Shown: piece by piece, positions 1 through 27,630 of the stretch
How the letters are laid out: every line of letters begins with the position of its first letter
Numbering within the stretch: the first letter of the stretch is position 1
Source: a virus
Direction: 5' to 3' (one strand)
Virus genome (UHGV): UHGV-1949486
Length of the DNA stretch: 27,630 bases
Program-made: the position numbers and the translations under genes
The notes under the pieces: generated by a model
Told to the model about the DNA's origin: nothing
Databases searched by the model: none
The model's input: only the letters and a program-made list of their open reading frames with translations

Positions 1-336
1 TCAATCTCCCCCGGCTGAAACCGGAACCATCTCGCCAGCAGCCCCTGCGCCTGCGTCAGCGCCCTGGTTGCTCTCACCCATCCCCGTGATGAGCTGAAAT
101 CGTTTCTGTAACTGCAGGTAATCAGCCAGATCCATATTGTCGAGATCTTCCGGGAGAAGACCAGTACTGCGGGCAATCAGCGGTTCGTCCCAGTCTGCCG
201 GGTTTTTGCTGATTTTGCGCACCTGCTTCAGGTCTTTTACCGTCAGGCGTTTCAGTTCAACCAGCTCAATTCTGGTACCTGCAGCAGTGGTGAAGGGATA
301 AGACAATTTAAAAGTATCGGATGGGGTCTGTGACAT
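1..336 (-). CDS. Putative tail assembly chaperone (P2 gpE-like small acidic protein)
   Basis: 111-aa ORF with ATG at 336 and stop at 1-3; AGGAG Shine-Dalgarno 6-7 nt upstream; lies just downstream of the tail tube gene in the late operon; acidic C-terminus typical of tail chaperones. Confidence 0.45.
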   Translation of the reverse strand: MSQTPSDTFKLSYPFTTAAGTRIELVELKRLTVKDLKQVRKISKNPADWDEPLIARSTGLLPEDLDNMDLADYLQLQKRFQLITGMGESNQGADAGAGAAGEMVPVSAGGD

Positions 337-433
337 GATTGTGCTCCTGTGTAAGTTCAGGGCAGTATGTCGGGAGAAGCGCGTGACGGATATTAAAGGA
401 GATTAAGAAGAAGGGGCCGGAGCCCCTGTGATG

Positions 434-715
434 TCAGCAAGTGCGAAACCCCTTGCAGTTACGCAGGAAAGCGATGAGAAGCGTCTTTCCCTCAGATTTG
501 CCGATGCCGGAGAACCAGTGGTCGGGAGGCTCCCATGCTTCAATCAAATCCGCCAGTTTGCGGGCCTTTGAACGTGTGCAGTCAATCGGGTCATTGGTTT
601 TACGGGTATTAAAAAGGGTTTCCACCCCCGGAATATCAAGGAGGGTAAACCACGTACCATTTGACATGCCCAGTGCCGCACATCGTCCTCCTTTATCCGT
701 CAGTTCAACACTCAC
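434..715 (-). CDS. Hypothetical protein (late operon, between tail tube and chaperone-like gene)
   Basis: 93-aa ORF with GTG start 2 nt after the tube gene stop, GGGGG Shine-Dalgarno-like run upstream; no recognisable motif; could be spurious. Confidence 0.3.
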   Translation of the reverse strand: MSVELTDKGGRCAALGMSNGTWFTLLDIPGVETLFNTRKTNDPIDCTRSKARKLADLIEAWEPPDHWFSGIGKSEGKTLLIAFLRNCKGFRTC

Positions 716-717
716 CG

Positions 718-1239
718 TCAGCCCCCGATATTGATACGGTAGTCAGTCAGTTGATCAACACCGCCGACCCGGAAGATGTTGGCCAGATAGTCCAGTTGCA
801 GCAGCTCTTCACCATCCAGTACCTGTCTGATATACGTGCAGGTGAAGCTACTGGAGAACTCGGCGTTCTCGTGCTGTTTGAACGTCCCCAGCGGGTTCTT
901 CTTGAACATAATCGTCAGGAAGGTGACCAGCGGGATTTCGTCAATCAGCCCCTGCGAGCTGTAGCGCTGGACGCTGGAACGACACTGCAGTGCCAGCGAC
1001 CTGTACGGGTTCGCGGCAGACAGCATCGCATCGCGGTAAAAGCTGTTCCATTTGATTTCGCCTTCCAGTTTGTCAAAACCAGCCGGGAGTTCCACCTTAC
1101 CCACCATCCCCAGCGCCTTGTGTTCCTGCATAATCATGGAGACATCGGGGAGTTTAACTTCCTCAGCCCGTCCCAGCAGGTTAGTACCATCCAGATAGAT
1201 GTTGGCATTCGTGATGCGGTTTATCTCAATCTTTGACAT
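718..1239 (-). CDS. Tail tube protein (P2 FII / Mu M-like)
   Basis: 173 aa; begins directly after the sheath gene stop; N-terminal pattern (NANIYLDGTNLLG...EEVKLP) resembles contractile-tail tube proteins. Confidence 0.65.
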   Translation of the reverse strand: MSKIEINRITNANIYLDGTNLLGRAEEVKLPDVSMIMQEHKALGMVGKVELPAGFDKLEGEIKWNSFYRDAMLSAANPYRSLALQCRSSVQRYSSQGLIDEIPLVTFLTIMFKKNPLGTFKQHENAEFSSSFTCTYIRQVLDGEELLQLDYLANIFRVGGVDQLTDYRINIGG

Positions 1240-2666
1240 CAGTTGCCCCCTTTCAGGGTTAACAGGTATTCCGAGGTGATCTCAGTCTCAAACGTCAGTC
1301 GCTCCAGCGGCGGTGGTGGCGTATATTTGTAGCTCAGCAACAGGTGCCCGGCGGCCAGCTCCGTCTCCGGATTGCGGGCCGGATCAAACCAGCAACGGAA
1401 GCCCAGTACCGCACCATCACCAGTCATTTTGCGACCGTAGGCGTTGACCGACTCCGTCAGTGCATCAATCAGCGCCTGAGTAATCGGCATGTCGATGTAC
1501 TGCTGGCTGAAATAACGAATGGACTCGTTGATCACATCACCGGTGCGGCGAACGTTCTCAAAGTTACGCATATGGGTGACCGTTGGCCATGCTGCCGTCC
1601 GGTTACCCCACAGACGAAGGCCGCTGCCGTAACTGCTGAATACCGTGGTGATCCCCTGTTCGTTAAGCAGGTTCACCTCACTCTGCGGGTCATCAATCAT
1701 CGCGGACAGCTGGCGCTCCACGCCGGTGATCCCCAGAATCTCCTGATTGGAGGATGACCACCAGTAGCCCTTGTCCAGATCGACTCTGGCACGCAGACCT
1801 GCTGCACGCTGGCTGAGCGGCTCCAGACGCTCTGTGTTTGTCACCGGGTCATATACCTTCACATGCGGATAGCACAGACGGACGCGGTCGGAGCTGGTAT
1901 TGAAGTTGATGGTGCCTTCCGGGCCACGACCTGCCAGAGCCTGTGCAAAGGTGGTACCGACAGGCGCATCAATGTAGGTTACCGCGCCCAGCTTCTCTGC
2001 CATGGCGATAAGCTCAACTGCGACACTCTTCTGGGTGCAGAACACCGGCGCAATCAGAATTTTGGCGAAATAGCCGTACAGGTTGAAGCTGTCGTTAAGC
2101 AGCTTCATGCCGGTTCGGTTTCCGGCGCTGTTCACCCCGCCGATGATGTCCGCCGCAGTCACCTTCGACGGGTCCGCGTACTCATAGCTCACCTTCACGC
2201 TGCCACCGGCCTCAATAGCCTTGCCCAGGTTCGTGAGCACACCCGCCTGCGCATCAACACGGTAGTCCGTGTTCGCCGTGTGGGTGGTGCTGCCTTCACT
2301 GTTTTTCACCACCACATTAGCGACAACCGGATGCGCCAGTCTGGCCTGCCCTGTCGATTTGTCAAAGGTAACCACCTCATCCTCGATCGCCGTTTTATGT
2401 TTCGCCGGGTCGAGGACGTTAATGACCAGAACGGTGCCTGCACCATGGTCATAAATCGCATCCAGCGCCTGCGGAATGGTAAAGCCGGTGAACTGGCTGC
2501 CAAATGCCGCTGCGTCTTTCTCAGACAGGCACTGTACCAGCGTATTGACATCCCCCATCGGGGCGGTACCAATCAGGCCAATAACGGCAGATTTCACCGT
2601 TTTAACCGGGCGGGCACCGTTTTCCACCTCAATGGTTTCGGGACCATGCAGATAGTTAGCTGCCAT
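1239..2666 (-). CDS. Contractile tail sheath protein (Mu L / P2 FI-like)
   Basis: 475 aa, size and composition typical of myophage sheath proteins; positioned immediately upstream of the tube gene. Confidence 0.8.
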   Translation of the reverse strand: MAANYLHGPETIEVENGARPVKTVKSAVIGLIGTAPMGDVNTLVQCLSEKDAAAFGSQFTGFTIPQALDAIYDHGAGTVLVINVLDPAKHKTAIEDEVVTFDKSTGQARLAHPVVANVVVKNSEGSTTHTANTDYRVDAQAGVLTNLGKAIEAGGSVKVSYEYADPSKVTAADIIGGVNSAGNRTGMKLLNDSFNLYGYFAKILIAPVFCTQKSVAVELIAMAEKLGAVTYIDAPVGTTFAQALAGRGPEGTINFNTSSDRVRLCYPHVKVYDPVTNTERLEPLSQRAAGLRARVDLDKGYWWSSSNQEILGITGVERQLSAMIDDPQSEVNLLNEQGITTVFSSYGSGLRLWGNRTAAWPTVTHMRNFENVRRTGDVINESIRYFSQQYIDMPITQALIDALTESVNAYGRKMTGDGAVLGFRCWFDPARNPETELAAGHLLLSYKYTPPPPLERLTFETEITSEYLLTLKGGN

Positions 2667-2910
2667 GGGTGTCCTCCGTTTTCACTTCGCTGTCACTGCT
2701 GCTTCTGCGCTTTGGTGACTGCACAGCCGGTGTGCCGGCGGGTTTAGTCTCTTCAGGTACCGGCGTCAGATGTTTCAGCGCCACCAGTACCTTCACGTAG
2801 TCATGCTCCTCCGGCAGGGAAACCGTCTTCCCCGGCCAGAGCAGGATTTCGGTTCCGTCCGACAGCGTGACGCCGCTGGCCGGGCCGGAATAGCGGTATT
2901 CTTTCATCAC
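2656..2910 (-). CDS. Small hypothetical protein (Mu gp38 position)
   Basis: 84-aa ORF overlapping the sheath gene start by 11 bp; positional equivalent of the small gene preceding L in Mu. Confidence 0.4.
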   Translation of the reverse strand: MMKEYRYSGPASGVTLSDGTEILLWPGKTVSLPEEHDYVKVLVALKHLTPVPEETKPAGTPAVQSPKRRSSSDSEVKTEDTHGS

Positions 2911-3371
2911 TCGCTTTCCTCATAGTTCACTTCGGTTAACAGCGGGCCGGACGGTAAATCGCTGTCTTCGATAAAGACGCTTTCAGTCGCGAAGTCGAGG
3001 GCGTACTGCCACAGCCCCCTGACTTCACCGATAAACACCTCGCGGGTCAGCCAGATACGGCGGCGGCAGCCGGGCGGGGTGTGGCCACCGAGAATGCGGC
3101 GGACAGCATCCAGGACATTAATCGCCCCTTTTTTACCGTTGAGCTGGCGGAAGACCACCGTGACGCAGAGCTGGATAGTCTGAGACTGGATCACCGCACC
3201 GGTATCATCCGGCCTGTCAAAGCGCGAACCGGCATAGCTCAACAGCAACGCGCCAACCGGATGGTTCAGGCGATATTCAGCCGGTTTCTCCGGGAAGTAC
3301 TCCACCTGCAGTTGCGGCAGCTTCTCGCGTAACCGGGCCAGTACCGCATCAAGGACGGGCAGAACGTTCAT
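2907..3371 (-). CDS. Mu gp37-like protein (DUF1834 family, tail/neck associated)
   Basis: 154 aa; gene order and size match Mu gp37; start and stop overlap neighbours by 1-4 bp (translational coupling). Confidence 0.5.
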   Translation of the reverse strand: MNVLPVLDAVLARLREKLPQLQVEYFPEKPAEYRLNHPVGALLLSYAGSRFDRPDDTGAVIQSQTIQLCVTVVFRQLNGKKGAINVLDAVRRILGGHTPPGCRRRIWLTREVFIGEVRGLWQYALDFATESVFIEDSDLPSGPLLTEVNYEESE

Positions 3372-3817
3372 CAGTATTTCTCCAGTAAACCGTCACGACC
3401 GCCGAAAGTGGCCGGGCGACTGCGTACACGAAACTCGCCAGGCTCAGGCACATCTTTCTGAGTGGACGGCAGCCCCAGCGTGAGCCTGTTATCACGTAAC
3501 TCCCTGAGTTGCCGCAGCGCTTCTTTGTGGTCATCCTTCACCGTATCCGGGAGGTCACCTTCCGGGCGGCGGGCGTAGAGCCGGTAACGGACCAGCGTGA
3601 TGGCAATGTCCCGCAGAACAGTCGGTATCTCTGCCAGTGGCAGGATATAGCGTCCGCGCAGATGGGCATCAATCAGCTCGTCGGCATAGCGGATACAGCT
3701 GTCCACCACACGGGTATTCACTGTTGCAGGCGAGTCGAAGTCCATCTCTTCACTGGTGAGTTCGATAAGCGTCCGCTCCGGCACCTGCGCAAGCAAATCC
3801 TCCAGGGTGCAGTACAT
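3371..3817 (-). CDS. Mu gp36-like protein (DUF1320 family)
   Basis: Long ORF 3371-3979 trimmed to the ATG at 3817 (MYCTLEDLL...), which lies 1 nt after the upstream gene stop; size of about 148 aa matches the gp36 family. Confidence 0.5.
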   Translation of the reverse strand: MYCTLEDLLAQVPERTLIELTSEEMDFDSPATVNTRVVDSCIRYADELIDAHLRGRYILPLAEIPTVLRDIAITLVRYRLYARRPEGDLPDTVKDDHKEALRQLRELRDNRLTLGLPSTQKDVPEPGEFRVRSRPATFGGRDGLLEKY

Positions 3818-3818
3818 G

Positions 3819-4157
3819 TCACACCCCGCGCAGGATACGAATGACGTCGCCTTCACCCCCGGCTTCATCAAGTGCAATACCACAGGATTTACCGTCGCCG
3901 GACTGCGGCACGGCTCTGGCCTGAGCATCTGACTGAACAGCCACACCACGGCTGACAGCGGCCCCGGCCTCGACAGCAATAATGCCCAGAACGCTCACCG
4001 GCGTGCTGTCGCCGGTAACAGCATCCACTTCGGCAACCCCGAGCGCTGCGGCACCGGCTTTACAGGGGGTATTATCTGCCCCGACAAAACGCTGCTGTGT
4101 CAGTGCGGCCCCTGCCGTTACGGTTGTGATCAGAATGACCTGCTGAGTGGTTCCCAT
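3819..4157 (-). CDS. Hypothetical Ala/Gly-rich head-region protein (Mu gp35 position)
   Basis: 112-aa ORF directly downstream of the major capsid gene; no specific motif recognised. Confidence 0.4.
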   Translation of the reverse strand: MGTTQQVILITTVTAGAALTQQRFVGADNTPCKAGAAALGVAEVDAVTGDSTPVSVLGIIAVEAGAAVSRGVAVQSDAQARAVPQSGDGKSCGIALDEAGGEGDVIRILRGV

Positions 4158-4166
4158 AACGCCTCC

Positions 4167-5120
4167 TTATTTACTGATACCGGTGATGAGATACCCGGCA
4201 TCGCCACCAACCACGGCGACTTTGTAGATATCGGTATAACGGCAGTACTTCACCTTGCCACCGGCTCCGTCGTATTTGTCAGCAACAGGCATCCCCTTAC
4301 GACGCAGGGTGTAGCCGAAGGACGGCTCGTTCTCGTCCGCGCTGTCCGCCCCGGGCTGCGGTTTGCCGACATAGTGCAGCATCAGGTTGTCTCCCCAGAT
4401 ATCCGCCGGCACGCTGTCCTTATCCATTGCCGCTTTCATGGACGGCAGGGAGACAGGCGCACCGATGACGATCTCTTCGATCTGAAAGAGGTCCTGCAGG
4501 ATTTCTGTGGTGATGCGCTTGCGTTCGTTGGCTCCGATGGCAGCCTGAAGTGCCGGATGGAACTTCAGCAGCGCCATCACGCCGGCACCCATGGTCATCA
4601 GGTTAGGACGCAGCCCCGTGGCCGTACGGACCGCTTCCATACCGGCTTCAATCACCCCGATGGGGTCCCCCTTACCACCGGCCCAGCGATCACTGGCTGT
4701 CAGTTTTTTAACGTGCCCGGTACGGTAGACCTTTTGATCCTGAGCCAGACGGGCGGCGATAAGTTCACGGCGCAGGTTCACGCCATTCGTGGCGCGACGG
4801 ATGGCCTTGCTCTCTTCGTTAAACATGGACTCCGCCTGTTCGCGGTAATCCACCGGTGCTGCCAGATCGTGTTCACCCAGCACCAGATCCAGTGTGCCGG
4901 TTTTCTCACGGACCAGAACATTGCTGTCCGCCCCGACGGCACGCTCAGTGTCATATTCCACAAAGGCGGTTTTCCCGAAGGTCGGCACACGCACGCCTTC
5001 CTTGTCCGTCAGCACGACGGGGAAAATACGTTCGCCAATGAATGCGGCATTTTTATAGCCTCGGGCGATACTGGTCAGTACCGGATCAACGACACGTTTA
5101 CCTTTTAAGTAATCAGACAT
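4167..5120 (-). CDS. Major capsid protein (Mu gpT-like major head subunit)
   Basis: 317 aa, downstream of the I-like gene and upstream of gp36/gp37-like genes, as in Mu. Confidence 0.7.
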   Translation of the reverse strand: MSDYLKGKRVVDPVLTSIARGYKNAAFIGERIFPVVLTDKEGVRVPTFGKTAFVEYDTERAVGADSNVLVREKTGTLDLVLGEHDLAAPVDYREQAESMFNEESKAIRRATNGVNLRRELIAARLAQDQKVYRTGHVKKLTASDRWAGGKGDPIGVIEAGMEAVRTATGLRPNLMTMGAGVMALLKFHPALQAAIGANERKRITTEILQDLFQIEEIVIGAPVSLPSMKAAMDKDSVPADIWGDNLMLHYVGKPQPGADSADENEPSFGYTLRRKGMPVADKYDGAGGKVKYCRYTDIYKVAVVGGDAGYLITGISK

Positions 5121-5134
5121 GATTTCTCCTTAAA

Positions 5135-6250
5135 TTACAGGCAGCGTGCGACAGCAGCCTCATAGCTGATGCCTTCTTTTTTGGACAGGGCCACTGCTTT
5201 CTGATGCAGGGCCAGACGCTCAGGATCGGCTTCCGCAAACTCCGCCACATCCACCTTCACCGTGTCGCCGACACGCTCCTTTGTGGCCTGTTCGGCGAAA
5301 TTCATCACCGGCTCCCCGTCGGAGAGCAATGAACGGAAGGCGGTGGCCAGCGGCGTGCGGCTTTCCCCCTCAGCAAACTCCACCGGCTTGTCGCCACCGG
5401 CGACGGCATCCAGCAGGGCAACCACCACGGAGGAGGCGCGGGGAGCCAGACGCCCCTCTGCGACCAGTTTTTCTGCAAAGGCCACATTGTCCTTATGCAG
5501 TTGCTCCTGTCTGGCCTGTGCATCACGCGCATCGCGATCAGCAGCCTGCTGCTTCAGGCGGCGGTTCTCCTCCTGAAGGGCTTCAATCTCTTCTTTTGTC
5601 ATCGATGATTCCTCGTTACTTGCGGAAGACGGCACCTGGCCTGTCTCACTGAATTGTGCACCTGCTGCATCCTGCGACGGTGCGTCGCGGTACGCCTCTT
5701 CGCGCAGATTGTTGAGCTGCCATTCCGGCAGGACTTTTTCTGCTTCGTCCAGACTGAAGCGGGCGATCAGAAAATCGCGCAGCTTTCCCCACAGGGAGGC
5801 ATTCGTGATGGCCTGCCAGTCGGCGAACTCCACCACACCTTCTTCCTGCTCACTGAAGGACACCTGTTTCAGCCCCTTGACGGAAGGTGGCTGTGCCCCG
5901 AGAAAGCCCACATGGCGCAGGTAGAGCACGCCGGGCTTCGGATTGGACGGTGAATCCGGGAGGTAGAAAGAGGCGGACACTTTTTTGAATCGTCCGTTGG
6001 TGACCATCTCAGCAAACTGCGGGTCCAGCTGGGCAGGCTCTGCCATCAGATCGACGCCGCTGAGCGACAGGGCTTTCACCCAGCCCCACGCCGGGTCTTC
6101 CGTTCTGGGATGACCAATCACGAGTGGTGCTTCATGGACGGACGGGTCATAGGCTTTCACGCAGGCGGCAAGATCGTCTGGCGTGAACGGCAGTTTTTTG
6201 CCGTGCATATCGGTATGAGTACCGGCTTTAAAAATGTGAATGGCTGACAT
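5135..6250 (-). CDS. Head maturation protease / scaffold protein (Mu gpI-like)
   Basis: 371 aa; C-terminal charged coiled-coil-like segment (EEIEALQEENRRLKQQAADRDARDAQARQEQL) as in scaffold domains; Mu-order position between G and T. Confidence 0.6.
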   Translation of the reverse strand: MSAIHIFKAGTHTDMHGKKLPFTPDDLAACVKAYDPSVHEAPLVIGHPRTEDPAWGWVKALSLSGVDLMAEPAQLDPQFAEMVTNGRFKKVSASFYLPDSPSNPKPGVLYLRHVGFLGAQPPSVKGLKQVSFSEQEEGVVEFADWQAITNASLWGKLRDFLIARFSLDEAEKVLPEWQLNNLREEAYRDAPSQDAAGAQFSETGQVPSSASNEESSMTKEEIEALQEENRRLKQQAADRDARDAQARQEQLHKDNVAFAEKLVAEGRLAPRASSVVVALLDAVAGGDKPVEFAEGESRTPLATAFRSLLSDGEPVMNFAEQATKERVGDTVKVDVAEFAEADPERLALHQKAVALSKKEGISYEAAVARCL

Positions 6251-6464
6251 TTTGCTGTCCCGCGTTATGTTGTCGGAGACAGTTTGTGAGAAATGCAGGC
6301 CCGGCGATTTTAATCTGCTTTAGAAAACATCAGGGGAGAAGGACAGGGAAAGCAATGCGGTGAACCGGAAGCGGTTATAAAACAGAGGCTGTAAAGCCTT
6401 TATAAAGGTAATACAGCCCCTCATTCGCTGGCAATGATAAATCACCCGCCTGAAGAGAGAAAAC

Positions 6465-6923
6465 TCAGCGACGGGCCGCTGATTCAAGATGGCGGACAAT
6501 GGTATCGAGGATGGGGATTACCACTTCAGGCTGTAGTTCTCCATCCCCCGTCACCGGCAGGAACGGGCGGGCCGGAAGTTCAACAGACTCATTACGCCCC
6601 GTTTTACCCCCGAACTGGTGAATGGTACCGTAAACAACGTTGGTCCCCACAACAGCCTGCCGGTCGTCATGGTCGGTTGATACTGACCCCATCAGACGCC
6701 CGGTATCCTGCAGTGTCTGCCCGTCACGTTCTTCCGCTGCCAGCGAGGGCATCCACCCCGGACGCCCCTCATCAAGAAAGTTAAACTGTGTTTCCGCCAG
6801 CAGGGTTCCGGCGATTTTGCGCATCGCGGGCTCCAGGTCTGTGGCAGCCAGATCCAGCGCACGGAGGCTCCGGCGCAGGGATTTATCGTTAATGGTGATA
6901 CTGACCAGGTTATCGGAAGCCAT
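6465..6923 (-). CDS. Virion morphogenesis protein (Mu gpG-like)
   Basis: 152 aa; position after the F-like gene; sequence pattern resembles the phage virion morphogenesis family. Confidence 0.6.
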   Translation of the reverse strand: MASDNLVSITINDKSLRRSLRALDLAATDLEPAMRKIAGTLLAETQFNFLDEGRPGWMPSLAAEERDGQTLQDTGRLMGSVSTDHDDRQAVVGTNVVYGTIHQFGGKTGRNESVELPARPFLPVTGDGELQPEVVIPILDTIVRHLESAARR

Positions 6924-6925
6924 TG

Positions 6926-7747
6926 TTATCCTCTCAGTTCCTGTTGTGCCAGTGGCTGAAGCGTACCCTGATAGCGGGCCAGGTCGGGACGGTATGCTGC
7001 CCCCGGTGCATAAGACCAGCCGACGTCGGTGGTCACCTTCGTGGTGCCGGTATTAAAGGTGGCCACGTTCCGCATTTCGCCGGTTTTCTCTGAGACCAGT
7101 TTCAGTTCCTGGCCCATGGCAGAGCCGGAGCTGATAACCTTCAGGCCACGGGCACGGACATCCGCCGCACTCAGGGCAATCACACTACAGCGGCAGCGCC
7201 AGCCGTTCGGCGGGGAAAAAGGCCGCCACAACGGGGCATTCCCGCGCGACCCCAGACCATGCAGCGCCAGATGGCTCCTGCGGGTATGGCTGTCGTTGAT
7301 GCCGGTATACATCCAGTACGGCCTGTCGTCGACGTTTTCCATCTGTTCCGCCCAACGACCGGCGCTGTAGAGTACGGACATATTGGTGCGAAAGATGGTA
7401 TCGAGCCGCCACGGACTGCCCTGCTGAATGGTGACCGGCTCACCCGTTACCGGGTCAGTCGTGTCACGTGGTCCCCACCATCCCTTACGCTTCAGCACCG
7501 GCTCCAGCTCCTGCCGGAACCAGCGATCGGTTTTTCCTTCATCGACAGCCTGCTGCAGTGCCCCGCGAATATCTTCCAGAATATCCAGGCGGGTCACTTT
7601 AGCGACGGTAAAGGCGCGGGCATGGGCTTCCTGCCACATTTCTTCCCAGTCCCAGGTAATCTGATACCCTTTGGACTTCAGGTAACTGACTGCCCGCTTC
7701 GGGGGAAGCGTCATGCAGTACGCCAGTTCAGCCGTTGTCACGCTCAT
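6926..7747 (-). CDS. Head morphogenesis protein (Mu gpF-like)
   Basis: Long ORF begins with TTG at 7774; ATG at 7747 with GGGGG Shine-Dalgarno-like run upstream preferred; about 273 aa; follows the portal gene as Mu F follows gp29. Confidence 0.65.
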   Translation of the reverse strand: MSVTTAELAYCMTLPPKRAVSYLKSKGYQITWDWEEMWQEAHARAFTVAKVTRLDILEDIRGALQQAVDEGKTDRWFRQELEPVLKRKGWWGPRDTTDPVTGEPVTIQQGSPWRLDTIFRTNMSVLYSAGRWAEQMENVDDRPYWMYTGINDSHTRRSHLALHGLGSRGNAPLWRPFSPPNGWRCRCSVIALSAADVRARGLKVISSGSAMGQELKLVSEKTGEMRNVATFNTGTTKVTTDVGWSYAPGAAYRPDLARYQGTLQPLAQQELRG

Positions 7748-9224
7748 GCAGACGCCCCCAGATATTTGCCACAAAGAGAATGCGGGCCAGCCGTTCCTGC
7801 AGATCGTCCGTGTTCATCTGAGGGTAGAGCTCCGCCAGTTCGCCCAGCAGCTCAGACGGGTTAACCCCGTTTTCGACCCGCTTAAACAGAGGTGCCAGGA
7901 CGGGTTCCAGCGTGCCATTTAACACACCTCCGTTCATCAGAATGTCCAGCGCGTCGTCAAGCTGCTGCTGAGCCTGAATATCGGCATCAATCGCCTCGGC
8001 AAATGACAGCGGCAGCATGTTCTTCTCGCGTTCTGACGGTGGTGTCTCGTCAATATCGCCGTCCTGCAGCTGGTACTCACGCTTGAAGTATTGCGGGGTC
8101 AGACGCAGACCCGCCCGGGTGAGTTTTTCGTCGCGGGTGGCACGGGTGTCATCAATGGCCTCCTGTTCCCACATGGCCCAGACCGGACACGGCACATCGC
8201 CGAAGTTCAGGGTGACCACCGTTCTGATGACCTGATTCACTGCCGCCTGAATGATGTCCGCATCCGCATCGCGGATATCAGCCGTTACCTCCAGCCCGGC
8301 CTGTGCAGAGGCCTTGTTACTGTTCGCTTCCGTGGTCTGATTCTGACCGAGTAATGCAATGGAGATCTCACTGCGTGACAGCGTGATCAGCTCGCGGAAT
8401 ACCTCGCTGCTGTCCGCCTTGCCATCCGCGGCTTTGAGTTCGATGCTGCTGTCATCGGGGATGGCGGCCACCGCGTCCTCCACCATCTGCTCCATGGAGT
8501 CCAGCAGTTTTTCAATCTCTGCATCATTTGCACCCCTCGGGTGCTTACCGATCACCCATGGGGAGCCAAACTTTTCGGCAAAGCGGAGCCAGAATTTCAT
8601 CCCGCCTTTCTTGAAGGCGACCGGCCAGAAGCACATGGACAGGTCAGGGAAACCGTAAGGATTGTCATACGAGGCATCCTGTGCCGGCACCACGAATTTT
8701 GACGGTGACAGCAGCTCACCCTCCACACCCGCATCACGCGCCCGGAAGCGCAGGCAGTTGTCCGTATCAAACTGAAACCACTCAGGCGGTTTGCCGACAA
8801 TATCCGTCACCGCCCACGCCCTGACCGAACGGCCCCACATGATTTCACAGGGCTGATACCCGTAGAGCACGGCATCGCTCATCTCACCGATGATGCGGGA
8901 CAGATCCAGATCGTCGAGCATGTCGCGGATGAAACGGAAGACCCGGGCAGAAGCGTGACCGCGCTCCAGTCCACGCTCCAGTGATTTGAGCGCTGCTTTA
9001 CGTCTGCGGATACAGCCCCCGACCAGCGGGTCGGTGCGCAGTTCGCGGTAGATACGGATATCCCGTCCCTGAGCCTTGAGAATGGGATCAGGGTTGGGCA
9101 GGTACATTCCCAGAGCGTAAAAGTCGATGGCGCGACTGCGCGAGGCAATCTGCGCGGTCAGTGATTTTTTGGGTTCGGTGAACGCCACGAACTCATCGGG
9201 TGAAACCCAGATACCTTTTGCCAT
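7728..9224 (-). CDS. Portal protein (Mu gp29-like, DUF935 family)
   Basis: 498 aa; immediately downstream of the terminase large subunit (stop/start overlap at 9224); N-terminal region resembles Mu-type portal proteins. Confidence 0.7.
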   Translation of the reverse strand: MAKGIWVSPDEFVAFTEPKKSLTAQIASRSRAIDFYALGMYLPNPDPILKAQGRDIRIYRELRTDPLVGGCIRRRKAALKSLERGLERGHASARVFRFIRDMLDDLDLSRIIGEMSDAVLYGYQPCEIMWGRSVRAWAVTDIVGKPPEWFQFDTDNCLRFRARDAGVEGELLSPSKFVVPAQDASYDNPYGFPDLSMCFWPVAFKKGGMKFWLRFAEKFGSPWVIGKHPRGANDAEIEKLLDSMEQMVEDAVAAIPDDSSIELKAADGKADSSEVFRELITLSRSEISIALLGQNQTTEANSNKASAQAGLEVTADIRDADADIIQAAVNQVIRTVVTLNFGDVPCPVWAMWEQEAIDDTRATRDEKLTRAGLRLTPQYFKREYQLQDGDIDETPPSEREKNMLPLSFAEAIDADIQAQQQLDDALDILMNGGVLNGTLEPVLAPLFKRVENGVNPSELLGELAELYPQMNTDDLQERLARILFVANIWGRLHERDNG

Positions 9225-10540
9225 CAGAATCCCTCCAGCATGCGGGCGGCTTCACGGCGGCGGCGCGAACGCGCCACCACCGGCCCTGACGGTCCGTCAG
9301 TGGCGTTAATAGCCAGAAAACAGGCCCATGTACGGTCGGCGTGACCTGCTGCATCACTTTCCGCCACAAAGCGAGGCGCTCCGGTAGGTCCGGTGATCTT
9401 ACGGAGTTTATGCAGATCACTGCGCAGTACCACATCTCCCGCCGGAATACGCAGGCGGCGGTCCTCAAACATCTCCCTGCCACGGGTCGCGAGGGTGAGC
9501 TTGTTCGGGCTGTTAAATATCACCCCCTCCACACGACTCCTGCCGTGGCGCTCCTGAGCATCTTCCACAGGCTTTTCCCCCATTCCTGTCTGATCCATAC
9601 AGCAGCGCAGCACGCGATAACGGAAAAATACGTCATCCAGCAAAGCATCCTGCTCAGCAAAGGTGGCCCGTTTACGGGTGATGATTTCCCGGGTCCAGTA
9701 GACATCCCCCACCTGTTCAAGCACCCAGATCACAAACAGGTCATTACGGACAGCAATATCCACCCCCACAAAGCAGGGGCCACCCGTATAGTGCACCGGC
9801 AGTCCGGCAGCATCGTGCTCCACGCCGTCAATCAGTTCAAACGTCAGCCAGGCCGATGCCTCATCCAGCCACTTCAGTTCAAACTCCTGTGCCCAGGCGT
9901 CATCATCGTTGAGCGCCTGTCGCATCTGTGCAATGTCACGCGGAAGGCCGTCGCGCACGGCACGGTAAATATCCACGATGTGACGTGACCAGACATTTTC
10001 AAGGGCGTTGCTGGTCATCAGTTCATAAAACTTGTTTCCCTTGCCGTTCGGCGTCGATGTCACACGCAGTCTGTAGCCGTTGGAAATGACCGGAAACAGG
10101 GCGGTCCAGATTTTGCGACTGTCGGCATGGAAGGCGAACTCATCCAGAAAGACGTTAGCCGCAAACCCACGTGCCGTGTCGGGATTTGCCGGCAGGGCCG
10201 TGATACGGGAGCCACCGGGTAACTCCACCTCAAGCATGGTGTAGCGTTCGCCGCTTTCAGCACGGTAATAACTTTCCACCTCACGGGCCGCCATCCGGTA
10301 GGCGCTGCAGTGTTTTTTCACCCCCTCCACCATGGCTTCTTTTGCCTGACGCTCCCCACGCGATAGGATCACCCAGCGAGTGCGTCCCCCTGATGCCTCT
10401 GTTTCAAAACAGTCATCAACCAGTTCCAGCGTGGTGGTGAACGTCTTGCCCGTCTGGCGGGCAAACATGCCAATCTTGAAACGGGCACGATCCAGAAACC
10501 ACGCCTGCTGGTAGGGATACAGCTGAATGGCTGCTGTCAT
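9224..10540 (-). CDS. Terminase large subunit (Mu gp28-like)
   Basis: 438 aa; Walker-A-like motif FARQTGKT near the N-terminus; D/E-rich nuclease-like C-terminal half; between gp27-like and portal genes. Confidence 0.75.
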   Translation of the reverse strand: MTAAIQLYPYQQAWFLDRARFKIGMFARQTGKTFTTTLELVDDCFETEASGGRTRWVILSRGERQAKEAMVEGVKKHCSAYRMAAREVESYYRAESGERYTMLEVELPGGSRITALPANPDTARGFAANVFLDEFAFHADSRKIWTALFPVISNGYRLRVTSTPNGKGNKFYELMTSNALENVWSRHIVDIYRAVRDGLPRDIAQMRQALNDDDAWAQEFELKWLDEASAWLTFELIDGVEHDAAGLPVHYTGGPCFVGVDIAVRNDLFVIWVLEQVGDVYWTREIITRKRATFAEQDALLDDVFFRYRVLRCCMDQTGMGEKPVEDAQERHGRSRVEGVIFNSPNKLTLATRGREMFEDRRLRIPAGDVVLRSDLHKLRKITGPTGAPRFVAESDAAGHADRTWACFLAINATDGPSGPVVARSRRRREAARMLEGF

Positions 10541-11091
10541 GAGATCACCCCGTAAATCTGTTCCCGCACCATCTTCAGGGTTTCCAGACTCAGGCGGGTG
10601 TCGCCGGACTTCGCCTGTTTTTCCAGAGCATTCATCCGCGCCTCAATTTTTGCCAGCACCTCGGCCCGGAATCGCTTGTGGGTCACCGAAGCACGTACCA
10701 GTGTGGCTATACTTTCCGAAGCAGTGGCCAGCAGTTTTGCGCGTTTTGCAGGGTCATCATTTTCCCCGATTTCCTGCAGACGCATCAGAACATCCAGCAT
10801 CTCGGTCTGAATAAGTGCCATCATCCCGGCAGAACGATCGTCCGCCTCGTCACCGGCTTCCTGTGCCATCAGACGCGCGGCCTCGGTGGCGGCGCGGATG
10901 CGGGCCAGTTGTCGCTCCATTTTGTAGCCAAACCGCTGCAGGGAAGAGCGGGTGATGACGTATCCCTTCTCCTTCAGCAGGGCTTCCAGCCGGGCATATC
11001 CACTGAAGTTATTCTCCGTCAGTGCCCGCTCCAGCCAGCGGCGGACCTCCGTCGGCAGAGAATCAATGCTGCTGCGACGTCCCATAATCAC
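10537..11091 (-). CDS. Terminase small subunit-like DNA-binding protein (Mu gp27-like, DUF3486)
   Basis: 184 aa; N-terminus MIMGRRSSIDSLPTEVRRWLERAL... resembles the Mu gp27 family; 4-bp overlap with the terminase large subunit start. Confidence 0.6.
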   Translation of the reverse strand: MIMGRRSSIDSLPTEVRRWLERALTENNFSGYARLEALLKEKGYVITRSSLQRFGYKMERQLARIRAATEAARLMAQEAGDEADDRSAGMMALIQTEMLDVLMRLQEIGENDDPAKRAKLLATASESIATLVRASVTHKRFRAEVLAKIEARMNALEKQAKSGDTRLSLETLKMVREQIYGVIS

Positions 11092-11399
11092 TCACTCCAG
11101 TATTTTTCCGGGCGGGCAATACCCGGGCCGCATTCCACGGTGTATTCCACAATATCCACACCAAGGCGACTCAGATCGGCAAACCAGTCACCGGACGGTC
11201 TCTTCTCCAGCTCCACCATTTTGCGATCTGCCAGATAATCAAGCTCCCGGCGCAGCTCCAGTTGCGTGGTGTCCGGGTAGATGGCACGGGACACGTCCAG
11301 CAGCAACGTCTCGCTGGCGGTGTAAGGGCGGGTTTTGTTCAGGGCAACCAGCAGACTCCAGCGCAGGGATTCGCGGCGTACCCGGGTAATATCGACCAT
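11088..11399 (-). CDS. Hypothetical protein (Mu gp26 position)
   Basis: 103-aa ORF, translationally coupled to its neighbours. Confidence 0.45.
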   Translation of the reverse strand: MVDITRVRRESLRWSLLVALNKTRPYTASETLLLDVSRAIYPDTTQLELRRELDYLADRKMVELEKRPSGDWFADLSRLGVDIVEYTVECGPGIARPEKYWSE

Positions 11400-11725
11400 T
11401 ATTGACCTCCGGTATTGCGGTACTGCTGTACCACTTCCAGTTTGTTATAAAGCGCGTCCAGTTTGGCCTCAATGACTGTCTGGCCACGGATATAATCCTC
11501 TCGACGGACATAATTCAGCGGTAAATCCGCTTTAAATCGCATAAATTCTTTTTCCAGCTCGCCCCAGTTGGAGGCGGATTGTTGCAGGGCCTGTTCAAGG
11601 GAGGCGAATCGTGCCGCCTGGCGTTCTTCTGTTTTACTGAACAACCATTTGGCGAGCCCTCCCACAAACCCCATGAAGGTGAGCAGAAAACTCACCACCG
11701 TCCAGAATTCAACCTGCAGTGTCAT
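11399..11725 (-). CDS. Hypothetical membrane protein (Mu gp25 position)
   Basis: 108 aa with N-terminal hydrophobic helix (WTVVSFLLTFMGFVGGLAKWLF) then a charged coiled-coil-like tail. Confidence 0.5.
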   Translation of the reverse strand: MTLQVEFWTVVSFLLTFMGFVGGLAKWLFSKTEERQAARFASLEQALQQSASNWGELEKEFMRFKADLPLNYVRREDYIRGQTVIEAKLDALYNKLEVVQQYRNTGGQ

Positions 11726-12372
11726 TTCTGTAATCCTTCCCGTTCATCCAGTAACGCGTTTATCTGGTTCCGCCAGCGACGACATTGTCCTGCGTTGTCG
11801 ATGATGTTGGCGAGAACGTCACGCTGGGAGACACCCGAATCGCGTAACCGGGTGTCAGTGGTTTCAGGTTGCCCGGTCGCTGTGCCAGAGCGGGTGCCAG
11901 CGGCGGCAACTGAGTCTGAATGACCGGTGTCGACGGATGCGTTGTCATATCCGAGTGCGGCGTTGTACTGGCGCACGAAACCGCGAGTAAACACGCACTC
12001 AATGGGATGGCTCTTACCTTTTTCATCAATCCAGCGCTGTGTGACATCGTTAATTTGCCCCTGTAGTTGTTTATTCCGGCTCTCCAGTTGAGCAATCTGC
12101 TCAAGATAACCGGCTTCAGCCCGCTGCCCGGCGGCCACCTGCTCCTGATACCGTCTGGCCCAGGCCCGCAGCGCAGCATTCTCAAGCGTTGCCTGCTCCG
12201 TTTTGTACGTGTCGAACGCTGACTGCAACTGACTGAGCGCGGTATCACCGTCACGCTTTGCAGAGTCATGACCACTTCTGTATCCCATGGCATACAGGCC
12301 GACCAGAAAGGCATTGATAAGAATGGCCAGCAGAATGCCGCGCCACGGCAGCTTTTTAACCAGATGCCACAC
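11722..12372 (-). CDS. Inner-membrane spanin (i-spanin, Rz-like)
   Basis: GTG at 12372 preceded by a GGGGAGG Shine-Dalgarno 8 nt upstream; N-terminal KK plus transmembrane helix (LPWRGILLAILINAFLVGLYAMGY) followed by a long coiled-coil periplasmic domain; directly downstream of the endolysin; contains an embedded lipoprotein ORF. Confidence 0.6.
   Translation of the reverse strand: MWHLVKKLPWRGILLAILINAFLVGLYAMGYRSGHDSAKRDGDTALSQLQSAFDTYKTEQATLENAALRAWARRYQEQVAAGQRAEAGYLEQIAQLESRNKQLQGQINDVTQRWIDEKGKSHPIECVFTRGFVRQYNAALGYDNASVDTGHSDSVAAAGTRSGTATGQPETTDTRLRDSGVSQRDVLANIIDNAGQCRRWRNQINALLDEREGLQK
11760..12026 (-). CDS. Outer-membrane spanin (o-spanin, Rz1-like lipoprotein) embedded in the i-spanin gene
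   Basis: 88-aa ORF in an alternative frame wholly inside the i-spanin gene; MKKVRAIPLSACLLAVSCAS signal with lipobox A-V-S-C; proline-rich mature part. Confidence 0.6.
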   Translation of the reverse strand: MKKVRAIPLSACLLAVSCASTTPHSDMTTHPSTPVIQTQLPPLAPALAQRPGNLKPLTPGYAIRVSPSVTFSPTSSTTQDNVVAGGTR

Positions 12373-12976
12373 AACTGCTGCCTCCCCATGTGAGATATCG
12401 CGGTGCCAGTTCGCGCAGGATGCGCTGCGGATAATGGCGGTTCTCCCGCCAGCTGGCCGCATTGCGTCCGGCATTCACCGTGGCGACATGTCCGAACCAG
12501 CGGGTGCTGTCCAGCCCCTGCTGCGAGGCCAGCCGTTTGTCCCGCTGTACCCAGCCCAGACCACCGTTATAGCCTGACAGCGTCATGGCCATACGCTCGC
12601 AGTCACTGGCGGCGCTGACGCGTTGCCACAGCCAGCGGTCATAGCTGACCAGCGCCCGGATGGCCCACGCCGGATTAAACGGTTCACGGCTGTTAAGCCC
12701 CGGCATCAGCTGACTTATCCAGTCAGCGGTGGTGGGCATAAACTGCGCCAGTCCCTGAGCGCCAGCCGGCGAGACCGCATCAGGTCGCCAGCCGCTTTCC
12801 TGATGCAGCTGCGCGGCGAAGTCGGCCACCGGCGCAGACAGTCCCCATTCAAGCCGGGCATTACGGATCACATCATCGCGATACTGCAGCGCAACCTGCG
12901 GAGGCTGCGCTGCGCATGCCTGGCTGAAAAAGCCGCCACACCAGAGCAACATTGCGACAAAGAATACCCATGCCAT
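12356..12976 (-). CDS. Endolysin: lytic transglycosylase (SLT domain) with N-terminal signal peptide or SAR-type anchor
   Basis: SLT-like catalytic region (EWGLSAP...QLHQESGWRPDAVSPAGAQGLAQFMPTTA); ATG at 12976 gives MAWVFFVAMLLWCGGFFSQACAA, a hydrophobic signal-like N-terminus; the ORF could instead start at ATG 13096 (2 nt after the holin stop). Confidence 0.7.
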   Translation of the reverse strand: MAWVFFVAMLLWCGGFFSQACAAQPPQVALQYRDDVIRNARLEWGLSAPVADFAAQLHQESGWRPDAVSPAGAQGLAQFMPTTADWISQLMPGLNSREPFNPAWAIRALVSYDRWLWQRVSAASDCERMAMTLSGYNGGLGWVQRDKRLASQQGLDSTRWFGHVATVNAGRNAASWRENRHYPQRILRELAPRYLTWGGSSCVASG

Positions 12977-13098
12977 ATGAACCAGAAAGGTCCCGGCGCG
13001 GACTGACAGGCGTTCGGTTCTGATGAAGACCCGAAAGGCTTCGAAAGCCAGTTTCAGGGACATGCATACAATCCAGGTGATCTGCGGCCAGTTCATGA

Positions 13099-13449
13099 TT
13101 AAAGCCCCATCGCAACAGCCAGACAGACAGCTGCAACAATCAGTGCACGGCGGATTAACGCAGCAGAAAATACAAGGTGAAGGCCGGTCTGCACAGGGAA
13201 ACGCCCTTCAGCCATCAGCCTGTCTTCATGTTTCAGGTACTGACCGGGACGGGCTTTGGGGAAGAGCGAACGGTCAAGCCAGTACCCCAGCACTGCTGCC
13301 AGCGTGATGAGTGCCAGCTTGTAGATCACAACAGGCAACTGCTGTGGCGAGACCAGAGCGATGATGCCCAGCAACAGCACTGAGGTCAGCAGCCAGCCGC
13401 TGAGGCGAGGTTTTTTAACAGGGGGAATGAATTTTTTCAGGTTTTTCAT
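13099..13449 (-). CDS. Putative holin-like membrane protein (first gene of the late operon in this window)
   Basis: ATG at 13449 with AGGAGA Shine-Dalgarno 7 nt upstream (long ORF to 13482 trimmed); about 116 aa with two to three hydrophobic helices; immediately upstream of the endolysin. Confidence 0.5.
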   Translation of the reverse strand: MKNLKKFIPPVKKPRLSGWLLTSVLLLGIIALVSPQQLPVVIYKLALITLAAVLGYWLDRSLFPKARPGQYLKHEDRLMAEGRFPVQTGLHLVFSAALIRRALIVAAVCLAVAMGL

Positions 13450-13671
13450 GTGTGTCTCCTCGTTTGGTGGAGACAGCATCACAAATGTGGCGGGATACGG
13501 ATTTTAAACAGCGTTAATAGTGAAGATGTAAACGTGCACTGCATGATGGCTTTGAAAGAACGACCAGCCCGGTACCCGAACACCGGGCTGGCCATCGCCC
13601 CACAGGAATGCGCTGTGAGCCGACCAAGGTTCAGTCAGTCTCGCGAGACCAGACTAGCCTGCCATATTTTT

Positions 13672-13677
13672 TATAAT
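13672..13677 (+). promoter_or_regulatory. Candidate -10 element (TATAAT) upstream of the dam gene
   Basis: TATAAT hexamer 20 nt upstream of the dam ATG; no convincing -35 found. Confidence 0.3.
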
Positions 13678-13696
13678 TGTAAAAGGCTTACAGATT

Positions 13697-14467
13697 ATGA
13701 AAATGCAGACATTACCCATCGTTCCATGGATTGGTGGCAAACGCCGCCTTGCAAAACACATCCTGCCGCTGTTTCCGGCGCATGAATGTTATGTGGAGCC
13801 GTTTTGTGGGGCAGCAGCGCTCTATTTTCTTAAGGTACCCGGCAAGATCGAAGTCATTAATGATATCAACGGTGAGCTGGTGAACCTGTATCGGGTGGTA
13901 AAACATCATCTGGAAGAATTTGTACGCCAGTTCAAATGGGCGCTGGTCAGCCGGCAGATCTACAAATGGCTGCAGATCACCCCGGAAGAAACACTGACGG
14001 ATATCCAGCGTGCAGCACGGTTCTACTACCTTCAGAAGCAGGCGTTTGGGGGCAAGGTGGCGGAGCACAGCTTTGGTACCTCCACCATATCCCCGCCACG
14101 CTTCAACCTGCTGCGTATTGAAGAAGAACTGTCAGCGGCACACCTGCGGCTTTCCAGAACGGTCATAGAACACATGGACTGGCAACAGTGCATAGAACGA
14201 TATGATCGCCCGCATACGTTGTTCTACTGTGACCCTCCATACTGGGGAACGGAAGGTTATGGTGTGGAGTTCGGACTAGAAAATTATGATCATATGGCAG
14301 ATTTAGCACGCAGGATCAAAGGGAAGATGATTATATCGGTGAACGATATCCCGGAAATGCGGCAGGCATTCAACGGTCTAAATATTCAGTCGGTTGATAT
14401 CAGCTACAACCTCAAGATCACTGGCAAATCCAGTCGCAAGAAGGAACTCATTATCCTCAACTTTTGA
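13697..14467 (+). CDS. dam: DNA adenine methyltransferase (Dam-like, D12-class N6-adenine MTase), orphan
   Basis: 256 aa; FxGxG-type AdoMet motif (EPFCGAAALYF) and catalytic DPPY motif (FYCDPPYWGTEGYG); N-terminus WIGGKRRL typical of Dam; no adjacent restriction endonuclease gene. Confidence 0.85.
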   Translation: MKMQTLPIVPWIGGKRRLAKHILPLFPAHECYVEPFCGAAALYFLKVPGKIEVINDINGELVNLYRVVKHHLEEFVRQFKWALVSRQIYKWLQITPEETLTDIQRAARFYYLQKQAFGGKVAEHSFGTSTISPPRFNLLRIEEELSAAHLRLSRTVIEHMDWQQCIERYDRPHTLFYCDPPYWGTEGYGVEFGLENYDHMADLARRIKGKMIISVNDIPEMRQAFNGLNIQSVDISYNLKITGKSSRKKELIILNF

Positions 14468-15662
14468 CCGAATAGTAAGACTTCATGCAGTGAATCAAGT
14501 ACTGCATGAAGTCAAGGGCTGGTTTTGTGTACCAAAAATAAACAGTGATAGCGGTAATAATTCCCATAACTAGAACACCACGTATAATCCAGAACGTACG
14601 TTTCTGCGTGTCTAGTCGCGCAGAAATACTGCTAAATACACCAGCCACGTCATCTTTAATGAAGGAATATTCCTTATTAATCTGTTTTTCTTTGTATTCA
14701 ATTTCTTCGCCTAAGGCCTTTATAGATTGCATCTGGTTCGAAAGTGCCAGCCAGATTAACGTTGCAGCAAAAATGCATCCCAGAAGAATTATTGTGTTTG
14801 TTATCCCTTGGCCTGACCATTTCGTAGCCACTTTGAATTGGGTAGCTACGATAACAGAGGCAACAGGAATGCCAAGTATATGGTTCTGGATATCTGAAAA
14901 CGCTTTGTGGATTTTACCCATTTCTTCGACTTTTGCAGCACGCAGTTGATCCATTACTTTGTCATAAGAGAATCCAGAAGAGTAGATACGATACCCTTTC
15001 AGAAACTTTTCATGCAGACGCTGAATATTGTCCAGTAAATAAGCGAATACTAGAGGTGAATCAATTCCATCACTAACTGCTTGAATACTTTCAATCAGAA
15101 TATCTAGCTTCTGATCCTTATGGGTATCATCATTGAAACAAGCTATAAGGTTATCAAGATACTCCCTTTGCAAATTTTGTACATTTTCTGCAGCGAAGTG
15201 CGGTAATAGCTTGATAACTTCTTTTTTCAGAAAAACTAACTGACAAGTTGAGTTATCAAAGTAGGCCGCGGCCTCTTTTAGCAGGTTAACGAACTCGAGA
15301 ATCTTCCGGTAGTTGCTGATGAAAACGGGGATATCTTCATCATCATTACGAAATTTTGTTTCTAGGATGAAGTAATTAGCTGGCTCAAGGCACTGATGCT
15401 TTGGAGCATTTAGCAATTTTTCATGGGTGGAAAACACAAGTCCCAGTCCACTCCGTGGTGACGTCACACGTAGGATGATCGTGTTACCTGGAGCGATAGT
15501 GCCTGTATCAATAGAAAGACCATATTCACGAGGATCATCAAGCAAAGTATCAACCAGATCACAATCGGACTGATCTAAGAGCAACAGCGAACCGACACGA
15601 AACCCCTCTTGGAATTCCATACGACGATACAGAGCTGTCAGCATCTCAAATGAAATCGCCAC
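14457..15662 (-). CDS. Uncharacterised protein with two C-terminal transmembrane helices; downstream partner of the YejK/NdpA-like gene (candidate effector of a two-gene accessory system)
   Basis: 401-aa ORF starting 2 nt after the upstream gene stop; hydrophobic helices GITNTIILLGCIFAATLIWLALS and FWIIRGVLVMGIITAITVYFWY near the C-terminus; AT-rich codon usage unlike flanking phage genes; no family recognised by eye. Confidence 0.6.
   Translation of the reverse strand: MAISFEMLTALYRRMEFQEGFRVGSLLLLDQSDCDLVDTLLDDPREYGLSIDTGTIAPGNTIILRVTSPRSGLGLVFSTHEKLLNAPKHQCLEPANYFILETKFRNDDEDIPVFISNYRKILEFVNLLKEAAAYFDNSTCQLVFLKKEVIKLLPHFAAENVQNLQREYLDNLIACFNDDTHKDQKLDILIESIQAVSDGIDSPLVFAYLLDNIQRLHEKFLKGYRIYSSGFSYDKVMDQLRAAKVEEMGKIHKAFSDIQNHILGIPVASVIVATQFKVATKWSGQGITNTIILLGCIFAATLIWLALSNQMQSIKALGEEIEYKEKQINKEYSFIKDDVAGVFSSISARLDTQKRTFWIIRGVLVMGIITAITVYFWYTKPALDFMQYLIHCMKSYYSVKS
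14479..14513. terminator. Perfect 13-bp-stem hairpin (9-nt loop) at the convergence of dam and the 401-aa gene; candidate bidirectional terminator
   Basis: GACTTCATGCAGT gaatcaagt ACTGCATGAAGTC read directly; a T-rich tract (GGTTTTGTGT) lies 7 nt downstream on the plus strand; overlaps the last 18 codons of the minus-strand gene. Confidence 0.5.
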
Positions 15663-15664
15663 GA

Positions 15665-16672
15665 TTAAACCTCAGTCATCCACATTTCCCTAAATTCTTC
15701 AGGTACATTACGTAGGGTGATAATATTTGTTTCCGGATCATAATCAATATAGCCTTCAGTTTTCCCTTCCCGGTCAAACTTAAGTTCCCAATATTTAGAC
15801 TTGCCTTTAAAAGATACCAGAGCCCGAATGACTCGACCATCAGGAACGAAGCCATCCGATAACTCCAACTCTTCAGCAGCAAGTTTACCAGATAACTCCT
15901 CGGGAGCCTGGGGCCAAATGGCATTAACAAGGGTTTCAAGACTAAGTGGTTCACCAGCCTTACTTAGTGCATGTAAGTGTTCAAACGCACTCTTAAGAAA
16001 TGCATCTTTTTCAGCGCCGTCAAGTCCTTTCTCTGCCGCAAATGCTTTTAAAACGTCACGTAACTTTTCAGACTCTCGTTTGGCGATTAAGACATCATTA
16101 CAGCCTAGGAACTGTTTAAAATAGTTTGAAACATTACCTTGCCCCTTAAGAAAACTGATATAGCGCTCTGCGCCACTTTCCCACGCGGTTAAGTCAATGC
16201 GCCCAGCCATACGCAGCTTAGCAATATCAAGATAGGTACTATCTTGGATGTTAAAATCATCTGTGACAGTGGACCCAATGGTAGCGCTTACAATAGCTAT
16301 CAACAGGTGTTCATTGTGTCCTATCACGATATTTGCAAAAAGAACATAACCACCAGTAGCCATGTTTTCTCGCTGAGAACGTTCCGTCAGGTGATGCATC
16401 ATTCGGCAGGAACTTTGGTAGAAATCATCAACACCTTCGAGAAAGTCCCCAGCCATTCGTTCCATAGGATAGTTATCCGTATCGCCTTCAAAATAGCCAT
16501 AACCTTTACCTGTGCGTCCTGCATATTTTGCACAAATATCGTTTATAAGGCGCTGAGAGGCTTCAGTAACTAGACCTTCTTCAGGACTCAATCTCTCAGA
16601 AGCGTCTCCATTTTGTTGTTTGTCTAAAATGTGAACTACAACGTGTTTAACTTCAATGGTCTGCTCAGACAT
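15665..16672 (-). CDS. YejK/NdpA-family nucleoid-associated-protein homolog (phage-borne)
   Basis: 335 aa, same length as E. coli YejK; recognisable family blocks (HVVVHILDK, GGYVLFA, HLLIAIV, RIDLTAWESGAERYISFLKGQG) matching YejK as recalled from memory; strong AGGTGG Shine-Dalgarno 7 nt upstream of the ATG at 16672; AT-rich. Confidence 0.7.
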   Translation of the reverse strand: MSEQTIEVKHVVVHILDKQQNGDASERLSPEEGLVTEASQRLINDICAKYAGRTGKGYGYFEGDTDNYPMERMAGDFLEGVDDFYQSSCRMMHHLTERSQRENMATGGYVLFANIVIGHNEHLLIAIVSATIGSTVTDDFNIQDSTYLDIAKLRMAGRIDLTAWESGAERYISFLKGQGNVSNYFKQFLGCNDVLIAKRESEKLRDVLKAFAAEKGLDGAEKDAFLKSAFEHLHALSKAGEPLSLETLVNAIWPQAPEELSGKLAAEELELSDGFVPDGRVIRALVSFKGKSKYWELKFDREGKTEGYIDYDPETNIITLRNVPEEFREMWMTEV

Positions 16673-16742
16673 TGGCTATCCACCTTATTTTTTATTGCTT
16701 AATGGCAAATAATTTCTGCTATATGTTCTCGTTAGGAACACA

Positions 16743-17150
16743 TTAACCCACATTTTTTAACCGCTCAATCGTTGCGGATAATTCCTTCAGTTGTTTTTCC
16801 ATCTCAATCACACGCTGTTTTTCTTCAGCGCCTCGCATGAGATCTCGCCGAACCTCAGGATCTAACTGGTTTAGAAGTTCAAGCATTTTAAGGTCTGACG
16901 GGCTGAATTGATGTTGTGTTGGTACAGCAACAATTTCTTTAGATGGAATATGTTCTTTACCGGTAAGTAGCCAATCGATTGATACACCCAAATGGGTACT
17001 TAGCGCAACAAGAGCCTCTGCGTTTGGTTCTCTCTCTCCACGCAAATAGTTTTGAAGTGAGCGATATGGAATTTTTGATAAGTCAGATAATGCCTTTATT
17101 GTCATGCCATTAGCATCCATCACTTCACGCAATCTCTCTTTTGTACTCAT
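16743..17150 (-). CDS. Prophage repressor, XRE-family helix-turn-helix (c/CI-like)
   Basis: HTH segment (MTIKALSDLSKIPYRSLQNYLRGEREPNAEALVALSTHLGVSIDWLL); divergent from the early operon; start placed at the internal ATG 17150 (MSTKERL...) because the longer ORF to 17246 would run through the early promoter. Confidence 0.7.
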   Translation of the reverse strand: MSTKERLREVMDANGMTIKALSDLSKIPYRSLQNYLRGEREPNAEALVALSTHLGVSIDWLLTGKEHIPSKEIVAVPTQHQFSPSDLKMLELLNQLDPEVRRDLMRGAEEKQRVIEMEKQLKELSATIERLKNVG

Positions 17151-17166
17151 TTGAACATATCTCAAT

Positions 17167-17194
17167 TTGACACACTCATTTGGGTGTGTACAAT
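17167..17194 (+). promoter_or_regulatory. Early promoter (Pe-like): TTGACA, 16-nt spacer, TACAAT, with an operator-like dyad ACACAC/GTGTGT in the spacer
   Basis: Hexamers read directly at 17167-17172 and 17189-17194; inverted repeat 17170-17175 / 17184-17189; sits between the divergent repressor and ner-like genes. Confidence 0.55.
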
Positions 17195-17238
17195 AGACCC
17201 AATAGAGTACATCATAACCTAACAGGAACACGGTGCAT

Positions 17239-17463
17239 ATGAACAAACAACAAGTTCGGGCACGGCTGGTTGAACGAGGCAGTAGCTTGCGCCAGTTCGC
17301 GCTTAACGCGGGCTATGAACCACGAACAGTCACCCAGGCAGTCAGTCGCTGGGCTGGTAAAAGTGAACTACCTCGCGGTCGTTTGACTTATCGGATTTTG
17401 CGAGATCTATCGGTTGCAATAGGTAAAGAAGTTACCCCCGGTATCCTTAAGGAGGCGTCATGA
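17239..17463 (+). CDS. ner: Ner-like DNA-binding protein (Mu Ner / Nlp family)
   Basis: Similarity to Mu Ner core (SLRQFALNAGYEPRTVTQAVSRW); first early gene; ATG at 17239 preferred over GTG at 17233 on AGGA spacing. Confidence 0.7.
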   Translation: MNKQQVRARLVERGSSLRQFALNAGYEPRTVTQAVSRWAGKSELPRGRLTYRILRDLSVAIGKEVTPGILKEAS

Positions 17464-17768
17464 ATAAACCAAATACATCAAGCTCAGGTATCCGTATTTT
17501 GCGCGTTCTTAAGGCCTTACGTGGCCACGCTTTGAACGGTGTTTCTAACGGGGAACTAGCGGTTGCACTGCACGAATCACCGGCAAACATCAACCGGGCA
17601 CTTAACACGCTCATTGAAGAAGGGTTGGCTCTGAAACTAGAAAACGGGCGTTTCGCACCAGGCATCCAGTTGCTGCAGATCGCCATGGCCCACAGTAACG
17701 AGATGGCACGTGCACAGGATCGCATTAACGAAATCAACCAACGTGTTATTTCAGGTAGTCGTTTGTAA
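17460..17768 (+). CDS. Putative winged-helix DNA-binding protein (hypothetical early protein)
   Basis: 102 aa; AAGGAGG Shine-Dalgarno; ATGA overlap with ner stop; HTH-like segment NGVSNGELAVALHESPANINRALNTLIEEGL. Confidence 0.5.
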   Translation: MNKPNTSSSGIRILRVLKALRGHALNGVSNGELAVALHESPANINRALNTLIEEGLALKLENGRFAPGIQLLQIAMAHSNEMARAQDRINEINQRVISGSRL

Positions 17769-17778
17769 GGAGTAATCA

Positions 17779-18690
17779 ATGGGACGCACCAAATCACCGG
17801 TTAGCACTGAACTGAACGTCGAGGTACCGCTGTCGGATGATCTCAATGTCAGTCTAAACGCCATGACACAGCATCGCATGGAAATCATGCAACAGTTCGG
17901 CGATGGTCTGCCTTATGAGCGCGATCGTGTTGTCCATGAGGCACGCTTTTATATGGCACAGAGCGCTGAGGCCATGCTGGAGGCAGGTAAGCGGCTGATA
18001 ATCCTTAAGGAAAATGAACCACACGGGGAGTTTATAAAGATTCTTGAAAGTGAGTTGGGGCTGGCATACCGGACATCTGTGAGAATGATGCAAGCATCGA
18101 CAAAATACTTATCCCCGGCGCTGAAACCAAATGTGCCAACGTTGGCACATTTGGGAAAAGCCAAACTTTTCGAATTAATGACAGAAGACGACGAAGAGCT
18201 TGCCGAACTGGCCGACGGCGGCACAGTTGCCGGCCTGACGCTTGACGACGTTGATCGCATGTCAGTACGCGAACTTCGCCAGGCCCTGCGCGAAGCGCGC
18301 GAAACCAACGCAGCACAACAGCGCGTACTCGCCGATAAAAATGAAAAAATTGATTCTCTCTCTACCAGACTGGAAAAGAAATCCCGTATTCAGCTGCCTG
18401 AGCCTGATGAGGAGGTTAAGAAGCTGCGGGCGGAAGTGACAGCATTAGCGGTTGAGGCGGAATCTGCCATCGCCGTTCGACTGTCCAGCGCTTTTGAGAC
18501 ACTGTGCGCATATTGTGCTGAAAACATGATTGATACCCCCAGAGACTTCATGGCAGGCCTGGTCTGTCAACTGGAAAGCACAGCGCGTAGCCTGCGCTCC
18601 ACATTTGACCTGCCGGACGAGCCAACAGGCGATGTCGCGCCTTCATGGCTGACTGAGCCGACGCCACAGATTAACGGGCTGGAGGCATAA
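17779..18690 (+). CDS. Hypothetical early protein (303 aa)
   Basis: AAGGAG Shine-Dalgarno; acidic and coiled-coil-rich; no catalytic motif recognised. Confidence 0.5.
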   Translation: MGRTKSPVSTELNVEVPLSDDLNVSLNAMTQHRMEIMQQFGDGLPYERDRVVHEARFYMAQSAEAMLEAGKRLIILKENEPHGEFIKILESELGLAYRTSVRMMQASTKYLSPALKPNVPTLAHLGKAKLFELMTEDDEELAELADGGTVAGLTLDDVDRMSVRELRQALREARETNAAQQRVLADKNEKIDSLSTRLEKKSRIQLPEPDEEVKKLRAEVTALAVEAESAIAVRLSSAFETLCAYCAENMIDTPRDFMAGLVCQLESTARSLRSTFDLPDEPTGDVAPSWLTEPTPQINGLEA

Positions 18691-18693
18691 CCA

Positions 18694-20463
18694 ATGAATG
18701 CTGCCCTGACTGAACGACTGGTTTATGTCGCCCGCGCGGCACGTGACGCGGGGCATGGTAAACGCGGTGCAATATACGACGCTGCCTGTGCTGAACTTGG
18801 CATGTCCCGCGCCACTCTGCTGCGCAGGCTGAAGGAGGTCTCTGTGACTGATAAACGCAAAAAACGCGCCGATGCCGGGCGCAGCGCCCTGACCCGCGAC
18901 GAAGCCGCGCTGATATCTGCCACACTGCGTGAGGCCACCCGCAAGAACGGTAAGCGTCTCTATTCCATCGCAGATGCAGTGGAAACCCTGCGGGCTAACG
19001 GCTTTATCTCCGCAGGCAGAACAGATGAAACCACCGGTGAGTTTTTCCCGTTGTCCGAAGATGCCATCAGCCGTGCCCTGCGTAACTATGGCCTGCACCC
19101 GGAACAACTGGATGCCCCTGCGCCGCATACCGAAGTGGCCAGTCTGCATCCCAATCACGTCTGGCAGATTGATGCCTCGCTCTGCACGCTTTACTACCTG
19201 AGCAATGGACACAAAGGGCTGCAGGTGATGGACAGCGCGAAATTCTACAAGAACAAGCCCGCTAACCTTGCCCGTATCGCCAGTGACCGCGTGTGGAGTT
19301 ATGAGATTACCGACCATGCCAGCGGCTGGATTTACGTTGAGTATGTGACGGGTGCGGAATCCGGTGAGAACCTGTGTTCTGTGCTTATCAACGCCATGCA
19401 GGAGCGTGGCGGCGCAGACGTGCTGCACGGCGTGCCAAAAATACTCTATCTCGACCCCGGCTCGGCAAACACCGCGGGTATGACGAAAAACATGTGCCGC
19501 TCACTGGGCATTGACCTGATAGCGCACAAGCCGCATAACGCCCGCGCCACCGGACAGGTGGAAAAGGCGCGGGACATTATCGAACGCAAGCTGGAGCCGG
19601 GTCTGAAGTTCCGGCCGGTTCACAGTCTGGAAGAACTCAACGCGCTGGCCGCGAAATGGCGCAGCCACTTTAACGCCACGGCTGTTCACAGCCGCCACGG
19701 TAAAACCCGCACGGATATCTGGCTGAAGATTACTGCTGAGCAGCTGAAAAAAGCGCCTTCCGTTGAGGTATGTCGTGAACTGGCTGTGGCGGCACCAGAA
19801 CTCCGCAAAGTCACGCCAAAACTTCGTGTCTCGTTCCGGGGCACTGAATTTGACGTATCAACGGTACCGGGCGTACTGGTTGGTGAAAAACTGATGATTA
19901 CCCGTAACCCATGGCGCAGCGATGTGGCACAGGTGGTTCTGACCGGTGAGGACGGCCACGAGACGTTCTTCCTGGTCGAAGAGGTCAGAAAGAACGAGTT
20001 TGGCTTTGCTGAAGGCGCGGCGGTATTTGGCGAAAGTTACAAAGCCCTGCCGGAAACCCCGGCACAGATGGCGGCAAAAGAAACTGAAGCGCTGGTTACC
20101 GGTACAGACAACGCCGCAGATGCAGCCGCCGCACGCAAGGCGAAGGCGCTGCCGTTCGGCGGGCGGGCTGACCCGCATAAACATAACCACGAAACACTGC
20201 TGCCGGCCTATATGCCGAAGCGTGGTCAGGCCTCTGACGTACGCGGGCCGCGCACTGAACAACGTCCCATGACTCATGTGGAGGCCGCGAAAGCCCTGCG
20301 CGATAAGTTCAGCGCCGACGGCCTTACCTGGACGCCGGAACATTACCGCCAGTTAACGGCACAGTACCCGGACGGCGTACCGGAAGCCGCACTGGATGAA
20401 GTCATGGCCACGCTGACCACACCGGCCAGCAGCAGTGTTATCAGCATAGTTAACGGCAACTGA
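18694..20463 (+). CDS. DDE transposase (Mu A-like / retroviral-integrase-fold catalytic core)
   Basis: 589 aa; candidate catalytic triad blocks HVWQIDAS, ILYLDPGSANT and ATGQVEKARD in the order and spacing of Mu A D-D-E residues; followed by an ATPase gene. Confidence 0.85.
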   Translation: MNAALTERLVYVARAARDAGHGKRGAIYDAACAELGMSRATLLRRLKEVSVTDKRKKRADAGRSALTRDEAALISATLREATRKNGKRLYSIADAVETLRANGFISAGRTDETTGEFFPLSEDAISRALRNYGLHPEQLDAPAPHTEVASLHPNHVWQIDASLCTLYYLSNGHKGLQVMDSAKFYKNKPANLARIASDRVWSYEITDHASGWIYVEYVTGAESGENLCSVLINAMQERGGADVLHGVPKILYLDPGSANTAGMTKNMCRSLGIDLIAHKPHNARATGQVEKARDIIERKLEPGLKFRPVHSLEELNALAAKWRSHFNATAVHSRHGKTRTDIWLKITAEQLKKAPSVEVCRELAVAAPELRKVTPKLRVSFRGTEFDVSTVPGVLVGEKLMITRNPWRSDVAQVVLTGEDGHETFFLVEEVRKNEFGFAEGAAVFGESYKALPETPAQMAAKETEALVTGTDNAADAAAARKAKALPFGGRADPHKHNHETLLPAYMPKRGQASDVRGPRTEQRPMTHVEAAKALRDKFSADGLTWTPEHYRQLTAQYPDGVPEAALDEVMATLTTPASSSVISIVNGN

Positions 20464-20473
20464 GGAGGGAAAC

Positions 20474-21640
20474 ATGCTGGTACTGAAGCAGCAACTGAAA
20501 GAGGCCCGTATTCCACAGGCGGTGGTGGCGAGAGCTGTCGATGTTTCTGAGGCCACGCTGGCCCAGATTGTGAATCATAACGCGTGGCCCCGCACCAGCC
20601 CCGGAGAAGTGCGCCGGCGTCTTGCGTCCTGGCTGGAAAGTCAGGGGATTGATACAACGAAGAGTTTTGATGCTGTACAGGGCGCGGCCACGCCCCGTAC
20701 AGCGGGTACCACAGATAAAACGAGCCTCAGTGAGGAAGAGAATATGTTACTCAAAAAACAGGTGTTATTTCCAGCAACCAAAAAAGCGTTTGGTCTTTTC
20801 CGTGACCCGTTCGCCGACGAAGCCATGCAGGGTTCTGATGATGTGTTCACCACCCCGGATATTCGCTACGTGCGTGAGGCGTTGTACCAGACAGCCCGTC
20901 ATGGTGGGTTTATGGCCGTCATCGGTGAGTCCGGTGCGGGTAAATCCACGCTGCGCCGCGACCTGACTGAACGTATCAACCGCGAGAATGCGCCGGTAAT
21001 TGTTATCGAGCCATACATCATCGCTATGGAAGACAACGATGTGAAAGGGAAAACCCTGAAGGCAGCAGCGATTGCCGAAGCCATTATCAGTACCATCGCA
21101 CCACTGGAAAGCATCAGACGCAGTCAGGACGCCCGCTTTCGCCAGTTGCATCGCGTCCTGAAAGACAGCAGCCAGGCGGGGTTCAGCCACGTTCTGGTGA
21201 TTGAGGAGGCCCACAGTCTGCCCATTCCGACACTGAAACACCTCAAACGCTTTTTTGAGCTGGAGTCCGGTTTCAAAAAACTGCTGTCCATCGTGCTGAT
21301 TGGCCAGCCGGAACTGGCGACAAAACTGTCTGAACGCAATATGGAAGTCCGTGAAGTCGTTCAGCGCTGTGAGGTGGTCGAACTTCTGCCTCTGGACAAT
21401 AACCTTGAAGAGTTTCTGACGTTCAAACTGCAACGGGCCGGTAAACAACTGACGGACATTATGGACGCCAGCGCAGTGGATGCCATACGTGCCCGCCTGA
21501 GCAATCCGGGAAGTCATCGTAAAAATATGGTCAGCCTGCTGTATCCGCTGGCCGTCAGTAACCTGGTAATAGCCGCCATGAATCTGGCCGCTGAAATCGG
21601 GGTTCCACAGGTCAACGCTGACGTTGTCAAAGGGGTTTAA
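20474..21640 (+). CDS. Transposition ATPase (Mu B / TniB-like AAA+ protein)
   Basis: 388 aa; Walker A GESGAGKST and Walker B-like HVLVIEEAHSL; N-terminal HTH-like segment; immediately downstream of the transposase. Confidence 0.8.
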   Translation: MLVLKQQLKEARIPQAVVARAVDVSEATLAQIVNHNAWPRTSPGEVRRRLASWLESQGIDTTKSFDAVQGAATPRTAGTTDKTSLSEEENMLLKKQVLFPATKKAFGLFRDPFADEAMQGSDDVFTTPDIRYVREALYQTARHGGFMAVIGESGAGKSTLRRDLTERINRENAPVIVIEPYIIAMEDNDVKGKTLKAAAIAEAIISTIAPLESIRRSQDARFRQLHRVLKDSSQAGFSHVLVIEEAHSLPIPTLKHLKRFFELESGFKKLLSIVLIGQPELATKLSERNMEVREVVQRCEVVELLPLDNNLEEFLTFKLQRAGKQLTDIMDASAVDAIRARLSNPGSHRKNMVSLLYPLAVSNLVIAAMNLAAEIGVPQVNADVVKGV

Positions 21641-21642
21641 TA

Positions 21643-21912
21643 ATGAAATCCACCACAGGTATCAACCAGCAAATCAGCAAAGTGCAGTCAGCCATTATGG
21701 CGCTTAAGGCGACGAACACGGATGTACAAAGCATCACCATCAGGGGTAACAAACCTGTCATCCGCGTTTCCCGGAGTGCGCATTGCATGCGCATGCTTGA
21801 GCAGGGAAAGGCCTGTTATCTGTATACCGGTCATGACCACAGGGGACATTTCCGTCAGGGCGTTTTCGAACTGCACGGCTGTCGCGTCGTGTGGCCGGAA
21901 TCTTTGTGGTAA
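21643..21912 (+). CDS. Hypothetical early protein (89 aa)
   Basis: ORF starting 3 nt after the ATPase gene stop; no motif recognised. Confidence 0.4.
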   Translation: MKSTTGINQQISKVQSAIMALKATNTDVQSITIRGNKPVIRVSRSAHCMRMLEQGKACYLYTGHDHRGHFRQGVFELHGCRVVWPESLW

Positions 21913-21939
21913 TCAGCACAACAGGAGGAGTCATAAAAT

Positions 21940-22470
21940 ATGGCAAAAAGTACAAAAGGGGCAAAACGTATCAAAGCCGCAGCAGCACTCTGGGTGCCGG
22001 GGACACGCGAAGAGGTCATTGAGGGAATCAGACTGCTTGGTGACGCGCAACGTGAACTGGTCAGGGCTGAAACAGAAATGAATGACACCATTGGCGACAT
22101 CACTGCACGTTATGCCCCGCTCACCGAGAGCCTGAAAAAACGCATGGCCGAACTGCAGTCCGGTATCCAGACATGGTGTGAGGCGCACCGTGATGAACTG
22201 ACCGGCAACGGGAAGGTGAAGTTCGCTAACCTCACCACCGGCGAGGTGCAGTGGCGAAACCGTCCGCCGTCAGTCAGCATTCGCGGGGCGGATAATGTTA
22301 TTGAATTACTGAGACGTCTGGGGCTTGAGCGCTTTATTCGTGTAAAGGAGGAAATAAATAAAGATGCCATTCTGAATGAAAAAGAGGCTGTGAAAAATAT
22401 TCCCGGTATTACCATAAAAAGTGATATTGAGGATTTTTCAATAATTCCTTTTGAGCAGGATGTGCAGTAA
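21940..22470 (+). CDS. gam: Gam-like host-nuclease inhibitor (Mu Gam family, DNA-end binding)
   Basis: 176 aa; strong similarity to Mu Gam as recalled (KRIKAAAA..., ETEMNDTI, WCEAHRDELT, VKFANLTTGEVQWRNRPPSVSIRG, FIRVKEEINKDAIL, GITIKSDIEDFSIIPFEQ); AGGAGG Shine-Dalgarno. Confidence 0.85.
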   Translation: MAKSTKGAKRIKAAAALWVPGTREEVIEGIRLLGDAQRELVRAETEMNDTIGDITARYAPLTESLKKRMAELQSGIQTWCEAHRDELTGNGKVKFANLTTGEVQWRNRPPSVSIRGADNVIELLRRLGLERFIRVKEEINKDAILNEKEAVKNIPGITIKSDIEDFSIIPFEQDVQ

Positions 22471-22567
22471 ACACACCACGTTAATTATTTAATAAAAACA
22501 TTTTCTTTTTTATTCCGGCGTCAGCGCCGCGGGCTTCTGCACGCCGGAAACAGAGGAGAATTAAATT

Positions 22568-22762
22568 ATGATATTTAAATGTATTCAGTGCGAGAGGGAT
22601 ATAACAGCCCTGCGTTTTCACAGCGCCATCGCCGTGATGTCCGGTAAGTATCACATACCTGCAGTACGTGTCACCCTGGTCTGCCCGTACTGCAGCCAGC
22701 ATTTTTCGGCGGACGTGCCCGTCATAGAATTCTCCCGCCCTGACAGGGAGGACGCGCAATGA
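22568..22762 (+). CDS. Small putative zinc-ribbon protein (two CxxC pairs)
   Basis: 64 aa; KCIQC and VCPYC motifs; GAGGAG Shine-Dalgarno. Confidence 0.45.
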   Translation: MIFKCIQCERDITALRFHSAIAVMSGKYHIPAVRVTLVCPYCSQHFSADVPVIEFSRPDREDAQ

Positions 22763-23031
22763 TTACCCCACAGGAAGCACGACAGCGCACCCGAACTCTT
22801 GTTGAACACTATGTCAACGAGTGTGAATGCCGCGACCTCACCGATGTGAAGCACGTCCTGACGGCGCTAATCAGCATGGCCACACAGGCCATTGTGGCGA
22901 CCAACGGAAAGGAGGCTGCCCTGCAGGTACTGATGAACACACTCACCCACACGGCAGAGCATGAGGTGCCGTACCGGATGGAAACCACTGCAGAAGGCGG
23001 CCTGCACATCACCGTCAGCCGGAAGCACTGA
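22759..23031 (+). CDS. Hypothetical early protein (90 aa)
   Basis: GGGAGG Shine-Dalgarno; 4-bp overlap with the upstream gene. Confidence 0.45.
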   Translation: MITPQEARQRTRTLVEHYVNECECRDLTDVKHVLTALISMATQAIVATNGKEAALQVLMNTLTHTAEHEVPYRMETTAEGGLHITVSRKH

Positions 23032-23040
23032 GGGCGCGGC

Positions 23041-23337
23041 ATGACACGAAACACCGAACTCACCCGCACCGCCCTCTACCGTCTGGCCCTGCAGCGTTTC
23101 GGGCCGGACGCACAGGCCCTGAAACTGACAGAAGAGGCCGCTGAACTGGCGGCCAGTGCTGCCCGCAATCTGAACGGACAGGGCAGCGAAAGTGACCTCG
23201 CGGCAGAGCTGGCAGACGTGGAAATCATGACAGAGCAACTGCGCCTTCAGGGGATGGACCGGCTGATTGACTTCCACAAACAGAAAAAACTGGAACGTCT
23301 GGCTGCACGACTGGGCGTGATTTACACGAACGAGTAA
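23041..23337 (+). CDS. Putative MazG-like nucleotide pyrophosphohydrolase domain protein
   Basis: 98 aa; paired acidic helices with EEAAELA and ELADVEIM motifs characteristic of the small MazG/NTP-PPase fold (assignment by motif only). Confidence 0.45.
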   Translation: MTRNTELTRTALYRLALQRFGPDAQALKLTEEAAELAASAARNLNGQGSESDLAAELADVEIMTEQLRLQGMDRLIDFHKQKKLERLAARLGVIYTNE

Positions 23338-23351
23338 CCGGGAGGCATTCA

Positions 23352-23567
23352 ATGGCTGACATACTCAGGGAAATCACCGCATGGACACTGATTCTTACTG
23401 GCCTGGCGACATGCCTCAGTGCGGGGGCAGCCCTGGCTGCCCTGCTGATGCACATAACAACACAGTGGTTATGGGAAAAGCTTAAAGCAGCATACAGCCT
23501 GAAAGAGCTGTCCGACGCTGTCCGGGCATGGAAACGGCAGAAAAATACCGGAGATACAGAACAATGA
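23352..23567 (+). CDS. Small hypothetical membrane protein
   Basis: 71 aa with one hydrophobic helix (AWTLILTGLATCLSAGAALAALLM); GGGAGG Shine-Dalgarno. Confidence 0.4.
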   Translation: MADILREITAWTLILTGLATCLSAGAALAALLMHITTQWLWEKLKAAYSLKELSDAVRAWKRQKNTGDTEQ

Positions 23568-24247
23568 CAGACCAGAATAAACACATTGAGAAACTGAAAA
23601 AGTTGCTGGCGCTGGCCGCATCCGGCAACCCGCACGAGGCCGCTCTGGCACTGCGCCGAGCCCGTAAACTGATGGATGTTCACGGCATCACACATTCCGA
23701 CATTGCTATGAGTGATATTGATGAAACCATCAGTCATTACTGGCCGACAGGCAGTCTCCGTCCACCGCGCTACATGCTGGGCCTGATGAACATCATCCGC
23801 GAGGCATTTGGTGTTAACTCCATCATTCACCCCGGCACGCATCCGTCTGTGGGGTTCTACGGTAACCGGGAACGAGCGGCACTGGCTGCGTACACCTGGG
23901 AAGTGCTGGTCCGCCAGCTGAAAAAGGCGCGTCAGCAGTATATCAGCGCACAGAACAAAAGAATAAAAAACGCCACCCGTACCAGCCGTGGAGACCAGTT
24001 TGCTGAAGGCTGGGTACTGGCCGTTATCAGTGAAATACAGTCCTTTGCCCTGACCGATGATGAGCGTGAACTGATGCAACAGTGGCTGGAACATAAATAC
24101 CCGCAGACGCAAACCACCAGGGCGCGTAAACCGGGAAGAAGCCGCAATGGCGACGCCTCGCGCTATGCGGGGTTTCGTGAAGGGCAGAACGTCAGACTGC
24201 ACCGCCCGGTCAGTGGGCAGGAACAACAGAAACTGGAGGCCAGATGA
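23564..24247 (+). CDS. Hypothetical protein with DUF2786-like N-terminal domain
   Basis: Start placed at ATG 23564 (GGAGA Shine-Dalgarno 11 nt upstream) rather than the ORF-track start 23528; N-terminus IEKLKKLLALAASGNPHEAALALRRARKLMDVHGI is the characteristic DUF2786 pattern. Confidence 0.5.
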   Translation: MTDQNKHIEKLKKLLALAASGNPHEAALALRRARKLMDVHGITHSDIAMSDIDETISHYWPTGSLRPPRYMLGLMNIIREAFGVNSIIHPGTHPSVGFYGNRERAALAAYTWEVLVRQLKKARQQYISAQNKRIKNATRTSRGDQFAEGWVLAVISEIQSFALTDDERELMQQWLEHKYPQTQTTRARKPGRSRNGDASRYAGFREGQNVRLHRPVSGQEQQKLEAR

Positions 24248-24474
24248 TTACGCTATCAGGTAACAGCCGGAAATTAAAAGCCTGCCGAATATCTGCCAGA
24301 TACCTTTTTGCCCGCGCCTTTTTTAAGAACGTCAGGCCGGGGATCACAATTGGTGTTATTGCCGGACGCGAACAGGTTGAAAAATACATGTCAGGTGCAT
24401 GGTGGAATAACGACCCTGTCATTGCTGCCCGTAATATTCATATCGAATGGGGAGGTATTCAGAATGACTACTGA
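24244..24474 (+). CDS. Hypothetical early protein (76 aa)
   Basis: GGAGG Shine-Dalgarno; ATGA overlap with the upstream gene. Confidence 0.4.
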   Translation: MITLSGNSRKLKACRISARYLFARAFFKNVRPGITIGVIAGREQVEKYMSGAWWNNDPVIAARNIHIEWGGIQNDY

Positions 24475-24670
24475 AACCATTGTCTGTTTTCTTTTCTGGT
24501 ATATGTACGCAGGATCATGCAGCGCAAGACTTCATCGTTCCCTGGGCTATGGCAGGCACTACGACACCGCGCATTACATCCTGTACATGACCGCCGTCAT
24601 GTTGTTCTGGCCAGTCACCCTGCCAGCTGCAACCGACATTGTTGCCGACAGACTGAAAAAAAGGAGATGA
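24464..24670 (+). CDS. Small hypothetical membrane protein (68 aa)
   Basis: Internal ATG at 24464 of ORF 24308-24670, with GGAGG 8 nt upstream; two hydrophobic helices. Confidence 0.4.
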   Translation: MTTETIVCFLFWYMYAGSCSARLHRSLGYGRHYDTAHYILYMTAVMLFWPVTLPAATDIVADRLKKRR

Positions 24671-24671
24671 T

Positions 24672-25121
24672 ATGCAGAAAAAACGCCTGATACAGCTTAT
24701 CCATATTGCCCGTAATGAACTGGGTATGGATGAAGACACCTACCGCCAGATGTTACAGGGGCTGACCGGTAAAGCCTCAACCAAAGGAATGGATACCACA
24801 CAACTAAACTGCGTGCTGGAATCCATGAAAAAGAAAGGCTTTCGCGTTAAACCAGCCAGAAAAGCCAGCTCCGGTTTACCGCTGGATAACCATCCGCAGT
24901 CCAGGAAAATTCGTGCGCTATGGCTTGAAATGGCTGCTGCCGGCATTGTTCGTGACCGTTCAGAAAATGCATTAGCGCGGTGGATCAAGCGGGAAACGGG
25001 CATCAGCGCCCTGCGCTGGCTCAATACTGAACAGGCAAGCAGTGTTATTGAGAAACTGAAGAAGTGGCAGCACAGAGCTGCGGGAGTAAAACATGAGCGA
25101 CCTGAATCAGTTTCGAAGTAA
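24672..25121 (+). CDS. gemA: GemA-like regulatory protein (Mu gp16 / DUF1018 family)
   Basis: 149 aa; N-terminal LIQLIHIARNELGMDEDTYRQMLQGLTGKAS...KKGF pattern typical of Mu GemA; located just upstream of mor as in Mu. Confidence 0.7.
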   Translation: MQKKRLIQLIHIARNELGMDEDTYRQMLQGLTGKASTKGMDTTQLNCVLESMKKKGFRVKPARKASSGLPLDNHPQSRKIRALWLEMAAAGIVRDRSENALARWIKRETGISALRWLNTEQASSVIEKLKKWQHRAAGVKHERPESVSK

Positions 25122-25491
25122 AGGGCCGGAACTCCTGGTGGAGCTGGCACAGCATACCTCTGAGACCGTTCGCGAGATTATTGATATTGAGCCCGCAATT
25201 GCCGACCAGATTGGTCAGGCCGTCGCGAACCGAATGATGCAGGTCTGGGGCGGGCAAAACGTTTATTTCCCGATGGGCATGGTATGGAAGGTCAGTCAGC
25301 GCGACCGGGAAATCTTCAGGGAGTTTAACGGACGCAACCACCACGAACTGGCCCGCAAGTTTGGTGTTTCGCTTCAGTGGGTCTACAGCGTGGTTAAGCG
25401 GGTCAGAAAAGAAGAACTGGATCGGATGCAGGGCAGGTTGTTTGATGAAGATCTGCCAGAGGAGACGAAAGACGTTAACAAATCCAGATAA
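25093..25491 (+). CDS. mor: Mor/C-family transcriptional activator (Mu Mor-like)
   Basis: 132 aa; C-terminal blocks GGQNVYFP and FREFNGRNHHELARKFGVSLQWVYSVVKRVR match the Mor/C family HTH region; last gene of the early operon. Confidence 0.8.
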   Translation: MSDLNQFRSKGPELLVELAQHTSETVREIIDIEPAIADQIGQAVANRMMQVWGGQNVYFPMGMVWKVSQRDREIFREFNGRNHHELARKFGVSLQWVYSVVKRVRKEELDRMQGRLFDEDLPEETKDVNKSR

Positions 25492-25535
25492 TTCCTGCTT
25501 GTTAAAGTCCTTTCAAAAATCTCCTTATTGTATAA

Positions 25536-25567
25536 AAGCACGGTAGACCCCTTACCGTGCTTTTTTT
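25536..25567 (+). terminator. Rho-independent terminator closing the early operon
   Basis: Perfect 10-bp stem AAGCACGGTA / TACCGTGCTT with 7-nt loop, followed by a run of seven T; 45 nt after the mor stop. Confidence 0.75.
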
Positions 25568-25605
25568 ATGCTCTCTCTTTAGTATTCAGGATGCAGGGAG
25601 AAAAT

Positions 25606-26238
25606 ATGTTTGACGTTTCGTTGTTAAATCTGCCATGGGCAACACTGGTGACCCTGACCAGTGGCTATATTGGGTATTTTATTGCGAATGTGGGACTGAA
25701 GGATCACCACAAGCCCATTGAGGTGACTTTTTCTTCGCTGATTTTTGGCCTGACAGCAATGATGGCTTACCAGGCTGTTATGTGGGCAGGTCTGAATGCC
25801 TGGCTGGCAACACCACCAGCACTTCTGTGTGCCGTTACATGCGGTGCGTGGTGGCGCAGGTACGGTCGCAAATGGATGTACAGATTACTGTGGAATAATG
25901 ATGTTTCATGGTCTGACGATACCAGCTCAGCATGGCAGGCAATGTTTGATCAAACAGGCTTCAGCGTTACCGAGGTCAGAGTGATTCTTCGCGATGGTTC
26001 CGGTATGATGTCACGGCTGCCAGGGAACTTTGAAGAGTGGCCTAACGGTCCGTTTACCCTGGGGAATAAAGGCGATATGGTTCTTTACGTCACGCACAGC
26101 AGCCCTTCAGGCAGTAACGAATGGGAAGAGTATAAAGGCGTGGTTGATAAGTACTGGGGAGCTCTGGCAACCTATATTCCAGCAGATCAGATTGCCAGAG
26201 TGGAGATCAGGCGCGTTCGTGCAACGAACGATGAATGA
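25606..26238 (+). CDS. Membrane protein of unknown function; terminal moron-like accessory gene
   Basis: Start moved to ATG 25606 (GGGAG Shine-Dalgarno) because the ORF-track start 25528 would translate through the terminator hairpin; about 210 aa with two to three N-terminal hydrophobic helices and a soluble C-terminal domain; lies between the terminator and the prophage end. Confidence 0.55.
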   Translation: MFDVSLLNLPWATLVTLTSGYIGYFIANVGLKDHHKPIEVTFSSLIFGLTAMMAYQAVMWAGLNAWLATPPALLCAVTCGAWWRRYGRKWMYRLLWNNDVSWSDDTSSAWQAMFDQTGFSVTEVRVILRDGSGMMSRLPGNFEEWPNGPFTLGNKGDMVLYVTHSSPSGSNEWEEYKGVVDKYWGALATYIPADQIARVEIRRVRATNDE

Positions 26239-26556
26239 TGTTTATTTTTTCCCTGGGGCAGGGGCTGCCGGCATAGTGGTTTTATTGGCAGAGGAAGACG
26301 ATTCTCCTTTTCTACCGGAATCGCGCTCGAACGTCACGATGTGCTTGCTTTTGGGCTTTTCTGAGTAATCCAGGCTATCATGCTTATTGTTTTGAGTAGT
26401 CATTGGAATCATCCTTTTTGTTGCGGGTCATGTTTCAGCAAACTCGATTCTAAGTTGCCAGGAAGGATGATTTCAATGCCCGACTTATCTATCGTATAGC
26501 GGAAAAGAATTTCAGTTCTGTTCACCAGAACCCATGTTAACCCACTCCAATTCGTT

Positions 26557-26589
26557 ATTTATCTCACGGATCCCCCTTCATTTATCTCA
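26557..26589 (-). repeat. Prophage terminus: two direct copies of a 10-bp motif (TGAGATAAAT on the minus strand) 23 bp apart; candidate transposase-binding end sites; element ends in CA at 26589
   Basis: ATTTATCTCA read at 26557-26566 and 26580-26589; from the end inward the sequence begins 5-prime TG like Mu ends; the host-like permease frame continues from 26590. Confidence 0.5.
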
Positions 26590-26664
26590 TGTCTGATCAC
26601 CTTTGCACCGAAATCCTGGCCTGCTGCTATCGACTGGCACACCATCATCACCTTAAGCGGCCTG

Positions 26665-27630
26665 ATGCTGCTGACCAAAGGTGTCGAGTTAAGCGGTTAT
26701 TTTGATGTGCTGGGGCGCAAAATGGTGCGCCGTTTTGCTACGGAGCGTCGGCTGGCGATGTTTATGGTACTGGCGGCAGCGCTGCTTTCTACCTTTCTGA
26801 CCAACGATGTCGCACTGTTTATAGTTGTTCCGCTGACTATCACGCTAAAAAGACTGTGTGAGATTCCGGTTAATCGGCTGATTATTTTTGAGGCGCTGGC
26901 AGTCAACGCTGGTTCGCTACTGACGCCAATTGGCAACCCGCAAAATATTCTTATCTGGGGACGTTCTGGTCTTTCGTTTGCCGGATTTATTGCCCAAATG
27001 GCACCGCTGGCTGGCGCAATGATGCTGACACTCCTGCTGTTGTGCTGGTGTTGTTTCCCTGGAAAGGCGCTGCAATACCATACGGGGGTGCAAACGCCGG
27101 AGTGGAAACCGCGGCTGGTGTGGAGTTGTCTGGGGCTGTATATCGTCTTTCTGACGGCGCTGGAGTTAAAACAAGAGCTGTGGGGACTGGTGATTGTGGC
27201 GGCGGGCTTTGCGCTGCTGGCGCGTCGTGTGGTGCTCAGTGTGGACTGGACGCTGCTGCTGGTGTTTATGGCGATGTTTATCGACGTCCATTTACTAACC
27301 CAACTGCCAGTTTTGCAGGGGGTGTTAAGTAACGTGAGTCATTTATCCGAACCCGGATTATGGTTAACGGCGATCGGTTTATCGCAGGTGATCAGTAACG
27401 TGCCGAGTACCATTTTGCTGCTCAATTATGTGCCACCGTCTTTATTACTGGCATGGGCGGTAAACGTGGGGGGCTTTGGTTTATTACCCGGATCGCTGGC
27501 AAATTTGATTGCGTTACGGATGGCGAACGATCGCCGTATCTGGTGGCGTTTTCATCTTTATTCGATACCGATGCTGTTGTGGGCGGCGCTGGTGGGATAT
27601 GTTTTGTTGGTTATGATCCCGGCGGGATAA
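26665..27630 (+). CDS. ArsB/NhaD-superfamily inner-membrane permease (YbiR-like), host gene; probably 5-prime truncated by the prophage insertion
   Basis: 321-aa ORF made of successive hydrophobic helices; different base composition from the prophage; same frame stays open upstream to about 26500 with no start codon, encoding ...FAPKSWPAAIDWHTIITLSGLMLLTKG; family assignment from memory. Confidence 0.6.
   Translation: MLLTKGVELSGYFDVLGRKMVRRFATERRLAMFMVLAAALLSTFLTNDVALFIVVPLTITLKRLCEIPVNRLIIFEALAVNAGSLLTPIGNPQNILIWGRSGLSFAGFIAQMAPLAGAMMLTLLLLCWCCFPGKALQYHTGVQTPEWKPRLVWSCLGLYIVFLTALELKQELWGLVIVAAGFALLARRVVLSVDWTLLLVFMAMFIDVHLLTQLPVLQGVLSNVSHLSEPGLWLTAIGLSQVISNVPSTILLLNYVPPSLLLAWAVNVGGFGLLPGSLANLIALRMANDRRIWWRFHLYSIPMLLWAALVGYVLLVMIPAG

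Follow-up and report, generated by a model that had tools for sequence, protein, structure and literature searches.

The window analysed here, 27,630 nucleotides of one strand of the virus genome UHGV-1949486, carries phage late genes on the minus strand and early genes on the plus strand. This raises the question of whether the layout is a rearrangement of Mu, a mosaic of two phages, two adjacent elements or the normal architecture of a known family. It is nearly certain that positions 1-26599 belong to a transposable myovirus prophage of BcepMu type (Bcepmuvirus-like) and about 38 kb, of which they form the right-hand 26.6 kb, and that this prophage transposed into the ybiR gene of E. coli. 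This portion is 70% of the prophage and stops at its right terminus, at 26599. All window genes are intact open reading frames, and a Pfam scan found no integrase family among them.

The early region is present in 642 of 5,426 complete E. coli genomes (approximately 1 in 8), with up to three copies per genome. DNA identity to the prophage is 96.7% for Escherichia phage PhiKM (PQ738613; an isolated phage, filed under Bcepmuvirus) and 85% for Klebsiella phage KP12 clone 2 (OM835952). The prophage of E. coli N61 is essentially identical to the one in ybiR (99.9% over 26.6 kb) and differs in its insertion site; only 24 substitutions and 3 gaps separate these two copies at different loci, which implies recent movement. 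The same architecture is found in PhiKM, KP12 clone 2 and the prophages of E. coli N61, M-17, FAM21845 and KE50, but PhiKM has different terminase genes, immunity region, holin-repressor cargo and right-end accessory gene.

The features of the late arm, assigned by Pfam unless otherwise indicated, are the following.

1-13482, minus strand: late arm, its left part cut by the window start (Pfam and colinear tblastn matches to BcepMu gp21-gp41)
1-336, minus strand: tail assembly chaperone
718-1239, minus strand: tube
1239-2666, minus strand: sheath
2907-3371, minus strand: Gp37
3371-3979, minus strand: Mu Gp36
3819-4157, minus strand: cement/DUF2190
4167-5120, minus strand: major capsid
5135-6250, minus strand: protease/scaffold
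6251-6464, minus strand: non-coding gap separating the G and protease genes (alignment and motif searches)
6465-6923, minus strand: G
6926-7774, minus strand: F
7728-9224, minus strand: Mu-type portal
9224-10540, minus strand: TerL
10537-11091, minus strand: Mu Gp27 (Gp27-like small terminase)
11088-13482, minus strand: lysis cassette (holin, SLT endolysin, spanin, membrane proteins)
12356-13096, minus strand: SLT endolysin
13099-13449/13482, minus strand: holin

The late genes run from lysis through the Gp27-like small terminase and TerL to a Mu-like head, Gp36, Gp37 and a P2-like tail. The Mu order that a sequence-only reading had given them holds from lysis to tube, but sheath and tube are P2-type (P2 FI/FII Pfam families), and Pfam does not assign the capsid protein to the Mu T type. 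Matches to BcepMu gp21-gp41 show 31-76% identity, and DNA identity to PhiKM is 98.5% over 1-9287. TerL and the Gp27-like small terminase (9224-11091, minus strand) are a swapped module: the pair is only about 25% and 48% identical to the terminases of PhiKM, KP12 and BcepMu, with flanks over 95% identical to PhiKM, and the best phage match of TerL is Pasteurella phage AFS-2018a (66%), together with other Mu-like siphophages. The gap between G and the protease gene contains two motifs conserved with BcepMu, TTTATAAAGGCTTTAC (6391-6406) and TAAAGCAGATTAAAA (6308-6322). Judged by its position, the gap may hold a late promoter and/or correspond to the Mu G-I gap, in which the gyrase site lies.

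The repressor, the early arm and the stretch up to the host DNA are organized as follows.

16743-17150, minus strand: cI/Cro-type HTH repressor (HTH_3 6e-12, Phage_CI_repr 2.5e-6)
17167-17194, plus strand: candidate early promoter TTGACA-16-TACAAT, predicted from sequence (11/12 consensus match)
17233-25491, plus strand: early arm (Pfam, PHROG, colinear BcepMu matches)
17233/17239-17463, plus strand: small HTH protein at the Ner position (HTH_35 E=0.004, below cutoff)
17460-17768, plus strand: wHTH protein (Pfam)
17779-18690, plus strand: DUF3102 protein (Pfam)
18694-20463, plus strand: rve/DDE transposase (Pfam rve; PHROG 310 transposase)
20474-21640, plus strand: ExeA-like AAA ATPase (Pfam AAA_22; PHROG 296 transposition protein)
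21940-22470, plus strand: Gam (Pfam)
Between Gam and GemA, plus strand: several small ORFs and DUF2786/DUF7168
24672-25121, plus strand: GemA (Pfam)
25093-25491, plus strand: Mor (Pfam)
25534-25574, plus strand: terminator-like hairpin directly 3′ of mor, a 13-bp stem followed by a T run (from the sequence)
25606-26238, plus strand: right-end accessory gene, 210 amino acids (PHROG 12870)
26556-26599, minus strand (read inward): right terminus (TG/CA dinucleotide and two 10-bp repeats)
26600-27630, plus strand: host DNA, ybiR (anion transporter) from codon 30 onward (100% identity to intact ybiR of E. coli PBP8)

This gene map confirms the strands and contents of both arms as they had been read from the sequence. 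The cI-like repressor between the arms had gone unmentioned. Its likely start is the ATG at 17150 (135 amino acids); the mechanical ORF reaches 17246, and RefSeq annotates 408 nt for this gene in N61. It is 80% identical to the KP12 repressor and only 22% to that of PhiKM, indicating an immunity swap. The candidate early promoter, which separates the repressor from the first early gene, has an ACACAC...GTGTGT dyad in its spacer. The small HTH protein, previously called ner, is a positional analogue only, with no tblastn match to Mu Ner. The 1.1 kb between mor and the terminus (25492-26599) is an accessory stretch, whose gene is variable among relatives and absent from FAM21845, PhiKM, KP12 and BcepMu.

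We compared this map with the annotations of Burkholderia phage BcepMu (NC_005882; genus Bcepmuvirus) and Escherichia phage Mu (NC_000929). BcepMu genes 1-16 (mor, gemA ... ATPase, transposase ... HTH) lie on one strand and run to the genome end, and the other strand carries gene 17 (repressor), lysis, terminase, portal, F, G, protease, capsid, gp36, gp37, sheath and tube. The prophage likewise has Mor at the genome end and an early arm that is inverted with respect to Mu and runs opposite to its repressor and late genes. In strictly monotonic order, 25 of the 41 window proteins match BcepMu, versus 7 of 41 for Mu (tblastn); identities over the BcepMu matches range from 24 to 76%, with the sheath at 76% and the tube at 67%. 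Colinearity with BcepMu, including the Mu-like head and P2-like tail, is near full-length, its left 11.4 kb being seen in N61 only, where it carries P2-like baseplate annotations. The proposal of a BcepMu rather than a Mu layout was hence right, as was the statement that Mu genes right of c share one strand. Muvirus features, that is, a MuA-type transposase with MuB and early and late genes colinear on one strand, were not found.

The right terminus had been placed at 26589; it lies at 26599, and host ybiR resumes at 26600. The prophage ends with ...TGTCTGATCA, which read inward gives TGATCAGACATGAGATAAATG...GAGATAAATA, with 10-bp repeats G[A/C]GATAAAT[G/A] at nucleotides 12-21 and 35-44. Two sites of this motif are present in the window (0.13 expected), both at the right terminus, and the motif search revealed no internal terminus or end motif, in agreement with the earlier view that a single end is included. 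This right end, the left end in N61 and both BcepMu ends have a TGA tip in common, as well as two repeats (nucleotides 12-21 and 35-44), and we regard the paired repeats as candidate transposase binding sites. TG...CA termini with imperfect terminal repeats of about 23 bp are a BcepMu-type feature (PMC2628397, PMC2920897), found here at the right end in the window and at the left end in N61.

The host flank matches ybiR of E. coli PBP8 from nucleotide 89 of the gene, its CitMHS Pfam match starts at profile position 49, and the terminus splits the gene at codon 30. CCTTTG at 26600-26605 is the predicted target-site duplication; for the ybiR copy, we infer this duplication and the left end, both outside the window, from N61. 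The N61 copy (38,007 bp, TG...CA ends) is flanked by GCTATC repeats, a 6-bp duplication, inside a split cysteine hydrolase gene. The M-17 copy has a 6-bp duplication GCTGGT at rstA/rstB and the FAM21845 copy CCTTCA in a reverse-transcriptase gene, and prophage ends elsewhere in E. coli adjoin many genes, including gspL, mdfA, irp1, ssuB and an alanine racemase gene. Unrelated insertion sites and short target duplications in these other copies, with neither integrase nor att direct repeats, support the initial identification of a transposable prophage. BcepMu in B. cenocepacia NCTC13227 has no flanking duplication (AGCATG versus AATTGG), so the 6-bp duplication is documented for the E. coli clade only.

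The early proteins had been described as Mu-like, which suggested a mosaic in which a BcepMu-like late arm and layout are joined to a Mu-derived early (transposition) arm. Gam, 62% identical to Mu Gam and without counterpart in BcepMu or KP12, agrees with this reading, as do weak Mu matches for GemA (36%) and Mor (31%), and module swaps do happen in this prophage (TerL/TerS, immunity region). However, the early arm is colinear with BcepMu gp12, gp10, gp09, gp08, gp02 and gp01, and its transposase and ATPase share 68% and 59% identity with BcepMu gp09 and gp08 over approximately their full length, whereas neither gives a tblastn match to Mu at E<=1e-3. The transposase matches 69 phage records, of which only PhiKM and Phi06_2974 B are Escherichia phages, and Mu is not matched. 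Pfam shows the rve core only (with a sub-threshold IS481 match) and no Mu-specific transposase domains. GemA (43%) and Mor (56%) are closer to BcepMu, the wHTH and DUF3102 proteins are closer to BcepMu or matched there only, and the ends are BcepMu-type, not Mu-type. A Mu-derived transposition core is refuted by the BcepMu-type transposase and ATPase, Gam is the only Mu-like protein of the early arm, and we judge the mosaic very improbable.

Two independent neighbours, a P2/Mu-like late-gene prophage remnant beside a separate early-gene transposable element, could likewise produce arms on opposite strands with a low-GC insert between them. Yet three complete copies at three loci enclose both arms within one end pair and one 6-bp duplication, the genome of the isolated phage PhiKM has both arms, plaque-forming BcepMu has the same layout (PMC2920897) and the window holds a single terminus. 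The complete copies refute a late arm belonging to another element, and we give this reading practically no credence. That the prophage is a defective and fixed remnant, having lost transposition and particle formation, is unlikely, but less so: its left third is outside the window, whereas the intact ORFs, the recent movement implied by the N61 comparison and the deposition of PhiKM as a phage record all speak against decay. No evidence contradicts the BcepMu-type classification.

For this BcepMu-type prophage, anatomy and established knowledge of Mu and BcepMu suggest the following cascade, in which binding-site assignment, regulation and headful packaging are the inferred steps. The cI-like repressor (16743-17150, minus strand) would keep the early promoter at 17167-17194 shut in the lysogen. 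Induction would launch the rightward early operon, whose products would be the DDE/rve transposase with its AAA+ partner, Gam as a protector of DNA ends and finally the Mor-family activator. The transposase would bind the paired 10-bp repeats at each end and cut at the terminal CA, and copies would be inserted with 6-bp staggered joints, resulting in replicative transposition. Mor would then turn on leftward late operons covering lysis, terminase, Mu-like head and P2-like tail, from upstream of the holin (~13500) and probably also from the G-protease gap (6251-6464), and headful packaging would take up flanking host DNA along with the genomes.

A low-GC cargo of 3 kb (13697-16672), which the sequence-only reading did not mention, sits between the arms.

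13697-14467, plus strand: Dam-family N6-adenine DNA methyltransferase, variable-region cargo (Pfam MethyltransfD12 7e-28)
14457-16672, minus strand: two-gene low-GC cargo (GC 40-44%)
15665-16672, minus strand: first gene of the pair, YejK/NA37-like nucleoid-associated protein (NAP) of 335 amino acids (NA37 1e-80)
14457-15662, minus strand: second gene, 401-amino-acid protein with acidic N-terminal domain and C-terminal transmembrane segments (TM/charge analysis)

The methyltransferase scores 116.9 bits for TIGR00571 (cutoff 114.85) and is 88-92% identical to Dam of PhiKM and KP12. The cargo pair is absent from PhiKM, KP12 and BcepMu, and was found in 19 of 5,426 E. coli genomes. Its second protein has transmembrane segments at 262-311 and 356-378 and a net charge of -11 over residues 1-260. 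The most striking side observation of this work is that the pair resembles the PANGU type II and DS-1 anti-phage systems; it is a candidate anti-phage module. The recently described PANGU type II / DS-1 system is a two-gene operon of a YejK-like nucleoid-associated protein and an effector whose N-terminal domain is acidic and whose C-terminal domain is transmembrane (preprint 10.64898/2026.04.06.716658). The architecture of the pair fits this plan, with NCBIfam scores far below the family cutoffs (DS1_1 1.4e-17, 64 bits against 330; DS1_2 3e-21, 76 bits against 315) and a weak KwaA match. We tentatively propose, as a possibility that we do not favour over its opposite, that the holin-repressor slot of E. 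coli BcepMu-like prophages may be a defence hotspot and the pair a divergent prophage-borne NAP-sensor abortive-infection subtype (PANGU type II / DS-1), spread by transposition and guarding the lysogen from phages that break down the chromosome of their host. The cargo might be the sole new part of the prophage.

The prophage is otherwise an ordinary, already known member of the BcepMu group of Mu-like transposable phages, and a claim of novelty is not warranted. The inverted early region has been published for that family, and near-identical phages and prophages are in databases. Whether the prophage belongs to the ICTV genus Bcepmuvirus proper is uncertain: the genus criterion used is approximately 70% nucleotide similarity across the genome, and megablast of 25 kb against the phage collection gave no match to BcepMu or phiE255. 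This result and protein identities of 24-76% suggest a BcepMu-like phage that is probably outside the strict genus, though NCBI files PhiKM there.

Mu shares with the prophage a transposable lifestyle, TG...CA termini, the late-gene order from lysis to tube and homologous Gp27, portal, F, G, Gp36, Gp37, Gam, GemA and Mor families (Pfam), together with a Gin-type invertase in complete relatives. In contrast to Mu, the early arm is inverted, transposase and ATPase are not detectably similar to MuA and MuB, the window has one Mor/C-family gene against two in Mu (Mor and C), the endolysin is an SLT, the tail is of P2 type, and the target duplication of the E. coli copies is 6 bp instead of the 5 bp of Mu.

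The BcepMu family (phiE255, SalMu, PhotoMu, ChromoMu) has, on the other hand, a mirror-identical gene order and strand arrangement. Shared with it are the Tn552-like rve transposase paired with the ExeA-like ATPase, Mor as the last gene of the early arm, the cI-like repressor between the arms, the SLT endolysin lysis cassette, the Mu-like head and the P2-like sheath and tube. The prophage differs from BcepMu in its E. coli host, in Gam, Dam, the NAP and membrane-protein pair and the right-end accessory gene (all missing in BcepMu), in a TerL from another lineage and in lacking the BcepMu acyltransferase. Complete E. coli relatives also carry, at the left end (N61 annotation), a Gin-like invertase and an invertible tail-fibre region reported missing in BcepMu (PMC2628397). 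TG...CA ends and a Tn552-like rve transposase are described for BcepMu-family prophages (PMC2628397), and the BcepMu cluster is ordered as replication/regulation, lysis, head and tail and packages host DNA, with heterogeneous host flanks in the virion DNA of BcepMu and phiE255 (PMC2920897). Relatives occur in enterobacteria and other hosts (SalMu, PhotoMu, ChromoMu; PMC3417384). The back-to-back layout at ybiR is the known, published hallmark of the BcepMu family and its normal architecture, not a rearrangement of Mu.

The map of the window was built from an ORF listing and Pfam scans, and it bears out the proposal, made from sequence alone, that the late genes lie on the minus strand and the early genes on the plus strand. 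The tRNA scan found no tRNA genes in the window.

Features of the window (coordinates, strand, description)
13099-13449/13482, minus: holin, first in the late-arm transcription order
12356-13096, minus: SLT endolysin, lysis cassette
11088-12474, minus: spanin and membrane proteins
10537-11091, minus: Mu Gp27-like small terminase (TerS)
9224-10540, minus: TerL
7728-9224, minus: Mu-type portal
6926-7774, minus: F
6465-6923, minus: G
5135-6250, minus: protease/scaffold, PHROG 976
4167-5120, minus: capsid
3819-4157, minus: cement protein
3371-3979, minus: Gp36
2907-3371, minus: Gp37
1239-2666, minus: sheath
718-1239, minus: tube
1-336, minus: tail assembly chaperone
13697-14467, plus: Dam methylase, between the arms
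14457-16672, minus: low-GC gene pair, between the arms (GC 40-44% vs ~58% elsewhere)
16743-17150, minus: cI-type repressor, between the arms
17233/17239-17463, plus: small HTH protein
17460-17768, plus: wHTH protein
17779-18690, plus: DUF3102
18694-20463, plus: rve transposase
20474-21640, plus: AAA ATPase
21940-22470, plus: Gam, with small ORFs between it and GemA
24672-25121, plus: GemA
25093-25491, plus: Mor
25492-26599: accessory stretch from mor to the terminus, 1.1 kb, variable among relatives
25534-25574: strong terminator-like hairpin, directly after mor
25606-26238: accessory gene, 210 aa, PHROG 12870

This layout is the exact mirror image of that of the Burkholderia phage BcepMu. In the GenBank annotation of BcepMu (NC_005882), genes 1-16 run on one strand to the genome end (from mor and gemA, through the ExeA-like ATPase gp08, the Tn552-like rve transposase gp09 and gp10, to the HTH gp16), and the opposite strand carries gp17 (repressor), lysis, TerS, TerL, portal, F, G, protease/scaffold, capsid, gp36, gp37 and P2-type sheath and tube. 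Escherichia phage Mu, unlike the window, is annotated as colinear right of c. The mirror match thus upholds the earlier assignment to a BcepMu-type rather than a Mu layout. When the 41 window proteins were compared with both genomes by tblastn, 25 matched BcepMu, in strictly monotonic order, and seven matched Mu (G, F, portal, TerL, Gam, GemA and Mor).

Identity of window proteins to BcepMu and to Mu
Transposase: BcepMu 68%; Mu, no match
ATPase: BcepMu 59%; Mu, no match
Sheath: BcepMu 76%; Mu, no match
Tube: BcepMu 67%; Mu, no match
Portal: BcepMu 60%; Mu 27%
F: BcepMu 59%; Mu 46%
G: BcepMu 44%; Mu 28%
Mor: BcepMu 56%; Mu 31%
GemA: BcepMu 43%; Mu 36%
TerL: BcepMu 24%; Mu 27%
Gam: absent from BcepMu; Mu 62%

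Searched as a protein against 50,697 phage records, the transposase matched only BcepMu-like and Pseudomonas/Burkholderia transposable phages, and Mu was not among its matches. The original description of BcepMu, by Summer and colleagues in 2004, reportedly has the left-end region inverted with respect to Mu and the transposases as a distinct lineage. The sequence-only reading had further suggested a mosaic in which early proteins of Mu type sit within a BcepMu framework. That part does not stand, as the transposition core is of BcepMu type. A Mu-derived early arm is rejected because neither the transposase nor the ATPase matches the Mu genome, and Gam is the sole truly Mu-like early gene. Gam has no counterpart in BcepMu or in the Klebsiella phage KP12 clone 2 (OM835952), and a 100-bp stretch of its gene is 84% identical to gam of Pseudomonas phage H72.

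The right end of the prophage was located from its host flank. Positions 26600-27630 match ybiR of E. coli PBP8 at 100% identity, from nucleotide 89 of the gene (codon 30). Since host similarity begins at 26600, the last base of the prophage is 26599 (...TGTCTGATCA), 10 bp beyond the end first placed at 26589, and ybiR is disrupted by the prophage in the source strain. Read inwards, this end is TGATCAGACATGAGATAAATG...GAGATAAATA. The motif G[A/C]GATAAAT[G/A] occurs twice in the window (0.13 expected), both times at the right end, and no further terminus-like sequence was found within the window.

Complete relatives supply the other end. The copy in E. coli N61 is 99.9% identical to window positions 1-26599 (24 mismatches and 3 gaps). 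That prophage is 38,007 bp long, starts TGATGCGCCGCGCGATAAATG and terminates ...TGATCA; it splits a cysteine hydrolase gene, with a GCTATC direct repeat on both sides. Measured against this copy, the left 11.4 kb is missing from the window; that part encodes the tape measure, the P2-like baseplate, the tail fibres and an invertase resembling Gin. Both ends were also resolved for the copies in M-17 (rstA/rstB interval, GCTGGT repeat) and FAM21845 (inside a reverse-transcriptase gene, CCTTCA repeat), so that the target duplication is 6 bp in all three E. coli copies. In other genomes, the genes overlapping the termini are diverse (among them gspL, mdfA, irp1, ssuB, a yehR-family gene and an alanine racemase gene).

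These copies bear on two other ways of reading the element. One is site-specific integration, with an integrase in place of transposition ends, which the sequence-only reading had itself weighed. No integrase families were detected in the window, and this, together with the diverse insertion sites and their 6-bp duplications, rules it out. The left end of the N61 prophage (L004:5096-8465) does encode a ~190-aa 'recombinase family protein', beside oppositely oriented tail-fibre and assembly genes; because of its size and position we read it as a Gin/Hin-type invertase, not an integrase. The other reading, also anticipated, holds that the late genes belong to a separate adjacent element. It falls because both arms lie within a single pair of ends in every complete copy (N61, M-17 and FAM21845), and the window shows no internal terminus. 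The interpretation as a BcepMu-type transposable prophage is thus right in the main, borne out by layout, homology, ends and the 6-bp duplications in relatives. For BcepMu itself, we scanned its end consensus over genome contigs. The prophage ends found in B. cenocepacia NCTC13227 (L012:6179 and L015:2926) show no flanking direct repeat (AGCATG vs AATTGG), in contrast to the three E. coli copies; the other 13 matches were mostly single and in unrelated MAGs.

The early region is present in 642 of 5,426 complete E. coli genomes (~12%), in at most three copies per genome. Megablast matches Escherichia phage PhiKM (PQ738613), which NCBI files under Bcepmuvirus, across 80% of the query with 96.7% identity; two more relatives, one of them KP12, stand at ~85%. 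As to plasmids, the right-end 200 bp (26400-26599) matches 105 places on E. coli plasmids, and 140 records lie in the 80-90% identity band, a hint of related ends or fragments on plasmids. For the left-end 200 bp of the N61 prophage there are 14 such places, on E. coli plasmids of ~92.5 kb.

Elsewhere the element shows phage mosaicism of the ordinary kind. TerL and TerS (9224-11091, minus strand) share only ~25% and 48% identity with their counterparts in PhiKM, KP12 and BcepMu, while their flanks are >95% identical to PhiKM; the closest TerL proteins are those of Pasteurella phage AFS-2018a (66%) and marine Mu-like siphophages. This module of TerL and the Gp27-like TerS has been swapped. In the immunity region (16743-17463), the repressor and the first early HTH gene are 80% and 100% identical to those of KP12, against 22% and no match for PhiKM. 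Because this region is KP12-type and not PhiKM-type, closely related E. coli prophages of the BcepMu-like family are probably hetero-immune, which may explain how as many as three copies can share a genome. Relatives also differ in the cargo that they carry between holin and repressor, and in the accessory gene that follows mor. The stretch from mor to the end is only ~160 bp in FAM21845, PhiKM has a different gene there, and in N61 and M-17 a small minus-strand ORF is annotated whose equivalent position in the window is ~26242-26403.

The low-GC cargo pair (14457-16672, minus strand) is absent from PhiKM, KP12 and BcepMu; it occurs in 19 of the 5,426 complete E. coli genomes, always adjoining the prophage Dam gene. 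One of its genes encodes a YejK/NA37-like nucleoid-associated protein (NAP; Pfam, 1e-80), and the other a 401-aa protein whose N-terminal 260 residues are acidic (net charge -11) and whose transmembrane segments are C-terminal. By NCBIfam the cargo proteins are distant relatives of the two proteins of the anti-phage system DS-1 (DS1_1, E = 1.4e-17; DS1_2, 3e-21), far under the family cutoffs. PANGU type II systems, one of them from a uropathogenic E. coli, combine a NAP sensor with an effector made up of an acidic DNA-mimic domain and, at its C terminus, a transmembrane domain (2026 preprint, 10.64898/2026.04.06.716658). The architecture of the pair, likened to them by description, matches exactly, and fits a candidate prophage-borne defence module.

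An 88-bp region separates the divergent repressor gene and early operon. Within it is a near-consensus promoter (TTGACA-16-TACAAT, 17167-17194), whose spacer contains an ACACAC...GTGTGT dyad. We infer that derepression would lead to expression of the transposase and ATPase, which would transpose the element replicatively from its repeat-bearing ends, making the 6-bp duplications shown for the relatives. Gam would be expressed next, and last of all Mor, the presumed activator of the leftward late operons. The gap between G and the protease gene (6251-6464, 214 bp) is non-coding and lies at ~47% of the genome. Two of its motifs, TTTATAAAGGCTTTAC and TAAAGCAGATTAAAA, are kept in the BcepMu counterpart (L005:18648-18849) despite ~50% protein divergence, and a similar string, TAA.GC.G.TTAAAATC, lies at 13502-13516, 53-67 bp upstream of the holin ATG. 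These motifs and the pre-holin string are candidate late promoters.

The feature has been described before: prophages of this type are common in E. coli, and one representative has been isolated and sequenced. The divergent layout has been published as the signature of the BcepMu family, and phages and prophages nearly identical to this one have been deposited, so that it has little discovery value. In annotation, the right label for the element is BcepMu-like transposable prophage, not Mu-like. As a transposable phage that looks active and occurs in ~12% of complete E. coli genomes, it is a source of insertional mutations. The prophage is also a vehicle for variable cargo: Dam, the candidate NAP-based defence pair and end-located accessory genes.

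The family to which it belongs has TG...CA ends and an rve, Tn552-like transposase (PMC2628397), clusters that run from regulation and replication through lysis and head to tail, packaged host DNA and 23-bp terminal repeats (PMC2920897). Relatives are known from Salmonella Typhi, Photorhabdus and Chromobacterium (PMC3417384), and surveys of E. coli and gut isolates list Bcepmuvirus-type prophages (10.1101/2022.05.07.487787; PMC12629997). With Mu, the gap between G and the protease gene shares its position, as the counterpart of the Mu G-I gap with its annotated strong gyrase site and P_I late promoter, and the recombinase and tail-fibre arrangement at the N61 left end resembles the invertible G segment. 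BcepMu, unlike the complete E. coli relatives, is reported to be without an invertible tail-fibre segment. Its termini are like those described here in architecture and largely in sequence, with TGA at the tip and a pair of repeats (nucleotides 12-21 and 35-44).

Follow-up and report, generated by a model that had tools for sequence, protein, structure and literature searches.

The lysis region of a 27,630-nucleotide virus genome (UHGV-1949486; this whole stretch is called the window here) raises the question of how a phage that has a holin delivers a lytic transglycosylase whose own N-terminus carries membrane helices, and to what kind of virus such an arrangement belongs. We consider these to be the lysis genes, within the late operon, of a transposable E. 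coli prophage that is BcepMu-like (Bcepmuvirus-type), with a probability of about 0.8. The cassette is located on the minus strand, with transcription running leftward and the terminase and head genes following downstream. It consists of five tightly coupled genes, which encode, in this order, the holin, the SLT endolysin, the i-spanin, the o-spanin embedded in it, and a 108-aa membrane protein (Table 1). The downstream genes encode a Mu gp27-type TerS, TerL and a Mu portal protein, and the terminase and portal genes are intact. Four of the open reading frames, those of the holin, the SLT enzyme, the i-spanin and the embedded frame, had been placed on the minus strand in a preliminary description, and their positions are confirmed. 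That description also called the cassette complete, which is arguable, since the fifth gene, in the slot of the releasin, is probably a further member of it.

Table 1. Features of the lysis region, in window coordinates.
Feature	Coordinates	Strand	Description
108-aa membrane protein	11399..11725	-	TM helix 9-25, helical cytoplasmic part; BcepMu gp25 homologue, phrog_462
i-spanin	11722..12372 (GTG 12372, TGA 11722)	-	216 aa; TM helix 13-29, long periplasmic domain, two Cys
o-spanin	11760..12047 (ATG 12047: 95 aa; ATG 12026: 88 aa)	-	i-spanin +1 frame; predicted lipoprotein precursor
Endolysin	12356..13096	-	246 aa; two-helix module, A-x-A linker, SLT lytic transglycosylase domain
Glu100 codon	12797..12799	-	predicted catalytic acid in LHQES, from alignment with Slt70 Glu478
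A-x-A motif A60-C61-A62	12911..12919	-	predicted signal peptidase I site (ACA↓AQPP), directly after helix 2
N-terminal module (residues 1-58)	12923..13096	-	helix 1 ~6-25, basic loop RTERLSVRAG, helix 2 ~37-57 ending LLWCGGFF
Holin	13099..13449 (ATG 13449, TAA 13099)	-	116 aa; PF13272 Holin_2-3, phrog_1528
Predicted mRNA hairpin	13445..13485	-	holin Shine-Dalgarno (GGAGAC) and AUG paired with upstream GUCUCC/UUUGUG

The same gene order is found in BcepMu (NC_005882), in which gp21 to gp25 precede gp26, TerS, TerL and the portal gene, and homology extends to all five proteins. Residues 69-238 of the window's endolysin show 61% identity to BcepMu gp22. Both spanins are homologous to gp23 and gp24, with the same embedded +1 architecture, and the o-spanin matches gp24, annotated as 'Rz1, out of frame, embedded proline-rich protein', with an E value of 1e-5. 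The two phages differ in that the identity between i-spanin and gp23 is just 32% and confined to the C-terminal half, and in that the N-terminus of gp22 is simply a signal-like stretch of 20 residues (MRVLIAFVVALLGAAAPVAA↓QVP), without the two-helix module. Among 5426 complete E. coli genomes, 637 (about 12%, or roughly one in eight) carry the region. It is 100% identical to chromosomal stretches of E. coli M-17, KE50 and N61, and shows 96.5% identity to Escherichia phage PhiKM, classified as a Bcepmuvirus, whose deposited genome contains the cassette. The homologous five-gene order recurs in 80 viral contigs and 80 genome loci, covering about 75 gamma- and beta-proteobacterial species. The prophage type was also seen in many Salmonella, Klebsiella, Pectobacterium and Photorhabdus genomes. 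Taken with the synteny with BcepMu, this recurrence and the drop in synonymous rate over the embedded frame (see below) indicate that the gene arrangement is beyond chance. As a kind, the cassette is not new, since BcepMu gp21 to gp24 carried such annotation in the 2004 record. What is new, as judged by sequence comparison, is one undescribed endolysin variant, in which a two-helix membrane module is fused to the front of the SLT enzyme.

The assignment of the first gene as a holin-like small membrane protein is well borne out by its matches to PF13272 (Holin_2-3; 142.4 bits against a curated cut-off of 27, E 7e-42), a family whose name in Pfam itself is 'putative', and to the holin family phrog_1528 (E 9e-55), which also contains BcepMu gp21. 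Hydropathy analysis gives three hydrophobic segments (residues 17-33, 38-54 and 98-114) following a basic N-terminus (MKNLKKFIPPVKKPR). The charged hydrophilic C-terminal tail of the general holin definition is absent, the last residues (...CLAVAMGL) being still part of the third hydrophobic segment. AGGAGA is located 5 nt upstream of the ATG, RefSeq has a 'putative holin' at identical coordinates, and in 78 of the 80 genome loci the gene directly preceding the SLT gene encodes a holin homologue. The holin ribosome-binding site and start codon are predicted to be folded into an mRNA hairpin of -14.2 kcal/mol (z -3.18), and none of 200 shuffled sequences was as stable. The 5' arm, GTCTCC, is kept in enteric relatives with a variable loop, and in Symbiopectobacterium relatives an equivalent stem is built from different bases; among close relatives the stem arms are nearly invariant, so that the covariation support is thin. 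The hairpin may be regarded as a candidate translational brake, which would damp holin translation by covering the ribosome-binding site.

The i-spanin matches the Rz-like spanin family phrog_1403 over its full length (E 8e-92), its N-terminal helix has a Kyte-Doolittle value of 2.45, and its recent RefSeq name is 'lysis system spanin subunit'. Its GTG overlaps the end of the endolysin gene by 17 nt and is preceded by GGGGAGG at a distance of 8 nt. The TGGGGAGG-N8-GTG arrangement is kept in nearly all enteric relatives despite differing encoded N-termini, in agreement with the earlier reading of a GTG start with a strong Shine-Dalgarno sequence. As in lambda Rz/Rz1, an inner-membrane subunit with an N-terminal helix wholly contains an outer-membrane lipoprotein in the +1 frame. 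However, homology to lambda Rz could not be detected at the sequence level: the two proteins belong to different PHROGs, a Pfam scan gave no Rz match and only sub-threshold unrelated ones, and other Rz-like PHROGs matched weakly. The lengths also differ (216 against 153 aa for the i-spanin and 71 against 40 aa for the mature o-spanin), and a further difference from lambda is that the mature o-spanin of the window has no Cys other than the lipid-modified one. On these comparisons, the i-spanin is a protein that would work like Rz and lies outside the lambda Rz sequence family.

The embedded frame encodes a predicted lipoprotein (MKKVRAIPLSACLLAVS↓CAS) with the lipobox LLAVS↓C, its Cys codon being at 11975-11973. 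The residue at +2 is Ala rather than Asp, as expected for sorting to the outer membrane. The mature 71-residue chain is proline-rich and the same from either ATG, of which the one at 12047 is conserved in distant relatives. About 50 distinct relatives retain the open frame, the lipobox Cys and a LPPLAPALAQRPGNLKPLTPGYA motif, and the Cys is always followed by A, S or G in them. Moreover, synonymous divergence in the i-spanin frame falls about fourfold over the overlap, with a dS of 0.17 compared to 0.67-0.77 outside it. Because of this suppression of synonymous change, we can conclude that the embedded o-spanin is a real gene maintained by selection, and the earlier suggestion of a clean lipobox with a proline-rich body in an Rz/Rz1 architecture is upheld. 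Relative to the length of the i-spanin, the gene starts at 0.50-0.53 (ATG 12047 or 12026) and ends at 0.94. Embedded o-spanins usually start at 0.4-0.5, a range that the present starts reach or slightly exceed, and end at 0.9-1.0, which includes the value seen here (Kongari et al. 2018, PMC6139136). It is absent from the annotation of all records examined for this prophage type. Following the step timed by the holin, the spanin pair would fuse or disrupt the outer membrane.

The start of the 108-aa protein gene overlaps the i-spanin stop (ATGA), and the operon continues without a gap. The protein has 53% identity to BcepMu gp25 and matches phrog_462 with an E value of 2e-36, and its gene follows the spanin in 62 of the 80 genome loci. 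Phage Mu, likewise transposable, has the same order of endolysin, spanin, small N-terminally anchored protein, gp26 and TerS, and Mu gp25, which is a releasin (PMC9239132), has the size, predicted topology and slot of the 108-aa protein. The window thus has a protein of about 100 aa with an N-terminal helix, encoded by the second gene after the endolysin of a transposable phage, in keeping with the position of releasins, whose genes lie no more than five genes past the endolysin. The two systems differ in that Mu has no holin and its endolysin, a muramidase, has a single SAR helix of weak hydrophobicity (PMC9239132). The window, by contrast, encodes a holin, an SLT enzyme in which two helices are followed by an A-x-A motif, and a 108-aa protein without detectable DUF2730 homology. 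None of 16 members of the 108-aa family matched PF10805 (DUF2730), even at an E value of 10; BLASTP of the protein against Mu gp25 gave nothing, and hhalign of the family gave probabilities of 0.9% against Mu gp25 and 3.1% against JBD25 gp29. Consistently, PHROGs places the latter two proteins in phrog_736 and the 108-aa protein in phrog_462. Two homologues of the 108-aa protein bear the UniRef name 'DUF2730'. In homologous cassettes, a DUF2730-type protein can stand in its place, as in two of the genome loci (L115 and L158) and in the Pseudomonas phage JBD25, compared to JBD67, whose last slot holds a phrog_462 protein like that of the window. Because its position and topology resemble those of the Mu releasin, a releasin-like role of the 108-aa protein in enzyme release or activation may be proposed by analogy, at somewhat below even odds.

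The earlier identification of the endolysin as an SLT lytic transglycosylase is confirmed by its matches to PF01464 over residues 97-193 (E 1e-14; score 54.2 bits, curated cut-off 21.3) and to the endolysin family phrog_669 (E 9e-69). In E. coli Slt70, Glu478 has a catalytic role. The ARQE478S segment of Slt70 (PDB 1sly/1qsa) aligns with LHQE100S of the window's enzyme, and Glu100 and the GAQGLAQFMP and YNGG motifs are invariant in two alignments of relatives. Cys166 and Cys242 of the catalytic domain are also invariant among relatives, which fits a periplasmic location.

The enzyme actually begins with a conserved module of two helices, and the hydrophobic stretch that had been taken as its N-terminal signal is helix 2 of this module. 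Residues 1-58 cover positions 1-53 of the 53-position profile of phrog_5479 with an E value of 5e-4, compared to 5e-15 for the common enteric variant and 2e-29 for JBD67 gp20, a separate 52-aa protein. In hhalign, all 52 residues of gp20 are aligned with the module (probability 96%, E 5e-9), and the module scores 29 bits in an HMM search in which the maximum among 2000 shuffles was 12.9. An AlphaFold model of the endolysin, of low confidence (mean pLDDT 62.7), has helices at residues 3-25 and 30-53. In the window's clade, helix 1 contains K15, E19 and R22, and its summed insertion energy is +4.9 on a crude scale. The Pseudomonas B3- and D3112-like phages (JBD67 gp19-gp23, JBD25 gp24-gp29) also encode a PF13272 holin, an SLT endolysin, a spanin and a small membrane-tethered protein before TerS, and their SLT catalytic domain is about 60% identical to that of the window. 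The module of the window is homologous, as judged from these profile comparisons, to the free-standing 52-aa ORF (phrog_5479; JBD67 gp20 and JBD25 gp25) between their holin and endolysin genes. In these phages, a gene of its own encodes the module and terminates in GGFFG-stop, and the endolysin carries its own signal (MKRLLTLGLLGLLSACQPAFA), whereas in the window module and endolysin form one ORF; the two arrangements therefore differ by gene fusion or split. The fused form is also found in Pandoraea and Collimonas. Furthermore, free-standing copies of the module occur in replication-type neighbourhoods of other viral contigs, so that the module is not specific to lysis.

The reading of the N-terminus depends on the start codon, which the preliminary description had left ambiguous between 12976 and 13096. 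Initiation at Met41 (12976), with the preceding 120 nt untranslated or incidental, would give the enzyme one N-terminal signal or SAR sequence: an in-frame ATG is present there, the N-terminus that follows (MAWVFFVAMLLWCGGFFSQACA↓A) resembles a signal peptide, the product of 206 aa would be close in length to the 203-aa BcepMu gp22, and helix 1 is poorly hydrophobic in the window's clade. However, no Shine-Dalgarno sequence was found before 12976, and this Met is confined to the window's clade, in one member of which it is replaced by Val. By contrast, the ATG at 13096 is located 2 nt past the holin stop, 64 distinct relatives retain the long ORF with its MxWPQI start, and the 40 upstream codons are open in all 64 and under purifying selection (dN/dS 0.23). 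These codons also belong to the phrog_5479 match, no frameshift origin of the window's N-terminal variant was found, and RefSeq annotates the long form. Because the upstream codons are open and constrained in this way and the internal Met is limited to one clade, the start is assigned on conservation to 13096, 12976 is not borne out, and initiation at Met41 as the sole start appears improbable. In this particular prophage, the weak helix 1 and the presence of Met41 mean that a shorter product, or both products, may be made. The same selection bears on the view that the cassette lies in a decaying, non-functional prophage, with the embedded ORF and the long endolysin N-terminus as relics. Damage is indeed seen in some relatives, such as one locus (L070) in which the SLT gene is truncated and the lipobox Cys is changed to Tyr, but all ORFs of the window are intact, as are the neighbouring terminase and portal genes; the N-terminal module is under purifying selection and the o-spanin under dual-coding selection, and the deposited PhiKM genome carries the nearly identical cassette. 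Decay is thus a very improbable explanation.

With the start at 13096, about 36 residues including another helix precede the hydrophobic core and the A-x-A motif, in place of a short n-region. Helix 2 would act as an internal export signal that sends the SLT domain to the periplasm via Sec, independently of holin holes. Positions -3 and -1 of the A-x-A motif are almost always Ala or another small residue, whereas -2 is free (R, C, H, S, N, Q, A or D), and the motif keeps a fixed distance to the catalytic domain in about 150 relatives with any N-terminal architecture, including the plain Sec-type signal-peptide variants of Pectobacterium, Brenneria and BcepMu. The preliminary description had proposed a secretion-dependent enzyme with either a signal or a SAR sequence; an exported SLT enzyme is supported, and of the two alternatives the SAR sequence is not favoured. 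In the SAR case, the uncleaved enzyme would be held inactive in the membrane and freed by pinholin depolarisation, possibly with the 108-aa protein as releasin. Chamblee et al. classed related SLT endolysins of Pseudomonas Mu-like siphophages, which are homologous to that of the window and paired with DUF2730 proteins, as SAR enzymes (PMC9239132); the window has both a holin and a protein in the releasin slot, and helix 2 includes Gly-Gly and Trp residues. However, a SAR sequence is a single, weakly hydrophobic, Gly/Ala/Ser-rich and uncleaved helix, whereas the window's enzyme has, on crude scales, two helices and a predicted cleavage site. The summed apparent insertion energy of helix 2 on such a scale is favourable, at -1.0 kcal/mol compared to +4.5 kcal/mol for the SAR domain of Mu gp22, and its Gly/Ala/Ser/Thr fraction is low (0.24 compared to 0.59). 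Extraction of a two-helix hairpin is also expected to be more difficult than that of one SAR helix, selection acts on the A-x-A motif even where the signal peptide is an ordinary one, and the 108-aa protein falls outside DUF2730. A true SAR endolysin is therefore unlikely.

Since nearly all relatives have the A-x-A motif and helix 2 exceeds the hydrophobicity of a typical SAR domain, the sequence data favour export by a cleaved signal. Cleavage by signal peptidase I at ACA62↓A63 is, by a modest balance of the evidence, what we expect; that the helical hairpin instead keeps the enzyme attached to the membrane until de-energisation is a more doubtful proposition. Whether the enzyme is cleaved or tethered, the holin would time lysis by collapsing the membrane potential and not by letting the enzyme through. 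In this respect the system resembles Lys44 of the Oenococcus phage fOg44, which is exported by Sec with a cleavable signal, as is predicted for the window, and whose holin de-energises the membrane and does not transport the enzyme; a comparison of this type has already been drawn for KS10/BcepMu-type lysins (PMC2628397). Lys44 differs in its ordinary N-terminal signal peptide and Gram-positive host, whereas the predicted signal of the window is internal, following a helix and a basic loop.

Beyond the single locus, the annotation of this prophage type has a gap, because the genes in the records examined carry generic names ('putative lipoprotein', 'membrane protein') and the o-spanin is missing; the coordinates and tests given here would correct it. 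The start codon matters for cloning the enzyme as an antibacterial, as the first 62 residues would be membrane-targeting and non-catalytic. The relatives offer a natural series of endolysin N-termini, namely a small ORF on its own, the two-helix module in fused form, variants collapsed to a single helix, and plain signal peptides, and because all share the same A-x-A junction, endolysin export and restraint become directly testable. In addition, the interchange of a DUF2730 releasin and an unrelated phrog_462 protein in one slot provides a handle on releasin function. We tentatively suggest, with clear reserve, that the fused module is an undescribed delivery mode, in which helix 2 would serve as an internal export signal and signal peptidase would yield a membrane hairpin of about 62 residues and a soluble periplasmic transglycosylase, or in which the hairpin would be a stable tether that needs a release factor, possibly the phrog_462 protein as a non-homologous analogue of the Mu releasin. 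In either case, it would constitute a new class beside the cytoplasmic, SAR, signal-peptide and C-terminal-anchor endolysins, carried by about one-eighth of sequenced E. coli.

The open reading frames named in the preliminary description were all located on the minus strand, and the reading of them as a lysis cassette was borne out by matches to holin, SLT and Rz-like spanin families. The four genes listed there stand, and the interpretation was largely right; an adjoining 108-aa gene had been left out (see table). The i-spanin ORF overlaps the endolysin ORF by 17 nt, and the genes downstream of the cassette encode a Mu gp27-type small terminase, a large terminase, and a Mu-type portal. A 103-aa gene (11088-11399, minus strand), which follows the cassette at the position of Mu gp26, matches phrog_436 (E 1e-40) and shows a sub-threshold match to the NCBIfam VpaChn25_0724 phage protein family. 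When the SLT domain was aligned with E. coli Slt70, Glu100 of the LHQES motif fell on the catalytic Glu478 of Slt70, in support of the transglycosylase assignment. A function as a virion or transfer transglycosylase was rejected in view of the position between holin and spanin genes and by homology to annotated endolysins.

Genes of the lysis cassette, their extents and the features that identify them
Gene	Product length	Start to end	Strand	Features
Holin	116 aa	ATG 13449 to 13099	minus	AGGAGA 5 nt upstream; Pfam PF13272 Holin_2-3, E 7e-42; phrog_1528 'holin'
SLT endolysin	246 aa	ATG 13096 to 12356	minus	start 2 nt past holin stop; PF01464 SLT, E 1e-14; phrog_669 'endolysin'
i-spanin	216 aa	GTG 12372 to 11722	minus	GGGGAGG 8 nt upstream; phrog_1403 'Rz-like spanin', E 8e-92
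o-spanin	88 aa	ATG 12026 to 11760	minus	+1 frame inside i-spanin; N-terminus MKKVRAIPLSACLLAVS/CAS
Fifth gene	108 aa	11725-11399	minus	ATGA overlap with i-spanin stop; phrog_462

The GTG start of the i-spanin behind a strong Shine-Dalgarno sequence, as initially proposed, is supported by conservation of TGGGGAGG-N8-GTG in nearly all enteric relatives, even in those with differing i-spanin N-termini. The embedded lipoprotein gene also proved sound: its ORF is open in ~50 distinct relatives, in which the lipobox Cys is conserved and never followed by Asp, and the LPPLAPALAQRPGNLKPLTPGYA motif is conserved. The synonymous rate of the i-spanin frame is 0.17 within the overlap compared to 0.67-0.77 outside, a drop characteristic of coding in two overlapping frames. 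The embedded ORF matches no library family, as could be expected because embedded o-spanins are seldom annotated (Kongari et al. 2018, PMC6139136). Distant relatives keep an upstream in-frame o-spanin ATG (12047 in the window) instead of 12026, and the mature protein is identical either way. The o-spanin spans 0.50-0.53 (ATG 12047 or 12026) to 0.94 of the i-spanin length, placing its start in or just past, and its end inside, the ranges of 0.4-0.5 and 0.9-1.0 in which ~70% of embedded spanins start and end (Kongari et al. 2018, PMC6139136). One homologous contig (IMGVR_UViG_2910425090_000009, L070) has a cassette in decay, where the SLT ORF is cut to 177 aa, the lipobox Cys is replaced by Tyr, and the o-spanin frame continues past the i-spanin stop.

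With its N-terminal helix, the 108-aa protein lies in the slot taken in Mu by gp25, a DUF2730 protein known as the releasin (PMC9239132). In 62 of 80 genome loci, the gene after the spanin is of the 108-aa type. A DUF2730 protein is found in this fifth slot in a Citrobacter braakii locus (L115, 3578-3958), which has the same fused endolysin and i-spanin as the window, in a Collimonas locus (L158, 2009-2554), and in the Pseudomonas transposable phage JBD25, whereas the related phage JBD67 has the phrog_462 type there and otherwise the lysis genes of JBD25. In L115 and L158, one gene seems to have been exchanged in this slot for another that is not homologous to it. No sequence homology between the 108-aa protein and the Mu releasin was detected, as Pfam (16 members), BLASTP, and hhalign comparisons with Mu gp25 and JBD25 gp29 were all negative. 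We regard the 108-aa protein as an analogue of the releasin in position and topology, with a plausible role in lysis.

Upstream of the holin, a dual start similar to that of lambda S (GTG 13482 / ATG 13479) was rejected because the upstream ATG, although in frame in the window, is not so in many relatives and hence is no conserved start. The bases conserved in this region make up a predicted hairpin (13485-13445, minus strand; -14.2 kcal/mol, z -3.2) that pairs the holin Shine-Dalgarno sequence and AUG, and distant relatives form an equivalent stem with other bases. An invariant TTTAAAAT box (13508-13501, minus strand) lies ~50 nt before the holin start and may represent the -10 element of a late promoter under activator control. 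A scan of 10900-13900 for sigma-70 promoters and terminators gave counts at chance level, and an Rfam scan of the whole window gave no match. The gap between the holin and Dam methylase genes (13450-13696 in the window; 2360-3912 in L002 and 3561-4745 in L003, two homologous contigs) is a variable spot, which comprises ~1.4 kb with two hypothetical genes in Escherichia phage PhiKM and many E. coli relatives and holds a 567-nt gene in the Klebsiella KP12 contig. Farther upstream, two genes of 41-44% GC (14457-16672, minus strand) lie within the 55-60% GC prophage, flanked by the Dam methylase gene and a repressor-like HTH gene. One encodes a protein of 401 aa that has membrane segments near its C-terminus and gives a weak PADLOC match to KwaA (E 8e-5), and the other encodes a 335-aa NA37/YejK-type nucleoid-associated protein (PF04245, E 1e-80); the pair look like acquired cargo, possibly related to defence.

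The 2.3-kb cassette region matches the chromosomes of E. coli M-17, KE50, and N61 at 100% identity, occurs at >=80% identity in 637 of the 5426 complete genomes of E. coli, and is 96.5% identical to phage PhiKM, which is classified in Bcepmuvirus. At the same coordinates, RefSeq annotates the holin, the long-form SLT gene, and a GTG-started 'lysis system spanin subunit', with no o-spanin. The region is also 89% nucleotide-identical to the Klebsiella 'KP12' contig over 93% of the query; the paper on this homologue describes no more of the N-terminus than a low-confidence 'domain' and overlooks the o-spanin, and the published KP12 'genome' is reported to have two different lysis cassettes (PMC9902359). 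The corresponding record (OM835952.1, Klebsiella phage KP12 clone KP12_2, 34.9 kb; L003) is filed under Vequintavirinae, yet it has a BcepMu-like gene order, and it may represent a Mu-like prophage that was induced or co-purified, and not a piece of KP12.

The start of the endolysin had been left ambiguous between 13096 and 12976, and the comparative data support the former. Among 64 distinct relatives (66-100% identity), a conserved MxWPQ(I/V) directly follows the holin stop and the ORF is open throughout, whereas Met at the 12976 position is confined to the window's clade, one member of which has Val. The N-terminal 53 codons show a dN/dS of 0.23 over 63 unique sequences; by segment, the ratio is 0.36 (helix 1), 0.10 (loop), and 0.20 (helix 2), and it is 0.10 in the 12 codons that follow. 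The length of gp22 in Burkholderia phage BcepMu (203 aa, with a plain signal-like N-terminus) would suit the short start; the data listed here speak for its rejection, together with the lack of a Shine-Dalgarno sequence ahead of 12976. It could be deduced from the conserved long ORF and the purifying dN/dS that the endolysin begins with two hydrophobic helices separated by a basic loop and followed by SQAxA/AQPP, which replaces the signal or signal-anchor-release (SAR) sequence proposed previously. Helix 1 and the loop are divergent in the window's clade, which has a 12-nt insertion. When all three frames of 13110-12900 were set against four consensus N-termini, only the annotated frame aligned (scores of 118-127 versus <=33). 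This gave no sign of a frameshift origin, so that the clade represents a divergent variant with the insertion.

A separate counterpart of this two-helix module is present in JBD67 (B3-like) and JBD25, which have the same holin, a ~60%-identical SLT endolysin carrying its own signal, MKRLLTLGLLGLLSACQPAFA, and, in between, a 52-aa ORF (MGAPQIIWI...LVWWGGFFG-stop). Over its whole length, the 52-aa protein aligns with the N-terminal module of the enteric enzymes (hhalign probability 96%, E 5e-9), a profile score of 29 bits stands against a maximum of 12.9 among 2000 shuffles, and phrog_5479, the family of the 52-aa protein, matches window residues 1-58 over its full profile length. This end-to-end homology indicates that the enteric endolysin and the Pseudomonas pair differ by gene fusion or fission. 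The fused form is also found in Pandoraea and Collimonas, whereas the Pectobacterium, Brenneria, and BcepMu endolysins have ordinary Sec-type signal peptides. Some relatives have collapsed single-helix forms that keep both module ends, such as Photorhabdus MNWRQIIGIVLLWCGG...ALA/DEPP. N-termini resembling internal module deletions with one helix left, for example MNWRQIIGIVLLWCGGMVSPALA/DEPP, were seen in Xenorhabdus/Photorhabdus loci (L135, L138, L141-L146, L148, and L149, about 2420-2500) and in L110, L113, and L137. The Photorhabdus forms have Arg in place of the conserved Pro4, as would suit a change to an N-in signal peptide. A search seeded with the module recovered mostly SLT-fused copies and also free-standing 51-57-aa copies in unrelated viral contigs. 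These copies (MNWPQITWI...LLYAGGFF-stop; L241 1501-1659, L246 1498-1659, L247 1486-1656, L242 1501-1665, and L245 1486-1659) lie amid replication-type genes (ATPase, DnaN-like, and phosphoesterase-like), with no endolysin adjoining, and the module is thus not lysis-specific.

A small-x-small motif, usually A-x-A with a variable -2 position, stands at a constant distance ahead of the catalytic domain in nearly all of ~150 relatives, as would be expected if selection maintained a signal peptidase I site. In addition, the two Cys of the catalytic domain are invariant, which is consistent with a periplasmic enzyme. A hairpin tether freed on depolarisation is the somewhat less likely alternative. 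Pseudomonas homologues have been classed as SAR enzymes on sequence grounds (Chamblee et al., PMC9239132), but the SAR helix of Mu gp22, which was defined by experiment, is far less hydrophobic than helix 2 of the window's endolysin. The AlphaFold model of the endolysin, of low confidence, places helices at 3-25 and 30-53; with a mean pLDDT of 62.7 and a pTM of 0.50 from a 25-sequence alignment, the full model is too weak for a fold search. Collectively, the A-x-A conservation, the hydrophobicity of helix 2, and the invariant Cys favour Sec export with predicted cleavage, in which helix 2 would serve as an internal signal and the enzyme would be cut at ACA62/A63 (probability roughly 0.55).

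The same gene order is found in BcepMu, with gp21 (holin), gp22 (SLT endolysin), gp23 (Rz), gp24, annotated as 'Rz1, out of frame, embedded proline-rich protein', and gp25 (membrane protein), followed by gp26, TerS, TerL, and portal. Homology to the BcepMu counterpart holds for every protein of the cassette, with 61% identity in the SLT domain, 53% for gp25, 32% in the C-terminal half of the i-spanin, and E 1e-5 for the o-spanin. This order and protein-by-protein homology identify the cassette as one of a known kind, first annotated in 2004. A literature search for this cassette in E. coli, or for endolysins that carry a pair of N-terminal helices, returned no relevant study. Within the literature that could be searched, the two-helix module fused to the endolysin is the element of the system not described before; the module was probably co-opted to serve as an anchor or a signal for export.

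Follow-up and report, generated by a model that had tools for sequence, protein, structure and literature searches.

What do two tightly linked genes do behind the repressor of a prophage, when one encodes a relative of the chromosomal nucleoid-associated protein YejK and the other a membrane protein? The locus lies in the window, by which we mean the whole 27,630-nt stretch of DNA that was analyzed (UHGV virus genome UHGV-1949486), and the host of the gene pair is a Mu-like E. coli prophage. The pair is, in our view, probably a prophage cargo cassette (moron) that encodes an anti-phage system with two components, of the DS-1 / type II PANGU kind. A sequence-only reading of this DNA had proposed a lysogeny-linked defense module in which a sensor that binds DNA works with an effector in the membrane, and this is well supported by homology to DS-1 and by the architecture of type II PANGU, for which experiments have borne out that logic. 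The same reading had also put the system forward as a candidate undescribed one, unlike any named defense system it recognized, a view overtaken by DS-1 and type II PANGU, which already describe this kind (2025–26).

Layout of the cassette and its neighbors

The cassette comprises two minus-strand genes, the NA37/YejK-family gene and then the gene for a 401-aa partner, located between the immunity and lysis modules of the prophage. The features of the region, in order of position, are:

13697..14467, plus strand: gene for a Dam-family N6-adenine methyltransferase (PF02086, E 7e-28; TIGR00571 above cut-off)
14457..15662, minus strand: gene for the membrane partner, 401 aa, proposed effector (DS-1B / Pag2B-like; phrog_5023, NF053869, AF2)
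14541..14879, minus strand: hydrophobic helices of the partner, aa 262–280, 290–308, and 356–374 (hydropathy)
14898..15662, minus strand: soluble N-terminal region of the partner, aa 1–255, an alpha/beta domain (1–175) plus helices (AF2 secondary structure)
15663..15664, minus strand: intergenic spacer of 2 nt (from the sequence), with GAGG 8 nt ahead of the GTG, within the end of the NA37 gene
15665..16672, minus strand: gene for the NA37/YejK-like nucleoid-associated protein, 335 aa, proposed sensor (DS-1A / Pag2A-like; PF04245, phrog_3767, NF053868)
16673..16742, minus strand: leader of 70 nt from the repressor stop to the NA37 start, with Shine-Dalgarno AAGGTGG
16743..17150, minus strand: gene for an XRE/DicA-like prophage repressor, 135 aa from the RefSeq ATG (PF01381, E 5.9e-12; Phage_CI_repr; RefSeq)

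Two coupled, co-directional genes behind an XRE repressor, separated by 2 nt, had been read from the sequence, and this layout was confirmed by the open reading frames and by RefSeq, which calls the same gene pair in identical E. coli prophages. The partner gene has a GTG start codon, and the GAGG 8 nt before it suggests that translation of the partner may be coupled to that of the NA37 gene. The repressor gene is upstream of the pair and co-directional with it, and its product has subfamily matches to DicA and RstR. No terminator-like site was found in the 70-nt leader, a promoter search of the leader returned only weak consensus matches at chance frequency, and its RNA fold had no significant structure (z −0.55); ~65 nt of the leader accompanies the cassette in a Klebsiella prophage whose gene arrangement is different. 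At the other end, the dam gene is convergent with the partner gene, with an 11-nt overlap at the partner end. The dam gene is the cassette boundary and lies outside the system.

The pair had been described as an AT-rich block. Computed GC content was 41.5% for the pair, against 57.8% in the left flank and 53.3% in the right, and GC3 was 0.35–0.39 in the pair versus 0.58–0.69 in the dam, transposase, and lysin genes. The AT-richness of the pair therefore stands, but its extent had been drawn too narrowly, as the repressor is likewise AT-rich (41.2% GC, GC3 0.32) and the low-GC block spans ~14457–17250.

A YejK-like protein and its membrane partner

The assignment of the 335-aa protein to the NdpA family held when checked against Pfam. 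The match to PF04245 (NA37) has an E-value of 1e-80 and a score of 272 bits (cut-off 24.6), and aligns residues 12–327 with profile positions 1–324 of 325, making the protein a full-length member of the NA37 / YejK-NdpA superfamily, above the gathering score. It also matches phrog_3767, "nucleoid associated protein" (E 7e-117). Alignment with K-12 YejK, also of 335 aa, gave 27.5% identity over the full length, and the solved YejK structure 9be2 was matched by sequence (E 6.8e-30). Structural assignment was made through this sequence homology to 9be2; an AF2 model computed without an alignment had a pLDDT of 37 and was discarded. The YejK equivalog model NF001557 gave it 186 bits where 341 are required, and the protein thus falls short of a housekeeping YejK. 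It is matched by NF053868 (DS1_1_antiphage; E 1.4e-17, 63.7 bits, cut-off 330), while a PADLOC v2 search of the protein returned no matching model. Neither a CxxC pair nor an N-terminal zinc ribbon was found in it, the NA37 match starting at residue 12.

The partner matches phrog_5023 (E 1.9e-142) and NF053869 (DS1_2_antiphage; E 3e-21, 75.9 bits, cut-off 315), and NF053869 matches all 88 partner-family members tested (best E 3.3e-29). Its C-terminus is hydrophobic, as had been seen, but with three segments instead of the two transmembrane helices originally counted: two are strong (290–308 and 356–374) and the third is weaker and highly conserved (262–280). The AF2 model of the partner (mean pLDDT 80.7) has long C-terminal helices. 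The most conserved motif of the family, GFSYDK...KIHKxFSDIQNQILGIPVA(T/S)VIVATQ, lies ahead of the hydrophobic helices, and the invariant columns of the partner are F231, S232, Y233, K235, I258, Q259, P266, A268, T274, K277, G295, N309, and Q310. Residues 1–255 have a net charge of −10 and a pI of 5.1 (family median charge −9, range −16 to −2), an acidity that is modest and nonspecific. A PDB sequence search with the partner profile gave no match, and fold searches with the partner model gave no informative structural relative (Foldseek against the PDB, best E 0.19); any membrane activity of this effector is for that reason a guess.

Conservation and distribution

Among 59 genome loci with the partner gene, 56 have a same-strand NA37 gene immediately ahead of a full-length partner gene, and the remaining three are truncated remnants. 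Another 14 annotated places all showed this arrangement. In 69 loci the two genes either overlap or are a short distance apart (median junction −8 nt), and lower identity in one protein goes with lower identity in the other. Pairing is strict across Proteobacteria, and the pair is under strong purifying selection, with dN/dS of 0.035–0.040 for the NA37 gene and 0.07–0.09 for the partner gene. Conservation as a unit, which the sequence-only reading had named as a check, was thus found. The partner family is large (~1,300 clusters at 50% identity), with a homologue in 6 of 50,697 phage records and in 6 of 72,556 plasmid records, where it is rare.

The cassette is accessory, not core: of 637 E. 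coli genomes with a related prophage region, 19 carry it and 618 lack it. The same site holds different cargo in other prophages, and this alternative cargo had no defense match against PADLOC and NCBIfam; the slot is therefore variable, and not demonstrably a known-defense slot. A Mu-like prophage of Klebsiella has an inverted dam gene between the repressor and the pair. In lambdoid prophages the pair occupies the slot bounded by the genes for the Q antiterminator and the holin, and in those of Proteus it is co-directional with late and lysis genes. Its orientation relative to the adjoining phage genes is variable. Beyond such slots, the pair was found adjoining BrxR and JetABCD (Wadjet), between NACHT and nSTAND3 genes, and near a Mrr-type nuclease gene; occurrence in defense islands was a further check named in the sequence-only reading. 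The cassette is mobile between prophage cargo slots and defense islands.

Proposed function and comparison with described systems

DS-1, from the DefensePredictor study (Science 2026, PMC13092281), consists of DS-1A (WP_000355468.1) and DS-1B (WP_000150292.1), which are represented by NCBIfam NF053868 and NF053869. It is a validated E. coli anti-phage pair that, under its native promoter, lowered the plating of Bas1, Bas26, Bas3, T3, T5, and T7, with a −log EOP of 7.6 against Bas1 (PMC13092281). Its layout is that of the window pair: the NA37 gene comes first and is tightly coupled, across a gap of 2 nt (gene coordinates 220602–221777 and 221780–222994), to a gene for a ~400-aa protein with C-terminal hydrophobic helices. 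DS-1B has 404 aa, and a table in the paper appears to give it two transmembrane segments (PMC13092281). BLASTP of the window proteins against DS-1A and DS-1B gave 23% identity each (E 8e-9 and 6e-10); the partner–DS-1B alignment covers 302 aa and includes the conserved FS-x-(D/N)K...IP-x-A motif ahead of the first hydrophobic helix. Both are significant homologues, though the bit scores given above lie far below the equivalog cut-offs of the two NCBIfam models, and in sequence the similarity to DS-1 is remote. DS-1A has an N-terminal CxxC...CxxC zinc ribbon (MDITCLECGN...CDKCG) and an NA37 domain from residue 42, whereas the window protein is without the zinc ribbon and is nearer to host YejK than to DS-1A. 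The RefSeq accessions of the pair were absent from the DefensePredictor supplementary rows searched, including the complete table of 94 tested operons; a 40%-identical NA37 homologue was scored by DefensePredictor as a novel defense gene (log-odds 11.7). PADLOC v2 had no model for DS-1A or DS-1B.

Type II PANGU (Pag2A and Pag2B) is a bicistronic system in which a YejK-like nucleoid protein is paired with a membrane effector (bioRxiv 10.64898/2026.04.06.716658, April 2026). Pag2B joins an acidic, DNA-mimicking N-terminal domain (DMK) to a C-terminal transmembrane domain, and Pag2A, located on the nucleoid, becomes diffuse once T4 infects the cell and has a KD of 19 nM for the acidic domain (bioRxiv 10.64898/2026.04.06.716658). 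In the PANGU model, the nucleoid protein quits the damaged chromosome and binds the acidic domain of the effector, and infection is aborted; for type II, both genes are needed and the outcome is abortive. Expression of PANGU operons and of single genes is non-toxic, and the systems occur on mobile elements, adjoining defense genes, with one type II example from E. coli (bioRxiv 10.64898/2026.04.06.716658). The window pair is likewise a two-gene operon with a YejK-like protein and a partner with C-terminal hydrophobic (transmembrane) segments. This likeness is one of architecture only, not of Pag2 sequence comparison, and the pair could be PANGU-Ecu itself or a different branch. By analogy with Pag2B, the acidic N-terminal domain of the partner is a candidate docking ("DNA-mimic"-like) domain for the NA37 protein. 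The range of phages covered differs between DS-1 and PANGU-Ecu, and members of the family may thus respond to different triggers.

On the strength of homology and of analogy with these systems, we propose the following course of events. The lysogen would express the pair, probably through read-through from the repressor transcript, and the YejK-like NA37 protein would reside on chromosomal DNA. A superinfecting phage that degrades or disrupts the host nucleoid would release the NA37 protein, which may then bind the membrane partner at its acidic N-terminal domain. The C-terminal hydrophobic helices of the partner might in turn damage or depolarize the inner membrane, and the infected cell would be halted before the invader completes its cycle, an abortive infection that would protect the population of lysogens along with their resident prophage.

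One alternative takes Kiwa as its model. Kiwa also consists of two genes, for a membrane protein (KwaA) and a non-specific DNA binder (KwaB), and here the membrane protein would sense envelope perturbation at DNA entry and activate or position the NA37 protein, which would coat the incoming DNA and block its replication without cell killing. Such direct immunity would fit the very strong protection by DS-1 against Bas1, and the component logic is shared. Partner residues 262–394 also gave a weak KwaA match (E 8e-5), but this match recurs in only 4–5 of the 88 family members and DS-1B does not match the KwaA model, and Kiwa homology was rejected. The gene order of Kiwa is reversed relative to the window pair, KwaB is a DUF4868 protein whereas the DNA-binding protein here is NA37 and has no DUF4868 / KwaB match, and the combination of a four-TM KwaA with a DUF4868 KwaB that identifies Kiwa is absent from the pair. 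Fold searches with the partner model returned no Kiwa chain, including among the best 50 Foldseek PDB matches listed. Finally, Kiwa is not abortive, whereas the type II PANGU protein is nucleoid-located and diffuse on infection, with an abortive outcome. Taken with these points, a Kiwa-like mode of action seems to us improbable.

A role in the life cycle of the phage itself, with a nucleoid protein and a membrane tether serving lysogeny, transposition, chromosome handling, or lysis timing, would suit a pair that lies between immunity and lysis modules and adjoins a holin gene. Host YejK is a general DNA-binding protein, and the Proteus lambdoid pairs run with the late and lysis genes. Yet absence from 618 of the 637 E. 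coli genomes, presence in phages of unrelated types and in defense islands outside phages, variable orientation, and the scarcity of partner homologues in phage records make such a role very doubtful. Equally compact, bicistronic, and mobile between elements would be an addiction or toxin-like module that stabilizes the prophage and has no specific role against other phages, and a probable membrane-active protein is in keeping with one; against it stand the non-toxic expression of PANGU operons and genes, the phage-specific protection given by the homologous DS-1 pair, and the rarity of the partner family on plasmids, and we regard it as highly improbable. A counter-defense or nucleoid-remodeling function, raised in the sequence-only reading as another option, received no support in this analysis.

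Within the preferred reading of the pair as a DS-1 / type II PANGU kind of defense system, one complication is specific to the host element. A transposable phage disrupts the host chromosome in its own lytic cycle, so self-triggering of the cassette should be a risk. It is conceivable, though on balance unlikely, that the clade without a zinc ribbon and nearer to YejK is a functionally distinct branch of nucleoid-protein defense, with its own trigger and a built-in safeguard against self-firing. Repressor-coupled shut-off and a phage-encoded antidote are possibilities for a safeguard against firing on the replicative transposition of its own Mu-like prophage. If this were true, the locus would show how a genome-integrity sensor coexists with a chromosome-disrupting host phage, and an effector without a recognizable fold relative might reveal a new membrane-active mechanism. 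The idea that nucleoid-associated proteins keep watch over the integrity of the chromosome has entered the field of bacterial immunity only very recently. On our reading, the locus shows such defense carried as temperate-phage cargo (in the Mu-like repressor slot and the lambdoid Q-holin slot), within a large, strictly paired family only remotely related to DS-1, the single validated E. coli system with which sequences were compared. It offers a test case for effector action, for breadth of trigger, and for how a prophage avoids its own alarm.

Two older points of reference remain. In lambda, superinfection is aborted by RexA, a sensor in the cytoplasm, and RexB, an effector in the membrane, and the cI-rexA-rexB arrangement, with genes directly 3' of the repressor and co-directional with it, is matched by the window pair in position and logic. 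The likeness to rexAB drawn at the outset applies to the position in this prophage; the position is not conserved, given the dam insertion in Klebsiella and the lambdoid Q-holin slot, and no RexA or RexB homology of the window proteins was found with Pfam or PADLOC, so the resemblance is positional only. Chromosomal YejK/NdpA has the same domain and length, but K-12 yejK lies between the oppositely oriented rplY and yejL and is without a co-directional partner, whereas the window gene is prophage-borne and operon-coupled to a membrane partner. Compared across these systems, the window pair is probably a divergent member of the DS-1 / type II PANGU kind.

Prophage layout and composition of the cargo region

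The window covers part of a transposable Escherichia coli prophage that is Mu-like, of the BcepMu type. Several E. coli strain chromosomes were 100% identical to the cargo region (14457-16672), and a wider region, 13000-18700, was identical in strain N61. Late and lysis genes are transcribed leftward, while the early operon (ner-like gene, transposase gene, MuB-like gene, gam, and mor) runs rightward. Four genes lie between these two arms:

13697-14467, + strand, dam methyltransferase gene
14457-15662, - strand, 401-aa partner gene (GTG start)
15665-16672, - strand, 335-aa NA37/YejK-family gene
16743-17150, - strand, XRE/DicA-like repressor gene

The two cargo genes are 2 nt apart, as the sequence-only reading had stated, with GAGG just 5' of the GTG start of the second. 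The 70-nt spacer 3' of the repressor gene contains a good Shine-Dalgarno sequence; a terminator-like site was sought there and none was found, nor was the fold significant, making read-through of the pair from the repressor transcript plausible from the sequence. About 65 nt of leader before the NA37 start remain conserved alongside the cassette even when a different gene lies upstream. At the other end, the 3' ends of dam and the partner gene converge with an 11-nt overlap (14457-14467), so the cassette abuts dam directly and leaves no space for an intervening terminator.

The cargo had been judged AT-rich by eye, and computation agreed: GC content was 41.5% in the pair vs 57.8% and 53.3% in the flanks, and GC3 was 0.35-0.39 vs 0.58-0.69 in the dam, transposase, and lysin genes. 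The repressor gene (16743-17250) is similarly AT-rich (41.2% GC, GC3 0.32), so the low-GC block comprises the immunity gene and the cargo, not the cargo alone. Among related prophages, the repressor was either 76-92% identical or undetectable, the pattern that immunity swapping would produce. Another patch of lowered GC (47-48%) follows mor at the right end of the prophage (25606-26412). It encodes a 210-aa protein whose N-terminal part has hydrophobic segments and, on the opposite strand, a 56-aa ORF; neither had a match in NCBIfam or PADLOC, and the patch is a possible further cargo gene (moron). The ORF that continues past the right end of the window (26665-27630) encodes an anion/ion permease-like membrane protein, matching DASS and NhaB weakly. 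In E. coli M-17, the flanking gene of an otherwise identical prophage is instead rstB, and these differing flanks fit a transposable phage, which is expected to insert at random.

The two proteins and their pairing

The 335-aa protein is a full-length NA37/YejK-family member (Pfam, E 1e-80), in line with the NdpA-family assignment proposed earlier, and its alignment with the solved YejK structure 9be2 runs over the whole length. It is 27.5% identical to K-12 YejK and scores under the NCBIfam YejK equivalog cut-off; by that score, it is a paralogue rather than a second copy of host yejK. A Pfam search assigned no family to the 401-aa protein, which belongs to phrog_5023. Its AF2 model (88 homologues as input; mean pLDDT 80.7) places a helical region after an N-terminal alpha/beta domain (residues 1-175) and ends in very long helices. 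Hydrophobic segments occur at 262-280, 290-308, and 356-374, and the soluble N-terminal part is acidic, with a net charge of -10 (family median, -9).

A word-indexed search returned 166 close relatives of the partner, and an exhaustive profile search returned 1,299 cluster representatives at E <=1e-3 (406 at 1e-30). Scanning species-representative genomes gave 59 partner loci, from gamma-, beta-, and alpha-proteobacteria plus a small number of other lineages. The pair is conserved as a unit, a point that the sequence-only reading had put up for checking: 56 of the 59 loci have an NA37 gene directly 5' of the partner gene and on its strand, with a short gap or overlap at the junction (median, -8 nt). 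The remaining three are records of one truncated C-terminal remnant in Cupriavidus. This homologue (L052, L053, and L054, ~7992-8618) retains only the C-terminal half of the partner (residues 191-392, 44% identity), has no NA37 gene, and has nitrilase-like and MFS transporter genes as neighbours; it is apparently a decayed copy carried by a plasmid-like replicon. The identities of both proteins drop in parallel, from 100/100 to 33/26%, and dN/dS values of 0.035-0.09 across both genes indicate strong purifying selection.

Genomic contexts of the pair

Partner homologues are rare in sequenced phages (6/50,697 records) and plasmids (6/72,556 records). Embedding in a prophage was detectable for at least 13 of the 59 loci, a lower bound because the reference panel is enterobacterial. 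Related Mu-like prophages of Mixta, Brenneria, Pectobacterium, Chitinimonas, and Jeongeupia carry the pair in the slot that it has in the window. The Jeongeupia wiesaeckerbachi chromosome (L013, L017) carries the same Mu-like prophage at two sites, with the pair in each, which fits transposition or double lysogeny. A Klebsiella Mu-like prophage is rearranged: the pair lies just 5' of the holin gene, and an inverted dam stands between it and the repressor. Lambdoid prophages of Salmonella, Citrobacter, Proteus, and Serratia hold the pair between the Q antiterminator and holin genes, in either orientation. The Citrobacter freundii lambdoid prophage (L065-L067, 12039-17155) also carries a colicin-domain gene and an SLFN/AlbA_2 gene, to which one genome adds a reverse-transcriptase gene beside an SMC-like ATPase gene, so that several candidate defence or competition genes are stacked with the pair in one prophage. 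In non-phage islands, the pair is found beside BrxR and JetABCD, with a NACHT gene on one side and an nSTAND3 gene on the other, or in the vicinity of an Mrr-type nuclease gene.

The related prophage region is present in 637 of 5,426 complete E. coli genomes, only 19 of which have the pair; other prophages carry different, uncharacterised genes at its position. A role for the pair in the phage life cycle is unlikely, because its presence is patchy and it is mobile between unrelated elements. The holin-to-ner-like interval (window 13483-17232) is a hypervariable cargo slot in this prophage group, filled in related E. coli and Klebsiella prophages (L071, L072, L073, L074, and L001) by varied sets of small uncharacterised genes. 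Examples include two pairs, one of 328 aa and 193 aa that overlaps the repressor gene and one of 297 aa and 114 aa, as well as a DUF2441 protein and a gene annotated "ABC transporter ATPase." None matched a PADLOC or NCBIfam defence model, and they are candidates for further lysogeny-expressed functions.

Interpretation and comparison with DS-1 and type II PANGU

The most economical reading is that the pair is an accessory anti-phage cassette of the DS-1/type II PANGU kind. In the lysogen, the prophage would express both genes; the NA37 protein would be the sensor, bound to DNA, the 401-aa protein would be the effector at the membrane, and infection would end abortively. Replicative transposition by such a prophage itself disrupts the chromosome, which would be expected to risk setting off the system. 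The likeness to DS-1 and type II PANGU favors the original guess of a defence module pairing a DNA-binding sensor with a membrane effector, though the system, then a candidate undescribed module, now has these names. The analogy drawn with rexAB holds functionally and, in this prophage, positionally, but the cassette does not keep this position consistently, and the analogy reflects no homology. An analogy with Kiwa failed sequence and fold tests.

In NCBIfam release 20, DS1_1_antiphage ("nucleoid-associated anti-phage protein") matches the 335-aa protein (E 1.4e-17) and DS1_2_antiphage the 401-aa protein (E 3e-21), both far under the equivalog cut-offs; all 88 partner-family members tested matched DS1_2. 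DS-1 comes from DefensePredictor (Science 2026, PMC13092281) and comprises WP_000355468.1 (391 aa, zinc ribbon and NA37 domain) and WP_000150292.1 (404 aa, apparently with two TM segments in the paper's table), encoded 2 nt apart. Under its native promoter in MG1655, DS-1 reduced plating (-log EOP) of Bas1 by 7.6, Bas26 by 2.7, Bas3 and T3 by 1.7 each, T5 by 1.0, and T7 by 0.9 (PMC13092281). By direct BLASTP, each window protein is 23% identical to its DS-1 counterpart. The window pair's accessions are absent from the 94 operons tested by DefensePredictor, which scored a 40%-identical NA37 homologue as a predicted novel defence gene (PMC13092281).

PANGU was defined in a bioRxiv preprint of April 2026 (10.64898/2026.04.06.716658) as operons in which PagA, a nucleoid protein resembling YejK, detects genome degradation caused by phage, comes off the nucleoid, and then binds and activates an effector. 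In type II, the nucleoid protein is partnered by Pag2B, which has an acidic "DNA-mimicking" N-terminal domain and a C-terminal transmembrane domain; in an E. coli type II system, Pag2A bound the acidic domain with a KD of 19 nM, and Pag2A-GFP shifted off the nucleoid upon infection (10.64898/2026.04.06.716658). That system requires both genes, neither toxic alone, and protects abortively against T4; how Pag2B is activated and acts was left open (10.64898/2026.04.06.716658). DS-1 and the E. coli example, PANGU-Ecu, stop different phages; the window pair might itself be the PANGU-Ecu operon. Compared by described architecture, the window pair matches type II PANGU feature by feature, with an acidic N-terminal part of the partner that is a candidate DNA-mimicking domain.

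Follow-up and report, generated by a model that had tools for sequence, protein, structure and literature searches.

The window analysed here is a stretch of 27,630 nucleotides of viral DNA. At 13697..14467 on its plus strand lies a coding sequence of 256 amino acids, supported by the ORF list, Pfam and PGAP, for a methyltransferase of the D12/alpha class. RefSeq/PGAP places it at identical coordinates in the 100% identical chromosome of E. coli M-17 and calls it a "DNA adenine methylase" (WP_000783856.1). It is the sole plus-strand gene between two minus-strand units, the holin/late operon and a 401-aa/NA37 gene pair, and is therefore divergent from the former and convergent with the latter, as an earlier note on this DNA had described. 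The first gene of the pair (14457..15662, minus strand) encodes a membrane protein of 401 amino acids with a KwaA-like transmembrane C-terminus, and the second (15665..16672, minus strand) a nucleoid-associated protein of the YejK/NA37 family; they are distant homologues of the anti-phage proteins DS1_2 and DS1_1, respectively. This pair, referred to as cargo below, lies directly downstream of and on the same strand as a phage repressor of the HTH_3/CI type (16743..17150, minus strand; Pfam and PGAP). A Mor-family transcription activator is encoded at 25093..25491 on the plus strand (PF08765 at 1.1e-43; "Mor transcription activator family protein" in PGAP).

A Pfam search matched residues 11-234 of the 256 to the D12-class profile PF02086 (E=7.3e-28; 98.4 bits against a cutoff of 22), which bears out the D12 assignment of the earlier note. 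Matches in the PDB are DpnM, M.CbeI and EcoDam (E values from 1e-14 to 5e-17), and the PADLOC profile MTase_II is matched at 3.7e-115. Judged by these profile and structure matches, fold membership is already settled, and the protein is a genuine D12/alpha-class DNA methyltransferase encoded by an ordinary, previously annotated prophage gene. Motif I lies N-terminal to motif IV, which is the alpha order. The DPPY motif noted earlier is indeed present as motif IV (FYCDPPYWG) and aligns with the DPPY of EcoDam, DpnM and M.CbeI; the FxGxG motif noted with it is not, as motif I reads F-C-G-A-A (EPFCGAAALYF, that is, FxGxA) where EcoDam has F-V-G-A-G. The final glycine is exchanged for alanine in the enterobacterial members, and some members of the family carry FAGGA. 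Homologues with 65-92% protein identity occur in phages of gamma- and betaproteobacteria, cyanobacteria and others, and their catalytic and recognition segments are near-invariant. The target is probably N6 of adenine, but D12 class and DPPY alone do not fix the target base, since M.CbeI methylates cytosine at N4.

The earlier note took the protein for a Dam methylase. A true Dam-type GATC enzyme could supplement or replace the Dam of the host, regulate phage promoters, be it in the lysogen or during growth, or shield the phage from GATC-cutting enzymes. The window protein barely passes the cutoff of the broad dam subfamily TIGR00571 (116.9 against 114.85 bits), and GATC enzymes, namely DpnM, EcoDam and, by family, T4 Dam, are among its best PDB relatives. 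However, it fails the E. coli Dam equivalog NF008152 (69.2 bits, cutoff 441), and from its sequence we do not regard it as a Dam orthologue. Residues K9 and R124 of EcoDam, which according to Horton et al. in 2006 reportedly read the G:C pairs of GATC, are replaced by Pro10 and Ala122 in the HMMER alignment, and the family consensus at these two positions is conserved and differs from Dam. Moreover, the similarity to the N4-cytosine enzyme M.CbeI, likewise a DPPY protein, equals the similarity to Dam. GATC is therefore an unlikely recognition sequence, and the enzyme is probably not a true GATC "Dam".

A count of GATC sites, as proposed in the earlier note, gave 77 in the prophage against 102-120 expected, and 15 against 29-35 in the early region; this depletion is mild (observed/expected 0.64-0.76) and thus weak evidence in either direction, albeit unexpected if the phage protected GATC sites of its own. 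The regulatory region between holin and methylase is devoid of GATC, the first site being that at 13846 within the methylase gene, which speaks against the suggested control of phage promoters by GATC methylation. Homologues with 65% identity reside in Pseudomonas and Burkholderia phages, where GATC regulation would have no context, as these hosts are not known to carry Dam. Transcription in lysogens is low, which also speaks against a Dam-like role, whereas masking by host Dam would, like our preferred reading below, leave lysogen methylomes without an extra motif. Weighing these points, we consider a GATC-specific Dam improbable.

Pfam, NCBIfam and PADLOC profile searches revealed no nuclease or restriction domain in the genes next to the methylase, so that the absence of an adjacent restriction endonuclease and the orphan status claimed before both hold. 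In BcepMu-like transposable prophages the gene occupies a fixed position, which we found in 535 of 5,426 complete E. coli genomes. The slot between holin and early region is kept in E. coli, Klebsiella phage KP12, Mixta, Erwinia, Photorhabdus, Xenorhabdus, Serratia and others, while the cargo downstream ranges from none to 4 kb. Because the position stays the same whether the YejK-like pair, other genes or nothing follows, the methylase is not a partner of its neighbours. In addition, the homology of the relatives ends ∼34 nt ahead of the methylase stop codon, which marks the YejK-like pair as an insertion.

Cargo gene 1 matches NF053869 at 3e-21 (75.9 bits, cutoff 315) and KwaA at 8e-5 and has no Pfam match; cargo gene 2 matches PF04245 at 1e-80 and NF053868 at 1.4e-17 (63.7 bits, cutoff 330). 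Both thus stay below the cutoffs of the DS-1 equivalogs, and these E values indicate distant homology only. We read the pair as swappable cargo downstream of the repressor, distantly related by sequence to the defence system DS-1, in which the YejK domain has been validated (PMC13092281). This relationship, together with the adjacent and convergent arrangement, an 11-bp overlap (14457-14467) between the methylase and 401-aa ORFs and a common hairpin, could suggest that methylase and pair form a restriction-modification-like or defence module in which the methylase modifies, and so protects, self DNA and the pair attacks unmodified invaders only. Such a module is highly implausible, given that the methylase keeps its position next to unlike or no cargo (ST131-type prophages, EC5654, KP12, Photorhabdus and others), that it moves together with its leader RNA into unrelated phages without the pair, that the pair bears the marks of an insertion and that it contains no nuclease domain.

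The hairpin is a perfect 13-bp inverted repeat with a 9-nt loop at the convergent gene ends (14479-14491/14501-14513), with folding energies of -22.1 kcal/mol on the plus and -20.2 kcal/mol on the minus strand. The repeat itself is as the earlier note had reported, but it does not lie in a spacer shared by the two units: it falls within the last ∼20 codons of the minus-strand 401-aa ORF. A consensus terminator scan did not call it. The hairpin is retained in Mixta and Brenneria loci with the same cargo, in Brenneria with one compensatory change from T-A to A-T, and is missing from relatives with other cargo or none. From this distribution it belongs to the cargo module.

Upstream of the methylase, we identified a dyad (TAAACAGCGTTAA, 13505..13517) of a late-promoter type, presumably a Mor site, that is common to the divergent promoters of the holin and of the methylase leader. 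It has the form TAAAS-N3-RTTAA (5+3+5) and precedes all three late operons. The corresponding pattern TAAASNNNRTTAA matches three times in the window against 0.08 expected, always in intergenic regions upstream of late operons, a statistic that is partly circular because the pattern was derived from the very sites counted. The centre of the dyad at 13511 lies 43 bp from the predicted starts of both the holin and the leader transcript. On the plus strand, we read a predicted -10 hexamer CATGAT (13542..13547) with a start at ∼G13554 and no typical -35; on the minus strand, a predicted extended -10 (TGtGATGCT, 13475..13483) of the lysis/late operon with a start at ∼13468. In KP12 and ST131-type relatives, the hexamers CATCCT/CATCAT are found at the same distance from the dyad, and relatives in which holin and methylase lie 1.4 kb apart have two dyad copies, with the holin and leader sides having one each. 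A promoter scan of 13450-13696 returned no plus-strand promoter, and no consistent sigma-70 promoter precedes the leader in all contexts compared.

According to PMC4390567 and PMC2582627, a Mor dimer of phage Mu recognises two inverted repeats of 5 bp whose centre lies at -43.5, and Mu late promoters including Pmom have no -35; Pmom is one of the four late promoters of Mu (PMC2582627). The spacing of the window dyad corresponds to the geometry of a Mor activator site; Mor binding, start site and -10 are predictions. Presumably, the Mor-family protein activates the dyad-bearing late promoters. As the same dyad stands 43 bp from the start of the lysis/late operon and before the other late operons, the methylase would be co-activated with the late genes by this activator.

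The region between the predicted start site and the start codon (13554..13696, plus strand, ∼143 nt) corresponds to a structured 5′ leader RNA. Its helix H1 (13562..13593) is formed by a perfect 10-bp inverted repeat (GACCAGCCCGGT/ACCGGGCTGGCC), H2 (13601..13617) by CACAG and CUGUG, and H3 (13627..13660), which shows covariation, carries the palindromic apex GTCTCGCGAGAC (13638-13649). In addition, RNAalifold predicted a long-range helix in which CUGUGAGCC (13613..13621) pairs with GGCUUACAG (13685..13693) in the Shine-Dalgarno region; the latter strand shares sequence with the Shine-Dalgarno AAGG (13683-13686), and 3 nt separate its end from the ATG. H2 and this RBS-covering helix are mutually exclusive. 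A further closing helix (AUGGC/GCCAU) seen in the single-sequence fold was discarded, since inspection of the prophage alignment described next showed that relatives do not keep it.

Two alignments were used to evaluate these helices, one of 26 Enterobacterales prophages (A1) and one of 48 wider hits (A2). As a single sequence, the leader folds on the plus strand with a z-score of -4.65. In A1, 93% of the cells are paired, compared with 27-45% in slid controls, 14 pairs are changed on both sides, and none of 500 shuffles matches this. In A2, which was aligned to the H1-H3 structure of the model so that pairing of these helices is inflated, 26-27 pairs are changed on both sides and the covariation score is 0.41-0.49 against 0.16 after shuffling, again with 0/500 shuffles matching. 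All 11 pairs of H1 are changed on both sides in A2 (89.7% paired). H2 is invariant among close relatives; in the wider set, 5/5 of its pairs covary (95.7% paired), with columns 90 and 134 being AU in 28 and GC in 17 cases. H3 shows compensatory changes in three sub-helices.

The long-range helix was outside the model that built A2. It is paired in 97% of A1 and in 84.7% of A2, where four pairs are changed on both sides. Column 134 (U/C) covaries both with column 90 in H2 and with column 305 in the 3′ strand of the long-range helix. In a duplex test, the 9-mer CUGUGAGCC pairs just upstream of the start codon in ∼30 of 47 sequences, compensatory variants included; in a Paraburkholderia subgroup, no clear RBS-covering helix was seen. 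Taken together, strong covariation argues that the leader forms a conserved structured RNA with two mutually exclusive helices, one of which pairs with the Shine-Dalgarno region. This helix could hide the ribosome-binding site of the methylase and would thereby regulate its translation.

Could the conserved element instead be an antisense RNA, or work at the level of DNA, in the form of operators or dyads for a dimeric regulator or of a cruciform, with the RBS helix being incidental? The minus strand folds about equally well (z = -4.76), its H1 is followed by a U-rich tract resembling a terminator, and a weak promoter-like site faces the same way at 13703-13676, although relatives do not keep its hexamers. 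In 36/45 distinct sequences, the apex of H3 forms a perfect palindrome with zero spacer, whereas 1 in 16 would be expected for an RNA tetraloop. Against this, the covariation in H1, H2 and lower H3 involves G-U pairs and goes along with bulges and with loops that are not palindromic. A DNA operator would not let one column covary with two partners separated by ∼90 nt, of which one lies at the RBS, and the element keeps a constant orientation and spacing to the start codon of methylase or com. The palindrome follows neither the repressor, as the loci L007 and L008 have common repressor and Ner proteins and unlike palindromes, nor the target-recognition region of the methylase, which is near-invariant among enzymes with differing palindromes; we thus dismissed it both as an immunity operator and as the methylase target. 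We regard a DNA or antisense function as doubtful and favour the RNA leader, with the reservation that the strand assignment rests mainly on the RBS-covering helix and the constant orientation relative to the methylase and is not absolute; in A1, G-U pairs on the plus strand outnumber A-C mismatches by no more than 58 to 32.

The perfect palindrome at the H3 apex is not accounted for by a simple RNA-hairpin model. Two other roles were considered for parts of this region. The palindrome GTCTCGCGAGAC could be read as an activator or operator site at -41 of a promoter using a TATAAT (13672-13677). We dropped this idea, since the TATAAT is not conserved and the palindrome occurs once in the window and varies by compensatory substitutions jointly with flanking stems that hold G-U pairs. 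Likewise, H1 might serve as a minus-strand terminator that shields the late operon from repressor read-through; since the motif includes H1 whatever the phage context, this would at best be a secondary role.

More than 120 loci combine the leader with a methylase of this family, among them those of phages B3, phi1026b and VP882. Hits of the leader model upstream of the methylase comprise ∼45 unrelated beta- and gammaproteobacterial loci in addition to these three phages. Among the 77 IMG/VR contigs with the core pattern, 75 have a methylase homologue in the same orientation whose start lies 40-100 nt downstream. A search of Rfam 15 gave no match at E<=10 for 13440-13760 and none at the gathering score in nine other leader-carrying loci; the leader RNA has apparently not been described so far.

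The ST131 protein at 1031787-1032551 of EC958 (WP_000783854.1) shares 88% amino acid identity with the window methylase and, going by position and description rather than by a sequence match, is very probably M.EcoMIV (EC958_1101, prophage Phi2). It is a D12-class orphan in the same slot of the BcepMu-like prophage of EC958; the ST131 prophage differs by three extra ORFs between holin and methylase, by the lack of cargo between methylase and repressor, and by the C-terminus of the methylase. The lysogen methylome contained no motif for M.EcoMIV, its transcription was low, and no recognition site was available for any homologue of more than 65% identity (PMC4659465); this publication on M.EcoMIV does not mention the leader. 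Similarly, a Salmonella strain with a BcepMu-like prophage showed standard motifs only (PMC3868858). The phi1026b homologue is transcribed in lysogen culture, at an RPKM of 21,563 compared with 1,000-4,700 for structural genes (PMC2920897), so strictly late expression is not universal.

Low transcription and the missing motif in lysogens, as well as a disrupted methylase copy in one relative (Serratia sp. L9, L050), would also fit a decaying or functionless prophage remnant that is silent in all conditions. We give this very little credence: the ORF in the window is intact, protein identity of 65-92% across phages goes along with near-invariant catalytic and recognition segments, and compensatory changes preserve the regulatory RNA, which indicates ongoing selection.

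Instead, we propose, with a probability of about 60%, that the methylase is an orphan D12 enzyme and a fixed gene of BcepMu-like prophages, which is driven by a late promoter, gated in translation by its leader and modifies phage DNA. The mobility of leader and methylase as one cassette common to many temperate phages is part of this best explanation. Transcription would begin at ∼G13554 from an activator-dependent promoter with the weak -10 CATGAT, no -35 and the dyad ∼43 bp upstream, in analogy to the activation of Mu mom by C. The 143-nt leader would then fold into H1, H2 and H3. Pairing of CUGUGAGCC with CACAG (H2) would leave the RBS free, while pairing with GGCUUACAG would block the Shine-Dalgarno sequence. 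Candidate signals for this switch are autoregulation by the methylase, the kinetics of co-transcriptional folding or cleavage by RNase III, and binding of a small ligand, for example SAM or SAH. The enzyme would modify replicated phage DNA before packaging, so that this DNA is protected when the next host restricts it, and control by leader and promoter would prevent expression of a potentially harmful enzyme in the lysogen. Of the functions offered in the earlier note, self-protection of phage DNA is the most plausible; by analogy to Mu com/mom, the role is likely a late lytic modification of phage DNA under translational control.

A more specific version, which we consider less likely than not, treats the leader as a new regulatory RNA class dedicated to orphan methyltransferases of phages. 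As a true sensor, it would respond either to a metabolite (SAM, SAH or another one), in the manner of a riboswitch, or to the methylase itself, which would bind it for autoregulation, and it would alternate between H2 and the RBS helix; the palindromic apex would have a second function, for instance as a dimeric duplex, RNase III site or DNA dyad. The specificity of the methylase would then be non-GATC, possibly relaxed, and missed by lysogen methylomes.

The conserved leader and the late-type promoter are both absent from the earlier note, and the leader matters more than the methylase itself. Roughly 10% of complete E. coli genomes, those of the pandemic ST131 clone among them, carry the methylase family, which is also present in Burkholderia pseudomallei, Pseudomonas and Vibrio phages. 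It is routinely labelled Dam, yet it appears silent in methylome studies; a late-type promoter combined with an RBS-blocking leader would explain lysogens without methylation, and methylation should be sought after induction or in virion DNA. With strong covariation, more than 120 instances and no entry in Rfam, the leader is a clean candidate for a new class of cis-regulatory RNA. For annotation, D12 class and DPPY should not be taken as evidence of GATC specificity. Finally, the slot beside the methylase and downstream of the repressor is swappable and here holds a distant relative of the recently validated YejK-type defence DS-1.

Compared with known enzymes, the window methylase shares Pfam family, fold class, DPPY and alpha motif order with EcoDam, T4 Dam and DpnM, and its aromatic residue F117 occupies the position of the intercalating Y119 of EcoDam. 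The similarity to these proteins is remote, however (E ∼1e-14 to 5e-17), and the recognition hairpin reads FGGKVAEHSFGTSTISPPRF instead of the YNGLCRYNLRGEFNVPFGRY of Dam. The alpha-class enzyme M.CbeI (PDB 7M6B) is its second-best solved relative (E=6.3e-15, full length, with DPPY), and the recognition-loop region of M.CbeI resembles that of the window methylase more than Dam's does. M.CbeI is an N4-cytosine methyltransferase (PMC8616854). Identity to it is likewise only remote, and its host is a thermophilic Firmicute.

At the level of RNA, Weinberg et al. reportedly described in 2017 a D12-methyl motif, a candidate cis-regulatory RNA upstream of D12-class methyltransferase genes in phage-like sequences, which is said to come from metagenomes only. 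The window leader, in contrast, occurs widely in cultured bacteria, E. coli among them; this distribution and the negative Rfam 15 search set it apart from D12-methyl.

In Mu-like prophages of the FluMu type, Hia5, Hin1523 and Nma1821 take the place of Mom; they are orphan adenine methylases, are encoded beside com-like genes and are inactive during normal lysogen growth (PMC3299994). They are non-specific and probably form a different subfamily, as judged indirectly via ORF48 of phage B3 (66% identical to the window protein), which the 1000 top PSI-BLAST hits of Hia5 do not include (PMC3299994).

A close functional parallel is Mu com-mom, which is also a DNA-modification gene of a transposable phage that stays silent until late and has an activator-dependent promoter without -35 (PMC2582627), as is predicted for the window. 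In Mu com/mom, RNA structure at the start site limits translation (PMC3299994). A Mu-type sequestration of the start region is also predicted in the window, where the covariation-supported helix CUGUGAGCC:GGCUUACAG overlaps the Shine-Dalgarno sequence. The two systems differ in that Mom is an acyltransferase-fold enzyme unrelated to the Rossmann-fold D12 methylase of the window, in that the three-hairpin leader of ∼140 nt has an alternative pairing of its own, unlike com-mom, and in their location, which is between late and early operons in the window and at the genome end in Mu. We detected no Com in the window, either by tblastn with the B3 and Mu Com sequences or with Pfam PF10122. A 64-aa zinc-ribbon ORF (22568-22762) did not match PF10122, and the 71-aa ORF that precedes the methylase in ST131-type relatives contains no cysteine; neither qualifies as Com or a Com-like regulator. 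Several leader loci have space for com between leader and methylase.

Such an arrangement exists in B3, a Mu-like transposable phage whose ORF48 was still a putative DNA adenine methylase as of 2011 (PMC3299994). B3 differs from the window in that a genuine com (ORF47, PF10122 at 4e-22), the gene of a translational regulator and a precedent for such control in this family, is placed between leader and ORF48 and in that the cassette is inside the tail operon. Nevertheless, the same leader family is found upstream of its com-methylase genes (27 bits, E ∼1.5e-3), where it ends at the com start.

The open reading frame that the earlier note placed at 13697-14467 on the plus strand is real; it encodes a protein of 256 amino acids, and PGAP annotates it at identical coordinates as a "DNA adenine methylase". 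Its assignment to the D12-class methyltransferases is borne out by a match to Pfam PF02086 (7.3e-28). The protein also matches a type II methylase profile that derives from REBASE (3.7e-115). Of the two motifs reported for the protein, DPPY is present but FxGxG is not, motif I being FCGAA. Homologues with at least 80% DNA identity were found in 535 of 5,426 complete E. coli genomes, and methylase homologues occupy the same slot between holin and early region across Enterobacterales. The gene itself is an ordinary one that had been annotated before, and its description as a methylase was correct.

The prophage carrying it is of the BcepMu-like (Bcepmuvirus) transposable type. The chromosomes of E. 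coli M-17 and of several further strains match positions 13000-17300 with 100% identity. Minus-strand late genes reach as far as the holin gene (start 13449), plus-strand early genes run from ~17239, and a Mor-family activator is encoded at 25093-25491. The host gene rstB lies beyond ~26.6 kb, and the border region (~26400-27630) matches three to four places in E. coli M-17; in the ST131 strain EC958 (locus L169) the neighboring gene is ycaL. These differing flanks and multiple copies fit a Mu-like mode of transposition, with insertion at varied sites.

The proposal that the enzyme is a Dam methylase acting on GATC is not supported. The protein failed the E. coli Dam equivalog model (69 bits vs 441) and barely passed the broad dam subfamily model (116.9 vs 114.85). 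In the EcoDam-DNA structure, K9 and R124 read both G:C pairs of GATC; in our alignment these residues are matched by Pro10 and Ala122, and the aromatic residue at Y119 is retained. GATC is mildly depleted in the prophage (77 sites observed, 102-120 expected), and the regulatory intergenic region contains no GATC site. The early region (17233-26400) is about twofold depleted (15 observed, 29-35 expected), and the 771-bp methylase gene itself holds seven sites. Matches to proteins of known structure (DpnM, 5e-17; M.CbeI, 6e-15; EcoDam, 1e-14) place the enzyme, by sequence, as only a remote relative of GATC enzymes and equally near to M.CbeI, an α-class N4-cytosine methyltransferase that likewise carries DPPY (PMC8616854). 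Between motifs I and IV, the sequence hardly varies among family members encoded by E. coli, Pseudomonas, Vibrio, and Burkholderia phages, so the family, judged from this conservation, probably has one common specificity. The literature is in line with this picture. In EC958, the corresponding prophage slot is occupied by the ST131 orthologue, very probably M.EcoMIV, for which the methylome yielded no assignable motif and whose transcription in mid-log LB cultures was significantly below that of dam (PMC4659465). A Salmonella strain with a BcepMu-like prophage showed its usual five motifs only (PMC3868858).

The main interest of the locus lies in what precedes the gene: a conserved leader RNA and a late-type promoter. 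When the 170 nt that precede the start codon were aligned for 26 BcepMu-like prophages from a wide range of genera, conserved blocks emerged, separated by stems with compensatory substitutions. Using RNAalifold and explicit pair counts, we called three helices: H1 (13562-13593), H2 (13601-13617; CACAG/CUGUG), and H3 (13627-13660). Paired cells make up 93% of this alignment, and 14 pairs show changes on both sides; none of 500 shuffles attained this, and slid controls reached 27-45%. A long-range helix was a further RNAalifold prediction; its strands are CUGUGAGCC (13613-13621), which comprises the 3′ arm of H2 plus four bases, and GGCUUACAG (13685-13693), which overlaps the Shine-Dalgarno sequence AAGG and ends 3 nt before the ATG. 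In a wider leader alignment built on a model of H1-H3, all five H2 pairs covary. The ribosome-binding-site helix, which lies outside that model, reaches 85% pairing and shows changes on both sides at four pairs; its compensatory variants include CUGCAAGUC:GGCUUGCAG, GUGAGC:GCUCAC, and CACGGUUUC:GAGAUCGUG. One U/C column shows covariation with two A/G partners, one in H2 and one at the ribosome-binding site. With two mutually exclusive helices under selection, the leader is an RNA switch, presumably acting on translation. The sense-strand assignment is not absolute, as 58 G-U pairs stand against 32 A-C mismatches and folding of the minus strand is equally good.

The apex of H3 carries a palindrome, GTCTCGCGAGAC (13638-13649), replaced in relatives by GTTCTCGAGAAC or GTCATCGATGAC. 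In 36 of 45 distinct sequences, the apex is perfectly palindromic over 8 nt or more, with no spacer and a self-complementary 4-nt center; a tetraloop hairpin would show such self-complementarity only 1 time in 16. The centers are diverse (TCGA, CGCG, CCGG, GTAC, GATC, and others) and differ even among close relatives, and among the relatives compared they correlate neither with the recognition region of the methylase nor with the repressor. Candidate explanations are RNA dimerization into a duplex or an RNase III site, a dyad acting at the DNA level, and quasi-palindrome correction.

A search with the covariance model derived from H1-H3 detected the leader in ~45 further beta- and gammaproteobacterial loci with unrelated phage contexts. 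All matches lie on the methylase strand and adjoin its start, as seen for the phi1026b (48 bits) and VP882 (59 bits) homologues; in B3, the leader instead precedes com, the gene for a Mu-type translational regulator. The core sequence pattern occurs in 77 IMG/VR viral contigs; in 75 of them, a same-strand gene for a methylase homologue (38-100% identity) starts 40-100 nt downstream. No Rfam 15 family matched the leader, a conserved RNA that has apparently not been described before. At several loci it ends 125-170 nt before the methylase, leaving space for a com gene as in B3. Com was absent from the window when searched for; a 64-aa ORF in the early/middle region (22568-22762, plus strand), annotated as hypothetical, encodes a CxxC-x30-CxxC zinc ribbon with no match to the Com family.

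Some loci depart from this pattern. In Serratia sp. L9 (L050, 10001-10764), the methylase ORF is broken and the leader upstream is intact (140 bits). Two relatives carry a second, slightly degenerate leader copy (L007, 3692-3865; L163, 4787-4958; 148-165 bits) ~630 nt upstream of the functional one, in which the GG of the Shine-Dalgarno sequence is mutated (AAAATGTTTACAG) and apparent first methylase codons follow; this is probably a recombination scar. Six Paraburkholderia loci (L073, L080, L083, L071, L088, and L078) show no clear ribosome-binding-site helix and have another perfect dyad, AAAGT-N-ACTTT, ~30 nt upstream of H1 and followed by a TTGACC-like sequence. Each phage may have placed the leader-methylase cassette under a regulator of its own.

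No common σ70 promoter was found upstream of the leader among the contexts compared, and the TATAAT at 13672-13677 is not conserved. The window contains exactly three copies of a dyad, TAAAS-N3-RTTAA, where 0.08 would be expected; this pattern statistic is partly circular. All three copies are intergenic and lie 60-66 nt upstream of the first start codons of late operons: at 13505-13517 between holin and leader, at 6310-6322 (66 nt before the ATG that opens ORF 5135-6250, annotated as hypothetical), and at 394-406 (63 nt upstream of the tail-assembly operon). This suggests that the dyad is the site of the late-promoter activator (Mor) of this phage group. Two predicted start sites lie 43 bp from position 13511, at the center of the first copy: G13554 for the leader (–10 CATGAT, 13542-13547) and ~13468 for holin (extended –10 TGtGATGCT). 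Relatives with a holin-methylase gap of 1.4 kb have two dyads, one beside each gene; in the ST131-type gap (L004, 2858-4340) lie three ORFs of 243, 134, and 71 amino acids that are absent from the window. The one dyad that the window has between these genes (13450-13560) is flanked on the left as in the holin-side copy and on the right as in the leader-side copy, as if recombination between the two copies had deleted the stretch in between.

In Mu, a Mor dimer binds two 5-bp inverted repeats centered at –43.5, and late promoters including Pmom are described with –10 hexamers and no –35 (PMC4390567, PMC2582627). From this motif geometry, we infer that the methylase belongs to the Mor-dependent late regulon. 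Counter to a late-only model, the phi1026b homologue was well transcribed in lysogen culture (PMC2920897). Under the late model, the activator would drive transcription of the methylase late, the leader switch, on its presumed trigger, would gate translation, and the enzyme, silent in the lysogen, would modify replicated phage DNA before packaging and so guard it from restriction in the next host. Leader and promoter together offer a testable account of why a methylase family widespread in prophages remains invisible in lysogen methylomes.

That the methylase is an orphan, as the earlier note held, was confirmed: its slot is constant while the neighbors vary, which makes it independent of them. 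A role in self-protection is plausible. The distance to the early genes ranges from ~0.8 to 4 kb among relatives. In ST131-type prophages there is no cargo, and methylase and repressor face each other directly in convergent orientation. In others, the stretch from methylase stop to repressor stop is a cargo hotspot (L002, L005, L012, L014, L017, L020, and L022-L026) with minus-strand genes for lipoproteins of 139-312 amino acids, small membrane proteins, or two-gene sets such as a 297-aa plus 153-aa pair. Homology between relatives ends ~34 nt before the methylase stop codon, which places the cargo junction inside its 3′ end. The 13-bp perfect inverted repeat assigned to the shared ends of the two convergent units is real (14479-14491/14501-14513) but located within the last codons of the 401-aa ORF, which at its stop codon (14457) shares 11 bp with the methylase 3′ end. 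Mixta and Brenneria prophages with the same cargo have this repeat as well, differing by one compensatory change, and relatives with different cargo lack it; the hairpin is part of the cargo module. The pair, a YejK/NA37 protein and a 401-aa membrane protein (14457-16742, minus strand), is 94% and 97% identical in Mixta tenebrionis and 82% and 92% identical in Brenneria. The two proteins are distant homologues of both components of DS-1, a two-gene anti-phage system, and match its models far under the curated cutoffs; a YejK domain was recently validated in defence (PMC13092281). All cargo genes lie downstream of the repressor on its strand, and the pair in the window, directly downstream of it, resembles in this respect the cI-rexA-rexB arrangement of lambda.

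Follow-up and report, generated by a model that had tools for sequence, protein, structure and literature searches.

The prophage and its divergent gene arms

The window, by which we mean the whole 27,630-bp stretch of DNA that was analysed, belongs to a Mu-type (BcepMu-like) transposable prophage of Escherichia coli. E. coli M-17 carries the same sequence at 100% identity, and there the prophage lies between tail genes and rstB. Eighteen complete genomes match the window at 99% identity or more, and the family is common in E. coli, being present in 635 of 5,426 complete genomes, ST131 strains included. Related elements are also found in Klebsiella phage KP12.

The early operon is read rightward and starts with the gene for a 74-aa Ner-like protein, followed by genes for an IclR-like HTH protein, a DUF3102 protein, an rve transposase A, an AAA_22/ExeA B-like ATPase, Gam and Mor. 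The late genes are read leftward, so that the genome has two divergent arms. Such arms are typical of BcepMu-like phages, and the window is placed among them: it has a DDE (rve) transposase, an AAA+ B-like ATPase (AAA_22/ExeA), Mor and Mu-type head genes, and its annotations include Gam, Mor, a DUF935 portal, a Mu-F-like head protein, Gp37 and a gp16-family protein. BcepMu and KS10 have a corresponding gene pair, with gp17 as the repressor and gp16, next to it, as a DNA-binding protein (PMC2628397).

Positions 17151-17238 are exactly the 88-bp gap between the ATG of the repressor gene (complement of 17148-17150) and the ATG of the first early gene at 17239. The two transcription units, an HTH_3 repressor on the minus strand and the early operon on the plus strand, diverge across this intergenic region within a prophage, which is the arrangement of an immunity switch.

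The early promoter and the dyad in its spacer

The early promoter, Pe (17167-17194, plus strand), consists of TTGACA at 17167-17172 and TACAAT at 17189-17194, separated by a 16-nt spacer. It matches the sigma-70 consensus at 11 of 12 positions and is the sole match of at least 11/12 in the 27,630-bp window when both strands are counted, compared with 0.175 expected per mononucleotide shuffle. A promoter of the form TTGA..-16/17-TAnnnT occupies the corresponding position in about 70 related loci, almost all of those examined, and points into the early operon. The early promoter proposed in the sequence-only reading is thus present, unique in the window and conserved in position. Transcription is predicted from the sequence to start at about 17201, and no notable RNA structure was found in the Pe leader (z = -0.48).

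That reading had also pointed to an inverted repeat, ACACAC and GTGTGT with an 8-nt spacer, between the two hexamers. It is found at 17170-17189 and is the sole instance in the window even with one mismatch allowed (0.11 expected). Comparative data show that its outer AC and GT are parts of the -35 and -10 hexamers. The core of the repeat is a 16-bp site at 17172-17187, here called OB, in which the half-sites ACACTCA and TGGGTGT are separated by TT (a 7-2-7 arrangement). The first base of OB is the last base of the -35 hexamer, and the dyad begins at this same base 6 of the hexamer in 55 of 73 unique loci, most of the others being less symmetric. A dyad occupies the Pe spacer in about 70 loci, so that this sigma-70 lytic promoter appears to be overlapped by a predicted operator. 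OB is the putative primary operator, and the comparisons described below support the reading of the spacer dyad as an operator for the repressor.

The repressor

The immunity repressor (16743-17150, minus strand) is a 135-aa protein with an N-terminal HTH_3/XRE domain of about residues 1-65 and a C-terminal part of about 70 residues. Profile searches matched it to Pfam HTH_3 (E=3e-12), Phage_CI_repr (E=1.5e-6) and PHROG transcriptional repressor families. The DicA model NCBIfam NF007257 aligns over residues 5-131 of the 135 (E=2e-10), but the score of 40.4 bits against a cut-off of 101 does not make the protein a member of the DicA subfamily. No Peptidase_S24 domain was found in the repressor with Pfam, PHROGs or NCBIfam, and RecA-mediated self-cleavage is therefore unlikely. 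DicA also has 135 residues, lacks an Ala-Gly cleavage site, has three operators in a divergent intergenic region and is controlled by an antirepressor (PMC10448788). By analogy with DicA, induction would be expected to go through an antirepressor or a protease.

The Ner-like protein

The first gene of the early operon (17239-17463, plus strand) encodes a small DNA-binding protein of 74 aa of the Ner-like or BcepMu gp16 type. An alternative GTG start at 17233 has a better Shine-Dalgarno spacing than the ATG at 17239. The position of the gene is that of ner: the protein is almost the same length as the 75-aa Mu Ner and its gene has the same place relative to the repressor and to A and B, with two extra genes between it and transposase A.

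The similarity in sequence is more distant. BLASTP against Mu Ner gives 33% identity over 42 aa (E=5e-4), and hhalign gives a probability of 54%. The match to TIGR04111 (BcepMu_gp16; E=7e-7) is below the cut-off, as is that to Pfam HTH_35 (PF13693; E=0.007, with a score of 16.7 bits where the cut-off is 25). Searches of PDB sequences, both with the single query and with a profile of 19 homologues, did not retrieve the Ner structures. An AF2 model built with database homologues has four helices and a pLDDT of 94, and the best match in a Foldseek search of the PDB was EnrR, with a TM-score of 0.62-0.66 and a probability of 0.95, but an E-value of only 0.18. EnrR, a Ner-family protein, shows 45% identity to Mu Ner and contains PF13693 (PMC9023278).

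The label “Ner-like”, given from the sequence alone, is thus weakly supported. The identity to Mu Ner and the top structural match favour it, while HTH_35 and TIGR04111 both fall below their cut-offs. It is reasonable as an analogy and as a statement of probable distant homology, with membership of the Ner family not established. By curated thresholds, neither protein of the pair is a sequence-level member of the DicA or the Ner family.

Putative operators that follow the repressor

Comparison of related loci was anchored on the 74-aa protein and covered 80 viral loci with 62-100% identity in this protein, together with KP12 and E. coli relatives. These loci are phylogenetically related, and the counts given here therefore exaggerate the number of independent events.

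Two classes of repressor are found next to the conserved Ner-like gene. Class I, to which the repressor of the window belongs, has an HTH_3 domain (motif IPYRSLQNYLRGEREP), and class II has a CI_repr-like domain (motif VNRQTLASWRKRDSVPY). Alignment of the relatives shows that the two classes are alike from a “DWLLTG” motif through the C-terminal part; the C-terminal 70 or so residues are thus common to proteins with different DNA-binding domains. The sites differ with the class: in 36 of 38 unique class I loci a 16-bp (7-2-7) site goes with a 16-nt spacer, and in 33 of 33 class II loci a 17-bp (7-3-7) site goes with a 17-nt spacer. There are also subtypes of the half-site, namely RYACYCA in the window, TTATTCA in TUM17543, TACGCA and TTACCCA.

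TUM17543 is the most informative relative for comparison with the window. The N-terminal domain of its repressor is unrelated to that of the window, the C-terminal domain is similar from “DWLLTG” on, and its Ner-like protein is 99% identical. It has TTATTCA half-sites at three positions equivalent to OB and to the two further sites, OA and OC, described below. Since these half-sites differ despite the near identity of the Ner-like proteins, the sites follow the repressor. Half-site sequence and site length co-vary with the class and subtype of the DNA-binding domain throughout, which is the pattern predicted of heteroimmune phages.

It is conceivable that the dyad and its copies are instead sites for the Ner-like protein, acting as a Cro analogue, or that both proteins use them. 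Cro and the repressor use the same operators in lambda and P22, and the right half of OC (GAGTAC), together with the block adjoining it, is conserved along with the Ner-like protein. Against this, the Ner-like protein is 99-100% identical among the window, KP12 and TUM17543, yet the half-sites of OA, OB and the left half of OC are entirely different (RYACYCA versus TTATTCA) and track the N-terminal domain of the repressor. Because the half-sites change with the repressor DNA-binding domain and the Ner-like protein does not, the dyads are best read as repressor operators rather than Ner or Cro sites, and use by the Ner-like protein is very unlikely. The suggestion made from the sequence alone, that the dyad is where the repressor binds, is borne out to this extent: both the sequence and the length of the dyad vary with the repressor.

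Further sites over the repressor start codon and the Pe start

The sequence-only reading noted a single dyad and proposed a search for more copies. The dyad is there, but four operators rather than one are now proposed, the additional copies lying at 17143-17158, 17195-17210 and 16984-16999. The first of these, OA, is a putative operator over the repressor start codon (CAT at 17148-17150), with half-sites GTACTCA and TGAACAT around TT, 29 bp from OB (-29). OC, at 17195-17210 and 23 bp from OB on the other side (+23), is a putative weaker operator over the Pe start, with half-sites AGACCCA and AGAGTAC around AT. In the alignments the left half of OC is type-specific and the right half (GAGTAC) is kept in all types.

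OA and OC are identical to OB at 10 and 11 of 16 positions, respectively, which is not significant within the single window, where such matches arise by chance about once per 460 bp. A scan with OB by itself could not tell them from chance, and family-wide profiles were for this reason used in place of single-window statistics. In these profiles the OB half-sites of each locus were slid along that locus's own sequence, using 24 non-redundant representatives. Sharp peaks were seen only at -29 (4.75 of 7) and +23 (4.54 of 7), above a background of 2.1, although one large class I subgroup (the L051 type) shows a poor match at the position of OC. In 15 class I repressor genes, synonymous identity is 0.8-0.99 at codons 2-4, which coincide with OA. 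That OA and OC are probably real thus rests on the family-wide analysis.

A degenerate operator pattern was also searched for with mismatches counted. Only the threshold of two mismatches or fewer was informative: the 41-kb prophage region has 6 such matches against 1.11 expected, a count reached in none of 100 shuffles, and four of the six lie within 227 bp. Up to three mismatches, there is no enrichment in the window (9 matches against 7.5 expected). An operator-like match at 2023-2038 (ACACTCTTCTGGGTGC) falls inside the ORF at 1239-2666, annotated as tail sheath in E. coli M-17, and was treated as chance.

Could the inverted repeat itself be a chance feature of an AT/GT-rich spacer, with coincidental copies and repression acting through some other site? 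The weakness of OA and OC as individual matches in the window would fit this, as would the lack of enrichment at three mismatches. However, a dyad is found across the family at the identical position, base 6 of the -35 hexamer, with different sequences; the family-wide peaks at -29, +23 and, for the fourth site, -188/-175 are sharp; the stricter pattern is enriched beyond all shuffles; and the codons under OA and the fourth site are under synonymous constraint. A chance origin is accordingly extremely unlikely. That the region contains Pe together with repressor operators OA, OB and OC is, on the sequence evidence, likely.

A site inside the repressor gene

The fourth site, OD (16984-16999), is a candidate distal operator within repressor codons T52-V56, 188 bp from OB (-188). 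Its sequence, ACACCCAAATGGGTAC (ACACCCA-AA-TGGGTAC), has no mismatches to the degenerate pattern and is identical to OB at 13 of 16 positions. When a region of 900 nt on either side was scanned with each locus's own OB, OD was found at -188 to -190 in 6 of 9 class I representatives and at -175/-174 in 9 of 15 class II representatives, with about 10 stray matches in the 24 x 1800 nt scanned. OD co-varies with OB in several loci. In L035, OB is ATACGCAATTTGCGTAG and OD is CTACGCATTTTGCGTAT; L077 has an unusual CCTA..TTGG variant in OB and OD alike; and the two sites also change together in L048 and L062.

The difficulty with OD is that it lies in conserved coding sequence, encoding T-H-L-G-V in class I and P-Y-x-x-C-V/I in class II. 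It might therefore be no operator but a by-product of a conserved peptide motif and codon preference, leaving only three intergenic sites. In several class II loci the match of OD to the locus's own OB is only partial or generic, fitting the general TTAYNCA core, and OD of KP12 has a poor right half. The codons argue the other way. Synonymous-codon identity at codons 53-56 (H-L-G-V) is 1.0, 0.87, 0.86 and 0.71 in the 15 class I genes, compared with 0.2-0.5 elsewhere. The Leu codon is TTG in 14 of 15 genes and the Gly codon GGT in 13 of 14, and the identities of 0.87 and 0.86 for these two are far above the 0.19-0.33 of other Leu and Gly codons in the same genes. Furthermore, OD and OB co-vary in the four loci mentioned, and in genes for two unrelated DNA-binding domains a dyad is found about equally far from OB. 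A coding by-product is thus unlikely, if by no means negligible. OD is probably a real DNA element, albeit confounded by coding for a conserved motif, and a functional role for it is somewhat favoured by these comparisons.

The spacing of the sites may also be meaningful. Measured centre to centre, OA and OC are 52 bp apart, OD and OA 159 or 146 bp, and OD and OC 211 or 198 bp. With a helical repeat of 10.5 bp, these distances correspond to 4.95 turns, 15.1 or 13.9 turns, and 20.1 or 18.9 turns, respectively. This only suggests that OA, OC and OD face the same side of the helix in class I and class II alike. The helical phasing of OD to OB differs between the classes (188 versus 175 bp).

A candidate repressor promoter and a conserved block in the Pe leader

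The promoter of the repressor gene is the least certain part of the switch. The sequence-only reading found no clear hexamers for it, and this was confirmed: the best minus-strand candidate, TATGCA-17-TATGAT, scores only 8/12. A minus-strand promoter score averaged over the family and anchored on OB showed no prominent offset. That average is flat because the classes differ in register, and anchoring on GTACA was needed to reveal a conserved element. This is the minus-strand hexamer TATGAT (complement of 17211-17216) next to GTAC, which has the form TA...T in 24 of 24 representatives. Its variants, including TATGAT, TAAGAT, TAATAT and TAAAAT, make up a -10-type signature. A leftward transcript from TATGAT would start at about 17203-17205, facing Pe. 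No convincing -35 for TATGAT was found in any lineage, and its conservation could have another cause, such as a site for the Ner-like protein.

The hexamer is part of a conserved 27-bp block in the Pe 5' leader (17205-17231, GAGTACATCATAACCTAACAGGAACAC) that also holds the AGGA Shine-Dalgarno sequence at 17224-17227. The consensus of the block, GaGTACAT.tTAACCaA.taGGAACAc, is found in 24 of 24 representatives with any repressor type, and the block is missing where the identity of the Ner-like protein drops to 27%. When the block was inspected by eye for symmetry or repeats, no more than a weak direct repeat, G[T/A]ACA...GAACA at a distance of 19 bp, was noted, and no convincing Ner-box. The block may be the -10 of the repressor promoter, a binding site for the Ner-like protein, or both; these assignments of promoter and Ner site are tentative.

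The repressor promoter might also lie elsewhere, either inside the early operon or back-to-back with Pe as TTATGA-16-TATTGT (17218-17190), sharing the Pe -10 region. The lack of a -35 for TATGAT speaks for such an alternative, and the back-to-back candidate scores 7/12 and would have OC in its spacer, mirroring OB in Pe. Its hexamers, though, are not kept in TUM17543 or other types, unlike the TA...T hexamer, which stands beside GTAC in all 24 representatives. A promoter at one of these other places is a substantial possibility, without being the expected outcome. A leaderless or proximal promoter near the repressor ATG was rejected, as no conserved -10 was seen by eye at the right distance in any type. 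As for the earlier claim that the repressor promoter must lie within the same 80 bp, the sole conserved -10-like element (17211-17216) is indeed inside that interval, but the corresponding -35 position would fall on the ner start codon, and the placement is unproven.

A proposed cassette for specificity

BLASTN comparison of the window with TUM17543 in this region gives homology only at 16724-16989 (78%) and 17202-17798 (91%). The 212 bp in between (16990-17201) have no homology to this heteroimmune relative. They include the codons for the DNA-binding domain, the greater part of OD, all of OA and OB, and the left half of OC. From its span, specificity and all cognate sites would move as one module, and since the flanks are conserved (one encodes the C-terminal domain, the other is the Ner-like leader), one double recombination would swap specificity and all four sites.

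The fuller form of this idea is that the switch has a self-contained cassette of about 212 bp in which the DNA for the DNA-binding domain also carries the domain's own operator, OD, which loops to OA and OC. Two unrelated folds, HTH_3 and CI_repr-like, would then fit one geometry (-188/-175, -29, 0 and +23), with a spacer of 16 or 17 nt fitting the length of the operator. Taken as a whole, this reading has a little less than an even chance of being right. If it is true, the evolution of operator and protein would be coupled, because the bases of the half-site are at the same time codons of the DNA-binding domain. Two features of the arrangement appear mildly unusual: an operator placed among the codons for the DNA-binding domain of the very repressor that would bind it, and a compact cassette fitted with two unrelated DNA-binding folds in which the promoter spacer is matched to operator length.

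A proposed mechanism for the switch

Sequence and comparison give the promoter, the four putative sites with their constant spacing, and the way in which these sites vary with the DNA-binding domain; binding, looping, the repressor promoter and the Ner-like site are what we infer beyond them. On this reading it is likely that the region at 17151-17238 switches a BcepMu-like transposable prophage between lysis and lysogeny, in the following way.

The 135-aa DicA-like repressor, probably as a dimer, would bind the 16-bp RYACYCA-WW-TGRGTRY operators. With OB in the Pe spacer or OC at the Pe start occupied, RNA polymerase would be excluded and the early operon kept off. OA and OD most likely stabilise the complex through cooperative or looping contacts and probably also provide negative feedback on repressor expression. 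Transcription of the repressor itself most likely runs leftward from a weak promoter that lacks a -35 (-10 TATGAT, 17216-17211) and faces Pe. Polymerase at the strong Pe would compete with this promoter. More repressor would be made once Pe is silenced through OB, up to a limit set by occupation of the weaker OC. When repression is lifted, binding of the Ner-like protein at 17205-17231 would turn off the repressor promoter and dampen Pe, the role that Ner has in Mu and Cro in lambda.

Relation to known switches

The right operator of lambda (PMC10448788) and P22, with OR1, OR2 and OR3 between cI/c2 and cro, has a similar layout. As in these phages, a repressor and a small second regulator diverge, three tandem dyads spaced 23-29 bp centre to centre lie over the lytic promoter, a weaker site is placed where it would limit repressor synthesis, and immunity specificity appears exchangeable as a module. 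The differences are that the repressor is a short protein of 135 aa without an S24/LexA-like cleavage domain, that one putative operator sits on the repressor start codon, that a fourth is found in the repressor gene and not at a remote OL, that the second regulator does not seem to share the type-specific operators, and that the phage replicates by transposition.

The DicA-DicC switch of the Qin cryptic prophage, which belongs with Gifsy GfoR/GfhR to the short-repressor class, is a close match for the repressor, given the length of 135 aa and the full-length alignment to the DicA model. The repressor of the window is not an orthologue of DicA, however, scoring below the NCBIfam cut-off (40 versus 101 bits); its partner is Ner/gp16-like rather than DicC/Cro-like, the context is that of a Mu-type transposable phage, and no antirepressor was identified in it.

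In gene order the region resembles Mu, with its c repressor, Ner and the operators O1, O2 and O3. The repressor is read leftward, and a rightward early promoter leads to ner, transposase A and the B ATPase, the first early gene encoding a small Ner-type HTH protein. In Mu the repressor promoter Pc is found on the right of Pe and points towards it, the same layout that is proposed for the window. The repressor of the window, on the other hand, is of the HTH_3/DicA type with short symmetric operators, whereas that of Mu is of the c/MuA-domain type with long composite operators. No IHF site was identified in the window, the resemblance to Ner is limited to the 33% identity over 42 aa, and the arms are divergent, as in BcepMu.

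BcepMu and KS10 have the same phage type and the same gene pair, gp17 and gp16. The TIGR04111 match (E=7e-7) and the Gp37, gp16 and Mor annotations fit this relationship, with the difference that the TIGR04111 match of the window is below the cut-off. A literature search found no description of an operator or promoter for BcepMu or KS10.

The lac operator O2 in lacZ and the gal operator OI in galE are auxiliary intragenic operators used for looping. OD is like them in that it would be a complete copy of the operator within a gene, at a distance of 150-210 bp from the sites near the promoter and approximately in helical phase with OA and OC. It differs in lying within the regulator's own gene, in the part for the DNA-binding domain, and looping is here only proposed.

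Searches of the literature on the immunity of BcepMu-like E. coli prophages, the Pe/Pc layout of Mu and intragenic phage operators found nothing specific, and for the family itself they found no binding, transcription-start or expression data and no published description of the switch. What is described here is a lambda/DicA/Mu-type switch in an uncharacterised family, ordinary in kind and new in its detail.

Significance

The intragenic operator and the cassette, as proposed, would illustrate dual coding and modular evolution, and they leave the general view of phage switches unchanged. The family may offer a compact natural set of orthogonal repressor/operator pairs on a common scaffold. The map provides concrete targets for EMSA, reporter fusions and heteroimmunity tests, and the arrangement of operators and promoter predicts which of these prophages would be homo-immune and which hetero-immune to each other.

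The early leader and the start of the Ner-like gene

Downstream of the early promoter, Pe, lies a 27-bp non-coding block, GAGTACATCATAACCTAACAGGAACAC (17205-17231), which is kept in loci of either repressor class, HTH_3 (class I, the window's own) or CI_repr-like (class II). The block is retained even among loci with Ner-like proteins that are just 62-70% identical. It may be a site for the Ner-like protein, the -10 element of the repressor promoter or a translation signal.

The ATG annotated as the start of the 74-aa Ner-like gene, at 17239, is 11 nt past an AGGA sequence (17224-17227), and a GTG at 17233 is 5 nt past it. The true start may be this GTG instead of the annotated ATG. More distant relatives also carry an in-frame ATG, placed four codons before the position that aligns with the gene start.

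Variant and divergent early promoters

In L016 (IMGVR_UViG_2513237354_000015), a locus of the type found in Klebsiella phage KP12, the Pe -10 element upstream of the ner-like gene is changed from TACAAT to TGCAAT. The change hits the near-invariant A2, and two more changes are found between the -35 element and OA, the operator copy over the repressor ATG. The L016 early promoter may be decaying or down-tuned.

The commonest immunity type among the E. coli relatives is that of L005 and L006 (E. coli PK8275 and AR_0081; 2640-2780), in which the repressor is different and shorter and the Ner-like protein is 62 aa long and 27% identical. The promoter is TTGACT-17-CATAAT, with the dyads replaced by directly repeated TCTGCAC, and the operator logic of this type apparently differs.

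Operator-like sequences within genes

Class II loci (e.g., L022, L035 and L062) carry an intragenic dyad about 175 bp upstream of each locus's OB, the primary operator. In these CI_repr-like repressors, the dyad is encoded by a conserved peptide, P-Y-x-x-C-[V/I], and the half-site specificity bases are the codons for Tyr-Ser (TAT TCA), Tyr-Ala (TAC GCA) or Tyr-Pro (TAC CCA). At these residues, the operator is thus coupled to the protein sequence.

With two or fewer mismatches allowed, the operator pattern is matched at only one other place in the window, by ACACTCTTCTGGGTGC at 2023-2038. It falls within an ORF (1239-2666) that encodes the tail sheath by the E. coli M-17 annotation and is probably a chance occurrence.

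Cargo genes downstream of the repressor

Just downstream of the repressor gene, and in the same direction, are two cargo genes (14457-16672, minus strand). One encodes a 335-aa nucleoid-associated protein of the NA37/YejK type (PF04245, E = 1e-80). The other encodes a 401-aa protein with no match in Pfam and a weak PADLOC match to KwaA (E = 8e-5). In KP12 and in the heteroimmune relative TUM17543, the genes that lie between those for the Dam methylase and the repressor differ from the window's, and this slot looks like a hotspot for lysogen-expressed morons or defence genes, possibly Kiwa-like.

Follow-up and report, generated by a model that had tools for sequence, protein, structure and literature searches.

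A putative portable cassette encoding a membrane protein and a convergent proline-rich microprotein at the right end of a Mu-like prophage

Morons of lambdoid phages (such as HK97 gp15 and lambda bor/lom) and of Pseudomonas Mu-like phages are optional transcription units equipped with promoter and terminator signals. They have a deviant base composition, are patchily distributed among close relatives, and often encode a membrane protein that benefits the lysogen. Membrane effectors also occur in toxin-antitoxin and abortive-infection pairs (e.g., RexAB and type I or type V-like systems), small mobile units that are often found on prophages and in defence islands. In the transposable elements IS10 and IS50, fold-back inhibition relies on a complement of the ribosome-binding site that is located before the point at which the element's own transcripts begin, so that read-in transcripts fold and become untranslatable.

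A further relevant locus has been described in Pseudomonas stutzeri, in which three small ORFs lie directly behind a DUF6338 gene, in the same orientation, and are predicted to form one operon (PMC10433244). These ORFs encode proline-rich microproteins of 36-47 aa, all three of which were detected by mass spectrometry, including MVSSPGSGVQTNGANPPAPANVRPAMAPTAPPPPKK (MVSS...PPPPKK) with 85 PSMs and MTKKIGGNPGSPVQGGVNKETTSQRPSAPPSAPPPPPKKGG (MTKK...PPPPPKKGG) with 44 PSMs, at ~100% coverage (PMC10433244). The microproteins were judged not to be conserved outside the species; it was also reported that DUF6338 occurs in biosynthetic gene clusters, and the proline-rich microproteins were suggested to be possibly antimicrobial (PMC10433244). 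According to the supplement of the same paper, the P. stutzeri DUF6338 gene is located ~14 kb from the genes of a DUF1156 protein and a helicase/phospholipase D-like protein (PMC10433244), which may, in our reading, constitute a defence system. It was the only paper on DUF6338 found in our literature search, and no paper was found to mention the accessions or PHROG identifiers of the two proteins described below.

The DNA analysed here (the window) is a single stretch of 27,630 nucleotides, UHGV virus genome UHGV-1949486. Positions 1-26599 represent a Mu-like transposable prophage with a BcepMu-type layout, which is characterised by a DDE transposase and its AAA+ partner (rve and AAA_22 matches in Pfam), Gam, GemA, and Mor, together with varied insertion sites and terminal repeats ending in CA. 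A close relative, Escherichia phage PhiKM, is a classified Bcepmuvirus. In addition to a Holin_2-3 holin, the prophage encodes an endolysin and a spanin. Its general organization and the adjoining host DNA are as follows.

1-13482, minus strand: late genes
13099..13482: Holin_2-3 holin gene of the phage, inside the lysis cassette
13697-17246: Dam methylase, AT-rich cargo island, and CI-type repressor, after the late genes
17460-25491, rightward: early operon (rve-type transposase, AAA+ partner, Gam, GemA, and Mor last)
25093..25491, plus strand: mor, closing gene of the early operon, adjoining the cassette on its left (Pfam Mor PF08765, 1e-43)
26555..26599: right-end transposase sites, two direct copies of ATTTATCTCA at 26557 and 26580, 23 bp apart (repeat search)
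26600..27630, plus strand: host DNA, ybiR-like CitMHS permease gene split by the prophage insertion, 3' part (Pfam CitMHS)

The terminus of the prophage (...TGTCTGATCA, ending ...TGATCA) lies at 26599, and the host stretch 26600..27630 was found in 5405 of 5426 E. coli genomes. The same right end is present in 114 complete E. coli genomes, where it adjoins different host genes and homology ends at 26599, as expected for random transposition. The two copies of ACGTGAGATAWWT and the terminus TGATCAGAC are kept in eight loci in the alignment of relatives.

The feature under study occupies the slot between mor and the right-end transposase sites and comprises the following elements.

25534..25567, plus strand: terminator, hairpin 25534-25564 with T7 run 25561-25567 (terminator scan)
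25596..25600, plus strand: Shine-Dalgarno sequence GGGAG of the large gene, 5 nt before ATG 25606
25606..26238, plus strand: large gene, 210-aa inner-membrane protein (predicted), distant relative of DUF6338, PHROG 12870
26403..26242, minus strand: small gene, 53-aa microprotein (MTTQNN...PAAPAPGKK), PHROG 15726 (1e-41), annotated as a CDS in RefSeq
26401..26478, minus strand: inverted repeat with arms 26478-26463 and 26416-26401, 16 nt, 94% complementary (repeat search)
26447..26476, minus strand: sigma-70 promoter of the small gene, TTGAAA (26476-26471), 18-nt spacer, TAGAAT (26452-26447), 10/12 matches (promoter scan)
26514..26532, minus strand: terminator-like hairpin facing inward from the phage end, weakly conserved (scan and fold)

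Taken as a whole, this feature is very probably a portable cassette of two genes that fills a variable slot at the prophage end and encodes a membrane protein and a translated proline-rich microprotein, with convergent and necessarily overlapping transcripts. The large gene is not an isolated curiosity but one half of an uncharacterised, widely distributed module. An earlier sequence-only reading had described a terminator with a T7 run after mor, followed by a gene with a GGGAG Shine-Dalgarno sequence and ATG 25606, whose product would carry N-terminal transmembrane helices and a soluble C-terminal domain. The terminator scan and folding, the 5-nt spacing of the Shine-Dalgarno sequence in front of a 210-aa ORF, and the three helices of the protein model agree with this description, and its placing of the gene at a prophage end is borne out by the boundary at 26599. 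Its by-eye estimate of an intermediate base composition is also correct: the GC content is 50.1% in the large gene and 47.8% in the cassette, compared with 54.2% in the early operon, 57.7% in the late genes, and 41.1% in the AT-rich island. The cassette thus shows the deviant base composition typical of morons, with a modest difference.

On the left side, homology to cassette-less relatives ends at ~25451, within the 3' end of mor, and the cassette-less E. coli prophages shown match the window at 24672-25451 only. The hairpin terminator, which separates the cassette from the early operon, has the core stem GCACGGTA/TACCGTGC and 13 pairs if flanking A-T pairs are included, with a folding energy (RNAfold) of -19 kcal/mol on the plus strand and -16.7 kcal/mol on the minus strand. 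An A4 tract lies upstream of it, giving a T4 after the hairpin on the minus strand; with A4 upstream and T7 downstream, the hairpin is potentially bidirectional and may also end the small-gene transcript after its antisense run through the large gene. A hairpin and T-run occur at the equivalent position in eight diverged relatives, with stem arms that differ in sequence and pairing that was unscored. In one locus (L065), the hairpin is located after an extra gene and immediately before the large gene; this order of mor, extra gene, hairpin, and large gene indicates that the hairpin stays with the large gene and not with mor. The idea that the dyad of the terminator, whose centre lies ~43 bp before a TAGTAT -10 element, also binds Mor was dropped, as the dyad occurs nowhere else in the window, the late-promoter region included. 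In the predicted RNA fold of this window, GGGAG pairs with CUCUCUC (25571-25577) in the 5' UTR of the large gene; such anti-Shine-Dalgarno pairing is not evidently conserved across the aligned relatives.

With regard to the large protein, the AlphaFold model (35 homologues, pLDDT 86) contains helices at residues 11-27, 37-60, and 65-97 and a beta-rich domain at 119-205, and it predicts three N-terminal transmembrane helices and an Sm/SH3-like beta-barrel in the C-terminal half. Homology search or structure prediction of the C-terminal domain had been proposed together with the earlier reading; the model supplies a predicted fold, and its barrel can be superposed on Sm/LSm/Hfq barrels. Because the loop 28-36 is basic and the stretch after helix 3 very basic (hydropathy and positive-inside rule), the protein is probably oriented N-out/C-in, which would place the barrel in the cytoplasm. 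Conserved positions include H35 in the presumed cytoplasmic loop, SWSD..SAW (~100-110), GD..YVTH (156-164), WG (184-185), and TYIP (189-192). The family comprises 394 clusters at 50% identity, nearly all of ~200-215 aa and matched end to end. The C-terminal extensions of longer family members were considered as possible fusions with the microprotein and rejected, as they are of low complexity and not recognisably homologous.

Database searches with the large protein gave no match in NCBIfam or PADLOC, and its PHROG 12870 family is of unknown function. In Pfam, nothing was found at E<=0.1 for the window protein or at E<=1 within the homologue alignment, and the window protein does not reach the gathering score of DUF6338 (PF19865). 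Weak DUF6338 matches were detected in 20 of the 35 homologues (best 1.4e-6), and five homologues have a precomputed DUF6338 annotation. By these profile comparisons, the large protein appears to be a distant sister group of DUF6338 and not a scored member. A sequence-profile search of the PDB returned noise only (E>0.5), and a Foldseek structure search of BFVD returned one uncharacterised full-length relative and weak, non-significant matches of the transmembrane part to holins (E 0.02-1). Identification as a class I holin was rejected, since topology alone is similar and the phage has its own Holin_2-3 gene. No similarity to any known exclusion protein was found in the PADLOC, NCBIfam, structure, and PDB profile searches.

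The promoter search suggested by the earlier reading did not turn up a promoter for this gene. No candidate for the large gene reaches the threshold of the sigma-70 scan, and nothing is conserved across relatives in the 40-nt gap; the best candidate by eye is TAGACC-17-TATGCT, with 8/12 matches. Transcription of the large gene could proceed via read-through of the terminator or from a weak promoter embedded in the hairpin. The sole conserved promoter of the cassette instead drives the small, antisense-oriented gene. The same reading had also seen only non-coding end sequence downstream of the large gene, which is not the case: the 361 bases from the large gene to the phage end are largely taken up by the conserved 53-aa gene and its promoter.

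The small gene is convergent with the large gene, their stop codons being 3 nt apart. A start at the alternative ATG 26412 would lengthen the product to 56 aa; PHROG 15726 aligns to residues 4-56 of this longer form, which favours the start at ATG 26403 and the 53-aa product, and an AAGGA Shine-Dalgarno sequence is present 8 nt upstream of ATG 26403. The microprotein (including the stretch MTTQNNKHDSLDYSEK...) is hydrophilic, proline-rich, and probably disordered, and apart from the PHROG family, whose function is unknown, it has no match in Pfam, NCBIfam, or PADLOC (E<=0.1). Among 33 distinct loci (large proteins <95% identical) whose downstream sequence was long enough, a strict automatic rule for small convergent ORFs that are hydrophilic and have a proline-rich tail recovered one in 25, and a convergent small ORF was recognised by eye in ~29, compared with 2.8% for random coordinates in the same loci. 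From stop to stop, the distance is -4 to +18 nt in metagenome loci, and a few other loci lie slightly outside this range at either end; a terminator would not fit between the two genes, and each transcript would therefore be antisense to the other.

The microproteins can be aligned across gamma- and alpha-proteobacteria by an N-terminal MT.K, one or two copies of [FY]xxP[KRQ][ST], and a PPxPKK-like tail, with 13% Pro and few hydrophobic residues. In two pairs of loci, the dN/dS of the small gene is 0.20 and 0.25, and that of the large gene 0.12-0.13, values that point to purifying selection on the small gene. On the other hand, intact large genes without a small gene exist in Pantoea persica, Arsenophonus, and two viral contigs (L011, L012, L046, and L051), two of which still show a remnant of the small-gene ribosome-binding site.

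The promoter of the small gene is strongly retained: in eight loci (from Citrobacter, Serratia, Salmonella, Symbiopectobacterium, and viral contigs), hardly any change is seen in either hexamer, compared with a mean column identity of 64% for the surrounding DNA. The upstream arm of the inverted repeat overlaps the -35 hexamer, and the downstream arm holds the AAGGA sequence and both ATGs of the small gene. Because of this overlap, the upstream arm is missing from the small gene's own mRNA and present solely in transcripts that enter from outside. The stem is found in both the MFE and centroid structures of the read-in RNA (RNAfold); across the eight loci, 82% of cells are paired, as compared with 29-53% for slid controls, and two pairs show compensatory change. 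This limited covariation supports the repeat as a candidate for fold-back occlusion of small-gene translation, as in IS10; alternatively, the repeat is possibly a pair of DNA operators. In addition, the inward-facing hairpin at 26514..26532 could stop read-in transcription from the host.

Presence and absence of the cassette can be compared directly. PhiKM and E. coli ST131 strain 751 have gemA-mor at ~98% identity and lack the cassette, with their end sites (...CATTTATCTCAAGTCTAATCA) within ~165 nt after Mor. The full cassette stretch is present in just 115 of 767 E. coli genomes that match any part of window 24672-26599, and in ~2% of complete E. coli genomes, clinical lineages included. A third state is seen in strain B1.H1.1, with the order Mor, extra 78-aa gene, hairpin, large gene, small convergent gene, and end; the slot of L065 carries an extra 78-aa gene. 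In all eight enterobacterial loci (retrieved with the protein as query and hence selected), the large gene directly follows GemA-Mor of a Mu-like element.

Outside this setting, distant copies of the large gene (37-43% identity) are located in unrelated phages after tape-measure, after portal and MuF, or after capsid genes, and in one phage the cassette lies between connector and head-completion genes; the large gene of L058 and L060 directly adjoins the structural gene before it. In alpha-proteobacterial chromosomes (Afipia and Bradyrhizobium), the gene pair is located beside a serine recombinase (Resolvase+HTH_7), and other neighbours of the cassette include Abi_alpha, DUF4145, Dam methylase, and DUF4411+Peptidase_M78. 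In the collection of sequenced phage genomes, the sole homologue belongs to a Synechococcus phage (29% identity), and the cassette is thus not present in sequenced BcepMu-like isolates. To judge from these comparisons, the gene pair appears to be an independently mobile cassette and accessory cargo in the moron sense, present in some phages and absent from the same position in close relatives. The moron suggested by the earlier reading therefore holds as far as optional cargo is concerned, but not as a single gene, as the unit consists of two.

The best overall explanation, to which we give a probability of roughly 45%, is a self-contained, portable two-gene accessory cassette of ~1 kb (25534-26532), inserted in the slot between mor and the right-end transposase sites, whose genes would be expressed and controlled as follows. 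The small gene would be the constitutively expressed partner in the lysogen, while the membrane protein would be made at a low level or on read-through only. The microprotein, via its conserved polyproline-lysine tail, and/or the antisense transcript would restrain the membrane protein, the tail being a plausible ligand of the SH3-like barrel. In transcripts arriving from host DNA, the fold-back would hide the ribosome-binding site of the small gene, and the cassette would thereby be insulated wherever the phage transposes.

As to the role itself, a toxin-antidote-like module composed of a membrane effector and a labile antidote, serving abortive infection, superinfection exclusion, or element addiction, is a guess with somewhat less than even odds, drawn from the mobility, the insulation, the promoter asymmetry, and the conflict-type neighbours Abi_alpha, DUF4411+Peptidase_M78, and DUF4145. 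Several observations speak against it. No PADLOC defence-system model matches either protein (E<=0.1). The large gene has no detectable promoter of its own and abuts a structural gene in two unrelated phages, so that it may be co-transcribed with lytic genes. The intact large genes that lack a small partner (L011, L012, L046, and L051) argue against a strictly essential antidote, and convergence is atypical of protein toxin-antitoxin pairs, the small genes of P. stutzeri being on the same strand as their neighbour. A type II toxin-antitoxin system was rejected, as the genes are convergent, the large protein matches no toxin family, and the microprotein has no family apart from its PHROG of unknown function. 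A broader proposal, which we regard as rather doubtful, is that phages and mobile islets share a widespread two-component system, so far overlooked, made up of DUF6338-type membrane proteins and proline-rich PPxPKK microproteins, in which a disordered microprotein and antisense transcription would gate a membrane effector via its cytoplasmic Sm/SH3-like barrel, representing a new phage-borne type of exclusion, abortive infection, or addiction.

Other explanations assign a different role to one or both genes. The large gene may be an accessory of the lytic cycle, involved in kil-like host take-over, in holin/antiholin-like timing of lysis, or in exclusion during lytic growth; its product would come from read-through of the early operon here and from late operons elsewhere, and the small gene and antisense RNA would silence leaky expression in the lysogen. 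Such a function would suit a large gene that lacks its own promoter, abuts an upstream structural gene in L058 and L060, and follows Mor in 8/8 enterobacterial loci (a set selected for carrying the gene), and the N-out/C-in topology with three transmembrane helices is that of class I holins, to which weak Foldseek matches exist. It is nevertheless unlikely, because the cassette is dispensable, being absent from PhiKM, a Bcepmuvirus isolate, and from the majority of E. coli prophages in the lineage, and because the large gene also resides in non-phage chromosomal islets beside recombinases; moreover, the phage already possesses a Holin_2-3 holin, an endolysin, and a spanin, and the holin matches are non-significant. 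A single-gene moron for lysogenic conversion or superinfection exclusion, whose membrane protein would act alone, e.g., by blocking DNA entry at the inner membrane, with the small ORF being incidental, seems quite improbable to us. It would account for the terminal position after a terminator, for the optional presence among relatives, and for an inner-membrane topology like that of many exclusion proteins, but not for a small gene that is kept with the large gene across phyla-level distances under purifying selection; nor does it fit the lack of a recognised large-gene promoter next to an invariant small-gene promoter, or the lack of similarity to known exclusion proteins.

Two further possibilities concern the microprotein and are both given very little weight. 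If the small ORF were an untranslated by-product, conservation would instead concern an antisense RNA or an element at the 3' end that regulates the large gene, as the abutting or overlapping 3' ends in ~30 loci and the low-complexity, fast-evolving sequence might suggest. However, the dN/dS of 0.2-0.25, the preservation of peptide motifs and of the C-terminal PPxPKK despite the divergence of alpha- and gamma-proteobacterial DNA, and a Shine-Dalgarno sequence at the right distance all argue for translation, and the homologous microproteins of P. stutzeri were seen by mass spectrometry with ~100% coverage; since the small genes there share the strand of the DUF6338 gene, they cannot act as antisense in that species. 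The microprotein might otherwise be exported as an effector or serve as a precursor peptide (RiPP-like or signalling), with the membrane protein as its transporter, processing, or immunity factor, a scheme in line with the membrane nature of the partner and with the occurrence of DUF6338 in biosynthetic gene clusters and the antimicrobial suggestion (PMC10433244). It is hardly compatible with a microprotein that has no signal peptide, Cys, or leader/core pattern, or with a cassette that contains no modification enzymes or ABC/peptidase genes and consists of two genes only in nearly all contexts.

Prophage ends and moron slots carry cargo genes that have yielded many new functions in host protection and counter-defence. 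The pairing of a membrane protein with a microprotein turns two hypothetical proteins into a system testable for interaction, toxicity, and antisense control, and it provides a first genetic context for proline-rich microproteins, whose genes are easily missed in annotation and which were earlier judged species-specific. If insulation on both sides is true (the terminator phage-ward and the fold-back host-ward), the cassette would illustrate the way in which a phage that transposes at random shields dosage-sensitive cargo.

In comparison with known systems, the cassette resembles phage morons in being optional, in its deviant GC content, and in encoding a membrane protein, and it may also share their flanking terminator and promoter signals. 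It differs from them in that it has two convergent genes, its conserved promoter belongs to the small antisense-oriented gene and not to the membrane-protein gene, its terminator lies upstream and not downstream of the large gene, and it also occurs outside phages. With RexAB, type I, and type V-like pairs, it shares the form of a small mobile two-gene unit of a membrane protein and a small, probably labile, constitutive partner, whereas that partner is here neither a DNA-binding antitoxin nor RNA only, the genes are convergent and form no operon, toxicity is hypothetical, intact large genes without a partner exist, and PADLOC gives no match. As in IS10/IS50, a repeat arm upstream of the small-gene start is complementary to the ribosome-binding site of that gene, an arrangement sensible for a randomly inserting element; unlike in IS10/IS50, the gene protected by it would be that of a cargo microprotein near a phage end and not that of a transposase, and it is here suggested by RNA folding and limited covariation. 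The barrel of the large protein, a predicted fold, differs from Sm/LSm/Hfq and SH3-like barrels in being membrane-anchored and without sequence similarity to them. Finally, the DUF6338 locus of P. stutzeri is similar in that a membrane protein of the same superfamily (~200 aa) is located directly beside genes of proline-rich microproteins, and the two microproteins compared carry a PPPPKK-type tail resembling that of the alpha-proteobacterial partners (VQGG/VQGN...RPS.PP..PKK); it has, however, three same-strand small genes in one predicted operon where the cassette has one convergent gene, and its membrane protein is a DUF6338 protein, while that of the window reaches no DUF6338 score.

In members of the large-gene family (membrane proteins distantly related to DUF6338), the convergent small gene for the proline-rich microprotein is not always present. 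The large gene is intact and the small gene missing at four comparison loci (L011, L012, L046, and L051), which represent insect-symbiont genomes (Pantoea persica and Arsenophonus) and two viral contigs. Phage end sites are located within 90-160 nt downstream in L011 and L046, and L011 and L012 still carry remnants of the ribosome-binding site and start that belonged to the small gene (AAGATGATTTCAAT / AATATGATTTCAAT). Some family members carry a low-complexity C-terminal extension of 30-80 aa rich in Ala, Pro, Ser, and Arg, and one of these, L005, is devoid of the small gene. Such an extension may be a fused functional analogue of the microprotein; homology between the two was not recognisable on comparison. 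The variant arrangements are as follows.

L011 6633-6800: region without the small gene
L005 8001-8717: C-terminally extended member (protein P0069); protein P0067 is also extended
L002 8802-9272, L014 6789-7313, L017 6791-7342, and L019 6782-7252, minus strand: gene of the 156-183-aa protein ahead of the small gene in Bradyrhizobium/Afipia
L065 2820-3056 (E. coli B1.H1.1): additional gene (78 aa) separating Mor from the hairpin

The Bradyrhizobium and Afipia small genes each follow another gene in a two-gene operon; this leading gene encodes a conserved protein of 156-183 aa with no Pfam match. The encoded protein is possibly a third component, absent from the phage versions. In the L065 slot, the extra 78-aa product ends in NPPPPPPKC and is another small polyproline-tailed protein in the neighbourhood of the cassette.

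The prophage also contains what looks like a second cargo slot, an AT-rich island near the repressor.

Window 14457-16672, minus strand: AT-rich island, 41% GC
Window 13697-14467 and 16743-17246: flanking Dam methylase and CI-type repressor

The island encodes two proteins. The 335-aa protein is an NA37/NdpA-like nucleoid-associated protein (1e-80), and the 401-aa protein has no Pfam match and a weak PADLOC match to KwaA (8e-5); the role of the island is possibly defence-related.

With regard to the right end, copies of a 145-bp piece (window 26446-26590) are found elsewhere at ~90% identity, for instance in L099 (4001-4144); the piece contains the right-end sites of the prophage together with the -10 region of the promoter that serves the small gene. 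Its copies, which are unannotated, occur in chromosomes and at ~100 places in E. coli plasmids, with IS1/IS3 debris adjoining at the one locus examined, and the recurring piece has the appearance of a leftover Mu-like end. Beyond the prophage, the host part (window 26600-27630) belongs to a ybiR-like CitMHS anion-permease gene that is broken by the insertion, so this strain presumably lacks an intact ybiR; the rest of the gene, its 5′ portion, must be located past the opposite end of the prophage and hence outside the window.

In the predicted RNA fold (window 25571-25600), the pyrimidine run CUCUCUC (25571-25577) pairs with the large-gene Shine-Dalgarno sequence GGGAG(AG) and could dampen its translation, a pairing not evidently conserved among relatives. 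The E. coli microprotein tail, PAAPAPGKK, is without a PPP run. Many alpha-type microproteins, like the small proline-rich SEPs encoded beside a DUF6338 gene in Pseudomonas stutzeri, have PPP or PPPP just ahead of the stop codon; EF-P may therefore be needed to translate these proteins, with possible ribosome pausing right at the point where the two convergent genes abut.

Follow-up and report, generated by a model that had tools for sequence, protein, structure and literature searches.

Ends, target duplication, and candidate transposase-binding sites of a BcepMu-like prophage in ybiR of Escherichia coli

The locus and its genes

The window, that is, the whole stretch of 27,630 nucleotides analysed here, holds phage genes followed by the 3' part of the bacterial gene ybiR (Table 1). 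The phage genes are laid out divergently, with late genes on the minus strand and an early arm (repressor, TnpA, TnpB, Gam, GemA, and Mor) on the plus strand; the repressor ORF itself lies on the minus strand where the arms part. Its tabulated coordinates are those of the maximal ORF, and relatives annotate a protein of about 135 aa. The AAA+ ATPase TnpB, Gam, GemA, and Mor are present as an adjacent early-gene set, with Phage_Mu_Gam and GemA falling on neighbouring ORFs. Comparison of the ORF map and of the annotations of four relatives (L003-L006) with the BcepMu record reveals the two-arm organisation of BcepMu together with P2-like tail genes. The prophage is of the BcepMu/B3 transposable (Mu-like) type, an ordinary case of an element type that is already known. 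Its end is carried by 254 of 5426 complete E. coli genomes (~5%) with varying flanking genes, and the flanks of these other copies include mdfA, rstB, kefF, irp1, ptsP, clbG, and a P2 prophage. The gene rstB was considered as an insertion hotspot and rejected as a general one because only two lineages are disrupted there among 5421 genomes. Literature searches returned no papers on a Mu-like prophage in ABU 83972 and nothing useful on phage PhiKM.

Table 1. Features of the prophage, its Mor-proximal end, and the adjoining host gene (window coordinates)
Feature	Position	Strand	Basis or remark
cI-type HTH repressor	16743..17246	-	Pfam HTH_3 + Phage_CI_repr; divergence point of early and late arms
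TnpA, 589-aa DDE transposase of BcepMu/B3 (Tn552/IS481-related) type	18694..20463	+	Pfam rve; phrog_310 transposase
TnpB, 388-aa AAA+ ATPase (ExeA/AAA_22), MuB-like partner	20474..21640	+	AAA_22, E 4e-20; phrog_296 'DNA transposition protein'
Mor-family late transcription activator	25093..25491	+	Pfam PF08765, E 1e-43
210-aa accessory ORF, no assigned function	25606..26238	+	phrog_12870
53-aa ORF, no assigned function, WP_001571575.1	26242..26403	-	phrog_15726; PGAP-annotated in L003-L006; reads inward
Sigma-70-like promoter match, TTGAAA-18-TAGAAT, 10/12	26447..26476	-	consensus scan only; upstream of 53-aa ORF
Putative terminator, hairpin + T-rich tail, reading inward	26514..26532	-	consensus scan only
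Second 23-bp unit, site 2: GGGGGATCCGT-GAGATAAAT-AAC	26554..26576	-	core 26557-26565; contains first ATTTATCTCA
Terminal 23-bp unit, site 1: TGATCAGACAT-GAGATAAAT-GAA	26577..26599	-	core 26580-26588; contains second ATTTATCTCA
Terminal CA dinucleotide, true Mor-proximal end	26598..26599	+	identity among copies at other loci stops after 26599
Target-site duplication, right copy, CCTTTG (6 bp)	26600..26605		left junction in L016-L019 vs intact gene
Host gene ybiR, 3' part, nt 89-1119 of 1119	26600..27630	+	100% identity to ybiR of FDAARGOS_536 from 26600
Residual 321-aa ORF from internal Met52 of YbiR	26665..27630	+	ORF list

Beyond Mor lie the 210-aa ORF, which an earlier sequence-only reading had called a terminal moron, and a stretch that the same reading took to be about 350 bp free of ORFs. 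That stretch contains the 53-aa minus-strand ORF, which PGAP annotates in all four relatives examined; the exact protein occurs on at least 1000 contigs, and a Pfam search gave no match for it. The terminator-like hairpin is also found in a plasmid remnant. Phages PhiKM, KP12, and Phi06_2974 B showed no match to the region past ~25450. The hairpin, the promoter-like site, and the 53-aa ORF could make up an unrecognised end-proximal unit for control or insulation that is specific to an enterobacterial lineage.

The right end and the disrupted gene

The Mor-proximal end of the prophage is position 26599, where the phage DNA (...ATTTATCTCATGTCTGATCA) closes in ...TGATCA. Up to and including this base, dozens of E. 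coli genomes with unrelated flanks carry the phage DNA at 100% identity. Prophage-free relatives, the comparison that the sequence-only reading had called for, diverge from the window throughout the sequence that precedes 26600. The end had been placed at the CA that closes the second repeat, at 26589; it lies 10 bp further out, and ybiR begins at 26600.

The product of ybiR is an anion transporter of the CitMHS/ArsB type. Alignment with the intact gene shows that its first 88 nt are missing from the window, in agreement with the earlier description of a permease gene truncated at its 5' end and devoid of a start codon before 26665. Codons 1-29 and one base of codon 30 belong on the other side of the prophage. 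Upstream of the ATG at 26665 the frame contains no start codon and is open as far as a TAG at 26497-26499. That 34 codons of phage DNA extend it without a stop is by chance, and calling the truncated gene in-frame means nothing further. The identical 321-aa product is called by gene callers both here and in a prophage-free nonsense allele of ybiR, and because that allele also circulates naturally, the disruption is probably of small consequence. The right junction of the window recurs in two separate assemblies (L008 and L015). Exact-pattern scans found it once in metagenome_contigs and not in viral_contigs or genome_contigs, and an insertion in ybiR like the present one occurs in 0 of 5426 complete E. 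coli genomes.

The left junction and the target duplication

Exact-pattern scans of viral_contigs, genome_contigs, and metagenome_contigs gave no match to the predicted left junction, which was then reached by way of a predicted fusion peptide. A 44-aa ORF joining the start of ybiR to phage sequence, as predicted from a 6-bp duplication, is present in public assemblies, and the protein collection does not contain the 31-aa fusion that a duplication of 5 bp would give. The junction found in this way consists of the 5' part of ybiR, CCTTTG, and then TGATGCGCCGCGCGATAAATG..., and the event is therefore a simple insertion. Four contigs (L016-L019) read mntR, ybiR nt 1-94, TGATGCGCCGCGCGATAAATG..., and then genes for a Gin-like invertase and tail fibres; at the junction itself ...ttcgttc is followed by CCTTTG and TGATGCG..., and intact ybiR has one CCTTTG. 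Transposition into a host transporter gene, as had been suggested, is thus borne out by ybiR nt 89 onward in the window and nt 1-94 at the left junction elsewhere. The contigs that supplied the two junctions differ, as do their samples, and none comes from the window's own source.

The loss of the 5' part of ybiR might also go back to a deletion, an inversion, or a chimeric assembly next to a prophage: transposable phages can delete or invert neighbouring DNA, the window holds one junction only, and the pattern scans of the three contig collections were empty for the left one. Such a secondary origin is nevertheless very improbable, given that the left junction appears with the 6-bp duplication and with mntS-mntR upstream in native order in four independent contigs, and that the right junction is seen in two other assemblies.

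The target duplication had been expected to measure 5 bp. It measures 6 bp in all five insertions examined (ATTATT, ATTTGT, ATTTGC, GCTGGT, and CCTTTG), and the termini of the element read 5'-TG...CA-3', with TGATGCG... on the left and ...TGATCA on the right in four full prophages, with which the right end in the window agrees. Transposases of the B3/Tn552 family have a 6-bp footprint, Mu- and B3-like phages have TG...CA ends, and classical Mu makes 5-bp duplications (PMC8705779). The duplication is of 6 bp rather than 5 because the enzyme is of the B3/Tn552 type and not MuA. The second repeat does end in CA, and together with the 5-bp duplications typical of classical Mu (PMC8705779) this could be read as a Mu-type element that stops at 26589, duplicates 5 bp, and is followed by host permease DNA from 26590. 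We consider this exceedingly unlikely: the bases at 26590-26599 (TGTCTGATCA) are absent from intact ybiR and 100% identical at every other insertion, both the five duplications and the choice between the two fusion peptides favour 6 bp, and the transposase is without MuA-specific Pfam domains.

Integration at the end of a host gene is common among prophages, and ybiR could in the same way be the specific attachment site of an integrase-dependent prophage. To this we assign next to no likelihood, as the phage end abuts dozens of unrelated loci and the flanking repeats, which are 6-bp duplications, vary in sequence and share no att core. Besides the DDE transposase, the only recombinase is a small (190-aa) Gin-like serine invertase whose gene adjoins the invertible tail-fibre genes. 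The preferred reading remains insertion by transposition.

The terminal repeats

The two copies of ATTTATCTCA lie exactly where the sequence-only reading had put them, at 26557-26566 and 26580-26589, 23 bp apart from start to start, and are the sole exact copies in the window. A degenerate form of the core, GMGATAWWT, likewise occurs at these two places only when both strands of the 27.6 kb are searched; the chance of an exact match to this strict core is about 1 in 32,768 per position. Each copy forms the core, GAGATAAAT on the other strand, of a 23-bp unit; the two units lie side by side and take up the final 46 bp of the prophage. An inverted copy of the terminal motif had been predicted for the opposite end, and two matching units are present there in inverted orientation, the cores of the two ends being GAGATAAAT/GCGATAAAT. 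At each end of the E. coli prophage, counted from the tip, TG and 9 nt accordingly lead to G[A/C]GATAAAT at 12-20, which recurs at 35-43, and the two ends are inverted relative to each other. The ends of BcepMu and B3 can be brought under the same description with a slightly relaxed core, TG, 9 nt, and G[AC]GA[TA]A[AT][AT]N at 12-20 and 35-43, to which most sites in the three phages conform exactly; those of B3 fit the shared core more loosely, and one is displaced by about 1 nt. The KP12 record, which is partial and starts ~56 nt inside the end, and the permuted record of phiE255, which opens at the terminase, were unsuitable for the comparison of ends.

A 10-mer repeated within 10-30 bp is unremarkable alone, since at least one is found in ~40% of Markov-simulated windows. 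The repeats are significant because of their terminal position, their inverted counterpart at the other end, and their conservation in BcepMu and B3. On these comparisons they are probable transposase-binding sites, as had been proposed, and should be treated as candidates. That they are instead operators or promoter parts of the 53-aa ORF, Mor-dependent elements, or the product of chance has in its favour the frequency of such repeats in simulation and the closeness of a promoter-like match and a small ORF, but seems to us quite improbable. The same core, distance from the tip, and 23-bp spacing recur inverted at the opposite end, where no homologous ORF exists; BcepMu also carries the core at each end, as B3 does in a looser version, despite different end-proximal genes; and the promoter-like match lies ~80 bp further inside rather than over the repeats. 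A third site at each end was looked for and is not claimed, because the matches have 2 mismatches and lie at distances that differ between the ends (105/109 vs 121/149).

Site 1 begins GAGA at the Mor-proximal end and GCGA at the opposite end in all three genera compared. This conserved asymmetry could let transposable phages with Tn552-type enzymes distinguish their two ends. Both ideas, that the asymmetry of site 1 would mark the ends and, separately, that the inward-facing module of hairpin, promoter-like site, and 53-aa ORF would act as a control or insulation unit, are speculative, and we regard them as doubtful.

The transposase and a model for insertion

In an alignment covering 98% of its length, TnpA is 68% identical to BcepMu gp09; identity to its counterparts in B3-like phages, again over 98% or more, is ~57%. 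It has a generic rve core and showed no MuA-specific domain in Pfam and no match to MuA among solved structures by sequence. Alignment of its core with Tn552 p480 points to D160, D254, and E290 as the proposed catalytic residues. TnpA is a DDE enzyme, probably related to those of Tn552 and IS481, and not MuA.

By analogy with Mu and Tn552, the N-terminal part of the 589-aa TnpA would bind the four end sites and pair the two ends, after which the enzyme would nick just past the terminal CA, leaving two 3'-OH ends to attack the target at points 6 bp apart. TnpB, the AAA+ ATPase, would deliver the target. In ybiR the phage went in by DDE transposition between nt 88 and 95, with duplication of CCTTTG; such a duplication would be completed by repair during infection or by replication during lytic growth. 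Protein binding at the repeats and the chemistry at the ends are here modelled on those systems; some other factor that acts at the ends might in principle use the conserved cores. Taken together, it is very probable that positions 1-26599 of the window are the larger part of a BcepMu-like transposable prophage of ~38.8 kb from E. coli, and that it has inserted into ybiR, with TnpA acting at the terminal sites as the proposed mechanism. The observation that prompted the analysis is partly confirmed, and its interpretation is supported as right in substance.

The significance of the finding hardly goes beyond correct annotation. What the analysis provides is base-exact ends for a BcepMu-like prophage, TGATGCG... 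and ...TGATCA. The 6-bp duplication rule and the four-site end motif can be used to delimit such prophages automatically and can help in building mini-elements. The end layout of 2 x 23 bp is common to E. coli, Burkholderia, and Pseudomonas phages and offers a substrate for the biochemistry of a little-studied transposase family.

Comparison with known systems

The closest parallel is BcepMu, a Burkholderia phage of the genus Bcepmuvirus, in which the early genes for Mor, GemA, a TnpB-like ATPase, and TnpA also run on one strand to one end, and the lysis, head, and P2-like tail genes lie on the opposite strand from this early arm. The published gene order of BcepMu (Summer et al. 2004, summarised in PMC2771037) agrees with that of the E. 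coli phage. Its ends are also TG...CA, with G[AC]GATA[AT][AT]T cores at 12-20 and 35-43 at both ends in an identical architecture, although the core is mostly ...ATATTT in BcepMu and ...ATAAAT in the E. coli phage, and the hosts differ (Burkholderia vs E. coli). Between Mor and the end, the 210-aa and 53-aa ORFs give the E. coli phage ~1.1 kb of additional cargo, compared with 364 bp in BcepMu. At the far end of the E. coli phage a Gin-like invertase accompanies an invertible tail-fibre segment, where BcepMu has an acyltransferase; BcepMu is reported to be without a tail-fibre inversion system (PMC2771037).

Pseudomonas phage B3 (Beetrevirus) shares the transposase family, the 6-bp duplication, and the TG...CA ends (PMC8705779). 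In B3, too, Mor adjoins one end and the cores lie near the same positions at both ends. B3 differs in being a siphovirus with other late genes and in its more degenerate end cores (GAGAAATAC, GCGAAATTT).

Coliphage Mu is likewise a temperate transposable phage that inserts at random, duplicates a short stretch of its target, has TG...CA ends, and carries several transposase sites at each of them (candidates in the E. coli phage). Homologues of Gam, GemA, and Mor occur in both phages, as does an invertible tail-fibre segment of the Gin type. They differ in that Mu uses MuA and makes 5-bp duplications, whereas the E. coli phage makes 6-bp duplications and has two clear sites per end; Mu has three transposase sites per end. 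The early arm of the E. coli phage is also inverted relative to that of Mu.

The relationship to Tn552 is more distant. In BLASTP, TnpA matches Tn552 p480 (pN315, Staphylococcus aureus) weakly and over the catalytic core only (23% identity, 144 aa, E 5e-5), with the WQxD, DxGS, and E motifs aligned. The best non-phage plasmid matches of TnpA are IS481-family transposases (~26% identity), a tblastn search with TnpA gave no Staphylococcus record among the matches listed, and the homologue in BcepMu is annotated as 'Tn552/IS1604 rve transposase'. Tn552 differs from the phage in being a small resistance transposon with a resolvase. In pN315 the transposon is rearranged, and that copy showed no long terminal inverted repeats; a literature search likewise found no paper confirming the figure of 23 bp for Tn552. 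The Tn552 transposase binds two directly repeated 23-bp motifs per end and makes 6-7-bp duplications. Such a two-motif layout would correspond to the 2 x 23-bp arrangement in the E. coli phage.

The prophage terminus and the interrupted ybiR gene

The permease gene cut by the prophage is ybiR, which encodes an anion transporter and, when intact, begins with an ATGA overlap on mntR. As the sequence-only reading described, its frame is open without a start codon before an internal ATG, and the open stretch extends back to a TAG inside the phage. Alignment to an intact copy, with 100% identity wherever the two overlap, puts the restart of host DNA at 26600 (ybiR nt 89); the preceding base differs. 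The sequence up to 26599 has full-length 100% matches in dozens of complete E. coli genomes, and elsewhere in E. coli the phage end is flanked by mdfA, rstB, kefF, irp1, ptsP, clbG, a flagellin gene, a P2-like prophage and others. In the four E. coli genomes with junctions read, identity ends right after ...ATTTATCTCATGTCTGATCA. Since ybiR homology runs from 26600 and identity at other loci reaches 26599, the terminus is placed at 26599, 10 bp beyond the CA of the second terminal repeat that had been taken as the end of the element.

The insertion deprives ybiR of its first 29 codons and parts it from mntR, leaving a 321-aa ORF that starts at Met52 and is reported by gene callers. In prophage-free contigs, among them L007 (~9880-9890), codon 17 of ybiR has mutated from TTA to the stop codon TGA, and because this allele gives the same 321-aa product call, it suggests that ybiR is dispensable.

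Table. Features of the window
Feature	Position	Strand
Variable cargo region, lysis genes to repressor	13697-16672	
tnpA (589 aa)	18694-20463	
Mismatch cluster inside tnpA	~20167-20202	
Variable cargo slot, Mor to end	25452-26599	
53-aa ORF	26242-26403	minus
Sigma-70-like promoter match, 10/12	26447-26476	minus
TAG bounding the open permease frame	26497-26499	
Terminator-like hairpin	26514-26532	minus
ATTTATCTCA, first copy	26557-26566	
ATTTATCTCA, second copy	26580-26589	
ATG of the permease frame	26665	

The opposite end and the target duplication

Because the first base of the window already lies about 12 kb into the prophage, the other end was read in relatives. In four complete prophages, 37.6-38.8 kb long, it begins TGATGCGCCGCGCGATAAATGC(A/G)CTCTATCTTGTGCGATAAATGGC, with duplications of ATTATT, ATTTGT, ATTTGC and GCTGGT, all 6 bp. 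For the ybiR insertion, the left junction was predicted together with its small ORF, made up of ybiR codons 1-31, then VMRRAINALYLVR and a stop. The exact sequence of this 44-aa ybiR-phage fusion occurs on about 10 contigs in the public protein collection, from which the 31-aa peptide expected under a 5-bp duplication is absent. A homology search with the fusion protein led to four contigs whose DNA reads mntS, mntR, ybiR nt 1-88, CCTTTG and TGATGCGCCGCGCGATAAATGCAC..., followed by Gin-like invertase and tail-fibre genes. The right junction in the window reads ...TGATCA[CCTTTG]CACC..., the same junction is present in two further assemblies, and CCTTTG is single in intact ybiR. With both ybiR junctions found and CCTTTG duplicated, the proposed transposition into a host transporter gene is borne out; the phage inserted by simple transposition and duplicated 6 bp, CCTTTG, in place of the 5 bp that had been expected. 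The two junctions come from different contigs, and it is safe to infer that they flank one prophage in one genome. The reading of a prophage end in a transporter gene was essentially correct, and the present analysis mainly corrects its coordinates and duplication length.

Three of the left-junction contigs, all from metagenomes (L017 to L019), end inside or just past the tail-fibre segment by the Gin-like invertase, as a population mixed for invertible-segment orientation would produce. Over 9-11 kb, the two further right-junction assemblies depart from the window only by 11 mismatches within 36 bp inside tnpA, a cluster that resembles a small recombination patch or assembly variant.

Architecture of the phage ends

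The two ATTTATCTCA copies are exact and 23 bp apart, as had been claimed. There is no third exact copy within the window, and the degenerate core GMGATAWWT, searched on both strands of the 27.6 kb, occurs at the same two places only. At least one 10-mer pair spaced 10-30 bp apart arose in about 40% of first-order Markov simulations of the window, so the repeat is unremarkable alone and outside support is needed. At the opposite end of the E. coli prophage, the inverted copy of the terminal motif is present, again with two cores. In each E. coli end, TG occupies positions 1-2 and the cores lie 23 bp apart.

Table. Phage ends read from the tip inward (core 1, positions 12-20; core 2, positions 35-43)
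End	Tip	Core 1	Spacer	Core 2
E. coli Mor-proximal (window)	TGATCAGACAT	GAGATAAAT	GAAGGGGGATCCGT	GAGATAAAT
E. coli invertase-proximal	TGATGCGCCGC	GCGATAAAT	GCACTCTATCTTGT	GCGATAAAT
BcepMu Mor-proximal	TGAAGAGAGGT	GAGATATTT		GCGATATTT
BcepMu far end	TGAAGCGCGGC	GCGATATTT		GCGATAAAT
B3 Mor-proximal	TGAGAGAGAGT	GAGAAATAC		GCGATAAAG
B3 far end	TGTAGCGCGGC	GCGAAATTT		displaced ~1 nt

The cores and their positions are conserved, while the inter-core sequence is not. By chance, about one position in 32,768 would match the strict core GMGATAWWT exactly; the B3 cores fit it more loosely. This layout is the pattern expected of protein-binding sites at a fixed distance from a cleavage point, and its retention at E. 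coli, BcepMu and B3 ends favors the repeats as candidate transposase-binding sites. The KS10 paper mentions putative transposase-binding sites earlier described for BcepMu (PMC2628397). Nothing convincing was found for a third site at the ends. Comparison of the window phage, the E. coli M-17 prophage, BcepMu and B3 also reveals an asymmetry in all three phage genera, with site 1 (the outer unit) starting GAGA at the Mor-proximal end and GCGA at the opposite end.

Cargo regions and other insertions

The roughly 350 bp thought to lack ORFs in fact hold a 53-aa minus-strand ORF, PGAP-annotated in every relative examined. It corresponds to PHROG 15726 (phrog_15726), is found on at least 1000 contigs and has no known function. 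Just inside the phage end, a terminator-like hairpin, a sigma-70-like promoter match and this conserved ORF follow one another in inward-reading order, a module that might shield the phage against read-in transcription or code for a small regulator. The stretch from Mor to the end, with a 210-aa ORF (phrog_12870) and the 53-aa ORF, is unmatched in PhiKM, KP12 and Phi06_2974 B and is a variable cargo slot beside the terminus. A second variable cargo region, from the lysis genes to the repressor, contains a Dam methylase, a 401-aa protein of no known function and a 335-aa NA37 nucleoid-associated protein; relatives hold other genes there, such as a KAP NTPase fragment in L005, another full prophage.

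In rstB, two independent insertions lie 17 bp apart in opposite orientations, in ABU 83972 and M-17, with duplications ACAAAT/ATTTGT and GCTGGT. As rstB is disrupted only in these two lineages among 5421 genomes, the pair reflects either coincidence or a very local preference. In E. coli AR_0085 (L003, ~3852-4356 and ~41951-42408), the prophage sits inside lysB of a P2-like prophage, a phage within a phage, with the duplication ATTATT. On the large plasmid p11PC-191kb (L022 end, L002 1-68), beside IS3 and IS1 fragments, ~170 bp remain of a related Mor-proximal end, including both ATTTATCTCA copies; the tip of this remnant is shorter by 2 nt (...TCATTGATGCA). Short matches of 80-90% identity are common on plasmids (~105 places).

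Transposition machinery and proposed mechanism

In Pfam, the transposase TnpA matches the generic rve integrase core alone. It shares 68% identity with BcepMu gp09 and ~57% with transposases of B3-like Pseudomonas phages; among plasmid-borne sequences, IS481-family transposases come closest to it. No MuA-like match was found by sequence among solved structures. A weak alignment of the core with Tn552 p480 (23% identity, E 5e-5) places the putative catalytic residues at D160, D254 and E290. TnpA is adjoined by TnpB, a 388-aa AAA+ ATPase and MuB counterpart, after which come Gam, GemA and Mor.

The boundaries, duplication, inverted two-site ends and homology are established directly. By analogy with Mu and Tn552, the transposase would bind the four 23-bp units, pair the ends and nick 3' of the terminal CA; target phosphates 6 bp apart would then be attacked by the 3'-OH ends. 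The target would be supplied by TnpB, and the gaps would be filled through repair or replication.

Relationship to known transposable phages

The element belongs to the BcepMu/B3 group, transposable phages whose transposase is related to that of Tn552; the group has been known since 2004 and was widened to many prophages in 2018 (cited in PMC5977238 and PMC8705779). The duplication footprint is 6 bp in the B3/Tn552 family versus 5 bp in Mu (PMC8705779). Related phage records from E. coli and Klebsiella include PhiKM, Phi06_2974 B and KP12. The published account of BcepMu gives two divergent arms, a Tn552/IS1604-type transposase, a terminal CA and P2-like tails (PMC2771037), and the window phage agrees with it in gene order. 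The window phage differs from BcepMu in its Gin-like invertase and invertible tail-fibre segment, in a core of ATAAAT rather than mostly ATATTT, and in the ~1.1 kb of cargo that separates Mor from the end, a stretch of just 364 bp in BcepMu.
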